DNA of 64,000 bases from Candidatus Limnocylindria bacterium (GTDB lineage: Bacteria; Chloroflexota; Limnocylindria; Limnocylindrales; CSP1-4), in contig DATKBR010000099.1 in NCBI GenBank assembly GCA_035513775.1, positions 1,879 through 65,878 on the forward strand, given 5' to 3'. The number at the start of each line of letters is the position of its first letter. Positions within the stretch are counted from its first letter, which is position 1. Positions 1 through 64,000 of this stretch are shown in pieces. The translations under genes and the position numbers were made by a program. The notes below the pieces were generated by a model. The model saw only the letters and a list, made by a program, of their open reading frames with translations, ran no database searches and was not told the origin of the DNA.

Positions 1-1
1 C

Positions 2-124
2 CACGTCAACACGGTGAAGCGGCTGGGCGACCGCGGCGAATTGAAGTACTACCGCGTGTGCAAGCGCGGTGACCGCCGGTTCCTCCTCGAGGATGTCCGG
101 CGCTTCCTGGACAACAACCGCTGA
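2..124 (+). CDS. C-terminal end of an excisionase/MerR-type helix-turn-helix DNA-binding protein (5' part lies outside the window)
   Basis: The frame is open from the window edge: HVNTVKRLGDRGELKYYRVCKRGDRRFLLEDVRRFLDNNR, with TGA at 122-124. The G-x-L...R-x-G...RRF...DV..FL pattern resembles excisionase-family HTH tails. Confidence 0.4.
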   Translation, partial: HVNTVKRLGDRGELKYYRVCKRGDRRFLLEDVRRFLDNNR

Positions 125-316
125 CCTCGGGCGGCGCTGCACGCCGCCAACCCCTCGAAAGCGCCGGCGCAGAGTCGGCGCTTTCTGGCGTCCGGGACCA
201 GCTGGCGTCCGGGGCGGCCCAGGCTGGGATCAGCGCGGCGGCCGGCAGGCCCTGTGGCTTGCGGGTCCTTGCCGAACCTAACCGGGGCGGTACTTGGTTC
301 CCGACGGCGGAAACCT

Positions 317-410
317 ATGCCAATTGATGAATAACCGGTAGCGCTCCCTTCCGGCAACGGGATCGCCCGCGCGCCTTCCGACCGGTTTGCGCTTATGCAG
401 CAATTGGCAT
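317..410. repeat. 10-bp inverted repeat ATGCCAATTG (317-326) / CAATTGGCAT (401-410) separated by 74 bp
   Basis: Exact reverse complements read directly from the sequence. They lie in the relatively AT-rich intergenic region upstream of the acyl-CoA dehydrogenase gene. Confidence 0.85.
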
Positions 411-451
411 GGAATCTCGGCGCCGGCGAGCAGAGGACTCTGGCCAGATGA

Positions 452-511
452 GCGGCATGCGGCAAAAGCGGCATGCGGCAAGAGCGGCATGCGGCAAGAG
501 CGGCATGCGGC
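452..511. repeat. Tandem array of four copies of a 16-bp unit (GCGGCATGCGGCAARA)
   Basis: GCGGCATGCGGC occurs at 452, 468, 484 and 500 with an exact 16-bp period. Each unit carries a GCATGC palindromic core. Confidence 0.9.
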
Positions 512-603
512 GCCCCGGCGCGTCGCGCGGGCGAAGGTGGCCGCGAACGCCCCACACCGGCGAACGGCGCCGAGCCGGCCTGTGGGCACCCTAGAATGCC
601 GGC

Positions 604-1839
604 GTGATCGACCTTCGCCCGACAGATGAGAACCGGCTCGTCCAGCAGTCCGTCCGGGAGTTCGCCGAGGCCGAGATCGTCCCGTATATCCGCGAGTGGG
701 ATGCCAGGGGCGAGGTCCACCGCGAGATCTTCGGGCGCATGGCCAACCTGGGGCTGCTCGGGGCGCCGGTGCATACGCGCTGGGGCGGCTCGGGCATGGA
801 CTACATCAGCTTCGCGATGATCTGCGAGGAGCTGGAGCGCGCCGATACTGCGTTCCGCGTCGTCCAGAGCGTCCACGTGGGGTTGAACTCGTTGACCCTG
901 ATGCAGTGGGGGACCGACGAGCAGAAGCAGCGCTGGCTCGTCCCCCAGGCGAAGGGCGAGAAGCTGGCGACGTTCGGCCTCACGGAGCCCGGCGCGGGCA
1001 CGGATGCGGGGAACCTCACGTCCACCGCGCGCCGCGACGGCGATTCCTACGTGCTCAACGGGCAGAAGATCTGGATCAGCCTGGCCGACATAGCGGACCA
1101 GTTCCTCGTCTTCGCCTCGGTCGATCGGTCGAAGGGGCACCGGGGCGTGACGGCGTTCGTGCTGGAGCGCGGGATGGAGGGCCTTTCCACGGGCACCCTC
1201 CACGGCAAGCTCGGTATCCGGGCCGGCAATACGGGCCTCATCAACATGGACAACGTGCGCGTGCCCCTGGAGCACCGGATCGGCGAGGAGGGCGAAGGGT
1301 TCCTGATCGCGATGAGCGCGATCGATCAGGGGCGCTACACGGTTGCCGCCGGCAACGTGGGGCTCGCGCAGGCCTGCCTCGACGCGTCGCTCAAGTACGC
1401 CCACGAGCGCAAGACCTTCGGCGACGAGATCGGCAAGCATCAGCTGGTCAAGCAGATGCTCGCGAAGATGGTCGCGGGCATCGAGGCCGGCCGGCTCCTG
1501 GTCTGGCGCGCCGGGTTCCTGAAGAACCATGGCGTCAGGAACACGCGCGAGACTTCGCTCGCGAAGTGGCACGCCACCGACCACGCGGTGGCCAGCGCGC
1601 TCGACGCGATCCAGATCCACGGCGCGAACGGGTACTCCAACGAGTTCCCGGTGGAGCGCTACCTGCGCAACTCCAAGGCTGCCGTCATCTACGAGGGCAC
1701 GAGCCAGCTGCATACGCTGATCCAGGCCGACTTCGCCCTCGGCTACCGCGAGGACCGACCGCTGCGCTGCGAGCAGTTGCCCGCGGAGGGGTTCGAGCGG
1801 TTGCCCGCGTCCGCCGCCGCGGCCGCCGGGCGTGCATGA
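604..1839 (+). CDS. acyl-CoA dehydrogenase family protein
   Basis: 411-aa ORF with a GTG start. ACAD hallmarks are present: FGLTEPGAGTDAGN (the GLTEPxAGSD-type loop) and the C-terminal VIYEGTSQLHTLIQA motif. Confidence 0.9.
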   Translation: MIDLRPTDENRLVQQSVREFAEAEIVPYIREWDARGEVHREIFGRMANLGLLGAPVHTRWGGSGMDYISFAMICEELERADTAFRVVQSVHVGLNSLTLMQWGTDEQKQRWLVPQAKGEKLATFGLTEPGAGTDAGNLTSTARRDGDSYVLNGQKIWISLADIADQFLVFASVDRSKGHRGVTAFVLERGMEGLSTGTLHGKLGIRAGNTGLINMDNVRVPLEHRIGEEGEGFLIAMSAIDQGRYTVAAGNVGLAQACLDASLKYAHERKTFGDEIGKHQLVKQMLAKMVAGIEAGRLLVWRAGFLKNHGVRNTRETSLAKWHATDHAVASALDAIQIHGANGYSNEFPVERYLRNSKAAVIYEGTSQLHTLIQADFALGYREDRPLRCEQLPAEGFERLPASAAAAAGRA

Positions 1840-1948
1840 CGGGGGAGCGAGGGCCGGCCCGCGTGCGAGCACCGGCACGCGAGCGCGAACCGGCACGCGC
1901 CCCGCGTAGGCGCCCGGCCTGACCGGCGCCCAAGCCAACGCCCGCGTC

Positions 1949-3979
1949 GTGAGCGCCGCCCTCAGCCCGTCCGAGCTGGCGACGCTGCGGGCGCTCGCCG
2001 CGGCCTTCGTCCCGGCCAGCGACCACGCTCGCGTCGCCTCGATCGCGTCCGATGCGCTCGTACGCGCCGTCGATCCCTCGCAGCTGACTCAGCTGCGCCT
2101 GGTCCTGCGGCTGCTCGAGCAGCCCCTCGCGAATCTCGCCACCGGCTCCGGCTTCGCCGCATTCCGTGACATGGACGCGCCGGCGCGCGAACGACTGCTC
2201 CTGCGCTGGGCCGGCTCGCCGCTCCTGCCGCGTCGCTCGGCGGTGCATGCGTTCCGCAAGCTGCTGACGTTCATCGCCTACGCCGACCCCGGCCCGCCAG
2301 AGGCGCTGAACCACCTGCTGCAGGCCATCGGCTACGTCCGCGACGACCCGACGATCGCGGCAACGCAGCCGTCGATCGAACCGCTCGTCGTCGACCGATC
2401 GCCCGTGAGCGCAACGAGCGGCCTGATCCAACTTGAGGCGGATGTCGTCGTCATTGGCTCGGGGGCGGGCGGCGGCGTCGTCGCGGCCGAGCTTGCTCGA
2501 GCCGGCAGGCACGTGCTGGTCATCGAGGCTGGGCCCTACGTCGACGAGAGGACGATGCCGCGCGACGAGCTCGATGCGTATGGGCGGCTGTACCTCAATC
2601 ACGGCCTGCTCTCCACCTGGGACGGCGCGGTCACGATGCTCGCCGGCTCCGGGGTCGGCGGCGGGACGCTGGTGAACTGGATGACCAGCCTCGACGCCCC
2701 GGTCGGGGTGCGCGCCGAGTGGTCGCGCGAGCACGGGCTGGACGGCCTCGACGGCCAGGAGTGGGCGGCGGATGTCGACGCCATCGAACGCGAGATGGGG
2801 GTCGCCCCTGTCGTGGTCATCCCGCCCAAGGACGAGCTCATCCGGCGCGGAGCGGCCGAGCTCGGCTGGGACGTGGACGTGATCCGCCGCAACGGCTCCG
2901 ACTGCGGCGACTGCGGCTCGTGCCCGTTCGGCTGCCGGCGCGGCACGAAGCAGTCGGGGATCCGCGCGCACCTCGCGGAGGCGGCGAGGCACGGTGCGCG
3001 CGTGCTCGATCGTGCGCGCGTCCTGTCGCTGATCCGCTCGGAAAGCCCCGGCGACTCGGTGGCGGGGGTCGTCGGCTCGCTGGGCCCCGCCGATCCGAGC
3101 GCGCCCTACGTGGGGGAGCCGCGGCGCTTCACGGTGCACGCGAGCCAGGTCGTCCTGGCGGCCGGTGCACTCCGAAGCCCGGCGATCCTGCAGGGGTCCG
3201 GCTTCGGGCACATGGATATCGGGCGGCACCTGCGCATCCACCCCGTGCCGGTGATCGGGGCGCTGATGGACGATCCGGTGGACATGTGGCGGGGCACGAT
3301 GCAGGCGGTGCGCTCGATGGAGTTCGGGCAGGAGGAGGCCGGGCGCCGCCGCTACGTCATCGAGTCGGCGCCGGGGCACCTCGGGCTACTCGCGCTCGTG
3401 CTCCCCTGGGAGGGCGCCACCGCGCACGCCGAGCTGATGGCGAGGGCGCGCCACTTCTCTCCGCTCGTCGCCGTCACCCGCGACGGGGGCGAGGGCCGGG
3501 TTCGACTCACGAGCGCGGGGCGTGTCCGCATCGACTACCGCCTGGACGATTCAGGACGCGCAACGCTGCGCCACGCCCTCGTCTCGATGGCGCGAATTGC
3601 CCGTGCCGCGGGCGCCGCCGAGATCCTCGCGGTCTCAATGCCGCTCGAGCGGCACCTCGTCGATGGGGCGGGGGATGAGCCGCGTCAGTACGCCGAGTTC
3701 GAGCGCCGGCTCGCTGCGATGGACTTCTCGCCGCACCGGGGAACCGTCGCATCGGCCCACCAGATGGGCACGATCCGGATGGGTGCGGACCCCGCGGACC
3801 ACCCCGCAGACGAGCGCGGCCGGGTCCGTCTCGATTCTCGCGGGAGCATCATCCGCGGGCTCTACGTCGCGGACTCCTCTACGTTCCCGACAGCTCTCGG
3901 CGTGAACCCCATGGTCACCGTGATGGCGATGGCGCGGCGCGTCAGTCGGACCGTGCTCGCCGAGGGGCAGCCGGGCTGA
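1949..3979 (+). CDS. GMC-family FAD oxidoreductase (long-chain alcohol oxidase-like)
   Basis: 676 aa. It has the Rossmann motif VVVIGSGAGGGVVAAELARAG and the C-terminal GMC signatures HQMGTIRMGADP and LYVADSSTFPTALGVNP. Confidence 0.85.
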   Translation: MSAALSPSELATLRALAAAFVPASDHARVASIASDALVRAVDPSQLTQLRLVLRLLEQPLANLATGSGFAAFRDMDAPARERLLLRWAGSPLLPRRSAVHAFRKLLTFIAYADPGPPEALNHLLQAIGYVRDDPTIAATQPSIEPLVVDRSPVSATSGLIQLEADVVVIGSGAGGGVVAAELARAGRHVLVIEAGPYVDERTMPRDELDAYGRLYLNHGLLSTWDGAVTMLAGSGVGGGTLVNWMTSLDAPVGVRAEWSREHGLDGLDGQEWAADVDAIEREMGVAPVVVIPPKDELIRRGAAELGWDVDVIRRNGSDCGDCGSCPFGCRRGTKQSGIRAHLAEAARHGARVLDRARVLSLIRSESPGDSVAGVVGSLGPADPSAPYVGEPRRFTVHASQVVLAAGALRSPAILQGSGFGHMDIGRHLRIHPVPVIGALMDDPVDMWRGTMQAVRSMEFGQEEAGRRRYVIESAPGHLGLLALVLPWEGATAHAELMARARHFSPLVAVTRDGGEGRVRLTSAGRVRIDYRLDDSGRATLRHALVSMARIARAAGAAEILAVSMPLERHLVDGAGDEPRQYAEFERRLAAMDFSPHRGTVASAHQMGTIRMGADPADHPADERGRVRLDSRGSIIRGLYVADSSTFPTALGVNPMVTVMAMARRVSRTVLAEGQPG

Positions 3980-4011
3980 TCGCGGGGGCGGACCTCGTTA
4001 GGCAGACCGCG

Positions 4012-5025
4012 TTAGGCGCGGGCTGCGTCGGCGCTATGGATGTCGGCCTCGAACTCGTTGTCGGGATTAGCGGCCCCCACCTCGTCATTCGCCTGGACAC
4101 CGGCGAGGCGCCCGCGGGCGGTCACGATGATCGCCACCGCAGCGAGGATCACGGCCGACGCAACGACCGTACGCATGCTAATCGGCTCGCGCAGGAAGAC
4201 CGTGCCGAGCGCCACGGCCACGACCGGGTTGACGTAGGCATACGTCCCGACGAGCGAGAGCGGCGCGTTGCGCAGCAGCCATGCGTACGCGGTGTACGCG
4301 AGCATGCTCCCGAAGAGGATCAGGTATACGACCGCGATGATCGATGCCGACGAGACCGCCGCGGGGTCGAACGTCGCAGGCTCACCAACGATCAACGACT
4401 CGATCCCGGTCAACGCGGCGCCGGCGAGCATCTGGAGGCCGGACGCGCTCAGCGGGCTGGGCGGGAGCTTCGCCCGCCGGACCGAGTAGATCGAGCCGTG
4501 CGCCCAGCCCAGCGGGCCGAGGAACAGGATCAAGAGGCCAAGCGGATCGAAGTGGTTGGCGCCGTCACCGGATGGCCAGACGAGGAGCGCGACGCCGGCG
4601 AAGCCGAGCGCGACGGCGAACGCGACGAGCCGCGGCAGCCGCTCACGCAGGTACAGCCAGCCTAGGAGCGCGAACCAGAGCGGCATCATCCCGACAAGGA
4701 TCGCGGCGATGCCTGACGGCACGGTCTTCTCGCCGACGCCGACGAACGCATTGCCGATGCCGAGCAGCAGGCCGCCGACGATCATGGAGTCCACGACCTG
4801 CCGCCGGGTCGGTAGGTGCCGCGAGCCCGGGTGCCGCAGCAGGTCCCATGCGACCAGGATCAGGCCGGCGATCGCAAACCGGATCGTGGCCATGAGGAAC
4901 GGCGGGATGGTCTCGATCGCGACCGCGATGCCGAAGTACGTGGAGCCCCAGACGACGTAGATGATCGCGAGGTTCGCCCACATCGCGAGGCCGCGCGGTC
5001 GACGCCAGGCCGCGAACGTTGGCAT
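4012..5025 (-). CDS. EamA/DMT-superfamily transporter
   Basis: Only the C-terminal 337 aa of the 530-aa ORF is protein-like: ten hydrophobic segments and two EamA-type halves. The ATG at 5025 (MPTFAAWRRPRGLAMWANLAIIYVVWGSTYF) is chosen, with an alternative ATG at 4983. The upstream part of the ORF is Arg/Pro-rich GC-shadow. Confidence 0.8.
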   Translation of the reverse strand: MPTFAAWRRPRGLAMWANLAIIYVVWGSTYFGIAVAIETIPPFLMATIRFAIAGLILVAWDLLRHPGSRHLPTRRQVVDSMIVGGLLLGIGNAFVGVGEKTVPSGIAAILVGMMPLWFALLGWLYLRERLPRLVAFAVALGFAGVALLVWPSGDGANHFDPLGLLILFLGPLGWAHGSIYSVRRAKLPPSPLSASGLQMLAGAALTGIESLIVGEPATFDPAAVSSASIIAVVYLILFGSMLAYTAYAWLLRNAPLSLVGTYAYVNPVVAVALGTVFLREPISMRTVVASAVILAAVAIIVTARGRLAGVQANDEVGAANPDNEFEADIHSADAARA

Positions 5026-5153
5026 AGTTTGCTGGTCCAAGAGACGGATCCTAGCGCAGAATCCGGCACCGAAGGGGCTCCTGCCACAACCTACCCAATC
5101 GCACGAGATGACAGCGAGCAGATTGGCGGAACCCCCGCTGTTGGTGCCACCGG

Positions 5154-5638
5154 CTATGCCTGGGCCGTTCGCGACATGCCACCGGCCCCGGCGGATGCCG
5201 GTTGCCCCGCGGGGCCATCGCCCTGCGGCCGGTAGCCGAGGTCCGCGGACAGCGCCTCCGCGGCTGATACGACGGCGCGGGCGACCAACCCTCCTTGGAG
5301 GCGCTCGTCCAGTTGTCCGGCCAACCCGCGATGATGTCACCGACGATCCTGCCGCTGGCGTTCCGGACCGGCGCCGCGACGCCGACCGCTCCCGGGGACC
5401 GATCACCGTGGCTGGTGGCGTACCCGCGTTTGCGTGCCTCCGCGAGTTGGGCGCGGAGGCACGGGCGCTCGGCTTCGGGTCGTGCCCCGATGATGCGTTC
5501 GCGATCCGGTTGCGGTAGGAACGCCAGGATTCCGCGGCCGCTGACCCCGAGATGCGATTCGCTCTTGGGGCGGCCTTCGGCGCCCCGGTCGTGCCGCTCG
5601 GCATGGACGCCTTCGGTCAGGCCGGTCGTGTCCGCGAC
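5154..5638 (-). pseudogene. IclR-family regulator remnant (N-terminally truncated and frameshifted)
   Basis: Minus-strand translation gives IclR effector-domain-like sequence: SHLGVSGRGILAFLPQPDRERIIGARPEAERPCLRAQLAEARKRGYATSHGDRSPGAVGVAAPVRNASGRIVGDIIAGWP. It is bounded upstream by an in-frame TAG at 5639-5641. The expected C-terminus (QLDERLQGGLVARAVVSAAEALSADLGYRP, stop 5154-5156) continues in another frame after about 5315-5322. There is no room for a wHTH domain before lutC at 5727. Confidence 0.5.
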
Positions 5639-5726
5639 CTATTCGATCATGCGGGGATCGACGCACGGCATCGTGGACGCCGCGCTCCTGGCGCTTGAGC
5701 TGGGCCAAGCTGGCTGATCGCACACC

Positions 5727-6362
5727 TCAGGCCGTTCCGCCGACGATCACGACGTCAAGCACACGCGGTCCATGTACGCCCTCGACCCGCTGGAGCTCGA
5801 TGTCGCTCGTGGCCGATGGTCCGCTGATCCACGTGAGGGGGCGTCGCGGATCGAGCCGATCGAGCGCCTCCGGTACGGTCCCGACGACCCGCTCGGCGTC
5901 GACGATGCAGAGGTGCCGGTCGGGCAGGAGGCTCAACGCCCGGCGGCCCTGGCCAGGACCCGCATCGAGGACGATGGTCCCCGTCTCCGCGATCGCGATC
6001 GCGCAGTCGGTGATCACCCCATCGACGGCGTCGAGGTCGGTCACCGAGAGCGGCGGCTCGTCCCCGACGAGCTGCAGGTCGGCAGTCGCGGCAAGCCAGT
6101 CGACCGGCAGGCCAGACGGAACGACCAGTCGACTGACGCCGCGGAGCGCCAGGACCGATGCGATGACGCGGGGCAGCTCGGCCGCCGCGGCATGGTGGAC
6201 GGTGGCGCGGTAGTCGGCGACGCGCTCAGCGAACAGCCGAACCGGGTCGATGTCCGGCGGCAGGCGCCGCTCGTACTCGCGTGGGATGACCACCGCGGCC
6301 GGATCATCGACCAATGCCGCGGCGATCCGGGCGAGGATCGCCGAGCGAGCGTCGCTCATCAT
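5727..6362 (-). CDS. lutC: lactate utilization protein C (LutC/YkgG family)
   Basis: The start is chosen at the ATG in the ATGATGA overlap with the lutB stop (6359-6362). The product begins MMSDARSAILARIAAAL and shows LUD-domain-like sequence. It is the third gene of a lutA-lutB-lutC array. Confidence 0.8.
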   Translation of the reverse strand: MMSDARSAILARIAAALVDDPAAVVIPREYERRLPPDIDPVRLFAERVADYRATVHHAAAAELPRVIASVLALRGVSRLVVPSGLPVDWLAATADLQLVGDEPPLSVTDLDAVDGVITDCAIAIAETGTIVLDAGPGQGRRALSLLPDRHLCIVDAERVVGTVPEALDRLDPRRPLTWISGPSATSDIELQRVEGVHGPRVLDVVIVGGTA

Positions 6363-7870
6363 CCGCCCGTCCCCCCACCGGTCCGTCGCCACCACCGGCG
6401 GAACGCCTCTCGCGCCGGTGCCGGCAGATCGCGGCCGCGAAGCCACGAGCGGAGCCAGACCGGTCCCGGCGCCCGGCGGATCGGCCCGCCGAACCCGAGG
6501 ATGCGGCCGCCGAGGCTGGCCAGCCGTTCCGCGAATGAGAACCGGCGCGGACCCCGGAATGCCCACCCGATCGACGCCATGAGCACCGCCTCCTCGGAGG
6601 CGCGGGCCCGCCAGCCGCGCTGGTCCACGACCTTGGCGCGCAGGTGGACGAGCACCTGGGGGATGTCGATCCGCACCGGGCAGACCTCCAGGCACGCTCC
6701 GCACAACGTCGACGCATAGGGAAGCGACGCCGTCTGGGCGTCAACGGCGTGAACGTTGATCCCGCGCAACTGCGGCGTCAGGATCGCCCCGATGGGTCCC
6801 GGGTACGGCGACCCATAGGCGCTGCCACCCGTGCGCTCATAGACCGGGCAGACGTTCAGGCAGGCCGAGCACTTGATGCAGCGCAGGGCCTGACGCCCAA
6901 CCGGGTCGACGAGCGTGTCCGTCCGGCCGTTATCGAGCAGGATCAGATGGAAGGCCTGCGGGCCATCGCCAGGCGTGACCCCTGTCCACATCGAGGTGTA
7001 GGGGTTCATCCGCTCCGCCGTCGACGACCTGGGCAGGAGCTGGAGGAAGACCTCGAGGTCCTGCCAGCGCGGGACCAGCTTCTCGATCCCCATCACCGTG
7101 ATCAGCGTCTGGGGCAGCGTCAGGCACATCCGGCCGTTGCCCTCCGACTCGACGACCATCACGGTACCGGTCTCGGCCACGGCGAAGTTGGCGCCGGAGA
7201 CCGCCACCCTCGCCCGCAGGAACTTCTCGCGGAGGTGGAGCCTCGCCGCCTCCGCGAGAGCCCGGGGCTCGTCCGTCAGGTTCGGCGGCGCCGGCCGACC
7301 CACGCCGGCCATCTCACGCAGGAAGATGTCACGCACCTGCTGGCGGTTGCGGTGGATCGCGGGCACGAGAATGTGCGACGGGAGGTCCTCGCCCAGCTGG
7401 ACGATCAGCTCCGCAAGGTCGGTTTCCCATGCCGCGATCCCGGCCCGGCCGAGCGCCTCGTTGAGCTCGATCTCCTGGGTCACCATGGACTTGACCTTGA
7501 TCACCTCGTCCGATCCGGCGTCCCGGACGAGGCCGACGACGATCGCGTTCGCCTCCGCGGCGTCTCGAGCCCAATGGACGGTGCCGCCGGCCGCCGCCAC
7601 GGCCGCCTCGAGCTGGACGAGCAGGACCGGAAGCTGCTGGAGCGCGCTGTCCTTGATCGCCGCGCCCGCCAGCCGGAGGGCTTCCCAGTCTTCGCGCTCG
7701 GCGACAGCCTGCGCTCGCTTCGCCCTGATCGTGGCCGTGGCGCGCGCGAGGTTCACCCGCAGTTGGACGTCCGCAAGGGCGGCCCTGGCCGCGATCGGGA
7801 ATGGCGCCGTGCCCCTGAACGTCGGCACCGCGCGCGGCGCCCGGTCACCGGGGTCGCCACTGTCGATCAC
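6359..7870 (-). CDS. lutB: lactate utilization iron-sulfur protein LutB (YkgF family)
   Basis: 503 aa with two 4Fe-4S ferredoxin motifs (CIKCSACLNVCPVY and CGACLEVCPV). The GTG start overlaps the lutA stop (GTGA at 7867-7870). Confidence 0.9.
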   Translation of the reverse strand: MIDSGDPGDRAPRAVPTFRGTAPFPIAARAALADVQLRVNLARATATIRAKRAQAVAEREDWEALRLAGAAIKDSALQQLPVLLVQLEAAVAAAGGTVHWARDAAEANAIVVGLVRDAGSDEVIKVKSMVTQEIELNEALGRAGIAAWETDLAELIVQLGEDLPSHILVPAIHRNRQQVRDIFLREMAGVGRPAPPNLTDEPRALAEAARLHLREKFLRARVAVSGANFAVAETGTVMVVESEGNGRMCLTLPQTLITVMGIEKLVPRWQDLEVFLQLLPRSSTAERMNPYTSMWTGVTPGDGPQAFHLILLDNGRTDTLVDPVGRQALRCIKCSACLNVCPVYERTGGSAYGSPYPGPIGAILTPQLRGINVHAVDAQTASLPYASTLCGACLEVCPVRIDIPQVLVHLRAKVVDQRGWRARASEEAVLMASIGWAFRGPRRFSFAERLASLGGRILGFGGPIRRAPGPVWLRSWLRGRDLPAPAREAFRRWWRRTGGGTGG

Positions 7871-8610
7871 GACGGGCCGCCGGCGGCGAGGATCTCAGCG
7901 AGGTGCACCACTCGCACCGCCGAGCCGGTGCGCGAGAGCAATCCGCCGAGGTGCATGAGGCAGGACATGTCGGCCGCGGTGAGCACCGTGGCGCCGGAGT
8001 CCGTGATTGCGGCGATCCTATCGGCGCCCATCGCCAGCGAGGTATCGGCGTTCTTCACCGCGAACGTCCCGCCGAAGCCGCAGCACTGGTCAGCTCCTGC
8101 GACCTCTGCCAGGCTCAGCCCGCGGACTGCGGCGAGGAGCCGGCTCGGCCGGTCGCCGATCCCGAGGGTACGCACCGAGTGGCACGTCTGATGGAAGGCC
8201 ACCCGATAGGGGAACGCGGCGCCAACGTCTGTGACCCCGAGGATGTCGACCAGGAACTCGGTCAACTCGTACACGGGTGGCGCGGCGGCGACCCGCGCAG
8301 GCAGGGCGGGGTCCAGGCCGCGCGCGCTCGCAAGCCCGGCGACCGTGGCGTGCTCGCGACGGACCATGGCCGCACACGAGGGCGACGGCGTGACCACCGC
8401 GTCAAAGCCGGCGAACGTGTCCGTGAACCTGCGTACGAGCGGCACGCACGCCTCGTGAAAGCCGGTGTTGAAGTGTATCTGGCCGCAGCAGGTCTGGTCC
8501 GCAGGGAACTCGACCTCCTGGCCCAGTCGGCGGAGCAGCGTCACGACCGCCCTCCCGACGCCCGGGAAAAGCATGTCGTTGAAGCAGGTGATGAACAGCG
8601 CTACCCGCAT
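7867..8610 (-). CDS. lutA: (Fe-S) oxidoreductase LutA (YkgE family, CCG domains)
   Basis: 247 aa beginning MRVALFITCFNDMLFPGVG, with QTCCGQ and DQCCGFGG cysteine-rich CCG motifs. Confidence 0.9.
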   Translation of the reverse strand: MRVALFITCFNDMLFPGVGRAVVTLLRRLGQEVEFPADQTCCGQIHFNTGFHEACVPLVRRFTDTFAGFDAVVTPSPSCAAMVRREHATVAGLASARGLDPALPARVAAAPPVYELTEFLVDILGVTDVGAAFPYRVAFHQTCHSVRTLGIGDRPSRLLAAVRGLSLAEVAGADQCCGFGGTFAVKNADTSLAMGADRIAAITDSGATVLTAADMSCLMHLGGLLSRTGSAVRVVHLAEILAAGGPS

Positions 8611-8646
8611 GACGGTGCCGTTGGCGCTGTGGGTCGTCAGCGCGGA

Positions 8647-9891
8647 TCAGTCCGGCGCGAGGCCGACCCCGCGTCCCGGGTGGGGGAGCGGTGCCTGCCA
8701 CGGGATGCCGGCCCGGATCGTGTTCCGGATCCGGATCCTTGCCGATGCGTGCCGGTCCGTCCGCACGCCGGACTGCTGCGCTCCCGAGTCCCTGAACGTG
8801 AAGTCGCCCTCCTCGACGTCGAACACCGTCAGGTCGGCGGTCCGGCCGAGCCCGATCGCGCCGATGGGCGAGGAGCGGCCGATCGCGGCTGCCGGCCGGC
8901 TCGTGACCGATTCGATCACCCGCGAGAGCGGCATGCCGAGCGCGAGGAACTTCGACATCGTCGTGGGCAGGTCGTAGACCGGCCCCGCCGCGCTCAGTGA
9001 GTGGATGTCAGTGCTGATCGTGTCCGGCCAGAAGCCCTCGGCGATCGCGATATCAGCGACGCGATACGAGAAGCTCCCCGAACCGTGCCCGACGTCGAAC
9101 AGGACGCCGCGGGCACGTGCCTCGTGGACCCCGCGCCCGAGCCGGCCGTCCTCGACGAGGGTATTGTCGGATCCGGTGAAGCAGTGGGTGACGATGTCGC
9201 CCGGTCGCATCAGCTCGAGCAGCTCGCCGATGGGGCGCGGGCAGTACCCGATGTGCATGATCACCGGGATGCCAGCTCCCTCGCCGATCGCGATTGCCCG
9301 CCGGAGGGGCTCGAGATCGTGGTCCCGGATGACCTGCGGCGCCGTCATCCGCACCTTGACCCCGATGACGATGTCCGGGTTCTCGCGCGCCGCCCGGATC
9401 CCGGCCGGGACGTCGAGCATGTCAAGATCCGTGGCCTCGCCGGCCGGCCAGGGGGCAAGCCCCACGTTCGACACGTGGAGGAAGGCGAGCACCCGGGTCC
9501 GGTTGGCCTCGACCGCCAGGCGGCGGAACGCCTCGATCGTGTGGGCGCCGGCGTCGCCAGCGCTGACGCAGGTCGTCACCCCGGTTGTCGAGCTGATCTC
9601 GTCGGCCGGGACCGTCAGGCCGCACACGCCGACGAAGACATGCGTGTGCAGGTCGATGAACCCCGGGGCCACGATGCGATCGGTGGCGTCGATCACCAGC
9701 GTCCCCAGGTCGAGCGGCATCTGCATCCGTCGCTCGGCGATCCGGTCCGAGAGATCCGGCCCGATGGCCGCGATCCGGCCGTACCGGACGCCGACGTCGA
9801 GCCGGGCATCCAGCCCGCTGCCCGCGTCGAGCACCCGTCCACCGCGGATTACCAGGTCGAGGGCCTGGTCGTCGTCGATGCGCAGTGTCAT
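8647..9891 (-). CDS. amidohydrolase-superfamily metallohydrolase (dihydroorotase/deacylase-like)
   Basis: 414 aa. The N-terminal beta-sandwich (LVIRGGRVLDAG...RIAAIGPDL) is followed by the metal-binding motif PGFIDLHTHVF, with later H and D ligands (VIMHIGY, LFDVGHG, STDIHS). Confidence 0.8.
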   Translation of the reverse strand: MTLRIDDDQALDLVIRGGRVLDAGSGLDARLDVGVRYGRIAAIGPDLSDRIAERRMQMPLDLGTLVIDATDRIVAPGFIDLHTHVFVGVCGLTVPADEISSTTGVTTCVSAGDAGAHTIEAFRRLAVEANRTRVLAFLHVSNVGLAPWPAGEATDLDMLDVPAGIRAARENPDIVIGVKVRMTAPQVIRDHDLEPLRRAIAIGEGAGIPVIMHIGYCPRPIGELLELMRPGDIVTHCFTGSDNTLVEDGRLGRGVHEARARGVLFDVGHGSGSFSYRVADIAIAEGFWPDTISTDIHSLSAAGPVYDLPTTMSKFLALGMPLSRVIESVTSRPAAAIGRSSPIGAIGLGRTADLTVFDVEEGDFTFRDSGAQQSGVRTDRHASARIRIRNTIRAGIPWQAPLPHPGRGVGLAPD

Positions 9892-9931
9892 CGCGAGCCT
9901 CCTGTTCGCCGGCCGTTCGCCGCGCCATGGG

Positions 9932-11158
9932 TCATGGGTGCAGCGCCTGCCGGATCCTGTCGAGCGCGTCGAGCCGCATCAGGCCGTAGTGGTAGAAGTC
10001 GACGCGGCTGACGGCGTGGCGCTCCGCGAGCTCTATCTTGACCCGCAGGTTATCGACGCTCGTGGAGTCCGGGGCTGTCGGCCGGAGCGCGACCACGAGG
10101 CGCGGCCCGGGACCCAGCACCTCGCGGTAGGCGGCCATGTCTCCCGCGATCCACGCCGGGTCAGCCGCGTAGCCCAGGATCTCGATGTCGTCGGATGCGC
10201 CCGCCAGGCCGGCGAGGTCCAGCCCGAGCTGCCACGCGATCGTCGGGCTGGGGGCCCCGACGGGCCGGCCCGTGGCGTATCCCTTGTACGCCCCTGACGG
10301 GTCGAGGAACGTGAGCCTGACGCCCGCGGCGGAGAGGACAACGCGGAGCTCCGCCGCCAGGCTGGTCACGACCCGCTCGCGCATCCGGAGGTAGCCGCCG
10401 AGGTCGCCGCCGGCCATGGCCGCGACCTCGTCCCGGGTCAGTTCGCCCGGCGGGTCGTCTACATCCGCCTGAAACGCCTGCTCGATCTGCCCCGCCGCCC
10501 AGCGCCGGATCGCCTCCCCGTCCAGCCCGTCGCGGCCGGCCTCGACCAGGCACGACGCGCAGAAGCAGAGCCCCATCAGCAGCCGTGTGCGCGGTCCCAA
10601 CGGCAGGAAGTAGCGCTCGTGGTGGACCCCGTGCTCGAGCGGGAAGAACTGGACGGCCTCCGAGAGCACCGTCCGGACCCCGCGTCCCGCGACGTCCCGG
10701 GCCAGCGCACGAGCGTAGGCGCGGCCCCCCGGGTTCGACGCGCAGAGGTCGGTCTGGATCGGGTCACCGAACGCGTTCCGCGGGGCCTGCTCGAGGTGCT
10801 CGCCGAGCCGGTCGTGGTGCAGGAACACCGTCCAGGCATGGACGTCGATGCCTCGCCGGTCGGCCGCGCCGACGAGGTCCGCGAGCGGATCGCCGGCGTC
10901 CGCGAGCCGGCTAGGGCGGGCCTTGACGGTCGAATCGGCCCAGGCCGCCGGGTTGGGGCGGAAGAATGTCGAGCCCGGCTCCAGGTAGCGGACGTGGCCC
11001 GACCGCCCATGCGGGAAGACGTCGCGGCCCTCGTGGTAGGTCACGGCCATGAGCACGCCGTTGGCTCCGGCCCGATCGACGACATTCGAGACGACTTCGT
11101 CGGCCCCCTCGTCGATGACGTCGTAGGCGAACGTGAACAGCGCCGCATCCATGCTCAT
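9932..11158 (-). CDS. uncharacterised conserved protein, paralogue A (CFCxxC motif, TIM-barrel-like guess)
   Basis: The real start is taken at the ATG in the ATGA overlap with the upstream PLP gene stop (11155-11158). The 593-aa ORF's N-terminal 185 aa is Arg/Gly/Pro shadow. It shares blocks with 45694-46893: FTFAxDxxDEGAD, AWTVxLH, GxHHER, CFCxxC and the C-terminal FYxYGxMRLxALDxIRxAL. Confidence 0.7.
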   Translation of the reverse strand: MSMDAALFTFAYDVIDEGADEVVSNVVDRAGANGVLMAVTYHEGRDVFPHGRSGHVRYLEPGSTFFRPNPAAWADSTVKARPSRLADAGDPLADLVGAADRRGIDVHAWTVFLHHDRLGEHLEQAPRNAFGDPIQTDLCASNPGGRAYARALARDVAGRGVRTVLSEAVQFFPLEHGVHHERYFLPLGPRTRLLMGLCFCASCLVEAGRDGLDGEAIRRWAAGQIEQAFQADVDDPPGELTRDEVAAMAGGDLGGYLRMRERVVTSLAAELRVVLSAAGVRLTFLDPSGAYKGYATGRPVGAPSPTIAWQLGLDLAGLAGASDDIEILGYAADPAWIAGDMAAYREVLGPGPRLVVALRPTAPDSTSVDNLRVKIELAERHAVSRVDFYHYGLMRLDALDRIRQALHP

Positions 11159-12237
11159 GTCGCAGGATGTCCCTTCGATGCCGAGGCCATGTCGAGGATC
11201 GCATCCCGGTAGGCGAACACCGCGGGCAGGCCGCCGGTGTGGAGGAATACGACCGTGTCCGTGCTCGTGAGTTGTCCTTGCTGGACGGCGGCGATCAGGG
11301 CCGCCATCGCCTTGCCCGTGTAGACAGGGTCGAGCAGCAGCCCTTCCCTGCGAGCGACGATGCGCATCGCGTCGAGCCCCGCGGCAGACGGCCGGGCGTA
11401 GCCTGGCCCGATGAACCGGTCGTCCGTGTCGATCTCTGTCTCGGAGACCGACAGGCGGAGGCCCAGGACGCCGGCGGCGAGGTTGGCTGATTCGGCGGTT
11501 CGGGCGGCCATGCTCGGGCCGGCCCAGGTAATAGGCGCGATCCCCTTGACGGCCACGTCCCACCCGACCGCCTTCGCCCCCAGGACCAGTCCGCTCTGGG
11601 TTGGGCCCGCCGCCGCTGCCCAGATGTGGGTTGGCGTGACCCCGGCCGCCTCGCACTGGGCCATCAGCTCGGGCACCGCGGCGACGTAGCCGAGGGCCGC
11701 GCTCGGCGCCCACGGGTCGATCTTGAACGCCCGCCTCCCGGCCGCTCGCAGCTCGTCCACGATCTCGTCGAGCCGCTCGGCCACGACGAAGGTGATGTCC
11801 GCCTCATCGACGAAGCGGACGTCGGCTCCCAACCAGAGGTCCAGCAGGACGTTGCCCTGGATCTCGGGCATCTCCGTGTTGCGCAGGACGAGGACGATCG
11901 GGATGCCGAGCTTGGCCGCTGCCGCCGCGGCCTGTCGGGACCAGTTTGACTGGATGTTGGCGCCGGTCACGAGCACCTCCGGCTGGCGGATCAGCAGGTC
12001 GCCGAGGACGTATTCCAGGGTGCGCGTCTTGTTGCCGCCGAACGCCAGACCGGTGAGGTCGTCCCGCTTGACGAGGATGCGCGGCCCGCCGAGCGTCTCC
12101 GACAGCCTCGGGAGCTCCTCGAGCGGCGTCGGGAAGTGGCCCAGCCTGACCCGGGGCTGGTTGTCGATCCTCGCGAGCAGCTCGGCGGCAGTGACCCGTG
12201 ACGGCAGGTCCGCCGAGCCTGCAGACGCAGAGGTCAC
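11155..12237 (-). CDS. PLP-dependent ACC deaminase / D-cysteine desulfhydrase family enzyme
   Basis: 360 aa. The PLP-lysine motif AFGGNKTRTLEYVL is typical of the tryptophan-synthase-beta-fold ACCD/DcyD family. Confidence 0.85.
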   Translation of the reverse strand: MTSASAGSADLPSRVTAAELLARIDNQPRVRLGHFPTPLEELPRLSETLGGPRILVKRDDLTGLAFGGNKTRTLEYVLGDLLIRQPEVLVTGANIQSNWSRQAAAAAAKLGIPIVLVLRNTEMPEIQGNVLLDLWLGADVRFVDEADITFVVAERLDEIVDELRAAGRRAFKIDPWAPSAALGYVAAVPELMAQCEAAGVTPTHIWAAAAGPTQSGLVLGAKAVGWDVAVKGIAPITWAGPSMAARTAESANLAAGVLGLRLSVSETEIDTDDRFIGPGYARPSAAGLDAMRIVARREGLLLDPVYTGKAMAALIAAVQQGQLTSTDTVVFLHTGGLPAVFAYRDAILDMASASKGHPAT

Positions 12238-13052
12238 GCCGGGCGCTCGCCTGTGACGGGGCTGCGGAGCGCCCCGATCCCATCGATCGCCGCCACCATC
12301 GTGTCCCCGGCCGCCAGGAAGACAGGTGGCTTCCGGAACACGCCGACACCCGGTGGGGTACCGGTGAGGATGACGTCACCCGGCTCGAGGGTGAAGTGGT
12401 GCGCGCAGAAGGTCATCAGGGAGGGCACGTCGAACAGCAGCTGGTCCGTGTTCGAGCGTTGCATGACGACGCCGTTCACGTGCATCGAGAGCGCGAGGTG
12501 GACGGGATCCGGGAGACCCTCGGGCGTAACCAGCCACGGCCCCATGGGACAGAAGGTGTCGATGGACTTCGCCCGGACAAACTGGACATCACGCGCCTGC
12601 AGGTCCCGGGCGGAGACGTCGTTGGCGATCGTGTACCCCGCGACGGTCGGCCGTCCCGCGCGGTCCCGGGCCCCGACCACGACGGCGAGCTCAACCTCCC
12701 AGTCGACGTTGGTGACGCCGGTCGGCCACGAGACCGGGGTGTCGGGGCCGACGATCGAGCTCGGGAACTTGGCGAAGACGAGCGGCTCGACCGGTGGCTG
12801 GATCCCCTGCTCGAGACAGTGGTCCCGGTAGTTCATCCCGATCGCAATCACCTTGGCGGGTCGCGGCACCGGAGCCATGAGGCGGACTTCCCCGTAGCGG
12901 ACCGAGGGTGCGTTACCAGATGGGACAACCCAGTCGGCCCGCGGGATGGCGAGCAGCGCCTCCATCGGTACGCCCAGATCCACGACGCGGTCCTCGACGA
13001 CCAGGGCGGCCGAGTCGCGGCCCCCGCCGATGTCGATCGACGCAACTCGCAT
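12234..13052 (-). CDS. fumarylacetoacetate hydrolase (FAH) family protein
   Basis: 272 aa. FAH-domain blocks are present: VIAIGMNYRDHCLEQG...PLVFAKFPSSIVGP and LEPGDVILTGTPPGVG. An ATGA overlap joins it to the downstream gene. Confidence 0.85.
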   Translation of the reverse strand: MRVASIDIGGGRDSAALVVEDRVVDLGVPMEALLAIPRADWVVPSGNAPSVRYGEVRLMAPVPRPAKVIAIGMNYRDHCLEQGIQPPVEPLVFAKFPSSIVGPDTPVSWPTGVTNVDWEVELAVVVGARDRAGRPTVAGYTIANDVSARDLQARDVQFVRAKSIDTFCPMGPWLVTPEGLPDPVHLALSMHVNGVVMQRSNTDQLLFDVPSLMTFCAHHFTLEPGDVILTGTPPGVGVFRKPPVFLAAGDTMVAAIDGIGALRSPVTGERPA

Positions 13053-13058
13053 GGGCGC

Positions 13059-13532
13059 CTACTCCCTCCACTCCAGGATGGCGTCGACCTCTACGGACAT
13101 CCCGAACGGCAGGTCAGGGACCCCTACCGACGTCCGGCTGGCGATGGTGGCCGGGCCGTACAGGTCGCGCAGCAGATCCGAGAACCCGTTGAGGACGCGC
13201 GGCTGCTCCGTAAACCCCTCGACAGCGTTCACGTAGCCCGTGACCCGGAGCCACTGGACGACGTCGTCGAGCGAGCCGAGCTCACGTTCGATGGTGCCGA
13301 GCACGTTGAGGGCGGTCAGTTGCGCTGCGGCGATGCCGTCGTCGACCGTGAGGTCCCGCCCGATCTTGCCGAGATACAGCCACTCGTCACCGAACGTCGG
13401 GCCGTGACCGGCGACGTAGACGGTCCGGCCGCTCTTGGCCAAGCGACGGTACGTCAGCGTGACTCCGGGCGGGATCACCTGGCCCGGCGGGATCACCAGG
13501 CCCCGCGAAGCGAGCTTCTCGCGGATTGTCAT
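13059..13532 (-). CDS. RidA/YjgF/TdcF-family protein
   Basis: The start is chosen at the ATG at 13532 (MTIREKLASRGLV), preceded by GGAG. The C-terminal block ASRTSVGVPDLPFGMSVEVDAILE is typical of the family. The longer ORF start at 13580 would bury an operator-like palindrome. Confidence 0.75.
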   Translation of the reverse strand: MTIREKLASRGLVIPPGQVIPPGVTLTYRRLAKSGRTVYVAGHGPTFGDEWLYLGKIGRDLTVDDGIAAAQLTALNVLGTIERELGSLDDVVQWLRVTGYVNAVEGFTEQPRVLNGFSDLLRDLYGPATIASRTSVGVPDLPFGMSVEVDAILEWRE

Positions 13533-13542
13533 GTCGCTCCGG

Positions 13543-13555
13543 TTGGTCTGACCAA
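13543..13555. promoter_or_regulatory. putative GntR/FadR-type operator TTGGTCTGACCAA
   Basis: Perfect 5-3-5 inverted repeat (TTGGT-CTG-ACCAA) lying 11 nt upstream of the RidA start codon. It is a member of the recurring GGY-N3-ACC motif. Confidence 0.55.
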
Positions 13556-13606
13556 TTCGGTTGCTTCGCGGGGTCGCCACCCTCGCCTCGATGACCGCGC
13601 GTGATG

Positions 13607-13635
13607 ATCATAGCTAGCTGATAGATCACCAACAA
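13607..13635 (-). promoter_or_regulatory. candidate sigma-70-type promoter for the RidA-FAH-PLP operon (-35 TTGTTG, 17 nt, -10 TATGAT)
   Basis: Read on the minus strand, TTGTTG (13635-13630) is followed by a 17-nt spacer and TATGAT (12-7 of 136xx: 13612-13607). The site is in the AT-richest part of the divergent intergenic region. Confidence 0.4.
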
Positions 13636-13653
13636 CCCTTGAGATGGCTATTC

Positions 13654-13666
13654 TTGGTCGAACCAA
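13654..13666. promoter_or_regulatory. putative GntR/FadR-type operator TTGGTCGAACCAA
   Basis: 5-3-5 inverted repeat lying 48 nt upstream of the SDR start. It abuts a TATTCT -10-like hexamer at 13649-13654. Confidence 0.55.
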
Positions 13667-13713
13667 CCCGCACAACCGGGCTGCCACCCCGGGCCGAGAC
13701 GACAGGAGCCCAG

Positions 13714-14502
13714 ATGGACCCGAACCACTCCTTTGATGGGCGTGTCGCCCTCGTAGTCGGCGCGGCCGGAGGGATCGGCCGGGCGACGGCACGGGCGTTC
13801 GCTGGCGCGGGAGCTGTCGTGGCCATGGCAGATCTCGACGCCGACTCCACCCGTGCCGCCGCGGAGGGGTTCCCGCCCGGCACGCGTTCATTCCACGCGG
13901 TGGACCTGGCGCAGCCGGGCGGTCCGGCAGCCCTGGTCCGCGAAGTCGTGGAGGCCCACGGCAAGCTGCACGTGGTCGTCGGGGCGGCCGGCTTTCTTCG
14001 CGTGGCCTCGCTGCGCGACCTCGAGGTCGAGGACTGGGACCGCACCCTGGCGGTGAACCTCAGGGGCAACGTCCTCCTCGCCCAGGCGGCGGCGACGGTG
14101 TTCCTCGAGCAGGGCATCCAGGGACGGATCGTCGTGATCGCGTCCATCGTCTCGCGCCTGGCGCGCCTCAACAACGTCGCGTACGCCGCGTCCAAGGCGG
14201 GCCTGGTGCAGGCGGTCAGGTGCATGGCACTGGAGCTGGCGCCGCACGGGATCACGGTCAACGCGGTGTCGCCCGGTTCCACTGCTACGCCGATGCTCCT
14301 CGAGGTGCAGATGCGCGGTTCGAACGAGGCCCTGCGACAGGCCATCGAGGGCGACCTCGCGACGTGGCGGCTGGGCGTGCCCCTGGGCCACCTTGCCGAT
14401 CCGGCGGACCAAGCCGCAGCCATCCTGTTCCTGGCCTCGGACGCCGCCCGACACGTCACCGGGCAGGAACTCTTCGTGGACGGCGGCCAGACCGTCGTCT
14501 GA
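13714..14502 (+). CDS. SDR-family oxidoreductase
   Basis: The ATG at 13714 is preceded by AGGAGC. The product begins MDPNHSFDGRVALVVGAAGGIGRATA (TGxxxGIG motif). The catalytic YAASK and the C-terminal VTGQELFVDGG are present. Confidence 0.85.
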   Translation: MDPNHSFDGRVALVVGAAGGIGRATARAFAGAGAVVAMADLDADSTRAAAEGFPPGTRSFHAVDLAQPGGPAALVREVVEAHGKLHVVVGAAGFLRVASLRDLEVEDWDRTLAVNLRGNVLLAQAAATVFLEQGIQGRIVVIASIVSRLARLNNVAYAASKAGLVQAVRCMALELAPHGITVNAVSPGSTATPMLLEVQMRGSNEALRQAIEGDLATWRLGVPLGHLADPADQAAAILFLASDAARHVTGQELFVDGGQTVV

Positions 14503-14536
14503 TCGGGTCAGACGGTCTCGGGGCTTTCGTCCATCG

Positions 14537-15865
14537 CTAGAAGAAGGTGGGGACCAGGCCTCGGACCCGTCGGGCGTCATCGACCGCGAGCATGACCCGC
14601 CAGCGCTCGAACGCCTCACAGGGGTGCGAGATTCCACATCCGATGAGATCGCCGGGCGCCGGATCGATGCGGCCGCCGAGGTCCAGGTAGGCATGTTGGT
14701 CGTCCATCCGTCGGACACGGATGGCGGGCTCGATCGGCTCGACTTCGTGGCCGCGCCGGAGGTGCCACCGGGCCAAGGGCGTGTCGATGCGCGCCGGCGC
14801 GTCGCGGTGGCCGAAACCCACTACCGCGAGCTCACGCTCCGGCCGGGAGATAACGACTCCCCAGAGCTCGAGCGCTGCCTGCAGCCGGCCGTACTGCGGG
14901 AGCCGACCGCTGGTGGCCGACATCGGGGATGACCGCAGGTAGAGGCCGTCGTCGTGCGTCACGTAGCCACCCGGCCGGAGGACCAGTTGGTAGTCGGGCA
15001 AGGCCGACCTGCCAAGCATGGCCACCACGCGGTCGAAGTAGACGCTGCCTCCGGCACTCACCAGCGGCTTCGCGACGGCAAGGTCGGGCAGGATCCGGCG
15101 TGCGACCTCGGCGAGCGAATCAAGGTACGCGTCCGCGGCCAGCTCGCGGGCCTCCGCCGTGTCCCCGGGAGCAATCCCCTCATATCCCTCGATCCCGAGG
15201 AGTTCGACCCGGGGATGCGCCTCGCGAGCGGCGCGGATGACGCGGTCGATCGAGCCCGGGTCGCGAGCCCCGGCGCGGCCGCCCGGGAAGCCATGCTCGA
15301 CGAGCATGCCGACGGGGCGATCGAGCCCAGCCGCCGTTGCGGCATCCGCCCACGCTGCCACATTGACCGGATCATCTACCAGTACGATCAGCGAGAACGT
15401 GGGATCGGCGGACAGCTCGGCGACGAGCCTGCCGATCTCGCCGGGATGGGTGACCTCGTTCGCGATGAGGATCCGGCCGATGCCGAACGCGCGGCAGCTG
15501 AGTGCCTGCCGCGTGGTTGCGACCGTCACGGCCCACGCCCCAGCCCGCAGCTGCTCGGCAATGATGTGCGGGGCCATGGTCGTCTTGCAGTGCGGCGCCA
15601 GCCAGGCCCCCGCATCGTCGCAGAAGGACTGCATGGTCGCGATGTTTGCCAGGAGGGAGTCCCAGCGCACGACCATCTGAGGGAAGGTCACGCGGTCGTC
15701 GAACGCGGAGATCCCGGCTTCGGCGATGCCCGCCGGCGTCGCGGCGACGTCACGCGGCCCGCTGCGGAAGGAGGGATCGAGGGGCCGTGCCGCCCAGCTG
15801 CGCAGCGCTGCGTCGAGCGGCGCGAGTCCCGTCCCGGTGGCCGCTGCGTCGCCCGCGGCCGTCAC
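14537..15865 (-). CDS. DSD1-type PLP enzyme (alanine-racemase-fold N domain plus D-serine-dehydratase-like C domain)
   Basis: 442 aa. The GTG start overlaps the stop of the lipoyl-domain gene (GTGA at 15862-15865). It carries the PLP-lysine block LAPHCKTT and overall resembles the D-Ser dehydratase / D-Thr aldolase / D-3-hydroxyaspartate enzyme family. Confidence 0.75.
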   Translation of the reverse strand: MTAAGDAAATGTGLAPLDAALRSWAARPLDPSFRSGPRDVAATPAGIAEAGISAFDDRVTFPQMVVRWDSLLANIATMQSFCDDAGAWLAPHCKTTMAPHIIAEQLRAGAWAVTVATTRQALSCRAFGIGRILIANEVTHPGEIGRLVAELSADPTFSLIVLVDDPVNVAAWADAATAAGLDRPVGMLVEHGFPGGRAGARDPGSIDRVIRAAREAHPRVELLGIEGYEGIAPGDTAEARELAADAYLDSLAEVARRILPDLAVAKPLVSAGGSVYFDRVVAMLGRSALPDYQLVLRPGGYVTHDDGLYLRSSPMSATSGRLPQYGRLQAALELWGVVISRPERELAVVGFGHRDAPARIDTPLARWHLRRGHEVEPIEPAIRVRRMDDQHAYLDLGGRIDPAPGDLIGCGISHPCEAFERWRVMLAVDDARRVRGLVPTFF

Positions 15866-16107
15866 GCGGGATCGGTGTCGTCGATGTAGCCGAGTACGAT
15901 CTCGACGGGGACGGGATCGTTGCTGGCGGCCACGAGGATCTCGAGCCGTCCGTCCGCAGGAGCCTCGATCTCGGCGTTGGCCTTGTCGGTCTCCACGACG
16001 AGCAAAGGGTCGCCCTTGGCGACGCGCTCTCCGCTATGCCGCAGCCACTCCACGACCGTCGCCGACTCCATCAGGCCCAGTTGCGGGATGACGATCTCGG
16101 TCCTCAT
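15862..16107 (-). CDS. free-standing lipoyl-attachment domain protein (81 aa)
   Basis: MRTEIVIPQLGLMESATVVEWLRHSGERVAKGDPLLVVETDKANAEIEAPADGRLEIL carries the ETDKA lipoyl-lysine motif. The ATG lies in an ATGA overlap with the RidA stop (16104-16107). No E2 catalytic domain follows. Confidence 0.8.
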   Translation of the reverse strand: MRTEIVIPQLGLMESATVVEWLRHSGERVAKGDPLLVVETDKANAEIEAPADGRLEILVAASNDPVPVEIVLGYIDDTDPA

Positions 16108-16541
16108 TCCGCCGCGCCTTTCGGCAGTGGCGCGTAGGCAATGCATTCGATCTCCACCAGGTAGATGCCGTAGATCTTCCCGCCGACGGACGTCCGGGCG
16201 GGCGGCTCGGTCGGGAAGTACTCCTGGTAGACCCGGTTGTAGGCAAGGAAGTCACGATCGACGTCGCGGAGGAACGTATTGACCTTCACGACGTCCGCGA
16301 GCGTGGCGCCGGCCGCCGCGAGCGCCCCCTTGATGCTCTCGAGTGCTTGGCGCGTTTCCGCCTCGATGCCGCCCGGGATCAGCTCGCCGGGCAGCCACGT
16401 CGTGCCCTCCCCGCTTGGCGGGCGGTTCGGCAACAGGCCGGCGTGCCCGGACACGAAGACGAGGTCACCAGCCCGCACCGCGGGTGAGAGGAACGGATGA
16501 TCCGGGGGTCCGTCCGGAACCTTGATCACGACCTTGCTCAT
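16104..16541 (-). CDS. RidA/YjgF-family protein
   Basis: 145 aa with FVSGHAGL..., VVKVNTFLRDV and PARTSVGG...VEIECIAY blocks typical of RidA. Confidence 0.85.
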   Translation of the reverse strand: MSKVVIKVPDGPPDHPFLSPAVRAGDLVFVSGHAGLLPNRPPSGEGTTWLPGELIPGGIEAETRQALESIKGALAAAGATLADVVKVNTFLRDVDRDFLAYNRVYQEYFPTEPPARTSVGGKIYGIYLVEIECIAYAPLPKGAAE

Positions 16542-16582
16542 CGCCTGCTACTCCTCGCTTGTCCGTGCCAGCGTTGCGCCTG

Positions 16583-17281
16583 TCAGATGTGCCCGTGGTG
16601 GTCGAAGCTCTCCGACGGCGTGGCGCCCTCGCGGATCTCCGCCCGGACCTTGCCTTCGGCGACGACGATGCTCTCGGCCCGCTCCAGAACGGCCTCGGCC
16701 TGCGCGCGAGGCACGATCAACACCCCCTCGAACTCGGCGATGACGATGTCGCCGGGGTGTACGACCACATCGCCGATGGTCACCGGGACCTGCTCCGCGA
16801 CCATCTCCCAGCGGCCGATCCCGTTGCGCGAGCAGAGGTCGCGAAAGACGATCGGCAGGCCGATCTCGCGCAGGCCCGCGACGTCGCGCAAGTTGCCGTC
16901 AAGGATCACGCCGACACAGCCGCGGCCCTGGGCCGCATTGCCGGTCAGCTCGCCGAAGTGTCCGACGAAGCCCTCCGGGGTCGTCGAGACGAGCACCGAA
17001 TCGGGCTCGAGTTGCTCGAAGACGCGGAGGTACGAACGCATCCGCCCAACGCCCTCGTCCCAACCGACAGCCGGAACGATCTCCTTACCGACGACCGTGT
17101 ATGCGACTCCCACGAATGCCTGCTCTGGAAAAAGTGGCCGCAGGTTCGACGGGAGGAGCGGCTCGGGCAGCCCCAGCTCGAAGAGAGCGTCGCACACCGC
17201 GGGCATGTAAAGGGCGCGGAACCGGCGGCAGATCTCGGCGATCGTCAACGGAGTCTCCATCAGCGGGCGGGCCGACGCCAT
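16583..17281 (-). CDS. RraA-like protein (HMG/CHA aldolase / oxaloacetate decarboxylase family)
   Basis: The ATG at 17281 is chosen (MASARPLMETPLTIAEICRRF). The motif GELTGNAAQGRGCVGVILDGNLRDVAGLREIGLPIVFR is present. The ORF-track TTG at 17308 would overlap an operator-like site. Confidence 0.8.
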   Translation of the reverse strand: MASARPLMETPLTIAEICRRFRALYMPAVCDALFELGLPEPLLPSNLRPLFPEQAFVGVAYTVVGKEIVPAVGWDEGVGRMRSYLRVFEQLEPDSVLVSTTPEGFVGHFGELTGNAAQGRGCVGVILDGNLRDVAGLREIGLPIVFRDLCSRNGIGRWEMVAEQVPVTIGDVVVHPGDIVIAEFEGVLIVPRAQAEAVLERAESIVVAEGKVRAEIREGATPSESFDHHGHI

Positions 17282-17291
17282 TGTATCGAAG

Positions 17292-17304
17292 GCGGTAGGA
17301 CCAA
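17292..17304. promoter_or_regulatory. putative GntR-type operator GCGGTAGGACCAA
   Basis: GGT-AGG-ACC core lying 11 nt upstream of the RraA-like ATG. It sits inside an 18-bp block identical to 18959-18976. Confidence 0.5.
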
Positions 17305-17369
17305 TCAATACACTGGCGATGCTGTTTCGCGCGTCAATTCATCACGCCTTGGGCGGGAGATGAGACGCA

Positions 17370-17382
17370 ATGGCCGGACCAT
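17370..17382. promoter_or_regulatory. putative GntR-type operator ATGGCCGGACCAT within the 7-5-7 inverted repeat GCAATGG-CCGGA-CCATTGC
   Basis: Read directly at 17367-17385. The 22-bp block 17367-17388 is identical to 19036-19057. Confidence 0.5.
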
Positions 17383-17520
17383 TGCGATCATCAGCCAACG
17401 GCGCTGGGACACGTGGCGGGCTCGGGATCCCGGCGTGATTGCCAGCCTTGACGACCGGTCGAGTCGTCGCGATCCCCCGGCTGGGGATACGCGCGTCCGC
17501 CAACAGCACCTCCGCGGTGA

Positions 17521-18807
17521 TCAGAACGTGACCGGCAGCGTCTCGAGAATGCGGACCGTCGGCTTTGCGATCGCCCATCGAGGATGCTCGTCGGCAAGCC
17601 GGATGCCTGGCATACGCCTGATCAGGGCCTTGAAGAAGACGTGGGCCTCCAACCGGGCCAGCGGCGCGCCGATGCAGAAGCTGATGCCATATCCGAATGC
17701 CAGGTTCTGCAAGCGCGGCCGCTCGATGTCGAAGACGTCAGGATCCTCGAACCGGACGGGATCGCGATTCGCTGCGTTGAGCATCTGGATGACCATCTCT
17801 CCCTTGCGCAGCGGTTTGCCCCCGAGCTGGGTGTCCTGCTTCACCAGTCTCGTGTTCCGGGCGAGCGGGCTCTCAAAGCGGAGCATCTCCTCGATAGCCG
17901 CGGGGATGAGCGTCGGGGTCTCGCACAGAAGCCGCCACTGGTCGGGATGCTGGAGCAGGCACAGGAGACCGCTGCTGACAAGCGACGCGGTGGTCTCGTG
18001 GCCAGCCAGCAGCAGCGTTCCTAGATTGTTCACCAGCTCGGTTTCGCTGAGTGCGCCACTCGTCTCCTGCGCCACGACCATCCGGGTGAGCAGGCCGTCC
18101 TGTGCGTTCGCACCCAACCGGATCCGCTCCTTCTGTGCGGCCAGGTAGTCATGGATCTCGAGAATCGCGTCCTGCGCCGCCAGCAGAGACTCGTATGTTG
18201 GCTGCCGCCTGGTCTGGAACGCGAGCAGGCGATCTGCAAGACGGCGGAACATCCGGCGGTCGGACTGGGGGACCCCGAGGAGCAGGCAGAGGACGGCAAT
18301 CGGAAGGTCGAAGGCGACCGCCTCCATGACGTCCATCTGTCCATCGTCCACAACCCTGTCGAGCAGAGCCTCGACCGTCTGCTCGATGCGCGGACGGAGA
18401 GCCTCCACCTGCCCAGGCGTGAACCCCCACTTCAGAAAGAGCCGGCGCAGGCGCGTGTGATCGGGAGGGTCGGCGTGCACGAGGCTGCCGCTGCCGTAGA
18501 AGCAGGCAAAGGCATCCAGTTGCCGTTGTTCAGCCGGGGCGAGGTGATCCAGCGCCTTGAGCATGCGACCCTGCCTGGTGAAGTGCTCGAGGTCGAGGGT
18601 GGAGCCCAGGACGTCGTCGTACCGAGTGAGGAGCCAGGCTCCGATTGCATCGCTCCAGTGGACCGGGTCATCGTCGCGGAGCCGACGGAGAGCGGGGTAT
18701 GGATCAGCGAGGAACTCCGGGGACACGAGGACCTCGTCGAAGTCCGTTGAGTCAACTGGCAGAGTCAGCGACGTCCTCCTTCTAGTCGCAACCGGTTCCG
18801 GTGCCAA
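17521..18807 (-). CDS. cytochrome P450
   Basis: 428 aa with the heme-thiolate loop FGYGISFCIGAPLARLE, the ExxR motif (EEMLRFESP) and the I-helix LLLAGHETTA. The start is uncertain. The ORF track uses TTG at 18807, but a perfect AGGAGG (18780-18775) sits 6 nt before an in-frame CTG at 18768. Confidence 0.88.
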   Translation of the reverse strand: MAPEPVATRRRTSLTLPVDSTDFDEVLVSPEFLADPYPALRRLRDDDPVHWSDAIGAWLLTRYDDVLGSTLDLEHFTRQGRMLKALDHLAPAEQRQLDAFACFYGSGSLVHADPPDHTRLRRLFLKWGFTPGQVEALRPRIEQTVEALLDRVVDDGQMDVMEAVAFDLPIAVLCLLLGVPQSDRRMFRRLADRLLAFQTRRQPTYESLLAAQDAILEIHDYLAAQKERIRLGANAQDGLLTRMVVAQETSGALSETELVNNLGTLLLAGHETTASLVSSGLLCLLQHPDQWRLLCETPTLIPAAIEEMLRFESPLARNTRLVKQDTQLGGKPLRKGEMVIQMLNAANRDPVRFEDPDVFDIERPRLQNLAFGYGISFCIGAPLARLEAHVFFKALIRRMPGIRLADEHPRWAIAKPTVRILETLPVTF

Positions 18808-18959
18808 TTTCCCGATCTACGTCTCTCGTCGTCGAGCCACGACAAGAGGGGAGATCAATCGAGATGGACGCGGCAGTCTGGACGGCGGCAGTGGTGGACG
18901 TTGCGCCAATCCCGCAGCGGTGACTCCGCAGACGTCGGATCGACGTTGGTGCTTCTCTG

Positions 18960-18972
18960 GCGGTAGGACCAA
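18960..18972. promoter_or_regulatory. putative GntR-type operator GCGGTAGGACCAA (second copy)
   Basis: Identical to 17292-17304 and located in the P450/SDR divergent intergenic region. Confidence 0.5.
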
Positions 18973-19038
18973 TCAAGACGCCAATGACAAAGAGCTCGAG
19001 CGATTGAACCATCATAAACAAGTCCCGTAGTGGCTGCA

Positions 19039-19051
19039 ATGGCCGGACCAT
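19039..19051. promoter_or_regulatory. putative GntR-type operator ATGGCCGGACCAT (second copy)
   Basis: Identical to 17370-17382. It ends 5 nt upstream of a TTGACA -35 hexamer. Confidence 0.55.
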
Positions 19052-19056
19052 TGCGA

Positions 19057-19086
19057 TTGACACCGAGCTGGTCGTGACCCTATCGT
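19057..19086 (+). promoter_or_regulatory. candidate promoter of the SDR-E1alpha-E1beta-GntR operon (-35 TTGACA, 18 nt, -10 TATCGT), probably giving a leaderless mRNA
   Basis: TTGACA lies at 19057-19062 and TATCGT at 19081-19086. The GTG start at 19094 is only 7 nt after the -10 and has no SD. Confidence 0.45.
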
Positions 19087-19093
19087 CCGGGGC

Positions 19094-19873
19094 GTGGACG
19101 AAGGATTCCCGCCGCGCGGTGCCGAACGGTTCTCGCTCGTGGGACGGGTCGCCGTCGTGACCGGTGCGGGCAGCGGCCTCGGCCAGGCTGTAGCCATTGG
19201 GTTCGCCCAGGTTGGGGCCCGGATCGTGGTCGCGGACCTGCCCGGCGCGGACTTTGGCCCGGTCCAGGCGGCGTCTCCCGATCCTGTCATGGCGATTGAC
19301 GTGGACGTTTCCGACCGGGACGCCGTGGACCGGATGGCTGCCACTGTCCTCGCCGAACTGGGCCGCGCGGACGTCCTGGTCAACAGCGCCGGAATCGGCG
19401 GACGCTCCCCGGCCGAGACCTACCCGGCGGACCTCCTCGCGAAGATCCTGGCCGTGAACCTCGTAGGCACGCTGAGTTGCTGCCAAGCTTTCGGCCGGAT
19501 CATGCTCGCGGCGGGCCGCGGCTCGATCATCAACTTCGCCTCGGTCGGGGGACTGGTGGGCTACCCGGGCAGTGTCGGGTATCAGGCCAGCAAGGGCGCG
19601 ATCGTCCAGGTCACACGCTCCCTGGCCATCGAGTGGGCAACGCGCGGCGTCCGCGTCAACGCGATCGCGCCCTGTCAGTTCGAGACCCCTGTCGTGCGGC
19701 GGCAGTGGGAGCGCGAGCCGGAGATGAAGCAGTACTGGTTGTCCCGCACGCCGATCGGGCGCCTCGGTCATCCGGAGGAGATCATCGGCCCGGCGATCTT
19801 TCTCGCCTCGGATGCATCGGCCATGGTGACGGGGCACACCCTGCCGGTCGATGGAGGATTCGTCGCCCAGTGA
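19094..19873 (+). CDS. SDR-family oxidoreductase
   Basis: 259 aa with VAVVTGAGSGLGQAVA, the catalytic YQASK and VTGHTLPVDGG. Confidence 0.85.
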   Translation: MDEGFPPRGAERFSLVGRVAVVTGAGSGLGQAVAIGFAQVGARIVVADLPGADFGPVQAASPDPVMAIDVDVSDRDAVDRMAATVLAELGRADVLVNSAGIGGRSPAETYPADLLAKILAVNLVGTLSCCQAFGRIMLAAGRGSIINFASVGGLVGYPGSVGYQASKGAIVQVTRSLAIEWATRGVRVNAIAPCQFETPVVRRQWEREPEMKQYWLSRTPIGRLGHPEEIIGPAIFLASDASAMVTGHTLPVDGGFVAQ

Positions 19874-20868
19874 CCCGCAAGGCCGTTGCGGACCATCCGC
19901 TCGAGTCCGCGGACCTCCGGCGCCTCTATGAGACGATGGTCAAGATCCGCATCTTCGAGGAGCGGGTCCAGGAGCTGTTTCTGGCGCGGAAGCTGCCGGG
20001 GTTCGTCCACGTCTATCTGGGCGAGGAGGCCGTGGCCACGGGCGTCTGCGACGCGCTTCAGCCGGGCGACTACATCACCTCGACCCATCGCGGGCATGGG
20101 CACGCCGTGGCCAAAGGGGTGCGCCTGGATCCGCTGATGGCCGAGCTGTACGGCAAGGAGACCGGAGTCTGCCGCGGTCGCGGCGGATCGATGCACGTCG
20201 CGGACTTCAGCCTCGGGATGCTGGGCGCCAACGGAATTGTGGGGGGCGGTTTCGGGATCGCGGCAGGGGCCGCGCTCACCTCAAAGCTGCTTGACCTGGG
20301 GCGAGTGGCAGTGTGCTTCTTCGGGGACGGCGGGATCAACAAGGGGACGTTCCACGAGGCGCTGAACTTCGCATCGGTGCAGCAGCTCCCCGTCGTCTAC
20401 GTGTGCGAGAACAACCAGTTCGCCCAGTTCACGGCCCGCGAGCGCACGACGTCCGTCGAGGACCTGTCAGTGCGCGCAGCGGGCTACGGCATTCCGGGCC
20501 ACACGGTCGACGGCAACGACATCGAGGCCGTTCGCGGAGTGGCGGGTGATGCGATCGACAGGGCGCGCCGGGGCGAGGGTCCGAGCCTCCTTGTCATGGA
20601 GACCTATCGCTACGGCGGTCACTTCGTCGGCGACATGGAGGAGTACCGCGACAAGGCCGCCGTCGAGCAGCAGCGCGACCGCGACCCGATCCGGCGGGCC
20701 GAGACCATCCTGCTCGCGCGTGGCGTGGACGAGGCTGAACTCGCGAAGGTCCGGGAGGCGGCCCGGGTAGAGGTCGAGCTCTCGGTGGAGTTCGCCGAGC
20801 AGAGCCCCTACCCGGACGCGTCGACCGCGCTCGACGGCCTGTTCGCCACACCGGTGGTGCAGTCGTGA
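19870..20868 (+). CDS. TPP-dependent 2-oxoacid/acetoin dehydrogenase E1 component, alpha subunit
   Basis: The GTG at 19870 overlaps the SDR stop (GTGA). The TPP motif FFGDGGINKGTFHEALNFASVQQLPVVYVCENNQFA is present. The upstream part of the 463-aa ORF is shadow. Confidence 0.9.
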   Translation: MTRKAVADHPLESADLRRLYETMVKIRIFEERVQELFLARKLPGFVHVYLGEEAVATGVCDALQPGDYITSTHRGHGHAVAKGVRLDPLMAELYGKETGVCRGRGGSMHVADFSLGMLGANGIVGGGFGIAAGAALTSKLLDLGRVAVCFFGDGGINKGTFHEALNFASVQQLPVVYVCENNQFAQFTARERTTSVEDLSVRAAGYGIPGHTVDGNDIEAVRGVAGDAIDRARRGEGPSLLVMETYRYGGHFVGDMEEYRDKAAVEQQRDRDPIRRAETILLARGVDEAELAKVREAARVEVELSVEFAEQSPYPDASTALDGLFATPVVQS

Positions 20869-21923
20869 CGGCGATGGGGCCCGATGGGCCAGAGCGGGCG
20901 GTCGATCGCCAGATGACCTTCGGCCAGGCGACGGTCGAGGCGCTCAGCATCGCGATGCGTGCTGACGAACGCGTGATCGTCCTGGGCGAGGATATTGGCT
21001 GGGGCGGCAACTTCGGCCAGTTCCGTGGCCTGCTCAAGGAGTTCGGGCCGAGGCGGGTGATCGACATGCCCATCTCTGAGTCGATCATCATGGCGGTGTC
21101 CGTCGGCGCGGCATCGACCGGCATGCGCCCGGTCGCCTCGATGAGCTTCGTCGAATTCACGATGGGAGCGATGGATGAGATCGTGAATCAGGCTGCGAAG
21201 TTCCGGTTCATGTTCGGTGGCCAGACATCGGTGCCGCTCGTGCTCCGTGCGTCAGACGGCGTGCTCCGGTCCTCGGCCGCGCAGCACTCCGAGAGCTTCG
21301 AGGCAATCTTCGCCCATATCCCGGGGCTCAAGGTCGTCGCGCCCGCGACGGCTGCTGACGCAAAAGGACTCCTGGCGACCGCGATCGCCGACGACGACCC
21401 GGTCGTCTACCTCGAGAACAAGCGGATCGGCTCGAGCCGCGGCGAGGTGCCCGACGGCGAATATTTCGTCCCGCTTGGCCGGGCTCGTATCGCCCGGGAG
21501 GGCCGCGACGTGACAGTGGTCTGCTACTCGGTCATGGTCACCTATGCGCTCGACGCAGCGAAGGTCCTCGCCGAGCAGGATGGCATCGACGTGGAGATCG
21601 TCGATCTGCGCACGCTCGTGCCGCTCGATATGGCGACCGTCGATGCCTCGGTGGCCAAGACCGGACACGCGGTGATCGCCCACGAGGCCTGGCGATTCGG
21701 CGGCTTCGGGGCGGAGCTGGCAGCCCAGATCTCCGAGCGCCACTTCGGCCGGCTCGGCGCGCCCGTGGCACGGGTCGGCGCGAAGCACTCGCACATGCCG
21801 TTCAGTCCGCCCCTGGAGCGCGCCGTCGCGCCGCAGGCCGAGGAGATCACCCACGCCGTGCGGACGACGCTCGCTCACCGCGCCCGCGCTGTGGCCACCG
21901 GCCGGGACGCTGGACGGACATGA
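20865..21923 (+). CDS. 2-oxoacid/acetoin dehydrogenase E1 component, beta subunit (transketolase-like)
   Basis: 352 aa with VIVLGEDIG...RVIDMPISESIIMAVSVGAA and the C-terminal transketolase domain. A GTGA overlap joins it to E1 alpha. Confidence 0.9.
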   Translation: MTAMGPDGPERAVDRQMTFGQATVEALSIAMRADERVIVLGEDIGWGGNFGQFRGLLKEFGPRRVIDMPISESIIMAVSVGAASTGMRPVASMSFVEFTMGAMDEIVNQAAKFRFMFGGQTSVPLVLRASDGVLRSSAAQHSESFEAIFAHIPGLKVVAPATAADAKGLLATAIADDDPVVYLENKRIGSSRGEVPDGEYFVPLGRARIAREGRDVTVVCYSVMVTYALDAAKVLAEQDGIDVEIVDLRTLVPLDMATVDASVAKTGHAVIAHEAWRFGGFGAELAAQISERHFGRLGAPVARVGAKHSHMPFSPPLERAVAPQAEEITHAVRTTLAHRARAVATGRDAGRT

Positions 21924-22672
21924 ACCGCCAGCTGGCCGCCGAACGTCCGGACGACTTGCCCGCCGCGGGTCAGGACGGGGCCGATGGGTCCGGGAACCTT
22001 CGAACGATGTCGCTGGCGGAGGGCGCCGCTGTCAAGATCGCTCAGGAGATCACCTCGGGAGCGATCCGGCCCGGCCAGCGGCTCCCAGCCGAGCGAGAGC
22101 TCGCCCAGCGCTTCGGCCTCAGCCGTGGCGCGTTGCGGGAGGGCCTGAGGACCCTGGAATCGGTCGGACTCGTCACGGCCAGGGTAGGGCAGGGGCGGTT
22201 CGTCGCCGATACGGGCTCTGATCGTCCGTCCATGGCCCTGACCGCCCTGATGCAGGTTCAGCCGAGCGGCGACATCGTGGCGCTCCGCTCGCTCCTCGAG
22301 CCGGCGCTGGTCCGGGAGATGCCGGCGGCCCAGATGGCTCCGACCGCGGCGGCAGCAGCCGAGCTCCTGGTCAGGATGCGGCGCGCCCAGGCCGCCGGCG
22401 CGATCAACCAGGCCGTCCGCGACCACACGGAGTTCCACCGTCTTCTGATTCGTTTCGGCGCGACGCGTCTGTCGCGGACGCTCCTGTCGAGTCTCATCGA
22501 AGCGGCCGCGGTATGGCAGCCGGCCATCCTCCGCGACCGCGACGCCGCCCGGACCTGGGTGGAGGAACACCGGGAGATCGTGACCGCCCTCGAGACTGGG
22601 GATATCGATCGTGCCGCGGAGCAGGTGTTGGCGCATCTCCGGCCGGCGTTCACCTACCGAAGCGCTGACTGA
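21920..22672 (+). CDS. GntR-family transcriptional regulator (FadR/FCD subfamily)
   Basis: The wHTH is LPAERELAQRFGLSRGALREGLRTLESVGLVTARVGQGRFV. The helical FCD-type C-terminal domain has conserved His residues (EFHRLL, EHREIV, LAHL). An ATGA overlap joins it to E1 beta. Confidence 0.9.
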   Translation: MNRQLAAERPDDLPAAGQDGADGSGNLRTMSLAEGAAVKIAQEITSGAIRPGQRLPAERELAQRFGLSRGALREGLRTLESVGLVTARVGQGRFVADTGSDRPSMALTALMQVQPSGDIVALRSLLEPALVREMPAAQMAPTAAAAAELLVRMRRAQAAGAINQAVRDHTEFHRLLIRFGATRLSRTLLSSLIEAAAVWQPAILRDRDAARTWVEEHREIVTALETGDIDRAAEQVLAHLRPAFTYRSAD

Positions 22673-22692
22673 CCTGATCGGGTCGCAATAAC

Positions 22693-23913
22693 GTGTCGAT
22701 CGACCGACGCGCGTTCATCCGATCCCTGAGCGGTCAGGCGGTCCGATCCATCGGCGCGGCACTGGCGTTGACCGGACAGGTGCGCCAGGACATCGCGCAA
22801 GAGCTGCGCCAGGAGGACCCGGTCGCCGCGCAGTCCACCGAGGCGCGGCCGACGCACGCGGATGATCGCTCCGCGGACTGGCAGTCGGCGGAGATCCATC
22901 CCGGTCCGACGGAAGGCGTGGCACTCGGCGCGTGGGCTGACGTGCCCGCCGTGCCGAGCGTCCTGACCGAGGCGGGCACAATCGAGGCCCTGGACCAGCG
23001 ACGACTGCCGCATGACGTCCAGTGGGTGACCCTTGCGTCGGCCGGCGAGGTCGTGCAGGCGATCAGGGACGGCGTCATCGACGGCGGTGCGGCGATGGTC
23101 GGGGTCGCCGTCCAGACCGTCGCCATGGTGGCCACCCGGGCCGCCGATGCCCCCGCCACGTCCCGTGGGGCGGTCATCTCGGGCGCGGCGCGGGCGCTTT
23201 CCGCGGCCCGGCCCGATACCCCGCTGGTCCGCGAGGCCCTGGCCGCGTTCATCCCCGACCTGCACGCCATCGAGATCCCGACGCTCGATGAGCTCCGGTC
23301 GGCCGCGGCGTCGCGCGCCGCGAGCGTCCAGGCCGAGCATCGGGCTCTGGCCAGCGTGGGAGCCGCCTGGTTGCTGGAGCGCTTCCGGCCGGACGCCAAC
23401 GTCGTATTGGCTGGGGAGTTCGGACCCGCCGCCGCGGCCTCCATCGGGACGACCTCGGCCGTGCTCCGAGGGGCCGCCGAAGCCGGACTGCACCTCCGTG
23501 TCCACGTACTGGACGGCGAGCCGCCGGCCACGAGCGTCGCGCTGCTGCTGGCTGCAGTCGGAGTTGCCCCGATCGAAATCCGATCCGTCCCGGACGTTCG
23601 CCTGGAGCAGCTGTTGGCCGAGTCCGACGTCAACGTCGTCCTTCTGGGGGCCAGTTGGGTGAGCGCGGACGGAACCCTGGCGGGCCGCCTCGGATCCGTC
23701 GCGGCCGCGCTACTGGCACGGCGACGAGGGATCCCGGTCGTCGGTCTCGCCTCCCGGTCGATGGTCGTCCACGGCGCTGCCGGCCAGGCGGCTGCTGCGA
23801 CGTCACGGTCGCACGGAGGCGTTCCGCTGGAGCTCGTGGACGGCTCGCTCGTGGACCTGATCCTCACCGACGTCGGCGCGGTCAGCCCTGAATCCATGGG
23901 CAGACTCCGATGA
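22693..23913 (+). CDS. eIF-2B alpha/beta/delta / MtnA-like family protein (divergent)
   Basis: 406 aa. IEALDQRRLPHDVQWV matches the LDQxxLPxE entry motif of MTR-1-P isomerase-like proteins. Later blocks (VLLGASWVSADGTLAGRLGSVAAALLARRRGIPVV) align to GADRIAxNGDxANKIGT but with substitutions. The N-terminus (MSIDRRAFIRSL) resembles a twin-arginine motif. Confidence 0.6.
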   Translation: MSIDRRAFIRSLSGQAVRSIGAALALTGQVRQDIAQELRQEDPVAAQSTEARPTHADDRSADWQSAEIHPGPTEGVALGAWADVPAVPSVLTEAGTIEALDQRRLPHDVQWVTLASAGEVVQAIRDGVIDGGAAMVGVAVQTVAMVATRAADAPATSRGAVISGAARALSAARPDTPLVREALAAFIPDLHAIEIPTLDELRSAAASRAASVQAEHRALASVGAAWLLERFRPDANVVLAGEFGPAAAASIGTTSAVLRGAAEAGLHLRVHVLDGEPPATSVALLLAAVGVAPIEIRSVPDVRLEQLLAESDVNVVLLGASWVSADGTLAGRLGSVAAALLARRRGIPVVGLASRSMVVHGAAGQAAAATSRSHGGVPLELVDGSLVDLILTDVGAVSPESMGRLR

Positions 23914-23944
23914 TCGGGCGCGCCACGGGGGGTCGGCCCTGAGC

Positions 23945-25531
23945 ATGGCGGGTGCCGTCGACGTCGTGATACGGCACGGCTCCATCATCGACGGTCTGGG
24001 CGCCCCCGCCGTCCGAGGGGATATCGCGATCGACGGCGACCGGATCGTGGCCGTCGGGCCCGGCCTCAGTGCCGACGCGCGCGAGGTCGTGGACGCAGAC
24101 GGACTCGCGGTGGCTCCGGGCTTCATCGACCTCCACGCGCACGCGGACCTGGGACTGCTTGCCGATGGGCGCTGGCAATCCTCGCTGGACCAGGGCGTGA
24201 CGACCCTGGTCATCGGCCAGGACGGGCTGGGTTTGGCCCCGCTCAACGATCGCGCGGTGGCAATCCGGCGCGAGCTGCGGGGCATCAACGGCGATCCGGA
24301 CGTTGTGTCCTGGACGTGGCGCACGTTCGCCGAGTACCTGGCCCGGATGGAGGGCCGGATCGGGCCGAACGTCGCGGCCATGGTCCCCCACGGGACGATC
24401 CGGCTCGTGGTGATGGGCGAGGACGATCGACCGCCAACCGAGTCCGAGCTCGTCGAGATGCAGGCGCTCGTCATGCGCTCAATGCAACAGGGGGCATTCG
24501 GGCTGTCGGCGGGGCTGACCTACGCGCCCGCCACATTCGCGGACGACGAGGAGCTGGTTGCCCTCTGCCGCGAGATTGCCCCGTTCGGCGGCTTCTACCA
24601 GCCGCACCATCGGAACTACGGCGAGTGGGCAATCCGCGAGTTCGCCGCGTCGATCGAGATCGGCCGACGCGCTGGTGTCCCCGTCCACCTGACGCACGCT
24701 CACCTCAGCTTCCCGGTCAACGCCGGACGTGCGCACGAGCTGCTGTCGCTCGTGGACGAGGCGCGCGCGGCCGGCCACGACGTCACGCTCGACTCCTACC
24801 CGTACCTCGCCGGAGCGACGTACCTGGGAGCGTTCCTCCCGTCATGGGCGCAGGTCGGCGGCCCCGACGGCGTCGTCGCCCGCCTCGGCGATCCGGCTGC
24901 CCGCGCGCGGATTGCGGGCGAGATGGTCCGGGGTTGCGACGGCCTCCAGGGGATCCCGGTCGACTGGTCCCTGATCACCGTAGCCGGGGTCGACTCCCCG
25001 GCGATGTCCGCCGTCGTCGGGAAGTCGATCGACGAGCTCGCGGCGGCGTGGGGTACATCGGCCTTCGACGCCTTCTGCCGGCTCCTCGTCGACGACCGCA
25101 TGGGCACGATGGCGCTGCTCACGGTCGGGCACGAGGACAACGTGCGCGCCATCATGGCGCACCCCATGCATATGCCGGCCAGCGACGGGATCGTCATCGG
25201 CCAGCGTCCACATCCGCGTGCCTGGGGCACATTCGCCCGGTTCCTCGGGGTCTACGTCCGTGAGCTCGGGCTCGTGCCGCTCGAGGAGATGGTCAGGAAG
25301 ATGACCTCGGCGCCCGCTCGGCGCCTCGGCCTCGTGGATCGCGGCGTCCTGCAACGCGGCATGGCTGCCGACATCGTCGTCTTCGATCCGCGGACGATCA
25401 TCGACCGCGCGACCTACGCCGAGCCGAAGCGCCCCCCCGAAGGCGTCGACGCCGTCCTCGTCAACGGGGCCTTCGTGCGTCGCGACGGCCGCTCGCTCGA
25501 CCCTCGATCCGGTCGTGTCCTTCGACGGTGA
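23945..25531 (+). CDS. N-acyl-D-amino-acid deacylase (D-aminoacylase) family amidohydrolase
   Basis: 528 aa. VVIRHGSIIDGLGAP...IAIDGDRIVAVG...APGFIDLHAHAD...QGVTTLVIGQDG is colinear with characterised D-aminoacylases. Confidence 0.85.
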   Translation: MAGAVDVVIRHGSIIDGLGAPAVRGDIAIDGDRIVAVGPGLSADAREVVDADGLAVAPGFIDLHAHADLGLLADGRWQSSLDQGVTTLVIGQDGLGLAPLNDRAVAIRRELRGINGDPDVVSWTWRTFAEYLARMEGRIGPNVAAMVPHGTIRLVVMGEDDRPPTESELVEMQALVMRSMQQGAFGLSAGLTYAPATFADDEELVALCREIAPFGGFYQPHHRNYGEWAIREFAASIEIGRRAGVPVHLTHAHLSFPVNAGRAHELLSLVDEARAAGHDVTLDSYPYLAGATYLGAFLPSWAQVGGPDGVVARLGDPAARARIAGEMVRGCDGLQGIPVDWSLITVAGVDSPAMSAVVGKSIDELAAAWGTSAFDAFCRLLVDDRMGTMALLTVGHEDNVRAIMAHPMHMPASDGIVIGQRPHPRAWGTFARFLGVYVRELGLVPLEEMVRKMTSAPARRLGLVDRGVLQRGMAADIVVFDPRTIIDRATYAEPKRPPEGVDAVLVNGAFVRRDGRSLDPRSGRVLRR

Positions 25532-25541
25532 CCGAACAAGA

Positions 25542-25554
25542 TTGGTCGGACCGA
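25542..25554. promoter_or_regulatory. putative GntR-type operator TTGGTCGGACCGA (within extended palindrome AACAAGATTGGTCGGACCGATTTGTT)
   Basis: Read directly from the sequence. It ends 4 nt before a TTGACT -35 hexamer upstream of the ABC importer genes. Confidence 0.55.
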
Positions 25555-25558
25555 TTTG

Positions 25559-25587
25559 TTGACTTGCCGGAGCGAATCTGCTATTCC
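25559..25587 (+). promoter_or_regulatory. candidate promoter of the ABC importer operon (-35 TTGACT, 17 nt, TGc-TATTCC extended -10)
   Basis: The hexamers lie at 25559-25564 and 25582-25587. This would leave a 5' leader of roughly 130 nt before GTG 25722, which has the SD GGAGGAGGAG. Confidence 0.35.
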
Positions 25588-25721
25588 TCGCTTGGACGAG
25601 CGGGGACTCGAACCATGGTCGATCCCCAGTGGTCCAACCGTAGGCGGACGAGACAGGGTTCGAGCACCGGAGCCCGAGCGGACGGCCCGGCGGGCTCGCC
25701 TGTCAATGGAGGAGGAGTCGC

Positions 25722-27443
25722 GTGACCGAATATCGGCAGCTTGACGGGCTCGTCACCGAGTACCTCGAGCGACAGATTACCCGTCGGACATTCATGAAGA
25801 GGGCCGCCGCCATGGGGGTTGTGGCCTCGTCGGCCGCTGCGATCCTGGCCGCTTGCGGGACCGCGACGACGTCCTCGCCTGCCGCCTCGACCGATGCAAG
25901 CTCAGGCGCGGCAAGCGCGGCTCCGCCCGCCGGGCCGAAGACCGGCGGCACGTTCATCGAAGGCTACGATCGTGACTTCAGCCCCGTCACGACGGTCAAC
26001 GCAGCCTGGGTCGACCCCACGCACGAGGCGTTCCTCGAGCCCCTGGTCCGATCGGACCCGGCCGGGAAGCTCACGGCGGTTCTCGCCGAGTCGTGGACGT
26101 CGAACGCGGATGCGACCGAGTGGCGGCTCAAGCTCCGTCCCGGATTGAAGTTCAACTCCGGCGCCGACTGCGACGTGGCTGCAATGGTCGAGACCCTGAA
26201 GGTCGTGAGCGGGCCGAACGGCCAGCACCCCTACTGGTGGGCGCAGGTCACGGACATCTCGGCCGACGGTGACGAGATCGTCATCACCTGCAGCAAGCCG
26301 TACTTCAATCTCCTCGAGTCGGTCATCCGTCAGGAGTTCTCCAACGCCTACCTCGTGGCGACCGCTGTCAGTGCGGGCAGTGACTACGGCGTGACGGTGG
26401 TCGACGGGACTGGCCCGTTCACCTTCACCGAGTTCCAGCCCGGCAGCCATGTCAGCGGCACGCGCTGGGAAGGCTACGCGGGGCTCCCCGAGGGTGCCTG
26501 GTTCTCGAACAAGGGCAAGGCCTACCTCGACGGTGTCAAGTGGGTGCCCCTGCTCGAGGCGGCGAACCGAGCCAACGAGCTCATCTCGGGCAGCGTCCAC
26601 GCGATGAAGCGCCCGCTTCCCTCCGACCTCGATGCCCTCAAGGCGAACCCCGACATCGTCGTGATCGAATCCGAGGAGTCCGCCGGCCTCACCTTCGGCC
26701 TCAACTTCACGAAGACCGAGCTCGGCTTCGACGACCTCCGGGTGCGGCAGGCGATCTCGCAGGCGATCAACCGCCAGGCGATCGTCGACACGGTCCTCCT
26801 GGGACATGGCGCGGCCGCGTACGGTCCGTTTCCGACCAAGTACAAGTGGTACGAGAAGGGCGTCGAGGCGTTCAACAAGTACGATCCGGCGGCGGCATCC
26901 GCGCTTCTCGACGCGGCCGGCTGGGTGCCGGGCGCTGATGGAATCCGGGCCAAGTCCGGGAACCGCCTCTCGTTCTCGATCACGAACTTCACCGAGGCCG
27001 TGCGCAACCAGACCGGTGACGCGGTCGTCGCGATGCTCGCGGAGATCGGCGTCGAAGCCAAGATGAGCAATCTCGAGGGCGGCGCCTTCTTCGACATGTT
27101 GGGTAATCCGGACAATCAGGCCTTCTTCTTCAACTGGCTGTGGATGTCCCCGCCGAACCTTCTGCAGGTCATCACCGGCAGCCAGTTCCGACCCGCTCCG
27201 AACTGGGAGCAGGCCAACATTCCAGAGGTCGACGCGGCGATCGACAAGTGGCAGTTCGCGGCCAACGATGCCGACGCAGAGGCGGCCGCCAGGGAGATCC
27301 AGCTGGTCATCGCCGAGAAGCTGCCGACCCTGACGATCTGGATCCCGACCGTCGTCTGGGCGCATCACAAGAAGGTCCACGGCTGGCTGCCGACGGACAC
27401 GAACCTGTACCCGTACTACAACGACGTCTGGCTCGACTCCTAG
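25722..27443 (+). CDS. ABC transporter substrate-binding lipoprotein, family 5 (peptide/nickel type), Tat-type signal
   Basis: 573 aa. It has the twin-arginine motif ITRRTFMKRAAAMGVVASSAAAILAAC with the lipobox LAAC, and an SBP_bac_5-like body. Confidence 0.9.
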   Translation: MTEYRQLDGLVTEYLERQITRRTFMKRAAAMGVVASSAAAILAACGTATTSSPAASTDASSGAASAAPPAGPKTGGTFIEGYDRDFSPVTTVNAAWVDPTHEAFLEPLVRSDPAGKLTAVLAESWTSNADATEWRLKLRPGLKFNSGADCDVAAMVETLKVVSGPNGQHPYWWAQVTDISADGDEIVITCSKPYFNLLESVIRQEFSNAYLVATAVSAGSDYGVTVVDGTGPFTFTEFQPGSHVSGTRWEGYAGLPEGAWFSNKGKAYLDGVKWVPLLEAANRANELISGSVHAMKRPLPSDLDALKANPDIVVIESEESAGLTFGLNFTKTELGFDDLRVRQAISQAINRQAIVDTVLLGHGAAAYGPFPTKYKWYEKGVEAFNKYDPAAASALLDAAGWVPGADGIRAKSGNRLSFSITNFTEAVRNQTGDAVVAMLAEIGVEAKMSNLEGGAFFDMLGNPDNQAFFFNWLWMSPPNLLQVITGSQFRPAPNWEQANIPEVDAAIDKWQFAANDADAEAAAREIQLVIAEKLPTLTIWIPTVVWAHHKKVHGWLPTDTNLYPYYNDVWLDS

Positions 27444-27464
27444 CCCATCCCCCAGACCACTGTC

Positions 27465-29009
27465 GTGGCGCGATCGACGAACGGGACGCCCGAGCTCTCC
27501 GGGCGGGGCGTCCCGCGCCACGGCGAGATCCTCCGCGAAGGTTTCGACTACGACTTCTCTCGGGTGGATCCCGCAGGAGGGGCACATGTTGACCCTCCGT
27601 GGTGCGCGATCTACGAAACGACACTGGTCTTCGATGAGGGTTCGCGGCCGGGTCCGATGCTGGCCGACCGCTGGCGCGTGGATGACGACCTCCTCACGTG
27701 GCGTCTCCACGTTCGGCCCGGGGCCCGCTTTCATTCGGGCGCCCCGTGTGACGCGCGCGCCGTAGCCGCCGCATTCGACCTCCACCGGGACGCAGTCGCA
27801 TCACCGGTAAACCAGTTCTTCTGGCGTCCTGTCCGTGATGTCTCGGTGGAGGGCGGCGAGGTCCTGCTCCACCTCCGCCACCCGTACGCGAACCTGCCGA
27901 CCCTGCTCCGATCCTGGCATTCCGCGATCCATGACCAAGCGGCGCGCGCCGTTGCCGGAGACCGGTGGGGTTGGAGCACGGCGAGCGGGAGCGGCCCGTT
28001 TCGCTTCAGCGAGCTCGTTCCCGGCAGCCACCTCGAGGTTCGGCGGTGGGAAGAGTATCCCGGCTCGTCGGTGGAATGGCTATCGAACCGGGGCGCCGCG
28101 TATCTCGACGGCATCCGGTGGATCGCGCTCCTCGACGAGGACTCGCGGGCCGCCGCCCTCGAGGACGACCGGGTGGACTGCGTTCAGAACCCCTCGCTGC
28201 TTCACGTCGACCGGTTGGCGTCCAACCCGGATCTGCGGGTGATCGAGTACCAGCAGTCCGCACTCGCGTACCTTGCACTCGACCATCAGACCACCCAGTT
28301 CGGATTCCACGATGTCCGGGTCCGGCGAGCGATCTCGTGGGCCATTGACCGTGGCCGGATCGTCGAACAGGATCTGGGTGGTCATGGCTGGGCCGCGGAT
28401 GGGCCCATCCCGTCCGCGTCACCCTGGTACGACGCCGGGGTCGAGGCCATGGCCCGCGTCGATCCCGACGGTGCCGCCCGCCTCCTCGACGAGGCCGGGT
28501 TTCCCGCGGATTCCGACGGCGTCCGGATGACGGTCCCGACGCTCGTGGTCGAGGACGCGACGCTTCGGAGGGTGACGGATACCCTGACGGAGATGCTTGC
28601 CCGGATCGGCGTACGGCTCGCGGTCGAGCGGATCACGGGGTTCGCGGCCTTCTACGAGGCGGCCGGCGCGCATCCGCCCGCCTTCATCTCGAAGTGGCTG
28701 TGGCCCGATCCGGTCGACGCGATCATCGGCTTCGTCGACTCCCGGTCGCATGCCGGACCGAACTGGCAGCGGGCGTCGATCCCCGAGATCGACGCGGCTT
28801 GCGATGCCTGGACGACAGCTCCGGGGGAGGCGGAGCAGAGGGCCGCCGCCGGCCAGCTCCAGCGGGCATGCGCGGAACACCTGCCCCTCCTGCCGCTTTA
28901 TGCCCCCGCTGCGGTCTGGGCGCACCACAAGCGGGTCCGGGGGTGGCGCCCGGTGCGGGCGAACCTGTACCCCCTGTATAACGACGTGTGGCTCGACGCC
29001 GGGAGCTGA
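27465..29009 (+). CDS. family-5 substrate-binding protein paralogue lacking any signal peptide
   Basis: 514 aa, colinear with the mature part of the preceding SBP (compare GEILREGFDYDFSRVDP with GGTFIEGYDRDFSPVTT). It is in the same reading frame as the preceding gene, 21 nt after its TAG. I see no hydrophobic N-terminus and no SD. Confidence 0.8.
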   Translation: MARSTNGTPELSGRGVPRHGEILREGFDYDFSRVDPAGGAHVDPPWCAIYETTLVFDEGSRPGPMLADRWRVDDDLLTWRLHVRPGARFHSGAPCDARAVAAAFDLHRDAVASPVNQFFWRPVRDVSVEGGEVLLHLRHPYANLPTLLRSWHSAIHDQAARAVAGDRWGWSTASGSGPFRFSELVPGSHLEVRRWEEYPGSSVEWLSNRGAAYLDGIRWIALLDEDSRAAALEDDRVDCVQNPSLLHVDRLASNPDLRVIEYQQSALAYLALDHQTTQFGFHDVRVRRAISWAIDRGRIVEQDLGGHGWAADGPIPSASPWYDAGVEAMARVDPDGAARLLDEAGFPADSDGVRMTVPTLVVEDATLRRVTDTLTEMLARIGVRLAVERITGFAAFYEAAGAHPPAFISKWLWPDPVDAIIGFVDSRSHAGPNWQRASIPEIDAACDAWTTAPGEAEQRAAAGQLQRACAEHLPLLPLYAPAAVWAHHKRVRGWRPVRANLYPLYNDVWLDAGS

Positions 29010-29015
29010 CACGAG

Positions 29016-29948
29016 ATGATCCGCTACGTCATCCGCCGGCTCGCCTACACCGTCGTAATCCTGTTCGTCGCGTCGATCGTGGTCTTCCTCGCCCTCCGGA
29101 TCACGCCCGGCGACGCCACCAACTTCGTCGTGACGCCGATCTCGTCGCCCGAGCGTTTCGAGGAGCTTCGCCGCGAACTGGGACTGGACCGGCCGCTCAT
29201 CGAGCAGTACGGGGTCTTCATTACCCGGATTCTTACCGGCAACTTCGGTGCCTCCGACATCAGCCATCGCGAGGTCGCCGAGATCATCACCACGGGTCTG
29301 CCCTACACGGTGTGGCTGGCGCTGAGCGCGGCGCTGCTCGTCTACGGCCTGGGCATCCCGCTCGGGGTCATCGCCGCCCTTCGCCGGGATCGCTGGCCCG
29401 ACCAGGTCATCAGCGCCTCGGCGGTGCTTGGCCTCGGAATCCCGAACTTCGTGCTCGCGATCATCCTGATCATGATCTTCGCTATTGGCCTCAACCTGCT
29501 GCCTGTCTCCGGCGCCAGCGGCCCCATGAACGTCATCCTGCCCGCGATCGTGCTCGCCGTGGAGCCCCTCGCGGTCGTCATGCGCGTCGTGCGTTCGTCG
29601 GTGATCGACCAGCTTGGCCAGGACTATGTCCGCACCCTGGAGGCGAAGGGCCTGGCCCGGCGCAGGATCATCTGGGTGCACGTCCTCAGGAACTCCCTGG
29701 GGCCGGTCATCTCGCTGGCCGCCGTCCAGTTCCGCTCAATGCTCGGGTACACGCTCATCGTCGAGGTGATCTTTCGGTGGCCGGGGCTGGGCTCGCAACT
29801 CGTTGACGCCGTCCTGAAGCGCGACTATCTCGTCGCCCAGGACCTGGCCCTGCTGCTCACGGCAGTCGTCATCGTCCTGAATACGCTGGCTGACATCGGG
29901 CAGGCCTATGCGGACCCTCGGGTGCGCGTCCAGGTGACCAACGCATGA
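29016..29948 (+). CDS. ABC transporter permease (DppB/OppB type)
   Basis: 310 aa, multi-TM, with the typical MIRYVIRRLAYTVVILFVASIVVFLALRITPGD N-terminus. Confidence 0.9.
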   Translation: MIRYVIRRLAYTVVILFVASIVVFLALRITPGDATNFVVTPISSPERFEELRRELGLDRPLIEQYGVFITRILTGNFGASDISHREVAEIITTGLPYTVWLALSAALLVYGLGIPLGVIAALRRDRWPDQVISASAVLGLGIPNFVLAIILIMIFAIGLNLLPVSGASGPMNVILPAIVLAVEPLAVVMRVVRSSVIDQLGQDYVRTLEAKGLARRRIIWVHVLRNSLGPVISLAAVQFRSMLGYTLIVEVIFRWPGLGSQLVDAVLKRDYLVAQDLALLLTAVVIVLNTLADIGQAYADPRVRVQVTNA

Positions 29949-30904
29949 CCGGCGAACCGCTCCCGCCGATCGAGGCGCTCGAGACCCCTACCGTCGACGT
30001 CGAAGCGCTCAAGACCGTGGAGCCTGGGGCGGGCGGCCTCGTCATCACGGGCCGTCGCCGTCGTGGGATCCTTCGGAGCCGTTCGGCGACCATCGGCGCG
30101 GTGATCGTGGCGATCTTCTTTGTCATCGGGTGCATCGGGCTGGCGCTCCTCACCATTCCGGGCCTTGACGCGAGTTGGAAGGACCAGAACCTGGGCGGCG
30201 CCCTCAAGGGTCCGATGTACGACGGCCATATCCTCGGGACGGACAGCCTCGGCCGCGACCTGCTCGCCCGGGTCACCGTCGGGGTCGGCGTGTCGTTCTT
30301 CATCGCATTCGTGGTCACGATCGCGTCGCTCGTGCTCGGCGTCACGGTGGGCCTGATCGGCGGGTACTTCCGCGGACCAGTCGACACGTTCTTCAGCGCG
30401 ATGACTGACGTGACCTGGGGCTTTCCGGTGATCCTGCTCGCCGTGATGTTCGCGGGGATGCTGGAGCCGGGATTCGCGACGATCATCCTCGCGGTCGCAC
30501 TGCTCAGCTGGGCTGGCGTCGCCCGGATCATCCGTGGCTACGCGCTGTCGCTGCGCGAACGCGAGTTCGTGGGGGCAGCCAAGGCGATCGGGATCCCGAG
30601 CTGGAAGATCCTCCTGGTGCATCTCCTGCCGAATGTCGTGGCGCCGATCCTCGTGCTCGCCAGCTACTACGTCGCGGTGACCATCGTCATCGAGGCGGGA
30701 CTGTCCTTCCTTGGCCTCGGGGTCCAGTCGCCGGTGCCGAGTCTCGGCGCGATGCTGAGCGAGGGTCGCAACTTCATTCGCCTGAGCCCCTGGCAGACGA
30801 TCCTCCCCGGCGCCGTGCTGGCCATCGCCGTGCTGGGCTTCAACCTGCTCGGCGACGGGCTGCGTGATCTGCTCGACCCGCGGCTCTCGAGACCACAGGG
30901 ATGA
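29945..30904 (+). CDS. ABC transporter permease (DppC/OppC type)
   Basis: 319 aa, multi-TM, with an ATGA overlap to the previous gene. The DppC-like block LGTDSLGRDLLARV is present. Confidence 0.9.
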   Translation: MTGEPLPPIEALETPTVDVEALKTVEPGAGGLVITGRRRRGILRSRSATIGAVIVAIFFVIGCIGLALLTIPGLDASWKDQNLGGALKGPMYDGHILGTDSLGRDLLARVTVGVGVSFFIAFVVTIASLVLGVTVGLIGGYFRGPVDTFFSAMTDVTWGFPVILLAVMFAGMLEPGFATIILAVALLSWAGVARIIRGYALSLREREFVGAAKAIGIPSWKILLVHLLPNVVAPILVLASYYVAVTIVIEAGLSFLGLGVQSPVPSLGAMLSEGRNFIRLSPWQTILPGAVLAIAVLGFNLLGDGLRDLLDPRLSRPQG

Positions 30905-31920
30905 CGGTCGCGCCCGCGATCCCGCCCATGAAGAGCCCGTCGACGAGCCTGCTCGAGGTCCGCGGTCTCACGACCGTCGTCGAAGGCGACGGCTGGGAGT
31001 CCGCTGCGGTTGACGACGTGTCCTTCTCGATCGCACGCGGCGAGATCGTGGGTGTCGTGGGCGAGAGCGGCAGCGGGAAGTCGTTGACGGCGCTGTCGAT
31101 CCTCGGGCTGGTGGCGCGGCCGGTATCCGTACGATCGGGGTCGGTCCGGTTCGACGGACAGGAGCTGATCGGCCTCGGCGGACGCGAGCTGCGCAGGATC
31201 CGCGGGGCCCGGATCTCCATGATCTTCCAGGAACCGATGACCAGCCTCGATGGGGCATTCACGATCGGCGACCAGATGATCGAGACCGTCCGGGCGCACC
31301 GGCCGGTCAATCGCGAGGCTGCCGAAACGATGGCCGTGACGATGCTCGACAGGGTCGGGATCGCCTCCGCGCGCCAGCGCCTGCGGGCGTATCCCCACGA
31401 GTTCTCCGGTGGCATGCGCCAGCGGGTGATGATCGCGATGGCGCTCCTCCTCCATCCCGAGCTCCTGCTTGCCGATGAGCCGACCACGGCCCTCGACGTG
31501 ACCACCCAGGCACAGATCCTGGAGCTGATCGGGGAGCTCCGTCGCGAGATGGGCCTGAGCGTGATCCTGATCAGCCATGACCTCGCTGCCGTGCTCGACG
31601 TTGCGGACCGCATCGTCGTCATGTACGCCGGACGCGTCGTAGAGGTCGCCACGGGCGAGGAATCGTTCGTATCCCCACTTCACCCGTACACCCAGGGCTT
31701 GATCCGATCGAAGCTCAGTCTGCGAGATCGCGGCCGACCGGTCGCGGTCATCGAGGGGCAGGTCCCAGGGCTGGGCCACCGGCCGATGGGCTGCCGCTTC
31801 GCGACGCGCTGTCCGAACAGGATCGACCGATGCATCACGGTCGAACCCGCGCTGGTCGCGGCGACTGACGGGCCGCGCCTGCTGCGCTGCCACAACCCGA
31901 GCGCCTGGGTCGAGCCGTGA
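30901..31920 (+). CDS. ABC transporter ATP-binding protein (DppD/OppD type)
   Basis: Walker A GESGSGKS, signature FSGGMRQRV, Walker B LLLADEPTTALD and the oligopeptide C-terminal extension. Confidence 0.9.
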   Translation: MTVAPAIPPMKSPSTSLLEVRGLTTVVEGDGWESAAVDDVSFSIARGEIVGVVGESGSGKSLTALSILGLVARPVSVRSGSVRFDGQELIGLGGRELRRIRGARISMIFQEPMTSLDGAFTIGDQMIETVRAHRPVNREAAETMAVTMLDRVGIASARQRLRAYPHEFSGGMRQRVMIAMALLLHPELLLADEPTTALDVTTQAQILELIGELRREMGLSVILISHDLAAVLDVADRIVVMYAGRVVEVATGEESFVSPLHPYTQGLIRSKLSLRDRGRPVAVIEGQVPGLGHRPMGCRFATRCPNRIDRCITVEPALVAATDGPRLLRCHNPSAWVEP

Positions 31921-32948
31921 CCGCCCCGCCACAGATCGGGAAGCAGGACGCCCCGATCCTCCAGGTCGAGCATCTCACGAAGCAGTACGCCGCCCGGCAT
32001 GACCTGCTGGGCCGGGTTCGAAGCCGGGTCTCGGCCGTCGACGACGTGAGCTTCACGATGCGTCGCGGTGAGACCCTTGCCGTCGTTGGCGAAAGCGGCT
32101 CCGGCAAGAGCACGCTGGCGAAGCTCGTGGTCCGCCTCGCCGCCCCGACCTCCGGCCGGATGCTGTTCCGAGGGATCGACGTCGGGACGGCACGTGGAGA
32201 GGCGTCGCGGGAGCTGCACCGCAGGATCCAGATCGTGTTCCAGGATCCGTATTCTTCCCTCGACCCGCGCCAGGTCGTGGGGCGGATCATCGCGGAGGGC
32301 CTCCATTTCTCCGGGCTTGACCGGGCAGCCCGGAAGCGGCGCGTGCTCGAATGCATGGCCAGCGTCGGGCTCCCGACCAACATGGTCTCGAACTACCCGC
32401 ACCAGCTCTCGGGCGGCCAGCGCCAGCGAGTGGGGATCGCCCGCGTCCTCGCCGCAGACGCGGACCTCATCGTCGCCGACGAACCGGTCAGCGCGCTCGA
32501 CGGTTCGATCCAGGGGCAGGTGCTGAACCTGCTCAAGAAGCTACAGGCTGAGCGCGGCCTCACGATGTTGTTCATCACCCACGACCTCTCGGTCGCGCGC
32601 TACATGGCCGATCGGATCGCCGTGATGCACCTCGGACGGATCGTCGAGTTCTCGCCGACCGAGCGGCTTTTCGAACAGCCGGTGCATCCGTACAGCCAGG
32701 CGCTGCTCTCGGCGGTCCCGCGCTTCGGGCGAGGAGACGGCAAGCGCATCATCCTGTCGGGAGAGGCGCCGAGTCCGATCGATCCGCCGCCGGTGTGCCG
32801 CTTCGCGGGGCGATGTCCGTGGCGCACCGACGTCTGTGTCAGCGGCGATCCGGCGCTGATCGAGGAAGTCGGTCCGGATCATTCCGTGGCCTGCTTCAAC
32901 TGGCGCGTCATCCCCGCCGACTCGTTCGGTCATCAGGCCGCAGGATGA
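31917..32948 (+). CDS. ABC transporter ATP-binding protein (DppF/OppF type)
   Basis: Walker A GESGSGKS, signature LSGGQRQRV and Walker B LIVADEPVSALD. Confidence 0.9.
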   Translation: MTAPPQIGKQDAPILQVEHLTKQYAARHDLLGRVRSRVSAVDDVSFTMRRGETLAVVGESGSGKSTLAKLVVRLAAPTSGRMLFRGIDVGTARGEASRELHRRIQIVFQDPYSSLDPRQVVGRIIAEGLHFSGLDRAARKRRVLECMASVGLPTNMVSNYPHQLSGGQRQRVGIARVLAADADLIVADEPVSALDGSIQGQVLNLLKKLQAERGLTMLFITHDLSVARYMADRIAVMHLGRIVEFSPTERLFEQPVHPYSQALLSAVPRFGRGDGKRIILSGEAPSPIDPPPVCRFAGRCPWRTDVCVSGDPALIEEVGPDHSVACFNWRVIPADSFGHQAAG

Positions 32949-33610
32949 TGCTCCCTGGGCTGGGCATCGGCGCGGTCGTCGAGGTCCGGGTCGCCGACGG
33001 CATGACGATTCGCGGTGAGCGCTGGGATGGCGATCCCGACCGCCTCGTCGTCCTCGTGCACGATGACGACGAGGACCTCGACAGCGTGCGCGCGCTCGCG
33101 ATGGCCATGGCAGGCGCTCGGTTCACGACCCTCGCGATCGACCAGGTCGGCCACGGTGCGTCCGAGGGGGAGCCAGATCCGGATCGGCTCAGCGCTGACC
33201 TTCGCTCCGTGATCGACGACTTCGCACCGCCCGACTGGGGCGTCTACCTGATCGGCGTCGGCCGGGCTGCCGCAAGCTGCCTTGAGGTTGCTGCGAGCGT
33301 GCACCCGAGTGCGCTCGCCGTGATCTCACCCCGGGACCTGGAGCGGCTGCCGGCGTCCGTGATCGGAGGCGACGGGGCGCCGATCCTCGTGGCGTACGGA
33401 TCGTGGGATGCGATGGCGGACGCGACGGCTCGGCAACTCGTAGCGGCGCGACCCGGGCCGTTCCAGCTCGTCCAGCTGCCCACGGTTCTCCAAGCGACGG
33501 CGCTGCTCCGGGACGACCTTGGGGCGCAGGTCACGAATCACGCCGTCGGCTATCTGCGCCAGGTCCTGCCTTTGCAGCGAGTGGAGGATTCCGGTGCGGC
33601 TGACGAATGA
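32945..33610 (+). CDS. alpha/beta-hydrolase-fold protein, apparently lacking the nucleophile serine
   Basis: The ATG lies in an ATGA overlap with the ATPase stop. The layout LVVLVHDD...TLAIDQVGHGASEG...YLIGVGRAAAS resembles an alpha/beta hydrolase, but GxSxG is replaced by GVGRA. Confidence 0.5.
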   Translation: MMLPGLGIGAVVEVRVADGMTIRGERWDGDPDRLVVLVHDDDEDLDSVRALAMAMAGARFTTLAIDQVGHGASEGEPDPDRLSADLRSVIDDFAPPDWGVYLIGVGRAAASCLEVAASVHPSALAVISPRDLERLPASVIGGDGAPILVAYGSWDAMADATARQLVAARPGPFQLVQLPTVLQATALLRDDLGAQVTNHAVGYLRQVLPLQRVEDSGAADE

Positions 33611-34340
33611 CGTTCATCTGGTCGGCGGGGGCAACTTCGCGTTCAACCTGTCCAGTGGCGCCGACTGCCACATCTATGCGCTCAAGACGGGCGACGGGCT
33701 CGCCCTGATCGACGCCGGGGTCGGCCTGGGCATGGACCTCGTGATCGACAACCTCCGCGAGGACGGGCTCGATCCGGCCGACATCAAGGACATCTTCGTC
33801 ACTCACTACCACGTGGACCATGCTGGCGCCGTCGCCCGGTGGCGACGGCTTACCGGGGCTCGGGTCCATGCCTCCCACGGCGCGGCGAAGGCCATCCGCG
33901 ACGGCGATGAGATCACCGTCGGGCTCAAGCAGGCGAAGATCGGCGGGTATTACCCAGCCGACTACGTCCTCGAGCCCTGCGCCATCGACGCAGAGTTCGA
34001 CGGAGGTGTGCCAATCCAGCTGGGCCGCCTGCAGCTGACGCCGGTCGACGCCGCGGGTCACTGCGACGGCCACGCCGTCTTCCTCGTGGAGGGCGGCGAC
34101 CGTTCGTACCTGTTCAGCGGCGACTGCTTGTTCTGGGGTGGCACGATCATCCTGCAGAACATCCCCGACTGCAACATCCCGGAATACGCGGCCACGATGG
34201 AACGGCTGGATCGCCTGGCCTTCGATGCGCTGCTTCCCGGCCATCTCACGATCAGCCTGCGAGACGGCAAGCGCCACGTCGACACCGCCGTCCGTGCGTT
34301 CCGGAGTCTGGGCCTGCCGCGCCAGGCCATCCAGCTGTGA
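33594..34340 (+). CDS. MBL-fold metallo-hydrolase (paralogue 1)
   Basis: The GTG at 33594 is preceded by GGAGGA. VRLTNDVHLVGGG...ALIDAGVG...VTHYHVDHAG carries the HxHxDH motif. It is 248 aa, the same length as the paralogue at 43307-44050. Confidence 0.8.
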   Translation: MRLTNDVHLVGGGNFAFNLSSGADCHIYALKTGDGLALIDAGVGLGMDLVIDNLREDGLDPADIKDIFVTHYHVDHAGAVARWRRLTGARVHASHGAAKAIRDGDEITVGLKQAKIGGYYPADYVLEPCAIDAEFDGGVPIQLGRLQLTPVDAAGHCDGHAVFLVEGGDRSYLFSGDCLFWGGTIILQNIPDCNIPEYAATMERLDRLAFDALLPGHLTISLRDGKRHVDTAVRAFRSLGLPRQAIQL

Positions 34341-34369
34341 CACCCGAGCCAGAGCACAGGAGGTTGGAC

Positions 34370-34951
34370 ATGGCACCCGACAGCCCCGACGTCCGCGAGT
34401 TCCACCAGGAACGCGCCTATGCCCCTGGCGCGGGCCCAATGAACGCAGCCGAGATCGACGAGTTCCTGGCGTCGCCCGACAGCACCTGGCTGCTCAAACT
34501 GTGCGTGCTGAAGGCGGACGGCTGGCCCGCGATCACCCCACTCTGGTATGCCTGGGCCGAGGGCGCTTTCTGGGTCGTCGGCCGGAAGCGTAGCGAATGG
34601 GTCCAGGACCTCAAAGCCGATCCGCGGTGCGCAATCTGCATCGAGGAGCGCGAGCACCCCCGGATTCGCAAGGTGCTCGCCCAGTGCACAGCAGAGATCG
34701 TCGAGGGGCCCAGCGTCGCCGCCGGGTCGAAGTGGCTGCCCGTCGCCGAGGAGATGGCCGTCCGGTACATCGGTCACGACGGCGCCGAACAGCTCTCCCC
34801 GTCGCATGGCTGGGAGCGCTACCTCGTCAAGTTGACGCCGCGTGACGGCAAGCTGGTCACCTGGCAGGGTGCCGATTGGGCGCGCCGCTACTTCGACCCC
34901 GGCCAGCGGCCGGACCTGGAGGCGAACGTCGGCCGCTCACCGGGTCGATGA
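34370..34951 (+). CDS. pyridoxamine-5'-phosphate-oxidase-like (split-barrel flavin/deazaflavin-binding) protein, paralogue 1
   Basis: The ATG is preceded by AGGAGG. MNAAEIDEFLASPDSTWLLKLCVLKADGWPAITPLWYAW...FWVVGRKRSEWVQDLKADPRCAICIEE shows the PNPOx-like fold pattern. Confidence 0.75.
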   Translation: MAPDSPDVREFHQERAYAPGAGPMNAAEIDEFLASPDSTWLLKLCVLKADGWPAITPLWYAWAEGAFWVVGRKRSEWVQDLKADPRCAICIEEREHPRIRKVLAQCTAEIVEGPSVAAGSKWLPVAEEMAVRYIGHDGAEQLSPSHGWERYLVKLTPRDGKLVTWQGADWARRYFDPGQRPDLEANVGRSPGR

Positions 34952-36135
34952 ACGGGCGCGTCGTCGCCGCCCGGGCGGCCAGGGCACGACGCTCGGCGAT
35001 CCGCCAGATCTTCGACGTCGCCCAGGGCCGCCGGGACCTCATCCGCCTCGAGATCGGCGAGCCGAGCTTCACGACCCCGGCGCACATCATCGAGGGGGCA
35101 CGGGCGGCCGCCCTGGCGGGCCACACCGGATACGGGCCGAACGGCGGTCTCCGCAGCCTCCGCGAGCTTCTGGTCGACAAGCTCGAGACCGTTGACGGCA
35201 TCCGATCGGAGCCCGACGAGATCATCGTCACGCCCGGCGGGATGAACGCGTTGTTCACGACATACCTGACGCTGCTCGAGACCGGCGACGAGGTGCTCCT
35301 CCCGTCGCCGGGCTTCCCGAACATGGACGAGATGATCCGGCTCCTCGGTGGTGAGCCGGTCTTCTACCCGCTGCTCGCCGAGTCGGGGTACCTGCCCGAC
35401 CCGGAAGTGCTCGCATCGCTGATCACCCATCGGACCGCGGTCCTGTTCGTCAACTCGCCCTCGAATCCAACTGGCGCGGTGATCCCGGGCGACCTGATGG
35501 AGTCCTTGGTCGGCTTCGCCCGGAAGCATGACCTCTGGTTCATTTCGGACGAGGTCTACGACGAGCTGATCCTCGATCCCGGTGTCCCCCACGTGGCCGC
35601 CAGGCGGTTCGACACCGACGGCAGAGTCATTACGATCCACAGTTTTTCCAAGGTCTACGCCATGACCGGGTGGCGGGTCGGCTACGCCGTCGCACCAAGG
35701 GACGTCGCCGACATCATGCGCAAACTTGAGGAGCCGCAGTACTCGTGTCCGAGCACGATCTCGCAGAAGGGCGCCGAGGCCGCCCTGCTCGGTCCCCGTG
35801 CGCCGATCAACGAGATGCGGGACACCTACCGCCTCCGTCGGGATGCCGCCTGGGCCGCAATGGGCCGGGCGGGCCTTCGAGGCCACCGGTCGGCGTCGAC
35901 GCTCTACCAGCTCATCGACGTCAGCGACGCGGGGATGCCATCGCTCGACTTCAGCCTCCGCCTGCTCGACGAGGACGGCGTGACCGTGGCGCCCGGCAGC
36001 GTCTTCGGCCCGCTCGGTGAGGGCCTCATTCGGATCTCGTTCGCCGCCTCGACCGATGCGATCGAGGAGGGGATCGTGCGGATCGGCCGAGCCGTTCAGG
36101 CGTGGGGGGCGTCGACGAGTCCATCGAATGGTTGA
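34948..36135 (+). CDS. class I/II pyridoxal-phosphate-dependent aminotransferase, paralogue 1
   Basis: The ATG lies in an ATGA overlap. IRLEIGEPSFTTP, NSPSNPTG and the PLP-lysine block SFSKVYAMTGWRVGY are present. Confidence 0.9.
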   Translation: MNGRVVAARAARARRSAIRQIFDVAQGRRDLIRLEIGEPSFTTPAHIIEGARAAALAGHTGYGPNGGLRSLRELLVDKLETVDGIRSEPDEIIVTPGGMNALFTTYLTLLETGDEVLLPSPGFPNMDEMIRLLGGEPVFYPLLAESGYLPDPEVLASLITHRTAVLFVNSPSNPTGAVIPGDLMESLVGFARKHDLWFISDEVYDELILDPGVPHVAARRFDTDGRVITIHSFSKVYAMTGWRVGYAVAPRDVADIMRKLEEPQYSCPSTISQKGAEAALLGPRAPINEMRDTYRLRRDAAWAAMGRAGLRGHRSASTLYQLIDVSDAGMPSLDFSLRLLDEDGVTVAPGSVFGPLGEGLIRISFAASTDAIEEGIVRIGRAVQAWGASTSPSNG

Positions 36136-37357
36136 CGAGGCGGTGCTCCTGACCTGGGTCGACAGGCGTTCGGACGAGATCCTGGAGTTCGCCCGGGATC
36201 TGATCCGCTGCCCCAGCGTGAATCCGCCGGGCGGTGAGCGTGCCGTGGCCGAGCTCGTCACCAGCCGCCTCCGGGCGCTTGGGATCGACGACGTGAGGAC
36301 CCTCGCGGAGATCGAGGAGCGGCACAACGTGATCGCCCGGGTCCGAGGCGAGGGCGCCGGACCCGTGCTCATCCTGAGCGGCCATCTCGACACCAAGCCT
36401 CCCGGCGACCGGACGGCCTGGCGAACAGACCCGTGGGACCCGGTGATCGATGGGGATCGCATGGTCGGCCTGGGCTCCGGCGACATGAAGGCCGCGGTCG
36501 CGGGCATGGTCTACGCGGCGGGCGCGCTGAAGACAGCCGGCGGGTTCGGCGGCGAGCTCCAGCTGGTGTTCACGGCGGACGAGGAGGCCGGGTCGATGCA
36601 CGGTTCGCGCTGGCTCGCCGCCGAGGGTCACCTCCAGGCGGACGCGGCGATCATCGGCGAGCCGAGCGGGATCACGGACGAGTGGGAGGCCATCCACCTG
36701 ATCTCGAGGGGCGCGATGCTGCTCAAGGTCAAGGTCACCGGGACCCAGATGCATTCCAGCGTCTCCGATCGGTTCCGGCCCATCAACGCCACCGTCAAGA
36801 TGGCGCGCCTCATCGACCGGATGGACCGCGAGCTCAAGGGTTCTCTCACCTACGCCGGGCACCCGCTCGGCGGGCTGGGTCCCACGGTGAACGTGGGCGT
36901 CATGGCATCGGCCGGCGTGTTCTACGGGATCTACCCGGGGAGCGCGGAGTTCGCCTGTGACATCAGGACGCTGCCGGGGATGACCCGTGCGCAGGTCGAG
37001 GCCGACCTCCGTGCCTTTCTGGCACGGGCCATGGACGAGGACCCCGATCTCCACGCGGAACTCGTGGTGGAGGCATGGGTAGAGGCGACAGAGATCAAAC
37101 CGGACGAGCCCATCGTGCAGGCCCTGCTCGCCGCCGCGCCGGGCGCTCTCGGGTCGATCCCCCGGCTCGACGCCTTCCCGGGGGCCACGGACGCGCCCCA
37201 CTTCCAGCTCGTGGCCGGCATCCCGACGGTCGCAGCCTTCGGTCCGGGAATCCTGCCCCGAGCCCACAGCCCCAACGAGTGGCTGGATCGGTCCGGTCCG
37301 TGGCGGGCCGCCCGCGTGTACGCCCTCGCGGCCGCGCGCTTCCTGGCGCCGGGCTGA
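36128..37357 (+). CDS. M20-family metallopeptidase/deacylase (ArgE/DapE/ACY1 type), paralogue 1
   Basis: The ATG at 36128 overlaps the aminotransferase 3' end by 8 nt. LILSGHLDTKPPGD, GSGDMKA and TADEEAGS metal-ligand blocks are present. Confidence 0.85.
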   Translation: MVDEAVLLTWVDRRSDEILEFARDLIRCPSVNPPGGERAVAELVTSRLRALGIDDVRTLAEIEERHNVIARVRGEGAGPVLILSGHLDTKPPGDRTAWRTDPWDPVIDGDRMVGLGSGDMKAAVAGMVYAAGALKTAGGFGGELQLVFTADEEAGSMHGSRWLAAEGHLQADAAIIGEPSGITDEWEAIHLISRGAMLLKVKVTGTQMHSSVSDRFRPINATVKMARLIDRMDRELKGSLTYAGHPLGGLGPTVNVGVMASAGVFYGIYPGSAEFACDIRTLPGMTRAQVEADLRAFLARAMDEDPDLHAELVVEAWVEATEIKPDEPIVQALLAAAPGALGSIPRLDAFPGATDAPHFQLVAGIPTVAAFGPGILPRAHSPNEWLDRSGPWRAARVYALAAARFLAPG

Positions 37358-37416
37358 CAGCCGGTGGATCGCCCATCCATTCCCGGGCCGGGGCCGCGTC
37401 CGCTCGGATCCCCGTC

Positions 37417-38604
37417 GTGACCGAGCGGCGCGACGGCCGGAGCGTCCGGCTGCTGTCCGAACTGATGGCCGTCGACAGCGTGAACCCGGCCTTCCCGGGC
37501 GGTCGCCCGGAAGCCGAGCTGGCGAGGTGGGTCGCGGCCTGGTGCGCGGAGATCGGGTTGCAGACGGAGCTCGACGAGGCGCTGCCCGGCCGCCCGAACG
37601 TGATGGCGCGTCTGGCGGCCGGGGAGGGCCGCGGGCTGCTCCTGTTCGAGGCCCACCTCGACACGGTGAGCTTCGGCGTCGAATCCATGCGGACCCCACA
37701 GGTGCGGGGAGACCGGCTCTATGGCCGGGGCTCCTGCGACACCAAGGGCAGCCTCGCGGCGATGCTGCTCGCACTGGAGCGGCTCGCGCGCAGGCGGACG
37801 GAGCTGGCGATCGACGTCATGCTGCTGTGCACCGTCGACGAGGAGCGTGCGGGTGCCGGTGTCGCCCACTTCGTGACGCGCGGGATTCGGGCGGACGGAG
37901 CCGTCGTCGGCGAGCCGACCAGCCTGCGGACGGTCGTGGCCCACAAGGGCTGCGTCCGCTTCCGGCTGACGACGCGCGGCCGGGCTGGCCACAGCTCCGA
38001 TCCTGACCGTCTGGAGAGCGCCATCTACGCGATGGCGGATCTGCTCGGGCACCTCCGCTCGGAGGTGTTCCCCAGGGCTCGAACGCGGAGTCATCCGCTG
38101 GTGGGCGCCCCGACTTGGAGCGTCGGCACCATCCAGGGCGGGGTCGCAGTCAACATCGTCCCCGACCGGTGCGTAATCGAGGTCGACTACCGGAGGATCC
38201 CGGGCGAGACGGCCGAGCAAGTCCTGGCCGAGGTTGACCAGGCGCTCGACGTGTTCCTCGCCTCGCGCCCCGGGCTGGTCGTCGAACGCGAGTCGCCGTT
38301 CGTGGTCTCGCAGCCGCTCGACACGTCCACGTCGGCCGCCGTCGTGCGGGCGGCGACCTTGGCCCAGGCGCGGACAGGCGGCTCGAGTGCGCTGCATGGC
38401 GTCGCGTACGGGTCCGATGCCAGCACCCTCGCGCTGGTCGCGGGCATCCCGAGCGTCGTGATCGGCCCGGGAGATATCGCGTCGGCTCATGGGCCGGAGG
38501 AGTACGTCGAGCTGGCACAGCTGGAGCGGGCGATCGACCTGTACGAGGCGATCGCCCTGGCGTTCGATCCCTCCCAGACCCCCGCCCAGGAGGACCGACG
38601 GTGA
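37417..38604 (+). CDS. M20-family metallopeptidase/deacylase (ArgE type), paralogue 2
   Basis: The GTG at 37417 is chosen so that VRLLSELMAVDSVNPAFPGG aligns with the N-terminus of paralogue 1. LLFEAHLDTVSF, GSCDTKGS and TVDEERAG blocks are present. Confidence 0.8.
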   Translation: MTERRDGRSVRLLSELMAVDSVNPAFPGGRPEAELARWVAAWCAEIGLQTELDEALPGRPNVMARLAAGEGRGLLLFEAHLDTVSFGVESMRTPQVRGDRLYGRGSCDTKGSLAAMLLALERLARRRTELAIDVMLLCTVDEERAGAGVAHFVTRGIRADGAVVGEPTSLRTVVAHKGCVRFRLTTRGRAGHSSDPDRLESAIYAMADLLGHLRSEVFPRARTRSHPLVGAPTWSVGTIQGGVAVNIVPDRCVIEVDYRRIPGETAEQVLAEVDQALDVFLASRPGLVVERESPFVVSQPLDTSTSAAVVRAATLAQARTGGSSALHGVAYGSDASTLALVAGIPSVVIGPGDIASAHGPEEYVELAQLERAIDLYEAIALAFDPSQTPAQEDRR

Positions 38605-39119
38605 GCGAGGAAAAGACCTGGCGCGGCAAGATCGGCGCCATGAGCCCGGAGGACGTGAACGAATTTCTCGAGGAACCGCACCTGGCCCGGGTGGCCTGCC
38701 TCGATGCCACCGGGTGGCCCACGGTGGTCCCGATGTGGCACCAGTGGGACGGACGCGGGTTCTGGGTCGTCGCCCGGGAGAAGTCCGAGTGGGCGGGCCT
38801 GCTCGAACGCGACCCCCGGTGCGCCCTCACGATCGATGAGGAATCGCACGGAGAGGATACGGGGACGGGTCGCGCGCAGCGCCGGTTCCTGGCTCAGTGC
38901 ACGGCGACGATCGTGGAACGGCCGAACGTCGGCGGCCGATGGGTCGAGATCGCACGGGTAATGTCCCTGCGCTACTACGGAGCGAATGGCCCGAAGTACC
39001 TGGAACCCACGCTCGGCTGGAAGCGCTGGCTGATTCGGCTCGATCCGGTCAGCACAATGACCTGGCAGGGGATCGGGTGGCCGCAGCGCTACCTGGAGGG
39101 CACATCGGCCGGTCGTTGA
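38601..39119 (+). CDS. PNPOx-like split-barrel protein, paralogue 2
   Basis: The GTG lies in a GTGA overlap. MSPEDVNEFLEEPHLARVACLDATGWPTVVPMWHQW...FWVVAREKSEWAGLLERDPRCALTIDEE is colinear with 34370-34951. Confidence 0.75.
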   Translation: MSEEKTWRGKIGAMSPEDVNEFLEEPHLARVACLDATGWPTVVPMWHQWDGRGFWVVAREKSEWAGLLERDPRCALTIDEESHGEDTGTGRAQRRFLAQCTATIVERPNVGGRWVEIARVMSLRYYGANGPKYLEPTLGWKRWLIRLDPVSTMTWQGIGWPQRYLEGTSAGR

Positions 39120-39166
39120 ACGCGGCCCTGCGTAGTGGACTGGACGGGATCAGGATCGGAGCAACA

Positions 39167-40384
39167 GTGACGATCAAGAACGAGCACAGGGTCGGGATGG
39201 GACCGAAGCCATCCGAGGCCGCGGCATCGATGCCTGGATCCGGGATCCGGGACATGATGCATCGCATCGCGACGATGGACGACGTCATCAACCTGGCGCC
39301 GGGCGAGCCGGACTTCCCCACACCCTCGCACATCGTGGCCGCCGGCATCGAAGCGCTCCGGGCCGGGCATACGAAGTACGCGAACAACGCTGGTCTCCCG
39401 GAGCTTCGCTCGGAGCTCGTGCGCAAGCTCCATCGCCACAACCGGGTCACGGTCGACCCGGACCGGCTCATCGTCACGAACGGAGCGGCCGAGGGGCTGT
39501 ACTCAGCGTTCGTCGCTCTCGTGGGACCCGGCGACGAGGTGCTCCTGCCGGATCCTGGCTGGCCGAACTTCCGGATGATGGCGATTCTGCGGAACGCGGT
39601 CATCCGTGACTACCGCCTGAGCGCGGAGACTGGGTACCTCCCCAGCATCGCGCAGCTCGAGACACTGGTCAGCCCGAAGACGCGGCTGATCCTCCTCAAC
39701 ACCCCGCTGAACCCCGTCGGATCGATCATCGGGAGGGAGCTGATGATCGAACTCGTCAGGTTCGCGGAGCGGCACGACATCTGGATCCTGTCCGACGAGA
39801 CCTACGACGCGATCACGTACGACGACAGCTATGTGAGCGCAGCCTCGCTCGACACCTCCGGCCGGGTGGTCGGGGTCCACAGCTTCTCGAAGACGTACGC
39901 GATGACGGGCTGGCGCGTGGGGTATGTGGCCGCGCCAGCCTCCGTCGCCCCGATCATCGCCACGCTCCAGGAGGCGATGATCTCGTGCGTCAACACGCCC
40001 GCCCAGTGGGCTGCTCTGGCAGCGCTGCGCGGTCCGCAGGAGCCGGCGGAGATGATGCGCGCCGCCTACGCCGACCGTCGAAGGCAGAGTCTCGAGTTGC
40101 TGGGTTCGCTGGGGATCCCGGCTCACCCACCGTCCGGGGCGTTCTACCTCTGGCTGGACGTCCGCGGCTCGGGTGTCGGCAGCGACGCCTTCGCACGGTC
40201 GCTCCTTGACGAGGAGCGCGTCGCTGTCGCTCCTGGGTCGACGTTCGGACCATCGGGCGAAGGTTTCGTGCGGATCGCCCTCACGTCGGGACAACGTCTC
40301 GCCGAGGGCCTCACCCGTCTCGCGCGGCACCACGGCGCGATGGCCGCCGCACGGGGACGCGTGACGGTTGCTCGCACGGGCTGA
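39167..40384 (+). CDS. class I/II PLP-dependent aminotransferase, paralogue 2
   Basis: The GTG at 39167 lies 5 nt after GGAG; an alternative ATG is at 39197. INLAPGEPDFPTP, NTPLNPVG and SFSKTYAMTGWRVGY are present. Confidence 0.85.
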   Translation: MTIKNEHRVGMGPKPSEAAASMPGSGIRDMMHRIATMDDVINLAPGEPDFPTPSHIVAAGIEALRAGHTKYANNAGLPELRSELVRKLHRHNRVTVDPDRLIVTNGAAEGLYSAFVALVGPGDEVLLPDPGWPNFRMMAILRNAVIRDYRLSAETGYLPSIAQLETLVSPKTRLILLNTPLNPVGSIIGRELMIELVRFAERHDIWILSDETYDAITYDDSYVSAASLDTSGRVVGVHSFSKTYAMTGWRVGYVAAPASVAPIIATLQEAMISCVNTPAQWAALAALRGPQEPAEMMRAAYADRRRQSLELLGSLGIPAHPPSGAFYLWLDVRGSGVGSDAFARSLLDEERVAVAPGSTFGPSGEGFVRIALTSGQRLAEGLTRLARHHGAMAAARGRVTVARTG

Positions 40385-40408
40385 AGACCGACCGCGCCGA
40401 CCGCGCCG

Positions 40409-41476
40409 TCAGGCGTCGAGCGACCTGGCCGCGTCCTGACCGAGACGTGGGCCGGCCGGAGATGCGGGCCGGTCTCGCCGAGCCGGCCCGTCGAGGACGT
40501 TGCCGATCGCCCCGAGGATCGAGGTCGCATCCGGGATGGCCGCGGCCTGCAGGCTGGGAGCGGCCGGGATCGGGATATCGGGCGCGCCGATCCGCTCGAT
40601 CGGTGCGTCAAGGTCCCAGAAGCACTCCCTGGCCGCGCGAGCCGCGATCTCGGCGCCGAATCCGCCCGTCAGGTTGGCCTCGTGGGCGATGACGAGCCGT
40701 CCGGTCCGGTGCACCGATTCGGCGACAGTCGCGAAGTCCAATGGCGACAGCCACCGAAGATCGATGACCTCCACACTGTGACCTTCCGCCGCGGCTGCTT
40801 CGGCCGCCCGGATGGACTCGGTCACCAACCGCGACCAGCTCACGAGCGTCACGTCCGAACCGGGTCGCACGACGCGGGCTCCCCCGATTGGCTCGACGGG
40901 CCCGCCGAGGGTGACAGGCCCTGTGTCCGGGTAGAGCAGGCGACTCTCGATGACGAGTGTCGGATCTTCCGAGGCGATCGCGGATCGGAGGATCTCGTAG
41001 GCATCCCGTGGGCTCGCTGGGATGCCGACCCGCAGCCCCGGGATGTGGCCGTACCAGGCCTCGAGACTCTGCGAGTGCTGGGCGCATGCGCCCGGGGAAT
41101 AGCCCTGTTGCGTCCGGATCGTGATCGGTGCCGACCAGGTTCCGCGCGACACATACCGGGTGTTGGCCACCTGATTGACGATCTGGTCCATGGCCACGGC
41201 CATGAAGTCGCCGTACATGATCTCGATGATCGGGCGCCGACCGCGCATACCCGCTCCCAGCGCAGCGCCGATGATCGCGGCCTCGGAGATCGGCGTGTCG
41301 AAGACTCGCCCTCCGAATGCATCATGCAGACCCTTCGTAGCTCCGAACGGTCCACCCGGCAGCGCGACATCTTCACCGAAGATCAGGGCTTCGGGGTGGG
41401 TTTCGAGGGCCCAACGCAGCGCTGCGTTGACGGCCTGGATGTAGCGCAGCTCCTGTGGACCCGCGATCTCAGGCAT
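40409..41476 (-). CDS. 2-oxoacid/acetoin dehydrogenase E1 beta subunit (second copy)
   Basis: The ATG at 41476 overlaps the E1 alpha 3' end by 8 nt. MPEIAGPQELRYIQAVNAALRWALE...LIFGEDV...VFDTPISEAAIIGAALGAG matches the family. The upstream part of the 427-aa ORF is shadow. Confidence 0.9.
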   Translation of the reverse strand: MPEIAGPQELRYIQAVNAALRWALETHPEALIFGEDVALPGGPFGATKGLHDAFGGRVFDTPISEAAIIGAALGAGMRGRRPIIEIMYGDFMAVAMDQIVNQVANTRYVSRGTWSAPITIRTQQGYSPGACAQHSQSLEAWYGHIPGLRVGIPASPRDAYEILRSAIASEDPTLVIESRLLYPDTGPVTLGGPVEPIGGARVVRPGSDVTLVSWSRLVTESIRAAEAAAAEGHSVEVIDLRWLSPLDFATVAESVHRTGRLVIAHEANLTGGFGAEIAARAARECFWDLDAPIERIGAPDIPIPAAPSLQAAAIPDATSILGAIGNVLDGPARRDRPASPAGPRLGQDAARSLDA

Positions 41477-42455
41477 AGACGTGATCCGCGACGGTTCGGG
41501 CGTCCGGGTACGAGATCGTCCGAGCGCTGGCGAGCGACATATCGACCAGCTCGGCGACCTCCCGATCGATCTCATCGAGCCGATAGGTGGAGTCCTGACC
41601 TCGCGCAACGGCAGCGTGGCGGAGTCTGACGAGCGGCTCACGCTCGCGTGCCGATGCGAGCTCGCCGGCCGGTCGGTAGTGCTGCAGATCACCGCTGTAG
41701 TGGCCCACGAGCCGTTCGGTCAGGGCCTCGATGAGCGTAGGGCCACCGCCCTGTCGGGCACGAACGACGGCGGCTCCGACAGCATCCGTGACCGTATCCG
41801 CGTCGTTGCCGTCGACGGTCAGCCCCGGGATGCCGTAAGCATCGGCGCGTCGCGACAAGGGCTTGATACGGACCATGGCATCGATTGGCGTCATCTCGGA
41901 GTAGACGTTGTTCTCGACGACGATGACCAGCGGCAACGAGTACACAGCTGCGAAGTTCAACGCTTCGTGGACCGCGCCCTGGTTCAGGGCTCCGTCGCCG
42001 ATCGAAACGAGGCTCACCGCTCCGCGCCCGTCGTGCAGTGACGCGAGCGCAGCGCCTGCGGCCATGGGCACGCCTCCGCCGACGATCGAGTTCTCGCCGA
42101 GGAATCCGTGCGCCGCGGACGAGAAGTAGGGTGACCCCGCTCGTCCGCCGCACAGAACGGAGTCGCGGGCGAGCAATTCGGCGAACAGGTCCACCAGCGG
42201 GATCCCGCGGGCGATCGCCCACCCATGGCCGCGGTAGGTCGCTGTGAGCGCATCACGACTCTCGAGCGCTCGGCAGGCTCCAACGGGGATAGCCTCCTGT
42301 CCGTTGCACAGGTGAATGGAGCCCGGGATCTCCCCGGCTGCCTTGAGCTCGGAGCAGCGGTCCTCGAACGCCCGGATCAGCGCGATCGCTCGGTAGTTCT
42401 CCTCAAGCGACACGACGGCACCCGGGTGGCGTCGTCGAATCGCGCCGCGGCTCAC
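41469..42455 (-). CDS. TPP-dependent E1 alpha subunit (second copy)
   Basis: 328 aa with the TPP motif SIGDGALNQGAVHEALNFAAVYSLPLVIVVENNVYS. Confidence 0.9.
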   Translation of the reverse strand: MSRGAIRRRHPGAVVSLEENYRAIALIRAFEDRCSELKAAGEIPGSIHLCNGQEAIPVGACRALESRDALTATYRGHGWAIARGIPLVDLFAELLARDSVLCGGRAGSPYFSSAAHGFLGENSIVGGGVPMAAGAALASLHDGRGAVSLVSIGDGALNQGAVHEALNFAAVYSLPLVIVVENNVYSEMTPIDAMVRIKPLSRRADAYGIPGLTVDGNDADTVTDAVGAAVVRARQGGGPTLIEALTERLVGHYSGDLQHYRPAGELASAREREPLVRLRHAAVARGQDSTYRLDEIDREVAELVDMSLASARTISYPDARTVADHVYA

Positions 42456-42463
42456 GCAGCCGA

Positions 42464-43306
42464 TCAGGCCTCCGGGACATCGTAGACCTGGGCTGTCAGG
42501 CCACCATCGACGACAAGGTTATGGCCGGTGACGTACGACGCATCGTCCGATGCGAGATAGAGGAACGCGCTCGCGACTTCGTCAGCTGACGCCATGCGAT
42601 CCATGGGAACGACGGGAAAGGAATCTCGAAACTTGGCCATCGCCGCGTCGCCGACGATGTCGACCGATTGCTGCGTGTCGACCGGTCCCGGGCTGACGGC
42701 GTTGACTCGGATGTGGTTCGGGGCCAATTCCACCGCCATCGACTTGACGAGCGAAAGGATGCCGGCTTTGGCAACGCAGTAGTGGCTGAAGCTGCGGCTG
42801 GCCCCGAGTCCGCTCACGGACGCGGTGTACAGGATGACGCCGCCACCATGCCGAGCCATGACTCGCGCCGCGCGCTGTCCGATCACGAACGAGGCTGTGA
42901 GATTCACGGCGATCAGGCGTTGCCATGACTCGTCCTTGAGTTCCAGGAACGACTCTTCCGTCCACGCGGCCGCATTGCTGACGACGACATCCAACGGAAG
43001 GTCCCCTCGCGTCGCCGTGTCGATGGCGGCCTGACAGGCGTCGATCGACCCGAGATCCACGCAGATCGCGACCGCATCCACCCCGAGGTCCGTAAGCTCA
43101 GCGACGACGGCGTCCGCACGATCCTGGAGCCGATCGACAACATGAATCGCTGCGGCCCCTTCCTGTGCGAACCGCAGCGCGGTCGCGCGTCCGATCCCGC
43201 TGCCGGCTCCAGTGATGAGGATCCGCTTGCCTGCAAGTCGCCCGGTCGCCAATTGCACGTTCCTTTCCGACTGCGATCCCCCCCGCTTCGTTTGCGGGAG
43301 CCACAC
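42464..43306 (-). CDS. SDR-family oxidoreductase
   Basis: RILITGAGSGIGRATA, the catalytic YCVAKA and VTGHNLVVDGG are present. The ORF-track start at 43306 is GTG and abuts the MBL stop. An alternative GTG at 43258 would give VQLATGRLAGKR. Confidence 0.85.
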   Translation of the reverse strand: MWLPQTKRGGSQSERNVQLATGRLAGKRILITGAGSGIGRATALRFAQEGAAAIHVVDRLQDRADAVVAELTDLGVDAVAICVDLGSIDACQAAIDTATRGDLPLDVVVSNAAAWTEESFLELKDESWQRLIAVNLTASFVIGQRAARVMARHGGGVILYTASVSGLGASRSFSHYCVAKAGILSLVKSMAVELAPNHIRVNAVSPGPVDTQQSVDIVGDAAMAKFRDSFPVVPMDRMASADEVASAFLYLASDDASYVTGHNLVVDGGLTAQVYDVPEA

Positions 43307-44050
43307 CTAGGCCAGCAGATTCCGCGGGGCTCCGATCTGTCGGAACTCATTGTCAGCTCGCTCGACGTGGCGTTTGCCGTTCTGCAGCGAGAACGTCAGA
43401 TGTCCCGGCAAGAGCGCGTCGAATTCGAGTTGCCGAAGTTTCGCCATCGAAGCCGCGTAGTCGGGAATGCTGACGTCGACGACGTTCTGGAGGACGATCT
43501 TGCCGCCCCAGAAGACGGCGTCGCCGGAGAAGAGGTAGCGGCGGTCGCTGCCCTGCAGCAGGTAGCAGAAGTGACCCTTGCAGTGACCGGGCGTGTAGAT
43601 CGCCTCGATCCGGAACCGTCCGACGTCGATTGTCTCCCCGCCGAGGAGCTCTTCGTCGACCTCACACGGCTCCAGGACGTACTCGGGCGGGTAGAAGTTG
43701 AAGCTCTGCGCCCAGGCCAGGCCATTCCAGTAGGAGTCACCCTGGCGGATGGGATCTGCCGCCTCCTGCCCAGTGATCACGCGGCTGCCGTAGGACCGCT
43801 TCCAGCCGGCCAGCCCACCGGCGTGGTCGGCGTGGTAATGAGTGACCAGCACCTTCGTGATCCTTGACGGATCAAGCCCGTCTGCTCGGATGTTCGCCTC
43901 TATCTGAGCCTGAGCAGGACCGAACCCGGCATCAATGAGAACGAGCTCATCACCGCCGTCGATCAGATAGACATGACTGTCCTTGGAATGGGTCATGTTC
44001 AGGCCGTTGTCGCCGCCGGCAACCAGGTACACATCCTGTGTCAGTCTCAA
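43307..44050 (-). CDS. MBL-fold metallo-hydrolase (paralogue 2)
   Basis: A TTG start at 44050 is chosen because GGGAGG lies 6 nt upstream. It gives (M)RLTQDVYLVAGG, colinear with paralogue 1 (VRLTNDVHLVGGG) and of identical 248-aa length. VTHYHADHAGG is present. Confidence 0.72.
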   Translation of the reverse strand: MRLTQDVYLVAGGDNGLNMTHSKDSHVYLIDGGDELVLIDAGFGPAQAQIEANIRADGLDPSRITKVLVTHYHADHAGGLAGWKRSYGSRVITGQEAADPIRQGDSYWNGLAWAQSFNFYPPEYVLEPCEVDEELLGGETIDVGRFRIEAIYTPGHCKGHFCYLLQGSDRRYLFSGDAVFWGGKIVLQNVVDVSIPDYAASMAKLRQLEFDALLPGHLTFSLQNGKRHVERADNEFRQIGAPRNLLA

Positions 44051-44372
44051 GGCAGACCTCCCGCGGGAATTCGTGCTCACAGGGCAGCCATCCGGATGCC
44101 GCCACGCCCCTTGGCCGTTGTGCGCCGGAGTGTACGTGAGCAGCGCGTCCCGGACTTCGCTTCCAGCAGTTGCTGAAGGCATTCGTCGGCCCCGGGACCA
44201 GGTCTCCGTCGTATCCGTACGCGGCGATCTTCAGGACGGTTTGGGCGACGATCGCCGACGTCGATCCGCACGGCAAGCGATGTCGATGCCGGCCTCGGTC
44301 AAATCCGGGACCTTCAGGGCGACGACGGCGAAGGGTGTGGGCGAGGGGCGATGACGTGGCCAATCCCGGGCG

Positions 44373-45497
44373 TCACTGCACGCGTCCTCTGGCGGCAACG
44401 CGCCAGCGGTCGACGACCGCTCCGGACTCCGCGACCAGCAGCTCGTCCGTGAGGTTGACGACCGTGCAGGCATGGCTCGGGATGATGGCCACGCGGTCGC
44501 CGACCCGCAGCGGCGAGCCCGGTGGCACGGCGATGATCCCGTGCTCCTCGTTGACGCGCACCACCTGGTAGTCGGGCCGGTCGGCGAGCTGCCCTACGAT
44601 CGGAGGGGCGCCACGCTTGTTCACGCGGTCCGATGAGAGGGTCTTGGAACCCGCGTCGACGACGACCCAGCTGTGGTGCACGCTGACGACCGTCGCCACG
44701 ACCCAGATCGCGACGTCGTCCAGCGTGGCCGCTCCCTGGGCGACGGTGGTCACGTCGTGGAACACGTAGGTGCCGGGGCGCAGCTCGGTCACGCCTGGAG
44801 CCCGCATCCCGAACCGGGCGGTCGCCGTCGAACCGACCGAGACCCGGTTGACCTCCAACCCGCGCGCCCTGATGGCCTCCGCGACCCACACGACCTGGGC
44901 ACATGCCGCGAGCGTCTCGCGCTCCAGCTCGGCGTGGGTGGCCGAACGGGGCAGCGCATGGCCTTCGTGGGTCAGGACGCCGTCAAAGCCGATACCGGGC
45001 AGGGCTGCGATGTGCAGCGCAAGGTCGACCGCGCCCTCGTCCGGTGGCACGCCGATGCGGTCCAGCCCAGTGTTCAGCTCCAGGAGCACGGGGATCACCA
45101 GGCCGCGGGCGTGCGCGGCCCGGCCGATCGGCGCAGCGACTTCGAGCGAGTCCAGGCTGACCGAGAGCTGGACTCGCTCCGCGAGGTCCAGCAACCGCGC
45201 AACCTTGGCGGCACCAACGACCGGGTAGCCGATGAACAGGTCCGTGACGCCGCTGGCCAGGAGCACCTCCGCCTCGCCGAGCTTGGCCACCTGCAGCCCG
45301 GACGCCCCGGCGTCCAGCTGCATCCGGGCAATCTCGAGCGTCTTGTGTGCCTTGGTGTGAGGTCGGAGGCCCCTGCCGCTGTCCCTGGCCATCGCCGCCA
45401 TCCGCTCGACGTTGCCGCGGACGACCGGTGCATCGACCACGACAGCCGGCGTGTCGGGGACGGCGTCGAGGACCGCCAGCCTTTGGTCGAGGGTCAT
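44373..45497 (-). CDS. DSD1-type PLP enzyme (D-serine dehydratase / D-threonine aldolase-like), second copy
   Basis: The ATG at 45497 is preceded by GGGAGGG. PAVVVDAPVVRGNVERMAA...LRPHTKAHKTLEIARMQL carries the PLP lysine. The C-terminal block VNEEHGII...GDRVAIIPSHACTVVN is present. Confidence 0.8.
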   Translation of the reverse strand: MTLDQRLAVLDAVPDTPAVVVDAPVVRGNVERMAAMARDSGRGLRPHTKAHKTLEIARMQLDAGASGLQVAKLGEAEVLLASGVTDLFIGYPVVGAAKVARLLDLAERVQLSVSLDSLEVAAPIGRAAHARGLVIPVLLELNTGLDRIGVPPDEGAVDLALHIAALPGIGFDGVLTHEGHALPRSATHAELERETLAACAQVVWVAEAIRARGLEVNRVSVGSTATARFGMRAPGVTELRPGTYVFHDVTTVAQGAATLDDVAIWVVATVVSVHHSWVVVDAGSKTLSSDRVNKRGAPPIVGQLADRPDYQVVRVNEEHGIIAVPPGSPLRVGDRVAIIPSHACTVVNLTDELLVAESGAVVDRWRVAARGRVQ

Positions 45498-45693
45498 GTC
45501 GCCAGTCCCTCCCGCCGATCCGCGTTCGCCACTTGCCGGAGTCCGTGACCTGCACGGAGGATATCCTGCTGCTGCCGCCCGGCCGTGGCGGGGATCGGCC
45601 TCGTGGCCGCGAGCCTGCGCGACAAGCCGACTGCCTGTACGACAGTATGACGATGCGCCCGCCGACGAGCGCGCATCATGCTGAGTGCTCGCA

Positions 45694-46893
45694 ATGGCCT
45701 CGACCTCGACCACGCTCCTCACCTTCGCGATCGATCTCCTCGATGAGGGGGCCGATGTCGTTGCGCGGCGCGCGGTGGACGCCGGCTTGACCTGTCTATC
45801 GACGACGGCCGCCTACCATGCCGGCCGCGACCTTCTCCCGCACAACCCGGTGCGCTCCATCGCGTACCAGCCGAGCGGCGCCGTCTACTTTCAGCCGGAC
45901 TGGGGCGTATATGGTGACGACATACTGCGTCCGGTAGTGGCCCCGGTCGTCGGTTCGAGGGACGTGATGGTCGAGCTTGCGGAGGCCGCGACCCGGCACG
46001 GCCTGGCGACGTCGGCCTGGACGGTTATCCTGCACAACTCCCGCCTGGCGGAGGCGAGGCAGGACCTCGCCCCGCAGACGGCCCTCGGCGACCGGCTCCT
46101 GCACATGCTGTGTCCGGCGAACCCGGCGGTCCAGGCGTACGCCACCGCCTTGGCCTGCGACATCGCGGGTCGCGGGCCGTCGATCATCCACCTGGAGTCG
46201 ATGACCTACCTGCCGTTCGACCACGGCGGTCATCACGAGCGGGTGATGATCCCGCTCCGCGCTCAGGAGCGACGAATGCTCGGCGTCTGCTTTTGTGGCG
46301 CCTGCATCGAGGCGGCGAAGGCAGGCGGCGTGGATGGAGACGCCGTTCGCCGCGCAGTCGGGCGGCATCTCCGGTGCGTGCTCGACGGTCCCGGGAGCGC
46401 GATCGGCGACGCGGATCCATCCCTCGAGCGGATGCTCGATGACTACCTGGCGACCCGCCGAGCGATGATCTCGGCCTTCGTCGAGCACGTCTCCGGAAGC
46501 GTGCGCTCAAGGGCGCCGAACGTGGAGATCGCCGTCATCGACGTGTCGGGCTACTTCGCCTCGTTGGACCCGCGCACCCGATCAGTCGACGTCGCGGCCA
46601 GCGATGGCTTCGACCTGGGCAGGATGGCAGGGCCGGTCGACCGCGTCTCGGTCACGGCGTACTTCCAGGACGTCGAGCGATACCGGCGCGAAGTGTCCGA
46701 CTACGTAGAGACCCTGGGTGACCCGTCGCTGCTCGAGGTGATCCTCCGCCCTGGCCCGCCCGACAGCCACAGCCCAGAAGACCTACGACTCCGCGTGCAG
46801 ATTGCTCGCGACGCGGGGGTCCGTCATCTCGCGTTCTACAACTACGGGATGATGCGGCTGGAGGCGCTCGACTGGATCCGCGCAGCCCTCTAG
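45694..46893 (+). CDS. uncharacterised conserved protein, paralogue B (CFCxxC motif)
   Basis: ATG at 45694, with an alternative GTG at 45685. MASTSTTLLTFAIDLLDEGAD...AWTVILHN...GGHHERV...CFCGACIEAAK...FYNYGMMRLEALDWIRAAL is colinear with 9932-11158. Confidence 0.7.
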   Translation: MASTSTTLLTFAIDLLDEGADVVARRAVDAGLTCLSTTAAYHAGRDLLPHNPVRSIAYQPSGAVYFQPDWGVYGDDILRPVVAPVVGSRDVMVELAEAATRHGLATSAWTVILHNSRLAEARQDLAPQTALGDRLLHMLCPANPAVQAYATALACDIAGRGPSIIHLESMTYLPFDHGGHHERVMIPLRAQERRMLGVCFCGACIEAAKAGGVDGDAVRRAVGRHLRCVLDGPGSAIGDADPSLERMLDDYLATRRAMISAFVEHVSGSVRSRAPNVEIAVIDVSGYFASLDPRTRSVDVAASDGFDLGRMAGPVDRVSVTAYFQDVERYRREVSDYVETLGDPSLLEVILRPGPPDSHSPEDLRLRVQIARDAGVRHLAFYNYGMMRLEALDWIRAAL

Positions 46894-47167
46894 CGAGCCC
46901 ACTCCGGCGAGGAGCCGCGGCACCCGGAGGCGGCCTGCGGGCGCGGATCGCAGGCACGGACTTGATGCGCGGTCAACACTCCCGGACCCGTCGGTCGTCG
47001 AGATCGGTCGCGGGAACCACGCTCGGCTTCGTCATCGTCGACGCTGAGCACTCGAGGACCGGGGGAGACGGTCGACCGCCTCGTCAACAGCGGTCGCGGG
47101 TCTGTTGTCGACAGTCGTGCGGTCGACCCCGCCGGGCGCATCGCCTGGCATTTCACCCGTCGCCGGG

Positions 47168-47980
47168 CTAGGCGGCAAGGGTGGCGCCCGACGCCGGACG
47201 GCATTCCCGGCAGGCTCGGTAACCCGCGGCCACGGCTGCCGCCAGCGACCGGAACGGGACTCGATGCCGGGGCGTGATCCGCTTCGCGTTGTGGCAGGTC
47301 GGCAGGCAGACGATGTGCGTCGTATCGGAGCCGCTGTACCGGGTCCCCGCCTCCGCCTCCGCCTCGAGCCAGTCCGTGTCCAGTCCTTCGGCGGCCAGGA
47401 TCCGGCGCTTCGCGTCCGGCCCGCCCATCGAGTACTGCCCGATCATCCCGTCACTGCGAACCACGCGGTGACAGGGCACGACGAGCGGCACCGGGTTGTG
47501 GGCGAGCGCGCTCCCGACAGCCCGAACGGCCTTCGGCTTGCCGATCTCCGCCGCGATCCAGCCGTACGGCCGAACCTCGCCGCGCGGGATCTCCAGCGCC
47601 TTCGTCCAGACCGCGACCTCGAACGGCGTGTGGCCGCGCAGGTCGAGGTCGATCCGGACCCGACGATCGCCACCGAGGCGCTTGCCGATGGCCGTCGAGA
47701 GTCGCGCCGGCAGCTGCTCCGCCGCCGCGATGTCGCGACCGACCGCCGACCGGAATCGCGTCTCGAACTCGGCGCGGTCGCCGGCGGGCGTGACCCACGA
47801 GACGCCGCGGCCGTTCCAGGCCACGAACACGGTGCCGAGGGGCGTGTCGATCGGCGCGTAGTGGTCCGCGAGCCCGGCCTCGACCAGCGCTCCGAACCCG
47901 ACCGAGGTCGGGGCAATCGCCCGCAGGCCGCGCAGGGCATCCCGGAGCCCATGATCGGTGAGCGGCGTGGCGTTGGTCAT
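47168..47980 (-). CDS. ogt: methylated-DNA-[protein]-cysteine S-methyltransferase with a C-terminal Ada-type zinc (methylphosphotriester-repair) domain
   Basis: The MGMT active site VPCHRVV is preceded by the N-terminal MGMT domain (IDTPLGTVFVAWNGRGV). The C-terminal CLPTCHNAKRITPRHRVPFRSLAAAVAAGYRACRECRP matches the Ada N-domain pattern C-x3-C...AAGFRPCKRCxP. The ATG lies in an ATGA overlap with the sigma-factor stop. Confidence 0.85.
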   Translation of the reverse strand: MTNATPLTDHGLRDALRGLRAIAPTSVGFGALVEAGLADHYAPIDTPLGTVFVAWNGRGVSWVTPAGDRAEFETRFRSAVGRDIAAAEQLPARLSTAIGKRLGGDRRVRIDLDLRGHTPFEVAVWTKALEIPRGEVRPYGWIAAEIGKPKAVRAVGSALAHNPVPLVVPCHRVVRSDGMIGQYSMGGPDAKRRILAAEGLDTDWLEAEAEAGTRYSGSDTTHIVCLPTCHNAKRITPRHRVPFRSLAAAVAAGYRACRECRPASGATLAA

Positions 47981-48630
47981 CGGACGGCCTCCGTGGCCGG
48001 CAGCAGGCGAGCGGCCCGCTGCCGTTGGGTGGTGGTGTGGGTGTGCTCCGGCCCGTCCTCGAGCAGGACGCGCAGCTCGCGCAGCCCGCGATGGACCTGC
48101 GCCTTGACCGTGCCCTCCGGCCGGCCCAGCGCCTCGGCGGCCTCGGCGACCGACAGCCCATCGACGTGCCGGAGGACGATGGCGGACTGGACGGCCGGGG
48201 TCAGACGAATGAGCGCGGCCGCGAGCTCCCGTTGCGTCTCGCGGCGATCCGCCGCAGTCGCCGGTGCACCTCGGCCGTCGGCCGGCGGGTCGAACCCCGC
48301 GTCCAGCATCGGCTCGAGCGAGCCCGGTGGCTGCCGGTCATCGTGTCGCCGGCGCCGATTGCGCGCCAGGTTGACGGCGATCGAGGCGAGCCACGGCCGG
48401 AGCCTGAGCGCGGCGATCCGATCGCGCGGGTAGCCGTGCATGGCCCGATACGCCCGGACGAGTGCGTCCTGCGCGACCTCCTCGGCATCGCGCCGATCGC
48501 CGAGCAGGCGCAGGGCGATCGTAAACAGCCGGTCCGAATGCTCGGTCACGAGCGCTGGAAACCCCGCGTCGACATCCCGGGCGAGCCGTTCGGCGAGCGC
48601 GACATCGGTGTCCATCGAGCGATTCAACAC
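47977..48630 (-). CDS. ECF-type RNA polymerase sigma-70 family factor
   Basis: 217 aa with region 2 (LFTIALRLLGDRRDAEEVAQDALVRAYRA) and region 4.2 (VLRHVDGLSVAEAAEALGRPEGTVKAQVHRGLRELR). GTG start at 48630, with an alternative ATG at 48615. Confidence 0.9.
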   Translation of the reverse strand: MLNRSMDTDVALAERLARDVDAGFPALVTEHSDRLFTIALRLLGDRRDAEEVAQDALVRAYRAMHGYPRDRIAALRLRPWLASIAVNLARNRRRRHDDRQPPGSLEPMLDAGFDPPADGRGAPATAADRRETQRELAAALIRLTPAVQSAIVLRHVDGLSVAEAAEALGRPEGTVKAQVHRGLRELRVLLEDGPEHTHTTTQRQRAARLLPATEAVR

Positions 48631-48741
48631 GCTGTCCCGGGATTCGGTTGCGCAGTCGGCGCGCCCGGCTTGCCGCCGCAGCGTCGGGCCACCCGAGGCG
48701 GCGGCCGCCGCGAGGCGTCGATCGAGCCGCGGTCGCTGGCG

Positions 48742-49185
48742 CTACTCCGTGATCGTGATCGAGCCCGGCATCTGCCCGTGCAACGTGCAGTGGAACGCGA
48801 AGGTTCCAGCCTTCGAGAAGGTGAGGCTGCGCGTGCCGCCACCACCGTCGATGTTCCCGTCCATCGTGCAGGTTCCGTCGTCGAACGCGAGCTTGTGCGG
48901 GGCGTCATCACCGTTCGTCCAGGTGACGACGTCGCCGACCTTCGCCGTCACCGAGCCCCACGCGAACCCGCCCACGCTGGTCTCGACGTCCGTCGCCGCG
49001 GTGGTCTCCTCGCAGACCTTCGCCATCTGGGTTTCCGCGGGCGGTTCGCTCGTAGCAGGTGGGATCGTGGCCACCGGTCCCGACGTGGGGGCCGCCGTCG
49101 GCGCCGGCGTCGGCGTCGCGCCGCCACACGCGACGAGCAGGACGGCGGAGGACAGGGTCGCCAGACCGCGGACGAATGGGCGCAT
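48742..49185 (-). CDS. cupredoxin (plastocyanin/amicyanin-like blue copper) lipoprotein
   Basis: The ATG at 49185 is preceded by GGAGGA. It has the signal plus lipobox MRPFVRGLATLSSAVLLVACGG, a Pro/Thr-rich linker, and type-1 Cu ligands: H in DDAPHKL and C-x2-H-x2-M in FHCTLHGQM. The rest of the 650-aa ORF is shadow. Confidence 0.8.
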   Translation of the reverse strand: MRPFVRGLATLSSAVLLVACGGATPTPAPTAAPTSGPVATIPPATSEPPAETQMAKVCEETTAATDVETSVGGFAWGSVTAKVGDVVTWTNGDDAPHKLAFDDGTCTMDGNIDGGGGTRSLTFSKAGTFAFHCTLHGQMPGSITITE

Positions 49186-49257
49186 CGGATCCTCCAGGGC
49201 AGTCGTTGTGCGCGTCACGATAGCGCGGCGGGCGCCGCTTCCTCGTATGGTTCGTCC

Positions 49258-50205
49258 GTGGGCGGCGTTCGGATCTTTGACCACGACCTTGCCCGCCGGC
49301 TGGTGCTCCACGAGGCCCGGGCCCAGCAGACGCCCACGCGAGAGCTGCGTGATCTTGGCGATGGCTGGCTGTTCCACGACACGGGCGACGCCGAGCCCTT
49401 CTGGAACCGGCTCGTCGCGCCGCAATGGCCGGTTGGCAGCGCCGCCTTCGATCGTCGCCTCGACGAGGTGATCACGCTGTTCTCTGCCCTGGGCCGCCTG
49501 CCGCACGTTCGCCCGCTGCCGCTTGGCGGGACGCCGGCCGATCTCGCCGGGCGTCTCGCCACGGCGGGCTTCGAGACCGTCGGGGCGGATCTGCGGATGG
49601 TCCTCATGCATCACGGCGATGCGGATGCGCTGGTGGCGGCGCTGACGGCGAGGGTCGAGCGGGCATTCGGGGGCGGGTCGGCGGTCACGGTGAGCCGGCG
49701 CGAGTGGAACCGCGGCGCGGGCCGTGCAGGGGACGGGACGCGCGGGACGGGCCGGCCTGGACGTGCGGGCAGCCCGGGCGCGTCCGTCAGCAGGCAGTGG
49801 GCGGAGCGTCGCCGGTGGGCGGTCGATGCCTCGCTGGTGCTCGCCGACGCGTTCGGCGTCGACCCGAACCGGCGCGTCGCGCTGGAGAACGACGTCCTGG
49901 CCTGCGTCTCTCGGCCCGGCTGCTCGGTCGTCCTGCTGTCGATCGACGGCGTGCCCGCCGCGATCGCCCGCCGCGCCACGACCGACGCCGGCAGCTACCT
50001 GTCGTCGATCGGCACGCGGCCGGCGTTCCGTGGCCGCGGGCTCGGTGGCCTGGCGACCGCGATCGCGGTACGCGACGCGCTCGGTGCCGGCAGCGAGGTG
50101 GTCCATCTCGGCGTCGAGGCCGAAAACGAGCCGGCGCAGCACTTGTATGAGCGCCTCGGCTTCGCCACCGTCGGCGAGGCCGCGCCGGACCTGTTGCTGC
50201 GGTGA
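49258..50205 (+). CDS. GNAT-family N-acetyltransferase (two-lobed)
   Basis: GTG at 49258. The C-terminal GNAT core is IGTRPAFRGRGLGGLATAIAVRDAL...HLYERLGFATVGE. Only the last 315 aa of the 726-aa ORF is protein-like. Confidence 0.7.
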   Translation: MGGVRIFDHDLARRLVLHEARAQQTPTRELRDLGDGWLFHDTGDAEPFWNRLVAPQWPVGSAAFDRRLDEVITLFSALGRLPHVRPLPLGGTPADLAGRLATAGFETVGADLRMVLMHHGDADALVAALTARVERAFGGGSAVTVSRREWNRGAGRAGDGTRGTGRPGRAGSPGASVSRQWAERRRWAVDASLVLADAFGVDPNRRVALENDVLACVSRPGCSVVLLSIDGVPAAIARRATTDAGSYLSSIGTRPAFRGRGLGGLATAIAVRDALGAGSEVVHLGVEAENEPAQHLYERLGFATVGEAAPDLLLR

Positions 50206-50217
50206 TCGAGTAGTGAT

Positions 50218-50280
50218 CCGGCGATCAGCACCGGCGATCCGCCGGCGATCCGCCGGCGATCCGGCGATGATCCGGCGATG
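50218..50280. repeat. cluster of six CCGGCGAT direct repeats, mostly at 11-bp spacing
   Basis: CGGCGAT starts at 50219, 50232, 50243, 50254, 50262 and 50273. The cluster fills the 72-bp gap between the GNAT stop and the next ATG at 50278, and the last copy contains that ATG. Confidence 0.85.
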
Positions 50281-50739
50281 AGCTGGCGTGAGCTGGTCGA
50301 TGCCGCCGAGGCCGTCCGCGCCGCGGCGTTCACCTACGACGCGTCGCTCGAGGGCCTGCCGCTTGCCGGAATCGGCTGGGCGGCCGTCGATTTCGAGCGC
50401 GCACAGCAGGAGCTCGACGCCCGGCTGGGCCTGGAGGAGGACGACGCGGCCACACCGTGGACGCCGATCGCCCGTGATCCGGCGCTCGGGGCGCGCGCGT
50501 GGCTCCGGTCGGCCGGCGAGACAGGGCCGCCCGATATCCGCCGGCCCGCCCTCGTCCTGCTGGAGCCGGACACGGAGGGACGCATTGCCGCCTCGCTGGC
50601 GCGATTCGGCGAGGGCGTGGCGGTCATCTACCTGGGCGACGGGCCGGCCGGACCAGGCCGCCTCCTCCGCGGCGGCGGCATGTGGGGCCCGCACGTCGTT
50701 GTCGTCGGCAGCAGCGGCGGTAACGAGGGCACGGCATGA
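50278..50739 (+). CDS. hypothetical protein (possible glyoxalase/VOC-like fold)
   Basis: 153-aa ORF with an ATGA overlap to the downstream DUF4032-like gene. GIGWAAVDFERA...LLEPDTEGRIAASLARFGEGVAVIYL is weakly VOC-like. Confidence 0.5.
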   Translation: MSWRELVDAAEAVRAAAFTYDASLEGLPLAGIGWAAVDFERAQQELDARLGLEEDDAATPWTPIARDPALGARAWLRSAGETGPPDIRRPALVLLEPDTEGRIAASLARFGEGVAVIYLGDGPAGPGRLLRGGGMWGPHVVVVGSSGGNEGTA

Positions 50740-51947
50740 CCGAGGCGTCGGAGTTCCCGCTCCTCCGCCTTCGGCGCACTGAGGGCCTGCTCGACCTCCC
50801 GTGGGAGCTGCCGCTGGCGGCGTGGCCGGACGAGCTCGCCTTCCGCGAGCTTGCGGTCGGGCCGTCGCGGCACCTGGTGCGCTTCCTCGTCGTCGATGGC
50901 GTCCTCGTGGCGCTCAAGGAGGAGCCCATCACGGTGGCCCGGCGCGAGTACGCAGTGCTGGGCCACCTGGAGCGCGTCGGACTCCCGGCCGTGCTGCCGA
51001 TCGGCATCGCGGAGCACACCCGGACCGGCAGCGCGATCCTGGTCACCGAGTACCTCGCGCACTCGCTCCAGTTCCGGCGGCTCCTCGCCCGGTTCCCACT
51101 TGGGCCGGGGCCGTACCGGACGCGCCTCCTCGATGCCATGGCTTGGCTTCTCGTCGACCTTCACCGGGGCGGCGTGTTCTGGGGCGATTGCTCGCTCGCG
51201 AACACGCTGTTCCGGCGCGACGGCGACCGGATCCAGGCCTTCCTCGTCGACGCCGAGACGAGCGAGGTCCATCCCGCTCTCTCCGACGGCCAGCGGGCCT
51301 TCGACCTCGACATCCTCGTCGAGAACGTGGGCTTCGGCCTGGCCGACGTCGCGGCGCTGCAGGGTCGCCCGGAGGACTTCGATGACGCGGTGGCCTCCGC
51401 CGAATCTGTTCGCGCCCGCTACGAGGCGATCTGGGACGAGCTGCACCTCGAGCCGGCGATCCCGGCCGGCGACCGGCACGCGATCCGGAGCCGCCTCCGA
51501 CGCCTCAACGACCTGGGCTACGCGGTGGACGAGATCGAGGTCGTGCCCCAGGGGGCCGGCTCCGAGGTGCGCGTGCGCATGACGACGTCGAATCGTGCCT
51601 TCCACGCGCACGAGCTGGAGCGGCTGACGGGGCTCGTCGCGCTCGAGGGCCAGGCGCGCCTCCTGCTCAACGACCTGCGCGAGCACGTCGCCTGGCTCGA
51701 GCTCTCGACGGGCCAGCGCATGCCGATGGCCCAGGGCGCGCGCCGCTGGCGGCGCGAAGTCTTCAACCCGGCGATCCGGCGCCTCCGAACGGCGATCCGC
51801 GGGCGCGACCCGGTCCAGGCGTACTCCGACGTCCTGGAGCACAAGTGGCTTCTCTCGGAGCGCGAGGGCCGCGACGTGGGCCTGGATCGCGCGACGGCCG
51901 CGTACCTCGCCGAAGGGGCTCCGGCGCCCGAGACGCCGCTCGGCTGA
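50736..51947 (+). CDS. DUF4032-type protein with Kdo/RIO-like kinase fold N-domain
   Basis: 403 aa. VALKEEP, LVTEYL and HRGGVFWGDCSLANTLFRRDGDRIQAFLVDAETSE show the kinase-like catalytic and DxE pattern. The C-terminal EHKWLLSEREGRDVG is typical of DUF4032. Confidence 0.7.
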   Translation: MTEASEFPLLRLRRTEGLLDLPWELPLAAWPDELAFRELAVGPSRHLVRFLVVDGVLVALKEEPITVARREYAVLGHLERVGLPAVLPIGIAEHTRTGSAILVTEYLAHSLQFRRLLARFPLGPGPYRTRLLDAMAWLLVDLHRGGVFWGDCSLANTLFRRDGDRIQAFLVDAETSEVHPALSDGQRAFDLDILVENVGFGLADVAALQGRPEDFDDAVASAESVRARYEAIWDELHLEPAIPAGDRHAIRSRLRRLNDLGYAVDEIEVVPQGAGSEVRVRMTTSNRAFHAHELERLTGLVALEGQARLLLNDLREHVAWLELSTGQRMPMAQGARRWRREVFNPAIRRLRTAIRGRDPVQAYSDVLEHKWLLSEREGRDVGLDRATAAYLAEGAPAPETPLG

Positions 51948-51950
51948 TGC

Positions 51951-52472
51951 CTACCAGCCCTCGCGGTGGAGCACCTCGTCGATCGGCCGGCGGCCGCCGG
52001 CCTTCGGTGGCCTCGTGAGGTCCTCGGGATCGGCGGGATAGCCGAACGAGAGGATGTAGCCGCACCACCGATCCTCCGGATAGCCGAGGACCTCGCGGGC
52101 GACGGGCTGCTCGTACACCGTAGCTGGACAGCTGCCGATCCCGAGCTCCCACCCCGCCAGCATCATGTTCTGGGCGGCGAGGCCGGCGTCCCAGACGAGC
52201 GATAGCGACGCACCCGGCGTCGTGGGGTCGGGCGTGACGAGCCCGATCGCCGCGGCCGCGCCCCCGAGGTGGCCCGCGTGCGGCCCGACCTCCGCGAGAC
52301 GCCGGAGCGTGGATCGGTCCTCGACCACGACGAAGTCCCAGCGCTGCTGGTTCTTGGAGCTGCCCGCGTGCCGCCCCGCGTCGACGATCCGGAGGAGGTG
52401 CTCGGAGGCGATCGGGCGGTCTTCGAAGCGGCGGACCATACGCTTGGTGCGGATCGCCGTCCAGGTGTCCAT
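51951..52472 (-). CDS. nitroreductase-family protein
   Basis: 173 aa; MDTWTAIRTKRMVRRFEDRPI...AGRHAGSSKNQQRWDFVVV is the typical nitroreductase N-terminus. Confidence 0.85.
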   Translation of the reverse strand: MDTWTAIRTKRMVRRFEDRPIASEHLLRIVDAGRHAGSSKNQQRWDFVVVEDRSTLRRLAEVGPHAGHLGGAAAAIGLVTPDPTTPGASLSLVWDAGLAAQNMMLAGWELGIGSCPATVYEQPVAREVLGYPEDRWCGYILSFGYPADPEDLTRPPKAGGRRPIDEVLHREGW

Positions 52473-52482
52473 CAGGCGTCCA

Positions 52483-53604
52483 TCAGGCGAGCTCGGAGCC
52501 CGGGATCGGGGCGGGCAAGTCGGCGTCCACGGGCTCCACGCGGTTCCGGCTCGCCATCCGGAGCCCGCGGAGGAGTGTCTGCAGGCCGCTCCGCTCGGGT
52601 TCGATCGCGGAGAACGGGTGCTCGCGCTGTGGCATGCGGGCGGCAGGGGTAGCCCGCGCGATCGACTCGGCCTCGGCCGGGCCCAGCGGGCCCCCCAGCG
52701 ACTCTGTCAGGAAGCGGCCGACGGCGCCCCGGTACGCTCCGAACTCGTACAGCCAGCTGTGCTCGCCACCGGGGATCACGAGAACGTCGACCCCGCCCGT
52801 CCCGGGCTCGTCGTCGCGCGCGCGGCGGGCGGCCCGCTCAAGCCTCGAGAGGTGGCCGACCGGCACCACCCGGTCCGCGTCGCCGTGGATCAGGAGCACG
52901 GGCCCGGTGTAGGTCTCGATCGCCCGCGCCGCCGAGACGGATCGCACCGTGTGGCCGCGGGGCTCCAGGAATACGTGCGTCGTCAGCCAGGCGAGCGGCC
53001 ACGCGAACGGGCCGGGGAGCGGCAGCTTCGCGAGGCGGAACGTCTGGCGCGTGAGCCGGTACGGGTCGGCCGGCGTCGAGGCGGCGACCACCGCAGCGAC
53101 GCGTGGCTCGGCGGCCGCGGCGAGCAGGGCCCCGATGCCGCCCATGGAGTGCCCCAGGACCCCGACGGTCGTGACGTCCGGCCGGGCGAGCAGCGCACGC
53201 ACGCCCGTCAGGGCGTCCTCGCCGAACTCGCCCGCCGTCAGCGGCAGGTCCTCGGGCGGATTGTCTCCGTGGCCGCGCACGTCCAGGGTGAGCACGTGGA
53301 TGCCGATTGCGTTCAGGATCTGGGCGTTCGGCAACGTGCGGTCGCGGGCCGATTCCCAGCCGTGGATCAACAGGACGGCCGGTCCGGGGGTCCCGTCGCG
53401 CGCCGGGATCCACCACGCCCGGAGGTCGACGCCGCCGGACGGGATCGCGAGCTCCTCGAAGGCGAGTCCCAGGCTGGCGGGGTCGTGATCCGGCGGGTGC
53501 CGGTGGGGATAGCCGGCGCGCGCGCGGTACGCCTGCGCGAATCGCCACGCCGCGATGGGCCCCACGGTCAGTGCGGCCGTGACCCCCAGCCTTCGACCAC
53601 TCAT
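52483..53604 (-). CDS. alpha/beta hydrolase
   Basis: 373 aa with LLIHGWES, the nucleophile elbow GHSMGG and the late LIHGDADRVVP block. Confidence 0.8.
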   Translation of the reverse strand: MSGRRLGVTAALTVGPIAAWRFAQAYRARAGYPHRHPPDHDPASLGLAFEELAIPSGGVDLRAWWIPARDGTPGPAVLLIHGWESARDRTLPNAQILNAIGIHVLTLDVRGHGDNPPEDLPLTAGEFGEDALTGVRALLARPDVTTVGVLGHSMGGIGALLAAAAEPRVAAVVAASTPADPYRLTRQTFRLAKLPLPGPFAWPLAWLTTHVFLEPRGHTVRSVSAARAIETYTGPVLLIHGDADRVVPVGHLSRLERAARRARDDEPGTGGVDVLVIPGGEHSWLYEFGAYRGAVGRFLTESLGGPLGPAEAESIARATPAARMPQREHPFSAIEPERSGLQTLLRGLRMASRNRVEPVDADLPAPIPGSELA

Positions 53605-53666
53605 CGCGGCATGGTAGGTCGTGCGCGTTCGACGGGGTCCCCGGCGGCCCCCGATACACTTCGATC

Positions 53667-54335
53667 GTGCCCAAACGGAACCCTCACGACGTGCTCGGCG
53701 TGCCCCGCGACGCGGGACAGGCGACGATCAAGGCCGCGTGGCGCCGCCTCGCCCGCGAGAACCACCCGGACCTGACGCAGCACGACCCCGCCGCGGCGGA
53801 GCGCGCGACGCGCCGGATGGCCGAGATCAATCGCGCCTACAACGAGCTGCGCACCGCCTTCCCGGACGAGGCAAATGGCGACGGCGGCGACGGTCGCCGG
53901 GGCGCGTGGCCGCCGGAACCGCGCCCGACCCGCCCGGTGACGGGTCGCGTGGACACGACCGCCACGTTCCGCGCCCGGAACACGACGACGGGGCCGCGGG
54001 TTCGCCACGAGCCGAACCCGCCGTCGACGGCCGATCGCCTGCGACGGGAGCCGCTGCGTGCCTCCCAGCCGAACGGGCCAATTGGCCGGGGCCGGCAGCG
54101 CAACTTCCGCCCGCCGGAGCCACCGTCCCTCGACGCGGCCAAGGCGTGGCCGATCGAGTTCGGCAAGTTCCACGGGCACACCCTGGGCGAGGTCGCGGAT
54201 TTCGAGCCCACCTACATCGACTGGCTCGCGAAGACCATCTCGCGTGATCCAGACCTCGTCGCCGCGGCGCGCGTCCTGCAGGGCGACCTCGATACCAGGG
54301 GCATCGTTCGACACCCGCGTCCCGTCGCGACGTGA
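53667..54335 (+). CDS. J-domain protein with DUF3820-like C-terminal domain
   Basis: GTG start. The J domain is NPHDVLGVPRDAGQATIKAAWRRLARENHPDL. The C-terminal FGKFHGHTLGEVADFEPTYIDWL matches the FGKxKG...YLxWL pattern. Confidence 0.75.
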   Translation: MPKRNPHDVLGVPRDAGQATIKAAWRRLARENHPDLTQHDPAAAERATRRMAEINRAYNELRTAFPDEANGDGGDGRRGAWPPEPRPTRPVTGRVDTTATFRARNTTTGPRVRHEPNPPSTADRLRREPLRASQPNGPIGRGRQRNFRPPEPPSLDAAKAWPIEFGKFHGHTLGEVADFEPTYIDWLAKTISRDPDLVAAARVLQGDLDTRGIVRHPRPVAT

Positions 54336-55024
54336 CGGCGGCAACCCGCGCGCCCGGGGCCGACCCCTGCGCGGCCGGTGCTCGCGCGTCTGAAGCCCGC
54401 GTGCGACGCGGATTCGCGCTCGCGGCCCTGGCGCTCGTCGTCCTGGTCGCGGCCTGTGGCGGGTCGGTCAATCCCAGCCTCCCGAACGGCGCTGGCTGCG
54501 CCACGGACATCCGCGCCCCGGGCGCCTTCCCGAACCTGGAGGCGCTCCTGCCACTAGGAATGATCGAGGCCTCGCCGACCACCGTCGACTCCGGCGCGAA
54601 CTGCAGCCGCGCCTCCCTGGGGACGTACACCGGACACGGCATCGGCGAGCTCCGGTTCGCGGGCGCGACGTGGGACCACGGCGACGGCGAAGGGACCGTG
54701 GTCGCGGTCTTCACGACGCCACAGGCGGGGCAGCCGGCGCTCGAGGCCACCTGGGTCGAGGAGTTCTACACCGCGGGCGCCGTGGCCGGCCGGACGATCG
54801 ACGACGTCAAGACCAGCCGCCCGGTGATGCGTGGCGCCGGCCAGGTCTTCCGCCTCGAGGCCATCAACAACCTGTCGCTGCAGACCGTCGTCATCTGGCC
54901 GGCGGGGCCTTACGTGCGTGTAGTCATCGTCGCGACGAACGTCGAACCGAACGCCTCCCGTGCCGACCACGACCAGCGTGTCGAGACTGCCGTCGAAGTC
55001 GCCGCCGCGGTGCCGGTCCAGTAG
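54332..55024 (+). CDS. hypothetical secreted lipoprotein
   Basis: A GTGA overlap joins it to the J-domain gene, with an alternative GTG at 54401. The signal plus lipobox is [20 protein letters not shown]. Confidence 0.55.
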
Positions 55025-55115
55025 CAGTGCCGGTCAAGTAGCGGCCGGCAAGGCGCGCCGAGCCGGCGATCGCCGGCCTCCGGGCCGGACGGGACCTCGT
55101 GCTACTGTCGCCCCC

Positions 55116-56792
55116 ATGACGGACCCGATCGACTGGCAGGCACGCCGGCAGGCGTGGAAGGTCGAACGACTGGACCCGGCCCTCGCTCGCTCGCCCGAGC
55201 GCCAGCCCAGCTTCAAGACCCTCGGCGAGATAGAGCTCGAGCCCGTCTACGGCCCGTGGGACCCGCGCGACGACGCCCGGATCGGGCTGCCTGGGGAGCC
55301 GCCCTACACCCGCGGGATCCACCCGTCTGGCTACCGCTCGCGCCTGTGGACGATGCGGATGTTCGCGGGCTTCGGCGCCGCGGAGGACACCAACGCGCGA
55401 TTCAAGGACCTGCTCGCCGCGGGCCAGACCGGACTCTCGATCGCCTACGACATGGCGACGCTCTACGGATACGACGCGGACGACGATGAGGCGGAGGGCG
55501 AGTTCGGGACTTGCGGCGTGGGCGTCAGCAGCCTGGCCGACATGGAGGCCCTGCTCGACGGCCTGCCGCTCGATCGCGTGTCGACGTCGATGACGATCAA
55601 CTCGCCGGCCGCGCCGATCTGGGCGATGTACATCGTCGCGGCGGAGAAGGCCGGCTACCCGCGGGCGATGCTGGAGGGAACGCTCCAGAACGACATCCTC
55701 AAGGAGTTCGTTGCCCAGAAGGAGTTCCTGTTCGCGCCGGAGCCGTCGATGCGCCTCGTCACGGATACGATCGAGTTCGGGACGAAGGAGATGCCGCGCT
55801 GGAACACGGTCTCGATCTCCGGCTACCACATCCGCGAGGCCGGCTCCACCGCCGTCCAGGAGCTCGCGTTCACCATCGCCGACGGCATGGCCTACGTCGA
55901 GGCCGCCATCGAGCGCGGGCTGCGCGTCGACGACTTCGCGCCGCGCCTGTCGTTCTTCTTCAACAGCCACAGCGACTTCTTCGAGGAGATCGCCAAGTTC
56001 CGCGCCTCGCGGCGGATCTGGCACCAGCTGATGACTGAGCGCTACCACGCGGAGAACGAGCGCTCGACATGGATGCGCTTCCACACCCAGACCGCGGGCG
56101 TGTCGCTTACGCCGCAGCAGCCGCTCAACAACCTGACGCGTGTCGCGATCCAGGCGCTCGCGGCCGTTCTCGGCGGGACGCAGTCGCTCCACACGGACGC
56201 CTACGACGAGGCCCTCGCGGTACCCACCGCGGAGGCCGCCCTGCTCGCGCTGCGCCAGCAGCAGGTCATCGCCGAGGAGACGGGCGTGACCGGCACCATC
56301 GACCCGCTCGGCGGGTCGTGGTTCGTCGAGTCGCTGACGGACGAGGTGGAGCGCCAGGTCTGGGTGTACCTCGACGAGATCGACCGGCGGGGCGGGATGG
56401 TCGCGGCCGTGGTCGATGGCTACCCCCAGCGCGAGATCGCCGAGGCGGCGTACCGGTTCCAGCGCGAGTTCGACCAGCGCGAGCGGCGGATCGTCGGTGT
56501 GAACAGCTACGTGGACACCCGCGAGGTCACCACGGTGCCCGTCCTCGAGGTGCCGCCGGGCTCCTTCGAGGCGCACATGGCGCGGCTGGAGCGCACGCGC
56601 CGGGAGCGCGACGGGAGCGCCGTGGAAAGCGCGTTGCGCGGCCTGCGCGAGGCGGCCAGTCGGCCCGGCTCGTCGGATTCGAACCTCATGCCCCACTTCA
56701 TCCGCTGCGCCGAGGCATACGCGACCCTCGGGGAGATGTGCGGCGTGCTGCGCGCCGTCTTCGGCGAGTACCGCGAGCCGGCAGGGGTCTGA
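55116..56792 (+). CDS. adenosylcobalamin-dependent acyl-CoA mutase, large (substrate-binding) subunit, isobutyryl-CoA-mutase-like
   Basis: The ATG at 55116 gives 558 aa. [43 protein letters not shown] and [10 protein letters not shown] are colinear with MCM/ICM catalytic domains. Phe (MFAGF) and Gln (VAQKE) occupy the positions that are Tyr/Arg in MCM and Phe/Gln in ICM. There is no B12-binding domain. Confidence 0.88.
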
Positions 56793-56801
56793 GGCGCGCC
56801 G

Positions 56802-57278
56802 ATGTACCTCAACGCCCTGGAGTTCCTCGAGGAGGAGCGCGAGGCGTGGCGCCCGTTCGAAGCCCTCGACGGGCTGACCGACCAGCAGCTGGCCGTCTCG
56901 ATCGATGACGCCCACCACTGGTCGGGCCGAGACCTCATCGCGCACGTCGTCGGGTGGCAGGAGAACGCCCTCGCGGTCGCGAAGGAGCTGGCCGTCAACG
57001 AGCGGAGCGCCGTGAAGGAGCGCTCGGACCTGGACTGGGACGCTCGCGGCGACGCGATCAACGACGAGCTCCAGGCAACGTGGCGCGCACTGCCCATGGC
57101 TGAGGTGCGCCGCCGGCTACGCGAGGTCCCGGGGGAGCTGCGCGGCCACCTCACCGTCGTGCCGGAGTCGCGCTGGATCAAGCACTCGGACAACCTGCGC
57201 TTCTTCTACGACGAGACGATCGACCATTACGCGGAGCACGCCCCGGATCTCGAGGCGATCCTGGATTCGGCGCGCTGA
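56802..57278 (+). CDS. DinB/ClbS-like four-helix-bundle protein
   Basis: 158 aa. The spacing HHWSGRDLIAHVVGWQ...DETIDHYAEHAPDL (His...His) is reminiscent of the DinB_2/ClbS superfamily. Confidence 0.5.
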   Translation: MYLNALEFLEEEREAWRPFEALDGLTDQQLAVSIDDAHHWSGRDLIAHVVGWQENALAVAKELAVNERSAVKERSDLDWDARGDAINDELQATWRALPMAEVRRRLREVPGELRGHLTVVPESRWIKHSDNLRFFYDETIDHYAEHAPDLEAILDSAR

Positions 57279-57365
57279 CATTCGCTCCACGCCTCCGCCC
57301 AATCCGGCCGCCGGGCACGCGATCGTCCCCTGCGCAGGTTTCGTCCTGACCCCGGCTCCGCAGTC

Positions 57366-57671
57366 GTGATTCCGTCGCTGCCGGCGCTGGTAGCCGAGAT
57401 CGTCATCGAGCTGCCGAAGGCCCGGGGCCTGTCCGCCGACGGGGTCATCACGTGGTCGGTCGGCGACCAGCCCTTTGCCACCGTCGGACCGGCGGGCGTG
57501 GAGGTACGCCTCGATCCCACGATCGCGGCCGCCGCCGGGCGCACGCCGGACGCCGGCCCGTCACCGCGGGGCGCGGAGTGGGTCCGCTTCGACCCGCTCG
57601 AGCTCGACGGCCACGCGGTGGACCGCCTCCGCGCCTGGCTCGAGCTCGCCTACCGCCGTGCCGAAGGCTGA
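57366..57671 (+). CDS. hypothetical protein
   Basis: 101-aa ORF with protein-like composition and a GTG start. No motif recognised. Confidence 0.35.
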   Translation: MIPSLPALVAEIVIELPKARGLSADGVITWSVGDQPFATVGPAGVEVRLDPTIAAAAGRTPDAGPSPRGAEWVRFDPLELDGHAVDRLRAWLELAYRRAEG

Positions 57672-57972
57672 CCGCGCCCCGGAACCGCCCCCGCGCCGCC
57701 CCCGCGCGATCACTGCCAAATCGCCGTCTGTCGAACGCTAGCCACGTCAGTGCCAGCCCCACCAGCGTGTCGGGGGACCGTGCACGTTCCGGCTATCGCG
57801 TTCGCATGGCCTTTCCAGCCGGGTCGGCATGGTCTTCGCGGGATCTCAGGTCCCACTCGAGGCTAACCACCAGATGGCGGGAATCTGGCGGGCGATTCCG
57901 GCCTCCGGGCCGATTACGACCGTCGGTTGGGGATCTGGCAATGATCCGGCACCCGAGGAGTTCCGGAATCCA

Positions 57973-57998
57973 AAAGGCCCCCTGGGTCGGGGGCCTTT
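57973..57998 (-). terminator. rho-independent terminator of trxA
   Basis: AAAGGCCCCC (57973-57982), a 6-nt loop, then GGGGGCCTTT (57989-57998). On the minus strand the 10-bp GC-rich stem is followed by TTTT. It lies about 29 nt after the trxA stop. Confidence 0.7.
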
Positions 57999-58026
57999 GC
58001 AGGACTCGCGAGGGCGACTCGGAGGG

Positions 58027-58419
58027 TTACGCGGCGTCGCTCGCGGTGGCGGGCGCGGTGTCGGTCGCAGCAGCGGCAGAGGCCTCGGTCACCTTCGGGT
58101 ACGAGTCGAGGCTGAACTGGACCTCGAGCTGCTCGGCGGGCCGGAAGCCCACGACGCCCATCGGCTGCTTGCCGGGCGCGAAGAACGCGATCGTCGGGAT
58201 CGACATGATGTTGAACGCACGGGAGAGGCCGGGGTTCGCGTCGACGTCGACCTTGACGATGTCGATCACGCCCTCGTACTTCTCGGCGAGCTTCTCCATC
58301 TCGGGGGCGACGAGCTTGCATGGCCCGCACCAGGCGGCCCAGAAGTCGACCACTACCGGCTTGTCGTTCTGGAGGACCTCGGCCTCGAAGGTGTCATCGG
58401 TTGCTGTCTTGATCGCCAT
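58027..58419 (-). CDS. trxA: thioredoxin
   Basis: 130 aa with VVVDFWAAWCGPCKLVAP (the WCGPC active site) and an Ala/Thr-rich C-terminal tail. Confidence 0.9.
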   Translation of the reverse strand: MAIKTATDDTFEAEVLQNDKPVVVDFWAAWCGPCKLVAPEMEKLAEKYEGVIDIVKVDVDANPGLSRAFNIMSIPTIAFFAPGKQPMGVVGFRPAEQLEVQFSLDSYPKVTEASAAAATDTAPATASDAA

Positions 58420-58499
58420 CGCTGTTGATCCTTTCTCCCGCTAGGCGGGGCTTGCCCGCCGTGCGGGCAATGGTTCTCGCCCCTAGCGGGCGCGCCCGA

Positions 58500-58796
58500 T
58501 CAACGGGCGATCGACTGGAGCAGGGTGAAGGCCTCGAGGACCCGCGGGTCGGCGAGGCGGTAGAAGACGGTGCTGCCCTCGCGCCGCGTGGACACGAGGC
58601 CCGCGGAGCGCAGGACCGCGAGGTGCTGGCTCATGTTCGGCACCTGGCACGCGACCCGGCCGGCCAGCTCGCTGACCGAGAGCTCGCCCGCCGCGAGGGA
58701 CTCGAGCACGCACAGGCGCTTCGGATCGGCGAGCGCGCGACCGAGCACGGCCGTTCGCTGGTAGTCCGTTTCGCGATTCTGGAGCTCGATTACCAT
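58500..58796 (-). CDS. ArsR/SmtB-family transcriptional regulator
   Basis: 98 aa; LADPKRLCVLESLAAGELSVSELAGRVACQVPNMSQHLAVLRSAGLVSTRREGSTVFY is a canonical ArsR wHTH. Confidence 0.9.
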   Translation of the reverse strand: MVIELQNRETDYQRTAVLGRALADPKRLCVLESLAAGELSVSELAGRVACQVPNMSQHLAVLRSAGLVSTRREGSTVFYRLADPRVLEAFTLLQSIAR

Positions 58797-58815
58797 CGCC
58801 GCCGATCATGTCATA

Positions 58816-58835
58816 ACTTGCGCAATCGCGCAAGT
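58816..58835. promoter_or_regulatory. 8-4-8 perfect inverted repeat ACTTGCGC-AATC-GCGCAAGT, probable ArsR operator
   Basis: Read directly from the sequence, 20 nt upstream of the arsR ATG in the divergent region shared with the membrane-protein gene. Flanking TCAT/ATGA extends the symmetry. Confidence 0.55.
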
Positions 58836-58936
58836 CATGGACGGCGATACACAGCGGCAACGGCGACTCCGGAGATCGGTGCCTTGCGGCGCCCGAGCGG
58901 CGCGGAATCGGCCGGAGCCGAGCGTATCCTCCGCGC

Positions 58937-60073
58937 ATGTTCGAACCCGAAGGCGGTGGCTCCGACCCGGCAGAGGACACCGTCCGGCGGCCTTCCGCCC
59001 CGACGCCGGAATCACCGGCCTGGGCGAAGGCGTACGAGCTGCCGACGGCGAGAAAGGTCGTCGGTGCGGGCCTGCATCTCGCGGCCACGTCCAGCGCCGC
59101 GATCCGCCGCGCCTCGCTGTACATCGGACTGCTCGTCCTCGGCGCGTTCGGCCCGACGGCCGTCCTCATGCTGGTCGGCATCGGGCGGCTGCTGAGTGAC
59201 CCGGCGACGGTGGAGGCGCTGGCGGAGGACCCGGTGCGCGTGTTCCAGGAGCACCCCGAGATCGTCGAGCCGCTCCTGGCCATCTACTTCCTCGTAATGG
59301 TGGGGATCCTGCTGCTGGTGACGATCTCGATCGACGCCCAGGCCATCGCCATCGCCGTGCTCGGCGGCATCGCGTCGGACCGGCCACTTCGGCTTTGGGA
59401 GGCCGTGGTCCGCGCCCGGCAGGTGTTCTGGCGCCTGGCCGGCGCCGGGTTCCTCGTCGGGCTTGCCTCGGCTGTCGTCGCCTTCGCCGTCTCGATCCCG
59501 TTGCTTCGGCCGTTGGACACGAACACGGGCATCACGTTCATCGCGTCGATGGTCGGCGCGCTCGTCGTCACGCCCTTCGCGTTTGCCGCGACCGGCATCG
59601 TCCTCGGCGACGTGGGGGCCATCGAGAGCCTGCAGCGGTCCATGAGCCTGTTCCGCGCCCGGCCATCGATCGCCTTCGTCGTGGTGCTGTTCACGCTCGT
59701 GACCTCGGCGATCCAGTCGTTCGCGCTCGGCGCCGGGCTGGACGTCGCGGTCCGCGTCGCGGAGTTCCTCGGGCTCGGGCTCGACGGCGGTGGTGCCGCC
59801 ATCGTCCTGCCGGCGGTCCTGATCCTCGGCCTCATCACGGCCTTCGGGAGCCTGACCTTCACCGTTGCCGCGATAGTCGCGGCGCCGCAGGTCGCGGCCT
59901 TCCTCGGCCTGACGTTCTACTCGGCCGGCCTCGACCGCGCCCGGAGCGACGGCTCTGCCCGGCAGCGCGGCTTCCGGTGGGTGACCCTGCCGATGGTCGC
60001 GTTCATGGCCGGACTCGCAATCGTCGCCCTCCTTCAGCTACCGGCCATCGCCGCCCTCGACCTCGCGCCCTGA
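58937..60073 (+). CDS. hypothetical polytopic membrane protein
   Basis: 378 aa with about 7 hydrophobic segments after a charged N-terminus. No motif recognised. Confidence 0.6.
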   Translation: MFEPEGGGSDPAEDTVRRPSAPTPESPAWAKAYELPTARKVVGAGLHLAATSSAAIRRASLYIGLLVLGAFGPTAVLMLVGIGRLLSDPATVEALAEDPVRVFQEHPEIVEPLLAIYFLVMVGILLLVTISIDAQAIAIAVLGGIASDRPLRLWEAVVRARQVFWRLAGAGFLVGLASAVVAFAVSIPLLRPLDTNTGITFIASMVGALVVTPFAFAATGIVLGDVGAIESLQRSMSLFRARPSIAFVVVLFTLVTSAIQSFALGAGLDVAVRVAEFLGLGLDGGGAAIVLPAVLILGLITAFGSLTFTVAAIVAAPQVAAFLGLTFYSAGLDRARSDGSARQRGFRWVTLPMVAFMAGLAIVALLQLPAIAALDLAP

Positions 60074-60487
60074 TCAGTTGGCGCCGAGCTCCTCGAGCCG
60101 CTCGTCGTCGATGCCCATGTGGTGCGCGAGCTCGTGGAGGACTGTCAGCCGCACCTCGTCCTCGAGATCCAGCGGATCCAGGAAATCCTCCTCGAGCGGC
60201 AGCCGGAAGAGGGTGATCCGGTTCGGCGAGGCCGCCCAGTCGGCGGCGTACTCGGCGCGCGGGACCCCTTCGTACAGGCCGTAGAGCGAGCCCCCGGGCT
60301 CGATGTCGTTCTCGCGCAGCTGCTCCCGCGACGGCTCGTCCTCGATGACGATCGCGACCTCGTCGAGCGCGATTCGGTAGGGATCCGGGATCGCCGCGAG
60401 CGCGCGGTCCACGAGGCGCTCGAAGGCGGCCGCGCGGGCGGCGGCCCGGGCGACGCCGCGGGGCGAGACGCGCGAACGCTTGACCAT
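60074..60487 (-). CDS. zincin-like metallopeptidase family protein (DUF1025 type)
   Basis: 137 aa with the HExxH motif in VLHELAHHMGIDDERLEELG at the C-terminus, typical of this small family. Confidence 0.75.
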   Translation of the reverse strand: MVKRSRVSPRGVARAAARAAAFERLVDRALAAIPDPYRIALDEVAIVIEDEPSREQLRENDIEPGGSLYGLYEGVPRAEYAADWAASPNRITLFRLPLEEDFLDPLDLEDEVRLTVLHELAHHMGIDDERLEELGAN

Positions 60488-60611
60488 GACCTGCGGATCG
60501 TAGCCCGGGTGCGCGTTGGGGCACCGGAACTCGGCGCGCAGGCTCGCCCGGGCAGGGCACCGTGGCGCGCAGGCTCGCCCGGGCCGCAGCGCTCGCCGGT
60601 ACGATCCGCGA

Positions 60612-61685
60612 ATGAAGGTCGTCCACAGCGAGCGCCACCGCGGCCACGACCCGAAGGTCGAGACTTACCTCGGCCTGCCGGTGCCCGCCAATGAGGTGCC
60701 GGAGCGTGCCGAGGCGATCGTCAGGGCGCTCACCGCCGACGGCGGTTTCGAGCTCGTGGCGCCTACGGACCACGGCACAGCACCGATCCTTGCCGTGCAC
60801 GATGCCGGCCTGCTGCGCTTCCTCGAGGAGGCGTGGCCGGAGGTCGAGCGCCAGCGCATCGACCGCGAGTTCCTGGTCGCCGACACCTATCCGGTCCGGT
60901 CGATGTTCGGCGGCATGAGCGAGGAGCTCGTCGCGGCGCGCCCGGAGCCGGACGCGATCGGGGGGCGCGTTGGCTGGTGGGGCCTGGACTCGTCGAACCC
61001 GCTCGTCGCCGGCAGCTACGACGCGGCGCGAGGTGCCGTGGATGTTGCACTGACGGCGACGGACCTCGTCCTCGGGGGCGAGGCGGTGGCGTATGGGCTG
61101 TGTCGCCCGCCCGGGCATCACGCAGCGGCCGCCATGGCCGGCGGCTACTGCTTCTTGAACAACGCCGCCATCGCGGCGCACGCGATCGCAGAGGCGTCGG
61201 GGGAGCGCGTCGCGATCCTCGACGTCGACGTCCACCACGGCAACGGCACCCAGCAGATCTTCTGGCGTCGCGCCGACGTGATGTACGCCTCCCTGCACGC
61301 GGACCCGCGGCGCCTGTACCCGTTCTACATGGGCCACGCCGACGAGGTCGGGGAGGGGCCGGGCGCGGGCGCCAACCTGAACCTGCCGCAGCCCCTCCGC
61401 GCAGACGACGCGACCTACATCGCCGACCTCGATCGCGCCCTCGAGTGGATCGATGCCTCCGCGGGCTCCATCGTGGTGGTTTCGCTCGGCTTCGACACGT
61501 ACCACCTCGACCCCATCGGTGACCTCGCGCTGACCACGGACGGCTATCACGCAATGGGCCGCCGGGTTGCGGCGCTCGATCGCCGCCTGGTGATCCTCCA
61601 GGAGGGCGGCTACCACGTCGGCGATCTCGGCGCGAACGCGGTCGCGTGGCTCCGTGGCGCTGGGGGCCGGCCGCCCGCCGAATGA
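60612..61685 (+). CDS. histone-deacetylase-family amidohydrolase (acetylpolyamine/acetoin-utilisation type)
   Basis: ATG at 60612. The blocks [19 protein letters not shown] and SLGFDTY...DPIG are arginase/HDAC-fold signatures. Confidence 0.85.
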
Positions 61686-61719
61686 GGTCCTCGGGCGGAC
61701 GGGAGTACGATCCCCGGAC

Positions 61720-62427
61720 ATGACCGCCCTTCCAGACCACGTTCGCAAGCTCGTCACCGAGATCGAGACCGAGATCGGCGAGGAGCATGGGCTTGACGGC
61801 CGCGAGGCCGAGGACGAACGCACCCAGCCCATCGTCGGCTCGCCATCCCTCGCCACGCCTACCGCCCCGGTGGAGGAGGCCGTCCGCGAGATCCTCCTGG
61901 AGATCGGCGAGGACCCCGACCGCGACGGCCTCCGGGGCACGCCGGATCGGGTGCACCGGATGTACGCGGAGCTCACGGCCGGCTATCACGTCGACCCCGA
62001 TCGGCTCATCAACGGCGCCGTATTCGAGGTCGACTACTCGGAGATGGTGGTCGTCAAGGACATCCCGTTCTACTCGCTCTGTGAGCACCACCTGCTGCCG
62101 TTCTTCGGCGCGGCGGCGGTTGCCTACATCCCGCGCGGCAGGGTCATCGGGCTGTCGAAGATCCCGCGGATCGTGGAGATGTACGCCCGCCGACTCCAGG
62201 TCCAGGAACGGATGACGCAGCAGATCGCCGACTTCCTCAACGATCGGCTCGCTCCGCAGGGCGTGGGCGTCGTGGTGGAGGGCAATCACCTGTGCGCCGT
62301 CATGCGCGGGATCCGCAAGCCGGGCACGATCATGACGACGTCGGCGGTGCTCGGGCTCTTCCGCTCGCGCGACCGCACCCGCGCCGAGTTCCTCAGCCAC
62401 CTCGACCGGCGTCGCCCAGGAGATTGA
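61720..62427 (+). CDS. folE: GTP cyclohydrolase I
   Basis: ATG at 61720. The blocks [38 protein letters not shown] and RLQVQERMT are FolE signatures. Confidence 0.9.
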
Positions 62428-62435
62428 ACGAACCC

Positions 62436-62903
62436 ATGGACGCCACCAGCGGGCAGCCCACCGTCGCCGAAACCCTCGCCCGCATGGACGAAGGCTGGGC
62501 CGACTTCCGCGAGCGGGTCCAGTCCATCCCGAGCCAGGTGCTCGAGGAGCACATCGCCACGGGTTCGTGGACGCTCAAGCAGATGCTCGCCCACGTGGCG
62601 ACCTGGCACCAGCTCACCATCGAGCGGCTCAGCGGGCTGATCGAGACGGGGGAGCCGCAGAGGACGCCGGACGACGAGGACGTCATCAACGCGCGAGCGG
62701 CTCGCGCGGCCGCCGGCCGCACGACCGGCGAGATCATCCTCGACATCGAGCACACCTATCGCCAGCTGCGCCGCAAGGTCGCCCGGCTCACCGACGACCA
62801 GCTGGCCGCGCACGACGCCTGGGCCGCCGCCGTGATCGCCGGCAACAGCTACGGGCACTACCGCGAGCACCTCGCCGACCTCGGCCCGCGCCAGAACGGG
62901 TAG
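62436..62903 (+). CDS. DinB-family protein
   Basis: ATG at 62436. WTLKQMLAHVATWH...GHYREHLADL has the His triad spacing of DinB / mycothiol-dependent-enzyme N domains. Confidence 0.65.
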   Translation: MDATSGQPTVAETLARMDEGWADFRERVQSIPSQVLEEHIATGSWTLKQMLAHVATWHQLTIERLSGLIETGEPQRTPDDEDVINARAARAAAGRTTGEIILDIEHTYRQLRRKVARLTDDQLAAHDAWAAAVIAGNSYGHYREHLADLGPRQNG

Positions 62904-63208
62904 CCGTCGGCGCGCGCGCTGCTCGTCGCGCCTCGTCGCGCCTCGGCCGCCTCGCAAGATGGCGCCGCCGACCGCCCCACCGCCCGCGTTGCGAGCACGC
63001 GACAAACGTCGAAGGAGGGGCGCGCGGAGCGGGAGTCCAGCCTCCGATCGGGCTGCCCTCTGTCGCCGGACGACCCGCTGGTCGAGGGGTAGCTTTCGCG
63101 GTGAACGTGCGAGGAGCGGGATCGCCGCGCTACGCCGAGTTCCAGCGTGGATCGTGATGGCCTCACCGGCGGCGTTTCGACGATTGTCGTGTCTGCGCGA
63201 CGGGGGGG

Positions 63209-63280
63209 GCAGGCGCGACAGGGAGCAGGCGCGACAGGGGAGCAGCTTGACGGGGAGCGGGCGAAACAGTGGAGCAGACG
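63209..63280. repeat. degenerate tandem repeat of a 16-17-bp unit (GCAGGCGCGACAGGGRA)
   Basis: Two near-perfect units (63209-63224 and 63225-63241) are followed by 2-3 decayed units (GCAGCTTGACGGGGA, GCGGGCGAAACAGTGGA, GCAGACGGG). The array lies about 50 bp upstream of the HTH gene. Confidence 0.75.
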
Positions 63281-63327
63281 GGCCTGCCGATAAGCGCCCG
63301 GTGACCGAGGCTCGCCAGACTGGGCCG

Positions 63328-63979
63328 ATGGCGACGCGGGAAAGCCAGGTGGCCCGTGGCGCGCGGCGAAGCCGGATGCTCAGGCATCGAGCCGGCGACG
63401 AGCTTGGCGCGACCCGACGGGCCAGCGGCGTCAGCCTGCGCGAGGTCGCGAGGGGGCTTGGGGTCAGCGTCGACCGACTCGCCCGCGCCGAACGCGGTGA
63501 CCCTGCCAGCCTGACCGTCGACTTTGCGGCGCGGTACGCGTCGATGCTCGGGCTCGAGCTCGCCGTGTCGCTTCTTTCCGGCGGGCAATCCCGTTCGTGA
63601 CAAGGGTCATCTCGCGTTGCTCCAGCGATTCCAACGCCGGCTGCCTCCGAACGCTCGATGGCGGACCGAAGTCCCAATCCCGCTCGCCGGCGATCCGCGA
63701 AGTGCCGACGGCATGGTGTACGCGGAGTCGGGGGATTACCTCGTCGAGGCGGAGACCCACCTGGGCGACTTCCAGGCGCTGGGACGCAGTGTCGCCGGCA
63801 AGGCGAGGGACATCGGAGCGGACGGAATCGTGCTCCTGCTTGCCGATGCTCGGCACCACCGCGGCCTCGTACGGGACCTTTCCGCCCTCAAGGAACGGTT
63901 TGCCGTCGATGCGCGGACCTGGTTCCGCGCGGTCGCGACCGAGCGCGATCCGGGCGGGGATGCCCTCGTCATCCTTTGA
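63328..63979 (+). pseudogene. XRE-type HTH protein fused to a C-terminal PD-(D/E)xK-like domain, apparently split by a +1 frameshift
   Basis: Frame A (63328-63600) encodes the HTH SLREVARGLGVSVDRLARAERG and ends LELAVSLLSGGQSRS*. Frame B (ORF 63524-63979) reads ...FFPAGNPVRDKGHLALLQRF...VEAETHLGDFQAL...VLLLADARHHR. The two frames join smoothly (LELAVSL/FPAGNPVRD) if one nt is removed in CTTCTTT (63571-63577). Confidence 0.45.
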
Positions 63980-64000
63980 TCGAGCCAGACGGAAGCACGA

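Follow-up and report, generated by a model that had tools for sequence, protein, structure and literature searches.

Gene content of the locus

The window, a stretch of 64,000 nucleotides, belongs to a MAG of Candidatus Limnocylindria, a soil Chloroflexota genome. GC3-based gene calling gives about 37 genes between 8647 and 46893, whose functions were assigned by Pfam and NCBIfam scans. Every function that the original prediction had listed there was recovered; outside its enzyme list stood two CFCxxC proteins, a small alpha/beta hydrolase and an MtnA-like protein.

On the left, the minus strand encodes LutC (5727-6362), LutB (6359-7870) and a LutA-like CCG protein (7867-8610), assigned to lactate utilisation by Pfam (LUD_dom, Fer4, LutB_C, CCG). 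Amh414 (8647-9891), an amidohydrolase/deacetylase of 414 aa (Pfam Amidohydro_1/3), reaches 376 bits against NCBIfam NF006689, above the cutoff of 371, and its homologues adjoin genes of the type of CFC_a (9932-11158), its neighbour, in L016, L027, L038, L044 and L049. On the same strand lie a fold-type II PLP enzyme of the D-cysteine desulfhydrase/ACC deaminase family (11155-12237, Pfam PALP), found in this window with no counterpart in related loci and nearest to the NCBIfam models CuyA and XcbE, both under cutoff (271 bits vs 450), and an FAH-family hydrolase (12234-13052, Pfam FAA_hydrolase) conserved in L001, L084, L053 and L057. The latter resembles the L-2,4-diketo-3-deoxyrhamnonate hydrolase 8gsr, its top PDB match (189 bits); it scores 211 bits against NCBIfam NF053535, whose cutoff is 500. 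A YjgF/RidA-superfamily protein (13059-13532, minus, Pfam YjgF_endoribonc) and SDR_a (13715-14502, plus, Pfam adh_short) are transcribed divergently; their orthologues (60-65% and 52-60% identity respectively) are shared by L016, L027, L036, L038 and L044, where those of YjgF adjoin CFC_a-type genes.

In the centre, DSD_a (14537-15865, minus), a fold-type III PLP enzyme of the 3gwq “D-serine deaminase” type (Ala_racemase_N + D-ser_dehydrat), has orthologues at 38-46% identity in L001, L085, L090 and L059. With it on the minus strand are a free lipoyl carrier protein of 94 aa with an ETDKA motif (15862-16146, Pfam Biotin_lipoyl), similar free proteins of 78-80 aa coming after E1 alpha/beta in L001, L084 and L059; RidA (16104-16541, Pfam Ribonuc_L-PSP), 67-71% identical to those of L001, L084, L053 and L059; an RraA-like protein of the class II pyruvate aldolase/oxaloacetate decarboxylase family (16583-17260, Pfam RraA-like; PDB match 3noj, 59 bits), at 57-65% identity in L001, L084, L027 and L059; and a cytochrome P450 (17521-18807, Pfam p450), possibly a demethylating enzyme, with homologues of about 30% identity which, in L053, L059 and L062, belong to the same regulon.

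The plus strand then carries SDR_b (19094-19873, Pfam adh_short), E1 alpha_a (19870-20868, Pfam E1_dh) and E1 beta_a (20865-21923, Pfam Transket_pyr/Transketolase_C), the two E1 subunits being PDH-E1-like by NCBIfam and all three having orthologues at 40-51% identity in L001, L084, L049 and L059. Behind them come a GntR/FCD transcription factor (21920-22672, Pfam GntR + FCD) and the MtnA/eIF-2B-like protein (22693-23913, start codon uncertain), which has a weak Pfam IF-2B match (49 bits), 85 bits against NCBIfam for a cutoff of 271, a Tat-like N-terminal RRAFIRS motif and no counterpart across related loci.

Amh3 (23945-25531, plus; 528 aa, Amidohydro_3) is a D-aminoacylase-fold N-deacylase matching the PDB entries 1m7j (296 bits), 3gip (252 bits) and PpOngB 9kb1 (223 bits), hence nearer the D-aminoacylase of A. 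faecalis (296 bits) than PpOngB. Its anchors for acetamido and carboxylate groups, Y192, Y283, D366 and R377, are invariant. It carries a 62-aa loop-2 insertion, and residue analysis gives a substrate cavity polar and small: the hydrophobic F191 and M254 of AfDam are replaced by T and S. Orthologues at 48-56% identity adjoin CFC in 37 loci and occur also in L090; among those linked to CFC, T stands at F191 in 19 of 34 and G, A or S at M254 in 28 of 34.

The right part begins, on the plus strand, with two family-5 solute-binding proteins (Pfam SBP_bac_5 for the first): SBP_a (25722-27443), a lipoprotein with a Tat/lipobox signal and weak PDB matches (NikA, AppA, GsiB), and SBP_b (27465-29009), which has no signal peptide; nor have the orthologues at 60% identity from L001, L084 and L027, and the one in L027 does not neighbour a permease. 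Two permeases and two ATPases (29016-32948; BPD_transp_1, ABC_tran + oligo_HPY), 56-63% identical to those of L001 and L084, form an Opp/Dpp-type ABC importer, followed by the small alpha/beta hydrolase (32945-33610, weak Pfam Hydrolase_4), whose position is kept in L001, L084 and L088. A tandem diverged duplicate block (33594-40384, assigned by Pfam and NCBIfam) then comprises MBL_a (33594-34340), PNPOx_a (34370-34951), the class I/II aminotransferase AT_a (34948-36135), the deacylases M20_a (36128-37357) and M20_b (37417-38604), PNPOx_b (38601-39119) and a second class I/II aminotransferase, AT_b (39116-40384). Its “a” copies are 55-67% identical to those of L001 and L084, and the block is wholly syntenic in the relative L088 at 80-89% identity. 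Locus comparison shows that the next block, on the minus strand (by Pfam, E1 beta_b 40409-41476, E1 alpha_b 41469-42455, SDR_c 42464-43306 and MBL_b 43307-44182), is absent from this close relative. DSD_b (44373-45497, minus; Ala_racemase_N + D-ser_dehydrat), of the fold-type III D-threonine aldolase/D-3-hydroxyaspartate dehydratase type, matches 4v15 (169 bits) and 3wqc (152 bits), and NCBIfam BhcC at 168 bits for a cutoff of 690; its orthologues (51-52% identity) adjoin CFC_a-type genes in L016, L036, L038 and L044. CFC_b (45694-46893, plus) ends the series.

Extent and coherence of the cluster

These genes form a real, regulated catabolic cluster of 38-41 kb. The right boundary proposed at 46893 is sound, Ada/MGMT, an ECF sigma factor and housekeeping genes lying beyond. 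The left one, at 8647, is probably too short, since the lut genes (5727-8610) share the strand of the gene at 8647 and lie 37 bp downstream of it; LutABC probably make up the distal part of that left operon, and are not conserved in related loci. The term “island” does not hold in its mobile sense: no tRNA, integrase or IS was found at the cluster and the GC dip across it is slight, so that it is a plain gene cluster.

The window's own paralogue pairs are 29-50% identical, which indicates old duplicates or separate acquisitions and no assembly artefact; the locus is, as previously proposed, coherent and modular, with duplicates of ancient divergence. In Dormibacterota (Dormibacteraceae L001 and L084) most of the set lies in one locus as single copies, 45-70% identical to the window's “a” copies, and Actinomycetota, including freshwater Nanopelagicales, hold partial versions. 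The grouping is more than chance: other phyla keep the majority of these genes together, and the promoters share an operator motif.

A shared operator motif

This motif is the palindrome TTGGT-N3-ACCAA, present in promoter regions of three phyla. Two perfect copies, TTGGTCTGACCAA (13543-13555) and TTGGTCGAACCAA (13654-13666), lie in the divergent YjgF/SDR_a promoter region, and the same pairing is seen in promoter regions of L059, L053 and L062. Perfect sites occur in L053, L056 and L062, and L001 has sites within its DSD/RraA region. In L059, nine sites are observed for 0.16 expected, all in divergent promoter regions. Besides, the region preceding the RraA operon holds two operator-like boxes, GGCGGTAGGACCAATCAA (17291-17308) and GCAATGGCCGGACCATTGCGAT (17367-17388), with second copies (18959-18976 and 19036-19057) in the divergent P450/SDR_b promoter region; the two pairs are exact copies with equal spacing, the surrounding sequence having diverged. 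A site with one mismatch, TTGGTCGGACCGA (25542-25554), lies between Amh3 and the importer genes. The search gave no operator in the window's right-hand module nor in L084. We predict from these sequences that the palindromes are operators of the GntR/FCD protein, the putative regulator of the cluster, whose wHTH domain is 38-41% identical to those of the cluster regulators of L059 and L084.

The CFC proteins

CFC_a and CFC_b are paralogues (35% identity), one near each cluster end, and neither has a Pfam match. CFC_b is 100% identical to the NCBI hypothetical protein VMQ65_09870 of Candidatus Limnocylindria. Its AF2 model (pLDDT 93.3) is that of a glycoside-hydrolase-like TIM barrel, the best PDB folds by Foldseek being PgaB-C/GH153, Cwp19/GHL10 and GH42, and its four cysteines (C140, C199, C201, C204) form a C...CxCxxC pattern which resembles the Cys4 zinc-site motif of GH42. 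CFC_a shows the C...CFCxxC motif in the family alignment, and the model of its paralogue CFC_b suggests the same fold for it. The family counts 768 clusters at 50% identity (E<=1e-30).

In an unbiased survey of 87 loci, the neighbours of CFC are SDR (55), Amh3 (37), DSD (29), CUT1 permeases (22), RidA (21), Gfo/Idh/MocA (18), xylose-isomerase-like TIM proteins (13+10), KDPG aldolase (12) and PfkB, the KDG kinase (7). Members of the cluster co-occur across phyla, but 19 of the 53 well-flanked CFC loci lack all the core partners. One metagenomic case each was found of a GH20-CFC and of an amidohydrolase-CFC fusion. A role of CFC on the sugar part of the substrate is predicted.

Probable substrate and proposed route

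The L090 contig bears the fusion of CFC to a GH20 beta-hexosaminidase, next to a D-aminoacylase-fold Amh3, a DSD1-type protein and a PfkB-RidA fusion. This matches the full enzyme set—OngA, OngB, OngC, OngD and KdgK—of the ong pathway for GlcNAc1A from oxidised chitin (Jiang et al. 2022). The operon of L085 (DSD, KDPG aldolase, PfkB, RidA, CFC, Amh3) and the Nanopelagicales locus L059 (Amh3, DSD, P450, RraA, RidA, CFC, E1 alpha/beta, free lipoyl protein, GntR/FCD, SDR) combine related genes. The window differs from ong: it is without GH20, KdgK and Eda, and its Amh3 keeps a Thr at the position of OngB Ser292 and has His for the carboxylate-binding Lys; no sugar 1-dehydrogenase/lactonase pair could be confidently identified. 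No described pathway matches gene for gene, in line with the original prediction, which knew of no characterised operon of this composition.

Amino-sugar acids are chemically D-amino acids. The earlier attribution to D-/non-canonical amino acids or peptides recognised the right chemistry—import, N-deacylation, PLP beta-elimination, quenching by RidA and keto-acid cleavage fit—but probably the wrong substrate family, in view of the sugar context of CFC and the ong set of L090. An amino-acid or peptide substrate accounts at least as well for some genes: the importer, of the peptide/opine/nickel family, the two M20 deacylases, the two aminotransferases and the D-cysteine desulfhydrase-family enzyme. 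The fold of CFC is glycoside-hydrolase-like, its neighbours at about 90 loci are of sugar type (CUT1, Gfo/Idh/MocA, xylose-isomerase-like TIM, KDG kinase, KDPG aldolase), and the GH20 fusion of L090 sits amid a full ong set. The Opp/Dpp-type assignment of the “peptide ABC importer” stands, but as a family label only, the same regulon having a sugar-type CUT1 importer in the Nanopelagicales locus L059. From this context, 2-acylamino-2-deoxy-aldonic acids appear a more likely substrate class than peptides.

We thus lean, if only slightly, towards a GntR/FCD-controlled supercluster that degrades N-acylated 2-amino-2-deoxy-aldonic (amino-sugar) acids, or glycoconjugates releasing them, and is made up of at least three conserved modules, each around CFC, a new glycoside-hydrolase-like family. 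With such a substrate, the cluster would most likely represent a pathway, widespread and uncharacterised, that is related to ong, itself described only recently.

For these amino-sugar acids, the steps might be ordered as follows. After uptake by the ABC importer, the cytoplasmic CFC TIM-barrel proteins would work on the sugar part, and Amh3, Amh414 or both would remove the N-acyl group. The resulting D-configured 2-amino-3-hydroxy acid would undergo PLP-dependent alpha,beta-elimination by DSD_a and DSD_b, the enamine/imine being hydrolysed by RidA and YjgF to a 2-keto-3-deoxy (4-hydroxy-2-oxo) acid. Its cleavage would be non-phosphorylative, by one or both of two ways: an SDR may oxidise C4 before the FAH “diketo-hydrolase” yields pyruvate with either lactate or glycerate, or a class II aldolase, the RraA-like protein, may give pyruvate and an aldehyde. 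The adjacent LutABC could receive the lactate, and oxidation of a 2-oxo or alpha-hydroxyketone product could fall to the E1 alpha/beta pairs acting together with the free lipoyl carrier. Across the loci four lower pathways are found, KdgK with Eda, an HpcH aldolase (L088), the RraA-like aldolase and SDR with FAH, and these converge in that all accept 4-hydroxy-2-oxo acids.

Gene content and limits of the cluster

Gene calling was based on third-position GC and open frames, the window being about 70% G+C, and Pfam and NCBIfam scans found again, between 8647 and 46893, each of the functions that the original prediction had listed there. Outside that list of enzymes, the interval also holds two paralogues devoid of Pfam match that have a G[LV]CFCxxC motif in common (CFC_a, 9932-11158, and CFC_b, 45694-46893), a small alpha/beta hydrolase (32945-33610) and a weak MtnA/eIF-2B-like protein (22693-23913). 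The latter displays an apparent N-terminal twin-arginine-like motif, RRAFIRS, and has about 90 residues ahead of its domain; its start codon is uncertain and it has a counterpart in none of the related loci. For one of the CFC proteins, a hypothetical protein from a Candidatus Limnocylindria (Chloroflexota) MAG matches at 100% identity. The in-window paralogue pairs range from 29 to 50% identity. None of the 30 cluster proteins scanned with NCBIfam reached a function-specific equivalog cutoff; the only cutoffs passed were those of NF006689, a model of generic name, by the amidohydrolase Amh414 (8647-9891), of an E1 beta subfamily model and of one SDR subfamily model.

On the right the cluster ends as predicted, with Ada/MGMT, an ECF sigma factor and housekeeping genes beyond. 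On the left, the limit placed at 8647 is probably too short, since the first cluster gene is followed after 37 bp, in the same orientation, by LutA, LutB and LutC (5727-8610). LutABC, the fold-type II PLP enzyme PALP (11155-12237) and the MtnA-like gene were found in the window only, among the related loci compared. A mobile island was also considered and rejected: tRNA, Rfam element, integrase and bounding or flanking repeats were all sought in the window and none was found, and the GC dip is small.

Conservation of the cluster in related loci

Related genome loci were sought with an alignment of 13 closer CFC sequences, and the window proteins were run by tblastn against 80 genome loci and metagenomic loci. 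In a Dormibacteraceae MAG (L001) and a metagenome contig (L084), the CFC homologue lies inside a single-copy version of the cluster: a tight same-strand string of two family-5 solute-binding proteins (SBP5), two permeases, two ATPases, alpha/beta hydrolase, MBL, PNPOx, aminotransferase (AT), M20, CFC and Amidohydro_3, beside which stand E1 alpha/beta, a free lipoyl protein, FAH, SDR, a split transketolase, RraA-like and RidA genes. A DSD1-type enzyme accompanies the string in L001 only, not in L084. The “a” copies of the window are 45-70% identical to their L001/L084 orthologues, far above their identity to the in-window paralogues; the duplications are therefore old.

The left-hand module (YjgF, CFC_a, Amh414, SDR_a and a DSD_b-type enzyme) is repeated in several Actinomycetota and Gaiellales loci. 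Another locus, L027, gathers SBP_b, RraA, AT, M20, PNPOx and MBL with YjgF, CFC and Amh414. A Nanopelagicales locus (L059) contains Amh3, DSD, P450, RraA, RidA, CFC, E1 alpha/beta, free lipoyl, GntR/FCD, SDR and transketolase genes—the E1 alpha/beta and lipoyl genes directly after CFC—and its importer is a CUT1 sugar-type system. The close relative L088 (80-89% protein identity) kept the tandem MBL-PNPOx-AT-M20-M20-PNPOx-AT block and DSD_b/CFC_b; it is devoid of the E1_b-SDR_c-MBL_b block, and after CFC_b (L088 11203-18555) it carries an HpcH/HpaI aldolase, a corrinoid-dependent methyl-transfer system (URO-D-like methyltransferase, B12-binding protein, RACo activase, pterin-binding methyltransferase) and a GntR/FCD regulator. 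The corrinoid system hints at a substrate carrying a methyl group; in the window a P450 stands instead and, by analogy with L088, might possibly be a demethylase. As the module content differs among L001/L084, L059, L088 and the Actinomycetota/Gaiellales loci, the locus is both modular, as the original prediction had it, and fluid.

Unbiased clustering of every ORF located up to 7 kb from CFC, in 87 loci, gave as neighbours SDR (55 loci), the D-aminoacylase-fold Amh3 (37), DSD1-type enzymes (29), ABC ATPases (25), CUT1 permeases (22), RidA (21), Gfo/Idh/MocA (18), xylose-isomerase-like TIM barrels (13 + 10), KDPG aldolase (12), SBP_bac_1 and GntR/UTRA (11 each) and PfkB (7). The AT, M20, PNPOx, MBL and E1 genes are missing from most CFC loci.

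The ong cluster of Pseudoalteromonas prydzensis is devoted to the catabolism of oxidised chitin/GlcNAc1A (Jiang et al. 2022, PMC9537276). It encodes OngA (GH20), OngB (D-aminoacylase family; structure in PMC12017989), OngC (fold-type III PLP deaminase), OngD (RidA) and KdgK, and the pathway was reported only in Gammaproteobacteria and one Betaproteobacterium (PMC9537276). The operon of L085 comprises DSD, KDPG aldolase, PfkB, RidA, CFC and Amh3. In L090 we found an Amh3 48% identical to that of the window, a DSD, a PfkB-RidA fusion and a GH20-CFC fusion; judged from sequence, these would make up the enzyme set of the ong pathway, with counterparts of OngA, OngB, OngC, OngD and KdgK.

The CFC family

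The family counts 768 clusters at 50% identity (E<=1e-30) among 1.84 billion representatives. CFC_a and CFC_b match no Pfam model, GHL10 included, and a sequence search of the PDB gave nothing useful; the fold search alone was informative. The AlphaFold model is a (beta/alpha)8 barrel (pLDDT 93.3), whose closest solved folds are the C-terminal domain of PgaB (GH153), Cwp19 (GHL10) and GH42 beta-galactosidases, with TM scores of 0.55-0.71 and only 10-16% sequence identity. Cysteines C140, C199, C201 and C204 are conserved in the family alignment; they are spaced as C...CxCxxC, a Cys4 arrangement that resembles the zinc site of GH42. CFC resembles GH42, GHL10 and GH153 by its predicted fold, but differs by a His-rich HGGHHER motif and by its cytoplasmic location. 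In the (beta/alpha)8 barrel of clan GH-A enzymes, the acid/base Glu follows beta4 and the Glu that acts as nucleophile follows beta7. In CFC, E168 is invariant within a conserved LES motif; the alignment shows no conserved Glu at the beta7 nucleophile position, where R352, P353 and D357 are invariant instead.

The fusions of L090 (4019-8414, one metagenomic contig) are PfkB-RidA, 484 aa, and GH20-CFC, 978 aa; amidohydrolase-CFC fusions occur in the metagenomic P0135 and P0139. These are single observations and might be miscalled adjacent genes. CFC is not tied exclusively to this pathway, since the CFC loci of Streptomyces, Kitasatospora and Thermomicrobiales lack any cluster context. The alphaproteobacterial locus of Martelella lutilitoris (CP066786; L003 1-20023) has a context unlike the others: its CFC homologue lies amid a DSD1-type gene, GntR/FCD, an adenine-deaminase-like amidohydrolase, CN_hydrolase, phosphotriesterase-like and creatininase genes, and three ABC systems.

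Deacylase, PLP enzymes and lower steps

Amh3 (23945-25531), of which an exact-sequence look-up found nothing on record, belongs to the D-aminoacylase family, with 296 bits for 1m7j (AfDam), 252 for 3gip and 223 for PpOngB. The residues of deacylase specificity were defined for PpOngB, AfDam and BbDam, the hallmarks of OngB being Ser292, Gln298 and the small residues Ala193, Ala256 and Gly348 (PMC12017989). Across 34 CFC-linked Amh3 orthologues, neither the catalytic Asp nor the residues that anchor the acetamido and carboxylate groups vary. At the two hydrophobic positions of AfDam, F191 is replaced by T in the window Amh3 (T in 19/34 orthologues) and M254 by S (G, A or S in 28/34); the window protein has T and S at the equivalents of OngB 193 and 256, and Thr at that of Ser292. 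The carboxylate-binding Lys (OngB Lys254) is changed to His, as in 23 of the 34 orthologues, and loop 2 has an insertion of 62 residues versus 21 in AfDam, the Gln298 region being not alignable. These sequences point to a distinct clade with a polar cavity, in which Amh3 would be no orthologue of OngB.

Both DSD proteins are fold-type III PLP enzymes: DSD_a (14537-15865) resembles the “D-serine deaminase” 3gwq (209 bits), and DSD_b (44373-45497) is closest to D-threonine aldolase and D-threo-3-hydroxyaspartate dehydratase. Two proteins of the RidA type are present, RidA (16104-16541) and YjgF-like (13059-13532). The best solved relative of FAH is the L-2,4-diketo-3-deoxyrhamnonate hydrolase 8gsr (189 bits), while its score for NCBIfam NF053535 is 211 bits against a cutoff of 500; the SDRs stay below the Lra1 cutoff of NCBIfam (172 versus 400), and the RraA-like protein shows a weak likeness to HMG/CHA aldolase. 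The beta-hydroxyaspartate cycle—with PALP as BhcB, DSD as BhcC, RidA acting on iminosuccinate and RraA/FAH as oxaloacetate decarboxylases—was tried and rejected: the BhcC cutoff of 690 is missed by far (168 and 63 bits), the window contains no BhcD/ornithine-cyclodeaminase-family reductase, and the context is that of carbohydrates.

Importer, solute-binding proteins and E1/lipoyl module

The make-up of an Opp/Dpp importer is complete, with a family-5 SBP, two permeases and two ATPases with oligo_HPY domain. The PDB matches of the SBPs (NikA, AppA, GsiB, AgaA) are all weak, 45-97 bits, and no ligand can be deduced from them. SBP_b (27465-29009), of the family-5 solute-binding fold, is devoid of signal peptide, as are its 60%-identical orthologues in L001 (317-1798), L084 (281-1777) and L027 (12777-14261); in L027 the orthologue adjoins RraA, AT, M20 and PNPOx, away from any permease. 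SBP_b may be a cytoplasmic component rather than a part of the transporter.

The ThDP E1 alpha/beta pairs and the lipoyl domain, whose best model is the N-terminus of AcoC, recall the acetoin and pyruvate dehydrogenases. However, the lipoyl domain is here a free protein of 94 aa, matching PRK14875 by its N-terminus only (67 bits versus a cutoff of 307), and the window has no E2 catalytic domain and no E3. A “split AcoC”, in which the free lipoyl protein and the small alpha/beta hydrolase together would form an acetoin E2, found no support: this hydrolase has no NCBIfam match at 1e-5, and so none with AcoC.

Regulator and candidate operators

The divergent region between YjgF and SDR_a contains two perfect palindromes of the form TTGGT-N3-ACCAA; related operator-like sites precede the RraA operon and the importer, and also occur between the divergent P450 and SDR_b genes. 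The RraA-operon upstream and P450/SDR_b regions also have in common, at identical spacing and in diverged surroundings, an exact box of 18 bp, GGCGGTAGGACCAATCAA (17291-17308 and 18959-18976), and an exact box of 22 bp, GCAATGGCCGGACCATTGCGAT (17367-17388 and 19036-19057), the latter with 7-bp inverted arms GCAATGG/CCATTGC; these boxes could be the sites of one or two regulators.

L059 contains 9 copies of the palindromic motif versus 0.16 expected, always paired and in divergent promoter regions. Two copies occur in L001, in the DSD/RraA promoter region, and perfect copies also in L053, L056 and L062; no site was found in L084 at up to 1 mismatch, nor in the DSD_b/CFC_b intergenic region of the right-hand module. 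The operators of FadR/FCD-type GntR regulators follow a palindromic t.GT.nnn.AC.a consensus. The window regulator associates a GntR wHTH and an FCD domain, and in its DNA-binding domain it shares about 40% identity with the L059 and L084 regulators. The presence of this regulator, with sites of the t.GT.nnn.AC.a form in the window, L001, L053, L056, L059 and L062 as predicted operators, is what a regulon of the FadR/FCD subfamily would display.

A probable route for amino-sugar acids, and alternatives

We consider that the locus most likely serves the catabolism of amino-sugar acids in the manner of ong, with components and a taxonomic range that are new. What it shares with ong is a D-aminoacylase-fold N-deacetylase, a fold-type III PLP “D-amino-acid deaminase” and RidA, which would act in series from the amino-sugar acid to a 2-keto-3-deoxy acid. 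KdgK, KDPG aldolase and GH20 are added in L085 and L090 only; in the window, GH20 and KdgK are absent, as are TonB receptor, SSS symporter and MurR/RpiR regulator, and the deacylase falls in a clade of its own, with Thr in place of Ser292, His in place of Lys254 and a loop insertion of 62 aa. The window adds the CFC family, the GntR/FCD regulon, the ABC importer, a putative non-phosphorylative lower pathway, the E1/lipoyl module, the P450 and duplicated AT, M20, PNPOx and MBL genes. Variants of this type are found in Chloroflexota, Dormibacterota, Actinomycetota and Alphaproteobacteria.

The lower pathway recalls the non-phosphorylative L-rhamnose/L-fucose route, in which an SDR 4-dehydrogenase and L-2,4-diketo-3-deoxyrhamnonate hydrolase yield pyruvate and L-lactate: 8gsr is the nearest solved relative of the window FAH, SDRs adjoin it, and a lactate-utilisation operon lies downstream. 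However, the trio of sugar 1-dehydrogenase, lactonase and aldonate dehydratase is lacking—the window has no lactonase and no enolase/IlvD-type dehydratase—and the 2-keto-3-deoxy acid would here come from deamination, not dehydration.

Gene content, conservation, operator motif and fold are results of the analysis; the substrate, the order of the steps and the reaction of CFC are our inference, as follows. After import, CFC would act on the sugar part and the N-acyl group would be taken off by Amh3 and/or Amh414; the resulting D-2-amino-3-hydroxy acid would undergo PLP alpha,beta-elimination by DSD_a or DSD_b, and RidA or YjgF would hydrolyse the imine to a 2-keto-3-deoxy acid. The latter would give pyruvate, either via SDR and the FAH hydrolase or via the RraA-like aldolase, LutABC would take over the lactate, and E1 alpha/beta with the lipoyl carrier would receive a product that is either a 2-oxo compound or an alpha-hydroxyketone. 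Convergence is the strongest argument: in different lineages the same core is joined to KdgK and Eda, to the HpcH aldolase, to the RraA-like aldolase or to SDR and FAH. Since all these attached lower enzymes take 4-hydroxy-2-oxo acids, this implies that the deaminase substrate is a 2-amino-3,4-dihydroxy acid, i.e. an amino-sugar acid.

Along the lines of the original prediction, there would be instead an Opp/Dpp-type uptake of an N-acylated or peptide-bound D- or beta-hydroxy amino acid. This would be released by M20, the D-aminoacylase or the second amidohydrolase, then subjected to beta-elimination or aldol cleavage by the DSD1-type or PALP enzymes (e.g. D-Ser, D-Thr, D-3-hydroxyaspartate, D-Cys, D-cysteate); RidA would quench the imine, RraA/FAH would decarboxylate oxaloacetate-type products, and E1 alpha/beta would oxidise the keto acid. 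The family-5 SBPs and oligo_HPY ATPases fit with this, as do two ArgE/DapE-type M20 and two AspAT-like aminotransferases. The nearest relatives agree too: the true D-aminoacylase 1m7j for Amh3, D-threonine aldolase and D-threo-3-hydroxyaspartate dehydratase for DSD_b, the CuyA and D-Cys desulfhydrase models for PALP; besides, the RraA and FAH families include oxaloacetate decarboxylases. Likewise, the known catabolism of N-acyl-D-amino acids, by D-aminoacylase and D-amino-acid dehydratase, resembles the window by its enzyme folds and reaction order, but differs by genomic context, here of carbohydrate type, and by the cavity residues, small or polar in Amh3 and hydrophobic in D-aminoacylase. 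Moreover, the equivalog cutoffs of BhcC, CuyA and D-Cys desulfhydrase (NCBIfam) are all missed widely, the importer of the same regulon is of sugar type in Nanopelagicales, the core is constantly accompanied by a GH-like TIM barrel, and elsewhere this core stands with KDG kinase, KDPG aldolase, GH20, Gfo/Idh/MocA and xylose-isomerase-like genes. A D-amino acid or peptide as substrate keeps genuine support but seems unlikely; the idea of a modular, co-conserved catabolic locus stands, whereas its substrate probably has to be revised in view of the GH-like partner, the sugar importers and KdgK, Eda and GH20 elsewhere.

The window might also be a composite of operons, each with its own substrate, that share a neighbourhood: an ong-like core (CFC, Amh, DSD, RidA, SDR, FAH, RraA), an import, deacylation and transamination module (SBP5 ABC, alpha/beta hydrolase, MBL, PNPOx, AT, M20) and an acetoin/pyruvate-type E1-lipoyl module. 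The differences between close relatives go in this direction (L088, where the HpcH aldolase and corrinoid methyltransferase system occur in place of E1_b-SDR_c-MBL_b), together with the rarity of AT, M20, PNPOx, MBL and E1 at CFC loci, the restriction of LutABC, PALP and the MtnA-like gene to the window, and the right-hand module, for which no shared operator was found and a composite origin is possible. For the whole locus we judge it improbable: in Dormibacteraceae the genes from importer through Amh3 form one tight same-strand string, L027 unites again SBP_b, RraA, AT, M20, PNPOx and MBL with YjgF, CFC and Amh414, and in L059 E1 alpha/beta and lipoyl directly follow CFC, with the same operator on all units.

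Some biosynthetic clusters contain P450, MBL, PNPOx/F420-type, E1/lipoyl or transketolase modules; a cluster making a small natural product by means of the P450, E1/lipoyl C2-transfer, aminotransferases and tailoring hydrolases is nevertheless very improbable, as Pfam scans found no NRPS, PKS, RiPP, terpene or ligase core genes in the window, as an SBP-dependent importer, an FCD-type catabolic regulator, RidA and FAH/aldolase/LutABC end steps are present, and as KdgK and Eda accompany the homologues.

LPMO attack on chitin yields oxidised amino sugars, for which ong, dating from 2022, is to our knowledge the sole route described so far. If the ong-like reading is correct, a related but differently built pathway would be widespread in abundant and poorly cultured lineages of soil and freshwater, including acI Actinobacteria, Gaiellales, Dormibacterota and Limnocylindria, and the flow of carbon and nitrogen from chitin and other amino-sugar polymers in those habitats would have to be reassigned. 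It would also give the CFC family a functional context, with an operator/regulator pair open to test, and would offer candidates for new enzymology: the free lipoyl carrier with E1/transketolase, the signal-less SBP, and demethylation by P450 or corrinoid. More tentatively, and with rather more doubt than confidence, one might suppose that Terrabacteria of soil and freshwater (Limnocylindria, Dormibacterota, Gaiellales, Rubrobacterales, acI Nanopelagicales) have in common a GntR/FCD regulon, conserved among them, which encodes a so far undescribed way to degrade N-acyl amino-sugar acids without phosphorylation. This route would be marked by a new zinc-Cys4 GH-like family, a cytoplasmic SBP-fold protein and a ThDP/E1-transketolase module handing a sugar-derived acyl unit to the free lipoyl carrier, which would represent a new way to break the carbon chain of a sugar acid.

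Observations in the flanks

The left flank (1949-5604) contains a GMC oxidoreductase of 676 aa, whose matched domains extend from residue 165 onward, and a long ORF of the EamA transporter family; the GMC enzyme could carry out sugar C1 oxidation. Further left, at 450-511, the 16-nt unit GAGCGGCATGCGGCAA is present in about 4 tandem copies, just upstream of an acyl-CoA dehydrogenase gene (604-1839). On the other side, short CGGCGATCC-type repeats (50200-50283) lie upstream of the gene at 50278, and a 57-nt imperfect inverted repeat (53476-53792) extends across the divergent region of the genes of an alpha/beta hydrolase (52483-53604) and of a DnaJ-domain protein (53667-54335).

Follow-up and report, generated by a model that had tools for sequence, protein, structure and literature searches.

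The GH42 beta-galactosidases (PF02449) are (beta/alpha)8 barrels in which a carboxylate ends beta-4. Part of this family also carries a Cys4 site, consisting of one Cys after beta-3 and a CxCxxC motif after beta-4, and this site (i.e., Cys113/Cys153/Cys155/Cys158) binds zinc (PMC8573354). A CxCxxC motif (i.e., CFCPTC or CYCxxC) is likewise found in GHL6 (PF14871, "hypothetical glycosyl hydrolase 6"), whose proteins are ~650-780 aa long, have extra C-terminal domains and are themselves uncharacterised. GHL10/Cwp19 (PF02638; 5OQ2) and the C-terminal domain of PgaB (GH153; 4P7O) are secreted proteins without a Cys4 site that act on GlcNAc-containing polymers. The GH156 inverting sialidase (6S00), which also lacks a Cys4 site, possesses a catalytic Asp14 directly after beta-1, His134 and the carboxylate-binding Arg129 and Arg202 (PMC6811678).

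The ong gene cluster for oxidised chitin was described in Pseudoalteromonas prydzensis (Jiang et al., 2022; PMC9537276). Its products OngA (GH20), OngB (D-aminoacylase), OngC (fold-III PLP enzyme), OngD (RidA) and KdgK convert GlcNAc1A to KDG-6-P, and the cluster was reported only from Gammaproteobacteria and one betaproteobacterium (PMC9537276). GlcNAc1A exists in a lactone/acid equilibrium (PMC12017989).

In the 64,000-nt stretch of DNA analysed here as a whole (hereafter the window), we identified two members of a protein family designated X:

9932..11158, minus strand: X_A, 408 aa, member of an unnamed GH-like (beta/alpha)8-barrel family
45694..46893, plus strand: X_B, 399 aa, old paralogue of X_A from a separate subfamily

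The ATG of X_A overlaps the stop codon of the upstream PLP gene (ATGA, 11155-11158), and a GTG at 45685 is an alternative start for X_B. The original prediction that these ORFs encode colinear paralogues is borne out by BLASTP, which aligned them over their full length with 35% identity, 51% positives and an E value of 1e-73, a likeness far above chance level. The motifs that it listed are present in both proteins, i.e., (F/L)TFAxDxxDEGAD, YHxGRD, AWTV(F/I)LH, CxxNP, GxHHER, (L/V)CFC(A/G)xC and the C-terminal FY(H/N)YG(L/M)MRL block. The identity of X_B with other family members is 40-45%, compared to 35% with X_A, and one metagenomic protein reaches 83%. Because X_B is nearer to other family members than to X_A, their sequences identify the two as old paralogues from different subfamilies, and a recent tandem duplication is ruled out.

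Family X comprises 2,333 clusters at 50% identity and ~400 loci among species genomes, which belong mainly to uncultured soil Actinomycetota and Chloroflexota. All but one of the database names among the matches listed are "hypothetical protein." Searches of Pfam and NCBIfam with X_A and X_B returned no model at or above its cut-off, and the PDB, searched with phmmer and with a profile, yielded no sequence relative but at most sub-threshold matches to GHL10/Cwp19. The earlier failure to place the two proteins in a named family thus persisted after database searches. No confident match to a well-characterised family of unrelated role emerged; the links found are remote ones to GHL6, GHL10 and GH42. 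We regard X_A and X_B as cytoplasmic members of a new enzyme family.

The TIM-barrel fold guessed in the original prediction is supported by an AlphaFold model (pLDDT 91.2, pTM 0.91), which is an eight-stranded (beta/alpha)8 barrel of a single domain with low confidence at residues 177-180, and by Foldseek, in which glycoside-hydrolase barrels are the nearest structures. The best folds are PgaB-C/GH153 (E 6e-12, TM 0.6), Cwp19/GHL10, the GH156 sialidase and GH20. The nearest solved folds, GHL10/Cwp19 and PgaB-C (E 1e-10 to 6e-12, TM 0.58-0.70), share only 10-13% identity with X and differ from it in being secreted and polymer-acting, whereas X is cytoplasmic and encoded in a small-molecule catabolic operon. 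Among weak Pfam matches, that to GHL10 is the most frequent (22 of 41 X members, best E 0.0035), but X_A (16.5 bits) and X_B (11.2 bits) fall below its cut-off of 27.9 bits. The GH156 sialidase ranks fourth in Foldseek (E 4e-9) and has no sequence similarity to X.

In profile-profile comparison with hhalign, family X matched GHL6 best (97.1%, E 7e-11, 309 columns, against an alignment of 14 GHL6 proteins), followed by GHL10 (93.6%) and GH42 (86%); the four Cys fall into register. The helix-strand block that precedes beta-3, the Cys of C-x-x-(N/S)P, the acidic residue of beta-4 and the CxCxxC motif of GHL6 all align with their counterparts in X, the last with CFCxxC. GHL6 nevertheless has Asp at the position of E167 of X and lacks the HHER loop, and X is a bare barrel of ~400 aa. 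No X member exceeds the GHL6 Pfam cut-off of 35 bits, and weak matches (E at least 0.025) are found for 8 of 41. The "CYCDxC" motif of GH42 aligns with CFCASC of X_A, so that X matches the Cys4 arrangement of that family, but none of 41 X members is matched by the GH42 profile even with E values of up to 5. X lacks the trimerisation and C-terminal domains of GH42, and between its beta-4 and CxCxxC lies an insertion, a His-rich loop of 25 residues. As judged from these alignments, X is remotely related to the GH42, GHL6 and GHL10 barrels, and the match to GHL6 indicates kinship at superfamily level only.

The residues that bear on the predicted active site are:

10742-10744, minus strand: C139 of X_A, part of the proposed Cys4 site
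10658..10660, minus strand: E167 of X_A, at the end of beta-4, the GH-A acid/base position
10613..10624, minus strand: HHER of X_A (residues 179-182), in the beta4-alpha4 loop
10550..10567, minus strand: CFCASC of X_A (C198, C200 and C203), proposed Cys4 metal site together with C139
10082..10084, minus strand: R359 of X_A, which ends beta-7 at the site of the nucleophile Glu of GH42 and clan GH-A
46111-46125, plus strand: CPANP of X_B
46231-46242, plus strand: HHER of X_B
46288..46305, plus strand: CFCGAC of X_B

Conservation was scored in 128 representatives sharing 26-50% identity with X_A. D13, Y41, H42, W109, H114, C139, E167, H176, H180, C198, C200, C203, R260, Y330 and Y389 are each found in 93% or more of them, and the majority of the residues in the motifs shared by X_A and X_B are family-wide invariants. 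The four Cys are each present in 127 of the 128 and E167 in all of them, while H42, H114, H176 and H180 are each present in at least 120. We propose that C139 and C198-x-C200-x-x-C203 form a Cys4 site of the GH42/GHL6 type, in which, by analogy, the metal would be zinc. A reading of the four Cys as the ligands of a [4Fe-4S] dehydratase was considered and rejected because the GH42/GHL6 Cys site, with which they align in motif and position, binds zinc in GH42.

The invariant E167 ends beta-4, but the NEY acid/base motif of GH42 is absent from X; hhalign sets the NE of GH42 against E175, which is kept in only 35 of the 128 representatives and was discarded as the acid/base in view of the invariant E167. 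At the position of the beta-7 nucleophile (the "ME" of GH42), X has Arg: the R359 column contains R in 101 representatives, Q in 8, S in 6 and N in 4, Glu is not among its commonest residues, and none of the 128 has a conserved Glu that would replace R359 as the nucleophile. We propose that X lost the beta-7 nucleophile and gained a His-rich centre of H42, H114, H176 and H180 together with D13 and E181.

These features bear on the possibility, which we consider rather unlikely, that X is a true glycoside hydrolase of non-classical mechanism, either substrate-assisted or an inverting enzyme with a GH156-like Asp/His pair, whose substrate would be a carboxylate-bearing amino-sugar glycoside. The top structural matches of X are all glycoside hydrolases that act on N-acetyl amino sugars or sialic acid, and the remote homology to GHL6, GHL10 and GH42 points in the same direction. 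The invariant D13 after beta-1, H114 and conserved Arg residues are putative counterparts of the GH156 residues, i.e., Asp14/His134 and Arg129/Arg202 (PMC6811678), and X differs from GH156 in its predicted Cys4 site. The missing beta-7 nucleophile and the four nearly invariant His are, however, atypical of glycosidases.

The genes around X_A and X_B in the window are:

5727..8610, minus strand: lutA/lutB/lutC-like lactate-utilisation genes (CCG; LUD + 4Fe-4S; LUD), downstream of the amidohydrolase gene
8647..9891, minus strand: short amidohydrolase/deacetylase-family metallohydrolase, EF_0837-like (NF006689, 376 bits versus a cut-off of 371)
11155..12237, minus strand: fold-type II PLP enzyme of the D-cysteine desulfhydrase/CuyA/ACC-deaminase family, directly upstream of X_A
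12234..13052, minus strand: FAH-family hydrolase, best model 2,4-didehydro-3-deoxy-L-rhamnonate hydrolase, under cut-off
13059..13607, minus strand: RidA/YjgF-family protein, first gene of the X_A operon
13639..14502, plus strand: SDR1, divergent from the X_A operon
14537..15865, minus strand: DSD1-type fold-III PLP enzyme, copy a (Ala_racemase_N + D-ser_dehydrat)
23945..25531, plus strand: long D-aminoacylase-family Amidohydro_3, followed by a Dpp/Opp-type ABC transporter
42464-43306, minus strand: SDR2, downstream of DSD1b, slightly under the cut-off of a glucose 1-dehydrogenase subfamily model (208.6 versus 215 bits)
43307-44182, minus strand: MBL-fold hydrolase, downstream of DSD1b in cluster B
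44373..45722, minus strand: DSD1-type fold-III PLP enzyme, copy b (DSD1b), divergent from X_B

The longest ORF of DSD1b overlaps the start of X_B, and the Met at 45497 is its likely true start; in the PDB it most resembles D-threonine aldolase and D-threo-3-hydroxyaspartate dehydratase. The short amidohydrolase gene lies 40 nt downstream of X_A, and such a pair forms one fused protein elsewhere, while the long Amidohydro_3 is 51% identical to the amidohydrolase that adjoins X in other genomes. The window contains the deacetylase (8647-9891 and 23945-25531), fold-III PLP enzyme (14537-15865 and 44373-45722) and RidA (13059-13607 and 16104-16547) of an ong-like set. PfkB and KDPG aldolase genes were not found near X in the window, where FAH, RraA-like and lutABC genes are present instead. 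The island in the window is also rich in aminotransferases, M20 peptidases and orphan E1 subunits.

In 47 X loci flanked on each side by 5 kb or more, genes within 5 kb of X were counted, and 40 D-aminoacylase loci of the same phylum served as the control for background neighbour frequencies. An SDR gene is present in 40 of the 47 loci, a D-aminoacylase-type amidohydrolase gene in 38 (30 long and 8 short) and a DSD1-type PLP gene in 31, compared to 7 SDR, 3 DSD1 and no X genes in the control loci (Fisher p of 1e-10 for SDR and 1e-8 for DSD1). The co-occurrence with DSD1-type genes that the original prediction had suggested checking is thus confirmed, but that with an ACC-deaminase-fold gene is not a general trait, as none of the 47 complete related loci contains one. 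Ong-like clusters without X, considered as a test of lactonase displacement, were set aside, a DSD1 neighbour being present in only 3 of the 40 control loci. Across 85 X loci, Amidohydro_3 is found in 53 (with the short type in a further 7), DSD1-type genes in 48 and RidA in 26, and SDR1 of the window belongs to an SDR cluster found alongside X in 54 of them. The commonest gene directly upstream of X is a same-strand SDR gene (16 loci, gaps of 4-181 nt). RidA, PfkB (13 loci), aldolases of the KDPG (8-13 loci), RraA-like and HpcH types, MFS sugar porters, sugar ABC systems and ROK and GntR-UTRA regulators also recur. Family X is almost always encoded beside enzymes that degrade oxidised N-acetyl amino sugars.

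The neighbours of X that resemble the published ong cluster are a D-aminoacylase-family deacetylase (the amidohydrolase adjoining X matches PpOngB at 2e-61), a fold-III PLP deaminase, RidA, a PfkB kinase and a KDPG aldolase. X and the SDR are two extra genes at these loci, as both are absent from the published cluster. The X clusters further differ in their occurrence in Actinomycetota and Chloroflexota, their cytoplasmic dehydrogenases, their various transporters and their frequent non-phosphorylative end steps. The exit by KDG kinase and KDPG aldolase was not found near X in the window, nor a GH20 entry enzyme in its MAG; elsewhere these features are present in part of the loci. The original prediction had missed both this match and that of the Cys motif to the GH42-type Cys4 site.

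The reading that we favour, although with less than even confidence, is that X hydrolyses the N-acetylhexosaminono-lactone made by the SDR, a prediction drawn from its position in the pathway. In such an ong-like pathway, N-acetyl amino sugars would be degraded via aldonic acids. An NAD(P)-dependent SDR (or GFO/IDH/MocA protein) would oxidise C1 of an N-acetylhexosamine, the probable sugar, to the 1,5-lactone, which X would open to the N-acetyl-amino-aldonate. The D-aminoacylase-type amidohydrolase would then take off the acetyl group, the DSD1-type PLP enzyme and RidA (in the window also the DcyD-type PLP enzyme) would eliminate the 3-OH and the amine to give a 2-keto-3-deoxy-aldonate, and an aldolase would cleave the latter. 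In cluster A of the window, the SDR and the FAH hydrolase would stand in place of the aldolase, and lutABC would take the lactate-type product. Within X, a water activated by D13 may attack C1, a His may protonate O5 and Arg residues may hold the new carboxylate. In favour of this reading, three of five SDRs tested exceed the cut-off of the NCBIfam glucose 1-dehydrogenase subfamily, and no conventional lactonase family recurs near X except Amidohydro_2 (8 loci).

Several observations weigh against a lactonase. Sugar 1,5-lactones hydrolyse spontaneously, and the Pseudoalteromonas ong pathway runs without a lactonase. The close structural neighbours of X in Foldseek are all glycosidases or lytic transglycosylases and none is an esterase. 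The SDR assignment is generic: among the SDRs beside X, one is KduD-like and one DhbA-like. The Amidohydro_2 genes of the 8 X loci and the MBL-fold hydrolase of cluster B also count against this role, as both families include lactonases. The absence of GH20 and AA10 LPMO genes from the window's own MAG was likewise counted against it. 

A search for literature on a cytoplasmic N-acetylhexosamine 1-dehydrogenase/lactonase route found nothing relevant. X matches none of the known lactonase families in Pfam or NCBIfam (SMP-30/gluconolactonase, PF10282 beta-propeller, Amidohydro_2/LigI-type, phosphotriesterase-like and MBL-fold), and known lactonase folds are not among its 50 best Foldseek matches; if X is a lactonase, its scaffold is therefore new.

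The neighbourhood also bears on the glycosidase reading, in which an example substrate is GlcNAc-beta-1,4-GlcNAc1A from oxidised chitin. X would then be a cytoplasmic counterpart of OngA, and the SDR would oxidise the freed GlcNAc, which would bring both halves into the aldonate route. CUT1-type (SBP_bac_1) oligosaccharide ABC transporters in 13 loci are consistent with this reading, as are the amidohydrolase-X fusions, one of which lies between DSD1/RidA and ROK genes, since the product would feed the deacetylase directly. Many SDR-X operons, however, adjoin monosaccharide-type MFS sugar porters and no other glycosidase gene, and the close pairing of SDR and X genes on one strand is more usual for enzymes of successive steps. 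In addition, one fusion joins X to GH20, the family of OngA, and its gene is clustered compactly with those for a D-aminoacylase, a DSD1-type enzyme and a PfkB-RidA fusion; the GH20 part is canonical (HLGGDE) and already provides the OngA activity, which would make a second such enzyme redundant. The X domain of this fusion has Lys at the otherwise invariant E167 and, because of this replacement, may only bind ligand, which was counted against the lactonase reading.

Equally improbable in our view is another step of X on a sugar or sugar acid of the same pathway, as a metal-dependent epimerase/isomerase of the N-acetyl-amino-aldonate or lactone, or as a lyase that eliminates an ether or glycosidic substituent once oxidation by the SDR has introduced a keto group, in the manner of the 3-keto-glycoside and levoglucosan routes. 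The His/Asp/Glu-rich centre would suit a metal-dependent enzyme, the pairing with an NAD(P) dehydrogenase is compatible with oxidise-then-eliminate chemistry, the neighbourhood of X repeatedly includes GFO_IDH_MocA and AP_endonuc_2 genes, which typify such routes, and lutABC beside X_A is compatible with the release of a lactyl group. Xylose-isomerase-like and enolase barrels are, however, not among the top structural or profile matches, and the minimal five-gene sets (MFS, SDR, X, amidohydrolase, DSD1, RidA) are complete only with X as the lactone opener.

Many X loci also contain genes for amidases, M20 and S15 peptidases, isochorismatase and HDAC-like proteins, and the true substrate of X may for this reason be more complex than a simple N-acetylhexosamine. 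These genes, together with recurrent branched-chain-type ABC systems and, in the window, the aminotransferases, M20 peptidases, Dpp-type ABC transporter, orphan E1 subunits and long D-aminoacylase, would fit a role that is not specific to amino-sugar acids, i.e., another hydrolytic role in a D-amino-acid/peptide island (on N-acyl-D-amino acids or muropeptides) or that of a ligand-binding or structural partner of the amidohydrolase, to which the loss of E167 in the GH20-fused copy would also conform. We regard this as very unlikely: PfkB, the KDPG and HpcH aldolases, sugar transporters, ROK/GntR-UTRA regulators and the GH20 fusion indicate a sugar-derived substrate, and ~20 polar residues kept down to 26% identity among the 128 representatives indicate catalysis over mere binding.

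Returning to lactone opening, we tentatively propose, as a somewhat doubtful but possible overall picture, that a barrel of the GH42/GHL6 lineage, which kept the Cys4 site, exchanged the nucleophile for Arg and acquired a His-rich centre, was turned into a sugar-lactone hydrolase, and that together with the SDR it constitutes a hitherto undescribed route, oxidative and non-phosphorylative, by which soil Actinomycetota and Chloroflexota degrade N-acetyl amino sugars in the cytoplasm.

Family X is large and unnamed, with no Pfam model and no structure, and its carriers dominate many soils and are seldom cultured. The constancy with which it accompanies the deacetylase/deaminase pair of the recently described oxidised-chitin pathway suggests a concrete assay. 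If X opens the lactone, a missing step would be filled, soil Actinomycetota and Chloroflexota would oxidise N-acetyl amino sugars intracellularly, X would be the first case of a lactonase on a glycoside-hydrolase scaffold, and the ong pathway for oxidised chitin would reach far past the Gammaproteobacteria. If X is a glycosidase, it would represent a GH family of its own, whose catalytic centre is unusual and lacks the standard nucleophile. Either outcome would improve the annotation of hundreds of genomes and of the turnover of carbon and nitrogen from chitin, peptidoglycan and related amino-sugar polymers.

The two members of X, the unnamed protein family under study, lie in window DNA of ~70% GC from a 2.46-Mb, 81%-complete MAG. 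The genes considered individually here are:

9932-11158, minus strand: X_A, an ORF of 408 aa
45694-46893, plus strand: X_B, an ORF of 399 aa
44373-45722, minus strand: longest ORF of DSD1b, a DSD1-type fold-III PLP enzyme, overlapping X_B by 29 nt on the opposite strand
23945-25531, plus strand: long D-aminoacylase-family amidohydrolase, the second amidohydrolase of the window, 51% identical to an X-adjacent one elsewhere

Both ORFs named in the original prediction are real, and all of its listed motifs are present in X_A and in X_B, which are colinear paralogues end to end as it had claimed (35% identity, E 1e-73). The ATG of X_A and the stop codon of the PLP gene preceding it overlap in the sequence ATGA. 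X_A and X_B are the only copies found in the 81%-complete MAG. X_B shares 83% identity with one metagenomic protein, and many other family members (40-45%) are nearer to it than X_A (35%); thus, sequence comparison indicates that the two are old paralogues of different subfamilies. Metagenomic proteins 84-90% identical to X_A also exist.

The earlier failure to place these proteins in a named family was borne out, as neither matched a Pfam or NCBIfam model at cut-off. The only Pfam signal was a sub-threshold one to GHL10 (16.5 bits vs. a cut-off of 27.9), and a PDB sequence search gave a marginal match to Cwp19. A word-seeded search returned at least 828 homologues, which among the matches listed were named only "hypothetical protein" apart from one evident misannotation. 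Searched exhaustively with a profile, 1.84 billion representatives yielded 2,333 clusters (50% identity) with E ≤1e-3 and 748 with E ≤1e-30. Relatives of X are encoded in 401 stretches (contigs, one genome per species), nearly all from uncultured soil or mat lineages, and occur in Actinomycetota (Gaiellales, Rubrobacteraceae, other Thermoleophilia, and Acidimicrobiia), Chloroflexota (Thermomicrobiales and Roseiflexus) and Dormibacterota. Searches of 48 other species of the genus to which the window belongs, and of 32 from the same order, found no homologue of either copy. Therefore, at least the X-bearing part of the island is accessory in this lineage, and it was probably gained or retained in this species only.

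An AlphaFold model computed from an alignment of 41 sequences (pLDDT 91.2, pTM 0.91) is a (beta/alpha)8 barrel, as had been guessed, with strands at residues 4-9, 34-40, 105-111, 163-167, 281-286, 324-328, 353-358 and 383-388 (X_A numbering throughout). The best 50 Foldseek matches in the PDB were all glycoside-hydrolase-type barrels, headed by the C-terminal domain of PgaB (GH153; E 6e-12, TM 0.6-0.7) and including Cwp19 (GHL10), the GH156 inverting sialidase, and GH20 hexosaminidases and lacto-N-biosidases. A loose-threshold Pfam scan of the 41 members detected GHL10 in 22 and GHL6 in eight. Aligned by hhalign with profiles built from GH42, GHL10 and GHL6 proteins of same-phylum genomes, the X profile matched GHL6 at 97.1% (E 7e-11), GHL10 at 93.6% and GH42 at 86%. 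Among the GH42/GHL6/GHL10 barrels, the X family forms a new and distant branch, in which the Cys4 site is kept and the active centre is remodelled.

In these profile alignments, the X motifs TDLC139PxNP and GLC198FC200xxC203 fall onto the cysteines of GH42 (CYCDxC) and GHL6 (CFCPTC). Because the GH42 cysteines bind a structural zinc (Cys 113, 153, 155 and 158; PMC8573354), the CFCxxC motif noticed originally is very probably three-quarters of a GH42-type Cys4 site, with zinc as its presumptive metal. A GH42-like CxCxxC was also seen in 12 of 14 GHL6 proteins examined from the same phylum (L116-L129), and the Cys4 site thus appears to be ancestral to the GH42/GHL6/X supergroup.

Among 128 representatives (26-50% identity to X_A), D13, Y41, H42, W109, H114, C139, E167, H176, H180, E181, C198/C200/C203, R260, Y330, Y389 and Y391 are near-invariant, and E167 is kept in all 128. 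In the model, D13, Y41/H42, H114, E167, Y330 and Y389/Y391 lie at the C-terminal ends of strands beta-1, beta-2, beta-3, beta-4, beta-6 and beta-8, respectively. The beta4-alpha4 loop, which holds H176, H180 and E181, includes the only low-confidence stretch (177-180). E167 stands where clan GH-A enzymes carry their acid/base residue. The beta-7 nucleophile position is R359, in a column with Arg in 101 of 128 sequences, otherwise mainly Gln, Ser or Asn, and never a conserved Glu; X is thus not a classical retaining glycosidase. That it is a glycosidase of non-classical type acting on aldonate-ended or other amino-sugar glycosides, which would agree with the barrel type, is rather unlikely. The His/Arg-rich centre would suit a hydrolysis in which a metal or His assists and the small substrate either bears a carboxylate or forms one.

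Genomic context was examined in 80 loci fetched with 10-kb flanks and four obtained via homologues. For 47 loci, 5 kb or more was available on both sides, and the genes within 5 kb of X there included an SDR (40/47), a DSD1-type enzyme (31/47), a long D-aminoacylase-type Amidohydro_3 (30/47), KDPG aldolase (13/47) and a short EF_0837-type amidohydrolase (8/47). When 965 neighbour ORFs from 85 loci were clustered de novo, the ranking was unchanged (SDR 54, Amidohydro_3 53, DSD1 48, RidA 26), with Amidohydro_3 directly adjacent to X in 34 of its 53 loci. Next came sugar ABC, branched-chain-type ABC, amidase, isochorismatase, PfkB, RraA-like aldolase, GFO/IDH/MocA and M20 genes; HDAC-like deacetylase, MFS sugar porters, AP_endonuc_2, GntR-UTRA and ROK regulators, Amidohydro_2 and KDPG aldolase also recurred. 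The gene directly upstream of X is most often a same-strand SDR (16 loci, gaps of 4-181 nt), and a recurrent minimal set consists of MFS porter, ROK, SDR, X, RidA, Amidohydro_3 and DSD1. In 40 control D-aminoacylase loci of the same phylum, X was absent (0/40) and SDR and DSD1 were infrequent (7/40 and 3/40; Fisher p 1e-10 and 1e-8, respectively, against X loci). The original interpretation of X as a hydrolase-like TIM barrel central to the island holds. Three of five partner SDRs exceeded the NCBIfam "glucose 1-dehydrogenase" subfamily cut-off, one was KduD-like and one DhbA-like; the long amidohydrolase beside X matched N-acyl-D-glutamate deacylase and D-aminoacylase (~1e-83) and PpOngB (2e-61).

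Two variants of the locus were noticed. An isochorismatase-family hydrolase is a fixed divergent neighbour in 11 Chloroflexota/Dormibacterota-type loci (L005, L007, L008, L009, L013, L016, L024, L026, L027, L029 and L056, at about position 9300-10000), often together with amidase, Peptidase_S15, HDAC-like deacetylase and RraA-like aldolase, a sign that the substrate of this subfamily may be ether-linked or carry more N-acyl groups. In Roseiflexus (L090:2760-11239), X occurs with ROK, a CUT1 sugar ABC, a CBM9-like protein, a 245-aa protein of no known kind and an SDR, with no amidohydrolase or DSD1-type gene nearby; thus, the ong-like module is not an obligatory companion of the SDR-X pair.

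In the ong cluster, which its authors found only in Gammaproteobacteria and one betaproteobacterium, OngA (GH20) cleaves GlcNAc-GlcNAc1A, OngB (D-aminoacylase family) deacetylates GlcNAc1A, and OngC, a fold-III PLP enzyme akin to D-serine dehydratase and D-threonine aldolase, deaminates the product to KDG, which is phosphorylated by KdgK; OngD is a RidA protein (Jiang et al., 2022; PMC9537276). The X loci share this enzymatic logic in other phyla, but contain two additional, tightly coupled genes, SDR and X, both absent from the ong cluster. X is embedded in an ong-like amino-aldonate pathway previously undescribed in these phyla. A pathway starting from N-acetylhexosamine instead of a ready-made aldonate would need a C1 dehydrogenase, a step assignable to the SDR, and, for speed, a lactonase; a lactone/acid equilibrium has been noted for GlcNAc1A (PMC12017989). 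X lies between SDR and deacetylase in operons and in fusions, and conventional lactonase families were not found among the recurrent neighbours except Amidohydro_2 (8 loci). As X is the sole conserved gene left for the step, we tentatively propose, at somewhat less than an even chance, that it hydrolyses N-acetylhexosaminono-1,5-lactones. The attack on C1 would come from water that is activated by D13 or E167 or bound to a metal, with a His as proton donor to O5 and Arg residues holding the carboxylate. X could instead catalyse another sugar-acid step, e.g., as an epimerase or an oxidise-eliminate lyase, to which we assign a low probability.

A planar C1 lactone should fit well in a pocket of the glycosidase type. 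Derivatives of N-acetylglucosaminono-lactone are long-established hexosaminidase inhibitors that resemble the transition state. Such a lactone-binding pocket would make sense of P0157 (978 aa, L085:5478-8414), in which GH20b and GH20 domains, the latter with the catalytic motif HLGGDE, precede X in one ORF adjoining D-aminoacylase, DSD1-type and PfkB-RidA genes; its ~45-aa linker is of low complexity, and as it is known from a single contig a lost stop codon or assembly error is possible. Since Lys replaces the otherwise invariant E167 in P0157, its X part may bind ligand instead of turning it over; for X in general, mere binding or a role outside sugar metabolism is improbable. The neighbouring PfkB-RidA fusion (L085:4019-5473, 484 aa) joins two separate ong steps, KdgK and OngD. 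In P0191 and P0204, a short amidohydrolase precedes X in a single protein, and the P0191 gene lies between RidA/DSD1 and ROK genes.

In the window, cluster A reads, on the minus strand, RidA, FAH hydrolase (nearest model, 2,4-didehydro-3-deoxy-L-rhamnonate hydrolase), DcyD/CuyA-type PLP enzyme, X_A, short amidohydrolase, lutA, lutB and lutC; SDR1, one of two SDR genes, is divergent, with DSD1a, RidA and an RraA-like aldolase just beyond. A 73%-identical relative keeps the pair of X and, after it, the short amidohydrolase, with a GFO/IDH/MocA dehydrogenase, sugar ABC, DSD1 and HpcH aldolase. An N-acetyl-(6-deoxy)hexosamine substrate, a speculative identity, would give each cluster A gene a role: oxidation, ring opening, deacetylation and PLP-dependent elimination with RidA would be followed by 4-oxidation, FAH cleavage to pyruvate and lactate, and lactate oxidation. 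In cluster B, X_B and DSD1b are divergently oriented, with an MBL-fold hydrolase, SDR2 and E1 alpha/beta coming next; in an 83%-identical relative, X_B and an HpcH/HpaI keto-deoxy-acid aldolase show translational coupling. The first 75 residues of the longest DSD1b ORF are Arg/Ala/Gly/Ser-rich and the conserved domain begins at about residue 89; the true start is likely the Met at 45497, which would leave a divergent promoter region of ~195 nt. The amidohydrolase at 23945-25531 is flanked by an IF-2B/MtnA-like gene on one side and by two tandem SBP_bac_5 binding proteins (Dpp/Opp-type ABC) on the other. Given that the 81%-complete MAG has two GH18 genes, but neither GH20 nor AA10 LPMO was found in it, the organism probably makes no oxidative attack on chitin and scavenges soluble amino sugars.

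Follow-up and report, generated by a model that had tools for sequence, protein, structure and literature searches.

Regulators of the FadR subfamily of GntR proteins bind palindromic operators of the form TKGT-N3-ACMA, in which three nucleotides separate GT from AC, the HutC type having four (PMC4494728). Escherichia coli FadR, with its TGGT-N3-ACCA operators, acts in a position-dependent manner, which is a precedent for sites lying both within and upstream of promoters, and contacts DNA through Arg35, Arg45, Arg49 and Gly66 (PMC2602784). LldR of Corynebacterium glutamicum (CGL2915, with an operator at cgl2917-lldD) is a repressor whose sites overlap the promoter or the transcription start, and its high-affinity operator is TtgTGGTCTGACCAtgA (PMC2602784). 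PdhR is likewise a repressor, that of the pyruvate dehydrogenase complex, and the E1 enzyme associated with it belongs to the housekeeping aceE-aceF-lpd operon.

Here we describe a catabolic island within a 64-kb window (the whole stretch of DNA that was analysed), in which eight dyads would serve as operators of a FadR-subfamily GntR/FCD regulator encoded at 21920-22672, a reading to which we assign a probability of roughly 0.8. The dyads have the core and the GT-N3-AC spacing of FadR operators, and the 11-bp core of the LldR operator, TGGTCTGACCA, is identical to the core of the first of them, O1.

21920..22672, plus strand: GntR (wHTH) and FCD regulator gene, the presumed binder of the dyads

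The assignment of an FCD-type GntR to this position in the original prediction is borne out by Pfam, which finds in the 250-aa protein an N-terminal GntR wHTH (PF00392, 62 bits, E = 4e-17, residues 33-95) and a C-terminal FCD effector domain (PF07729, 57 bits, 3.4e-15, residues 118-241). In a BLASTP alignment with the FadR N-terminus, R35, R45, R49 and G66 of FadR correspond to R59, R69, R73 and G90 of the regulator; the numbering of the FadR query agrees with PMC2602784. The wHTH is almost invariant among homologues. Across 15 homologues D118, H217 and H239 are invariant and H169 and H173 nearly so, and we take these five residues to be the metal site of the FCD domain.

The closest solved structure is that of LldR (2DI3, E = 1e-12, residues 39-242), which shares with the window regulator the GntR wHTH and an all-helical FadR-type effector domain, followed by PdhR (5KVR, wHTH). 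The regulator is not an LldR orthologue, since it scores 60.1 bits against an NCBIfam equivalog cut-off of 311, nor, with 58.6 bits against 330, an orthologue of PdhR; the cut-offs for NanR (78.5 bits against 260) and GlcC (62.8 against 301) are not reached either. The FadR model gives 29 bits against a cut-off of 249, the effector domain of FadR is the acyl-CoA-binding FadR_C instead of FCD, and the window regulator has no link to fatty-acid genes. HypR of Streptomyces was considered as a known counterpart and rejected, its motif being different. On sequence grounds the regulator is a member of an uncharacterised FCD clade.

The genes around it form six units, the fourth of them probable.

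8647..13532, minus strand: unit 1, RidA/YjgF, FAH-family hydrolase, D-Cys desulfhydrase/CuyA-like PLP enzyme, unknown 408-aa protein, amidohydrolase
13714..14502, plus strand: unit 2, SDR1
14537..17260, minus strand: unit 3, RraA-like aldolase/decarboxylase (its start probably being ATG 17260), RidA, 81-aa lipoyl carrier, DSD1-type PLP enzyme
17521..18807, minus strand: unit 4 (probable), cytochrome P450 inserted into the ancestral divergent region between RraA and SDR2
19094..25531, plus strand: unit 5, SDR2, E1alpha, E1beta, GntR, IF-2B/MtnA-like protein, D-aminoacylase-like amidohydrolase
25722..32948, plus strand: unit 6, peptide-type ABC transporter operon, two family-5 solute-binding proteins followed by four ORFs

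The gene order of unit 1 is matched in the related loci L015 and L016. Unit 5 has intergenic gaps of at most 31 nt and 4-nt overlaps at three junctions, one of them between E1beta and the GntR gene, which is translationally coupled. Synteny with L013 suggests that the last four ORFs of unit 6 encode two permeases and two ATPases. Unlike the targets of LldR, these units are not lactate genes; they encode PLP enzymes, RidA, E1 subunits, a D-aminoacylase-like hydrolase and a peptide-type ABC transporter. As in PdhR systems, the GntR gene shares its transcript with E1-type dehydrogenase genes and is probably autoregulated, whereas the E1alpha/beta of the window is of the heterotetramer type, lies in a catabolic island and is accompanied by a free-standing lipoyl carrier.

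Seven of the eight sites had been predicted before, and all seven 13-mers are found, to the base, where they were placed, in DNA that is intergenic by gene calls and Pfam. The eighth, O8, is added here.

13543..13555: O1, predicted operator, TTGGTCTGACCAA, a perfect 6-N1-6 dyad; genome rank 1, 22.3 bits (independent matrix, see below)
13654..13666: O2, predicted operator, TTGGTCGAACCAA; rank 3, 19.0 bits
17280..17308, minus strand: promoter of the RraA-like operon, -35 TTGATT (17308-17303), 17-nt spacer, -10 TACAAT (17285-17280)
17292..17304: O3, predicted operator, top strand GCGGTAGGACCAA, minus strand TTGGTCCTACCGC, occupying the -35 and spacer of that promoter
17367..17385: O4, predicted operator, core 17370-17382 (ATGGCCGGACCAT), extended palindrome GCAATGGCCGGACCATTGC
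18960..18972: O5, predicted operator, GCGGTAGGACCAA, duplicate of the O3 block, located upstream of the P450 gene
19039..19086, plus strand: O6 (19039-19051, ATGGCCGGACCAT) and SDR2 operon promoter, -35 TTGACA (19057-19062), 18 nt, -10 TATCGT (19081-19086)
25542..25587, plus strand: O7 (25542-25554, TTGGTCGGACCGA; rank 4, 18.8 bits) and transporter operon promoter, -35 TTGACT (25559-25564), 17 nt, -10-like TATTCC (25582-25587)
25629..25641: O8, predicted operator, GTGGTCCAACCGT; 12.6 bits

The predicted sites overlap or abut core promoter elements. The minus-strand RidA-FAH-PALP-unknown-amidohydrolase operon starts at ATG 13532, 10 nt downstream of O1, and the ATG of SDR1 (13714) lies 47 nt downstream of O2. 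The sites at 17292 and 18960, present as described, are simultaneously the -35 box and spacer of a promoter. The promoter of the RraA-like operon was picked up by an independent consensus promoter scan, as was that of the SDR2 operon, which matches the consensus at 10 of 12 positions and precedes an apparently leaderless GTG start at 19094. The -10 of the transporter promoter is weak and falls below the criteria of the scan. From O6 to its -35 hexamer there are 5 nt and from O7 to its own 4 nt, just as had been noted, and the claim that the operon of the regulator gene is preceded by such sites is upheld by O6, which abuts its TTGACA-N18-TATCGT promoter. Transcription is predicted to start near 19093, 17273 and 25594, and O8 is found some 41 nt downstream of the last of these, the predicted start of the transporter operon.

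Where does the specificity of these sites reside? The loose core GGY-N3-ACC, as originally named, occurs at chance level in the window (106 matches, shuffled sequence giving 94.7 +/- 11) and is too degenerate; the signal is carried by the full dyad, wTTGGTC-N-GACCAAw, i.e. TGGT-N3-ACCA, which is rare and highly specific. In the 2.46-Mb genome TTGGTCNNACC or its complement has 12 matches (11 distinct positions), and six of these (five sites) fall within the 12 kb from 13543 to 25554. The spacing is that of FadR-subfamily operators: GT and AC stand 3 nt apart (T/GT...AC/A form) in six of the eight sites, while O4 and O6, unlike the other six, have GC in the left half (ATGGCC...). A 15-bp matrix trained solely on TGGT-N3-ACCA occurrences in loci of other organisms placed five of the originally predicted sites at ranks 1, 3, 4, 9 and 10 in the genome; of the 12 genomic matches that score 15 bits or more, five fall within roughly 1 kb of intergenic DNA in the island. 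Within the window, 11 bits or more are reached by the eight sites alone, all of them intergenic and distributed over four control regions (13533-13713, 17261-17520, 18727-19093 and 25532-25721). The look-alike that had been pointed out at 45634-45646 is present, scores -8.8 bits and is unrelated to the motif.

No regulator orthologue above 36% identity was found in 40 related genomes, and footprinting was therefore carried out on metagenome contigs. GntR/FCD homologues 48-78% identical to the window regulator are encoded in about ten metagenome or MAG loci (L013-L016, L018-L024). The automatic JGI name of these homologues is 'repressor for pyruvate dehydrogenase complex'. Dyads occupy matching positions relative to RidA, SDR1, RraA, SDR2 and the transporter, with unconserved flanks. 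A dyad stands at the positions of O1 and O2 in L015, L016 and L023, at that of O7 in L013, L019 and L021, and at that of O8, as GTGGTCCAACCG, in L013 and L019. At the O3 promoter TTGAttggtcctaccg...TACAAT/TACACT is conserved in L013, L015 and L019, and the arrangement of O6 and its promoter recurs in L013, L015, L019 and L020. A matrix trained on the window gives 1.65 matches per kb in intergenic DNA of the related loci against 0.12 per kb in coding DNA. Moreover, in an unbiased search of 2304 4-mer dyads over seven loci, TGGT-N3-ACCA was the most intergenic-enriched (p = 1.3e-8), followed by TTGG-N5-CCAA and GGTC-N1-GACC.

Two of the site pairs, 17292/18960 and 17370/19039, are evidently one two-operator cassette, duplicated upon insertion of the P450 gene, so that the seven listed sites hold five distinct sequences. 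The block 18959-18976 around O5 is identical to 17291-17308, its -10 not being retained; O4, on the RraA side of the insertion, duplicates the operator of the SDR2 promoter, and its adjoining -35 has decayed. Between the copies the operator blocks are identical in 40 of 40 bases, and the 58-59 nt separating the blocks show an identity of 0.525, not above that of shuffled sequence (0.516). The P450 gene is absent from L013, L014, L015, L019 and L020; as a conserved regulon member it was rejected, the P450 of the window and that of L018 sharing 39% identity. The insertion of the P450 gene resembles a natural experiment: selection would have kept all four cassette blocks, even though one copy lacks its -35 and the other its -10 and the DNA separating the blocks is randomised. 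We tentatively consider that the paired operators of each control region may work solely together, through cooperative binding or looping by two dimers, a proposal that we regard as doubtful. Centre-to-centre distances of the pairs (69-79, 110-123 and 87-89 bp) share no common helical phase.

We propose that a dimer of the regulator would bind each dyad through its wHTH, as FadR and LldR do, and that in its effector-free form it would repress six adjacent units of a D-amino-acid/peptide catabolic island. The coordination of at least four units, as originally suggested, is supported in silico, and the count rises to six. The operon of the GntR gene itself would be among the repressed units, giving negative autoregulation; this is plausible because the gene lies inside the SDR2 operon, whose promoter is abutted by O6. 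Judged by site positions, repression would be steric: the RraA-operon promoter has O3 between its -35 and its -10, O1 precedes the start codon of RidA by 10 nt, and O6 and O7 adjoin the -35 box of the SDR2 promoter and that of the transporter promoter, respectively, while O8, at about +41, could be a downstream roadblock or a looping partner. Binding of a small ligand, probably a carboxylate intermediate of the pathway, to the FCD domain would release the DNA.

The sign of control is where another reading deserves most attention, namely that the island GntR is a dual-function regulator activating at O6 and O7, like E. coli FadR at fabA. The two sites are centred near -49 and -46, FadR-type proteins can activate from just upstream of the -35, and the effect of FadR depends on position (PMC6608401). 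On the other hand, the 19-bp extended palindrome of O6 ends 3 nt before TTGACA, so that a bound dimer would crowd sigma region 4; O1 and O3 are placed as in classical repression, which also suits O8 with its location downstream of the transporter promoter, and both LldR and PdhR, the nearest relatives that have been characterised, act as repressors. We consider activation at these two sites unlikely. It is far less probable that the dyads are bound by another FadR-type regulator and that the island GntR recognises something else. The genome does encode five GntR-family genes, with at least one further complete FCD-like GntR (on contig C32) and a fragment (C23), either of which might bind a similar dyad, and TGGT-N3-ACCA is a generic core of the FadR subfamily. 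Nevertheless, dyad and GntR homologue travel together in ten loci of varied gene content, the dyads directly flank the GntR gene in L018, L022 and L024, no regulator gene other than that of GntR is shared by all of the eight loci for which genes were called, and the nearly invariant wHTH of the homologues matches the invariant core of the dyad.

That GC-rich DNA produced these palindromes by chance, or that they are remnants of local duplication without regulatory function, is a reading we hold to be effectively refuted. Although the GGY-N3-ACC core occurs at chance frequency and duplication accounts for two pairs among the seven listed sites, the full dyad is scarce in the genome as a whole and clusters in the island, and it keeps fixed promoter positions across loci with diverged flanks. 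The outcome of the unbiased dyad search, the genome ranks under the independent matrix and the preservation of the cassette blocks beside a randomised middle all speak against it. We retain the reading of the dyads as very probable operators of the island regulator, probably a repressor.

A genome-wide matrix scan, proposed earlier as a check for intergenic enrichment, confirmed the concentration of the full dyad in the intergenic DNA of the island and revealed no such enrichment outside it, where 22% of the matches that score 12 bits or more are intergenic and non-coding DNA makes up 19%. An extended regulon was rejected, the best outside matches adjoining unrelated genes (RNase J-like, sigma factor, ArsR-like regulator, PPDK). 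The ArsR-like regulator beside one such match has a longer palindrome of its own. The regulon is thus predicted to be local and to comprise six transcription units, and, given the absence of enrichment elsewhere and the unrelated neighbours outside, the case rests on one locus type.

The mechanism proposed is textbook FadR/LldR-type control, ordinary bacterial regulation of modest general interest. The predicted regulon delimits the genes that act together, which cover 8.6-33 kb of the window and exclude its second half at 33-47 kb. As the effector of the FCD domain should be a substrate or early intermediate of the pathway, it offers an experimental handle. An uncharacterised island of uncultured high-GC soil bacteria is hereby assigned a probable regulator, together with an operator consensus and a regulon of six units; among the products of the island are PLP beta-eliminases and two RidA proteins, an E1 pair accompanied by a free lipoyl carrier, a D-aminoacylase-like hydrolase and a peptide ABC transporter. 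If the operators do work solely in pairs, this feature and the effector would together mark out a new FCD-type repressor that strictly requires paired operators and controls an undescribed D-amino-acid/peptide catabolic route in these bacteria.

All seven 13-mers of the original prediction were found in the window with exactly the sequence and coordinates reported, and the -35-like hexamers following the sites at 19039 and 25542 are present where they had been placed. The recurrence of the sites is hereby confirmed. Genes were called with a codon-usage model fitted to this genome and checked against Pfam; by these calls every site is intergenic, as had been claimed, and they occupy four control regions:

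13533-13713, flanked by RidA (-) and SDR1 (+)
17261/17282-17520, flanked by the RraA-like gene and the end of the P450 gene
18727/18808-19093, flanked by P450 (-) and SDR2 (+), the first gene of its operon
25532-25721, between the D-aminoacylase-like amidohydrolase gene and the first solute-binding protein gene

The loose core GGY-N3-ACC shows no enrichment (106 occurrences versus 94.7 +/- 11 in shuffles); the signal is the longer dyad TTGGTC-N-GACCAA rather than the minimal core originally proposed. Across the 2.46-Mb assembly, TTGGTCNNACC or its complement matches 12 times, at 11 distinct positions; six of these matches (five sites) fall inside the 12-kb stretch carrying the sites. Since a matrix derived from the sites of the window itself ranks them at the top by construction, two independent tests were made, using metagenome contigs and MAG loci (L013-L016, L018-L024) that encode homologues of the window's GntR/FCD protein with 48-78% identity. 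In seven of these foreign loci, every dyad built as 4-mer, N0-8, reverse complement (2304 in total) was compared for intergenic versus coding excess. TGGT-N3-ACCA came out on top, with eight intergenic matches versus one coding match (p = 1.3e-8), followed by TTGG-N5-CCAA and GGTC-N1-GACC, both portions of that same motif.

A 15-bp operator matrix was then trained solely on exact TGGT-N3-ACCA occurrences in foreign loci, and the window's whole genome was scanned. The sites at 13543, 13654, 25542, 19039 and 17370 rank 1, 3, 4, 9 and 10 genome-wide, and five of the 12 genomic matches of at least 15 bits are located in some 1 kb of intergenic DNA belonging to the island. The 64-kb window holds only eight matches of at least 11 bits, all intergenic: the seven reported sites and a new one at 25629-25641. 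Conversely, a window-trained matrix finds 1.65 matches/kb in intergenic versus 0.12/kb in coding DNA of eight foreign loci, several of the "coding" matches being located at gene boundaries or within fragmented gene calls. Equal frequency in coding sequence, by which the original prediction was to be judged, holds only for the degenerate core and does not hold for the full motif.

Across loci, the dyads keep matching positions relative to matching genes, in surrounding DNA that is not conserved. Ahead of SDR2-E1alpha-E1beta-GntR in the window, L013, L015, L019 and L020, the operator (A/G)TGGC(C/T)NGACCAT is followed after 3-5 nt by TTGACA and, 17-18 nt further, by TATCGT/TATGGT; the window's promoter was recovered independently by a consensus scan (10/12 matches). 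Because the GTG start codon (19094) comes about 7 nt past the -10 box (region 19081-19096) with no Shine-Dalgarno sequence, and those four foreign loci show the same arrangement, this operon, which contains the regulator gene, apparently yields a leaderless transcript. At the transporter operon the operator precedes TTGAC(T/G) by 3-4 nt, TATTCC follows after 17 nt, and a second conserved dyad, GTGGTCCAACCG, is situated about 87 bp downstream of the operator, near +41. In both operons the site adjoins the -35 box on its upstream side.

The RraA-like operon (-) has the arrangement TTGAttggtcctaccg-N7-TACAAT (TACACT in L015), in which the -35 box merges with an operator half-site that also fills the spacer; this promoter (17308-17280) was also recovered by the consensus scan. 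ATG 17281 and TTG 17308 are unlikely starts, as 17280-17285 is the gene's own -10 box and ATG 17281 falls within it, so that the gene probably starts at ATG 17260 (METPLTIAEIC..., conserved in L013), with a leader of only about 13 nt. In the window, L015, L016 and L023, 6-11 nt separate the end of the RidA operon dyad from the start codon that follows. For SDR1 the distance is about 45 nt in the window, L015 and L016, the three loci with a clear codon, and in L023 a dyad likewise lies upstream. The positions at the RraA-like and RidA operons are classical repressor positions. L018 also has a perfect TTGGTCGGACCAA (22 bits) at 17722-17734, close to where an unannotated gene of 200 aa begins, roughly 7 kb away from its GntR orthologue; in that organism the regulon may include this gene as well.

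In L013, L014, L015, L019 and L020 the P450 is absent, and the RraA-like gene stands divergently right next to SDR2. A single two-operator region of 157-221 bp separates them in four of the five loci; in L019, where gene calls are fragmented, it is longer. In the window, the P450 gene (17521-18807, -) lies between them with a cassette copy on either side (17291-19057), an arrangement that identifies it, by locus comparison, as an insertion into the ancestral divergent region. The two copies agree at all 40 positions of blocks GGCGGTAGGACCAATCAA and GCAATGGCCGGACCATTGCGAT, and over the intervening 58-59 nt they resemble each other no better than shuffled sequence does (0.525 vs 0.516 +/- 0.045). 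The RraA-side copy has lost TTGACA beside the second block, the SDR2-side copy TACAAT beside the first. Blocks kept intact despite loss of adjoining promoter elements and a randomised middle indicate that the operators are maintained independently of the promoter, which is good evidence for a function and hints that each promoter needs both.

The sole GntR-family gene in the window, 21920-22672, encodes GntR and FCD domains, as predicted (Pfam). The gene has a 4-nt overlap with E1beta, which precedes it in the operon under the site-abutted SDR2 promoter; this arrangement most naturally suggests autoregulation. Among the eight foreign loci for which genes were called, no regulator other than this GntR occurs in every one. 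In L018, L022 and L024, where the neighbouring genes are different, it is the GntR gene that the dyads flank. Its winged helix-turn-helix is nearly invariant across 15 homologues, matching the invariant TGGT/ACCA core, and its R59, R69, R73 and G90 align with the FadR DNA-contact residues R35, R45, R49 and G66 (PMC2602784). Together, these features point to this protein as the binder of the dyads, with a probability of roughly 0.8.

The closest solved structure is LldR of C. glutamicum (2DI3, E = 1e-12), followed by PdhR. The best LldR operator, TtgTGGTCTGACCAtgA (PMC2602784), has an 11-bp core identical to that of O1, the operator at 13543-13555. The window dyads also share the 3-nt GT-to-AC distance typical of the FadR subfamily, versus 4 nt in the HutC subfamily (PMC4494728). 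Orthology to any named regulator was rejected, all NCBIfam equivalog scores being far under cut-offs.

Where at least four transcription units had been proposed, six were counted:

13532 down to about 8647 (-), RidA-FAH-PLP enzyme-unknown-amidohydrolase
13714-14502 (+), SDR1
17260 down to 14537 (-), RraA-like-RidA-lipoyl carrier-DSD1-type enzyme
17521-18807 (-), P450 gene (probable member)
19094-25531 (+), SDR2-E1alpha-E1beta-GntR-IF2B-like-amidohydrolase
ABC transporter operon

The operator matrix finds no site in the island's second half (33-47 kb), and the look-alike CCTGTACGACAGT at 45634-45646, noted earlier as a weaker resemblance, scores -8.8 bits and drops out. As a TGT-N3-ACA dyad it has a general GntR shape; the window has no second GntR gene. 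Genome-wide, the sites are concentrated in the island, with no intergenic enrichment elsewhere; the best matches outside the island have unrelated neighbour genes, and the regulon is therefore local. The match of rank 2 is part of a longer palindrome, ATTGGTACAACCATATGGTTGTA (C34:12280-12320 of the same assembly), adjoining the start of a 115-aa gene. We take its product, by eye, to be ArsR/SmtB-like, and the palindrome is probably that regulator's own operator.

Immediately after the DSD1-type gene, L013 (110-598) and L014 (13-501) carry a 162-aa gene with a 2-oxoacid dehydrogenase (E2) catalytic domain (PF00198), where the window has SDR1 and no E2-domain gene; this touches the island's puzzle of a lipoyl carrier without E2. 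The closest genome-derived GntR homologues come, by NCBI titles, from an "uncultured Chloroflexia bacterium" MAG (L023, 78% identity) and a Paraconexibacteraceae MAG (L024, 50%); among 40 genomes related to that of the window, not one has an orthologue. This pattern suggests a patchy distribution of the island, possibly through horizontal transfer.

Rarity, fixed promoter positions, co-occurrence with the regulator gene, domains and contact residues support in silico the interpretation as a GntR/FadR-type regulon. Control at every site would be by repression rather than activation, with a pathway metabolite releasing the regulator; the pathway may be D-amino-acid or peptide catabolism, judging by family matches almost all below curated equivalog cut-offs. 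The system is an uncharacterised, new example of the well-known local repressor-operator control of FadR/LldR type, and the assignment, though not surprising, is useful for annotation of the island.
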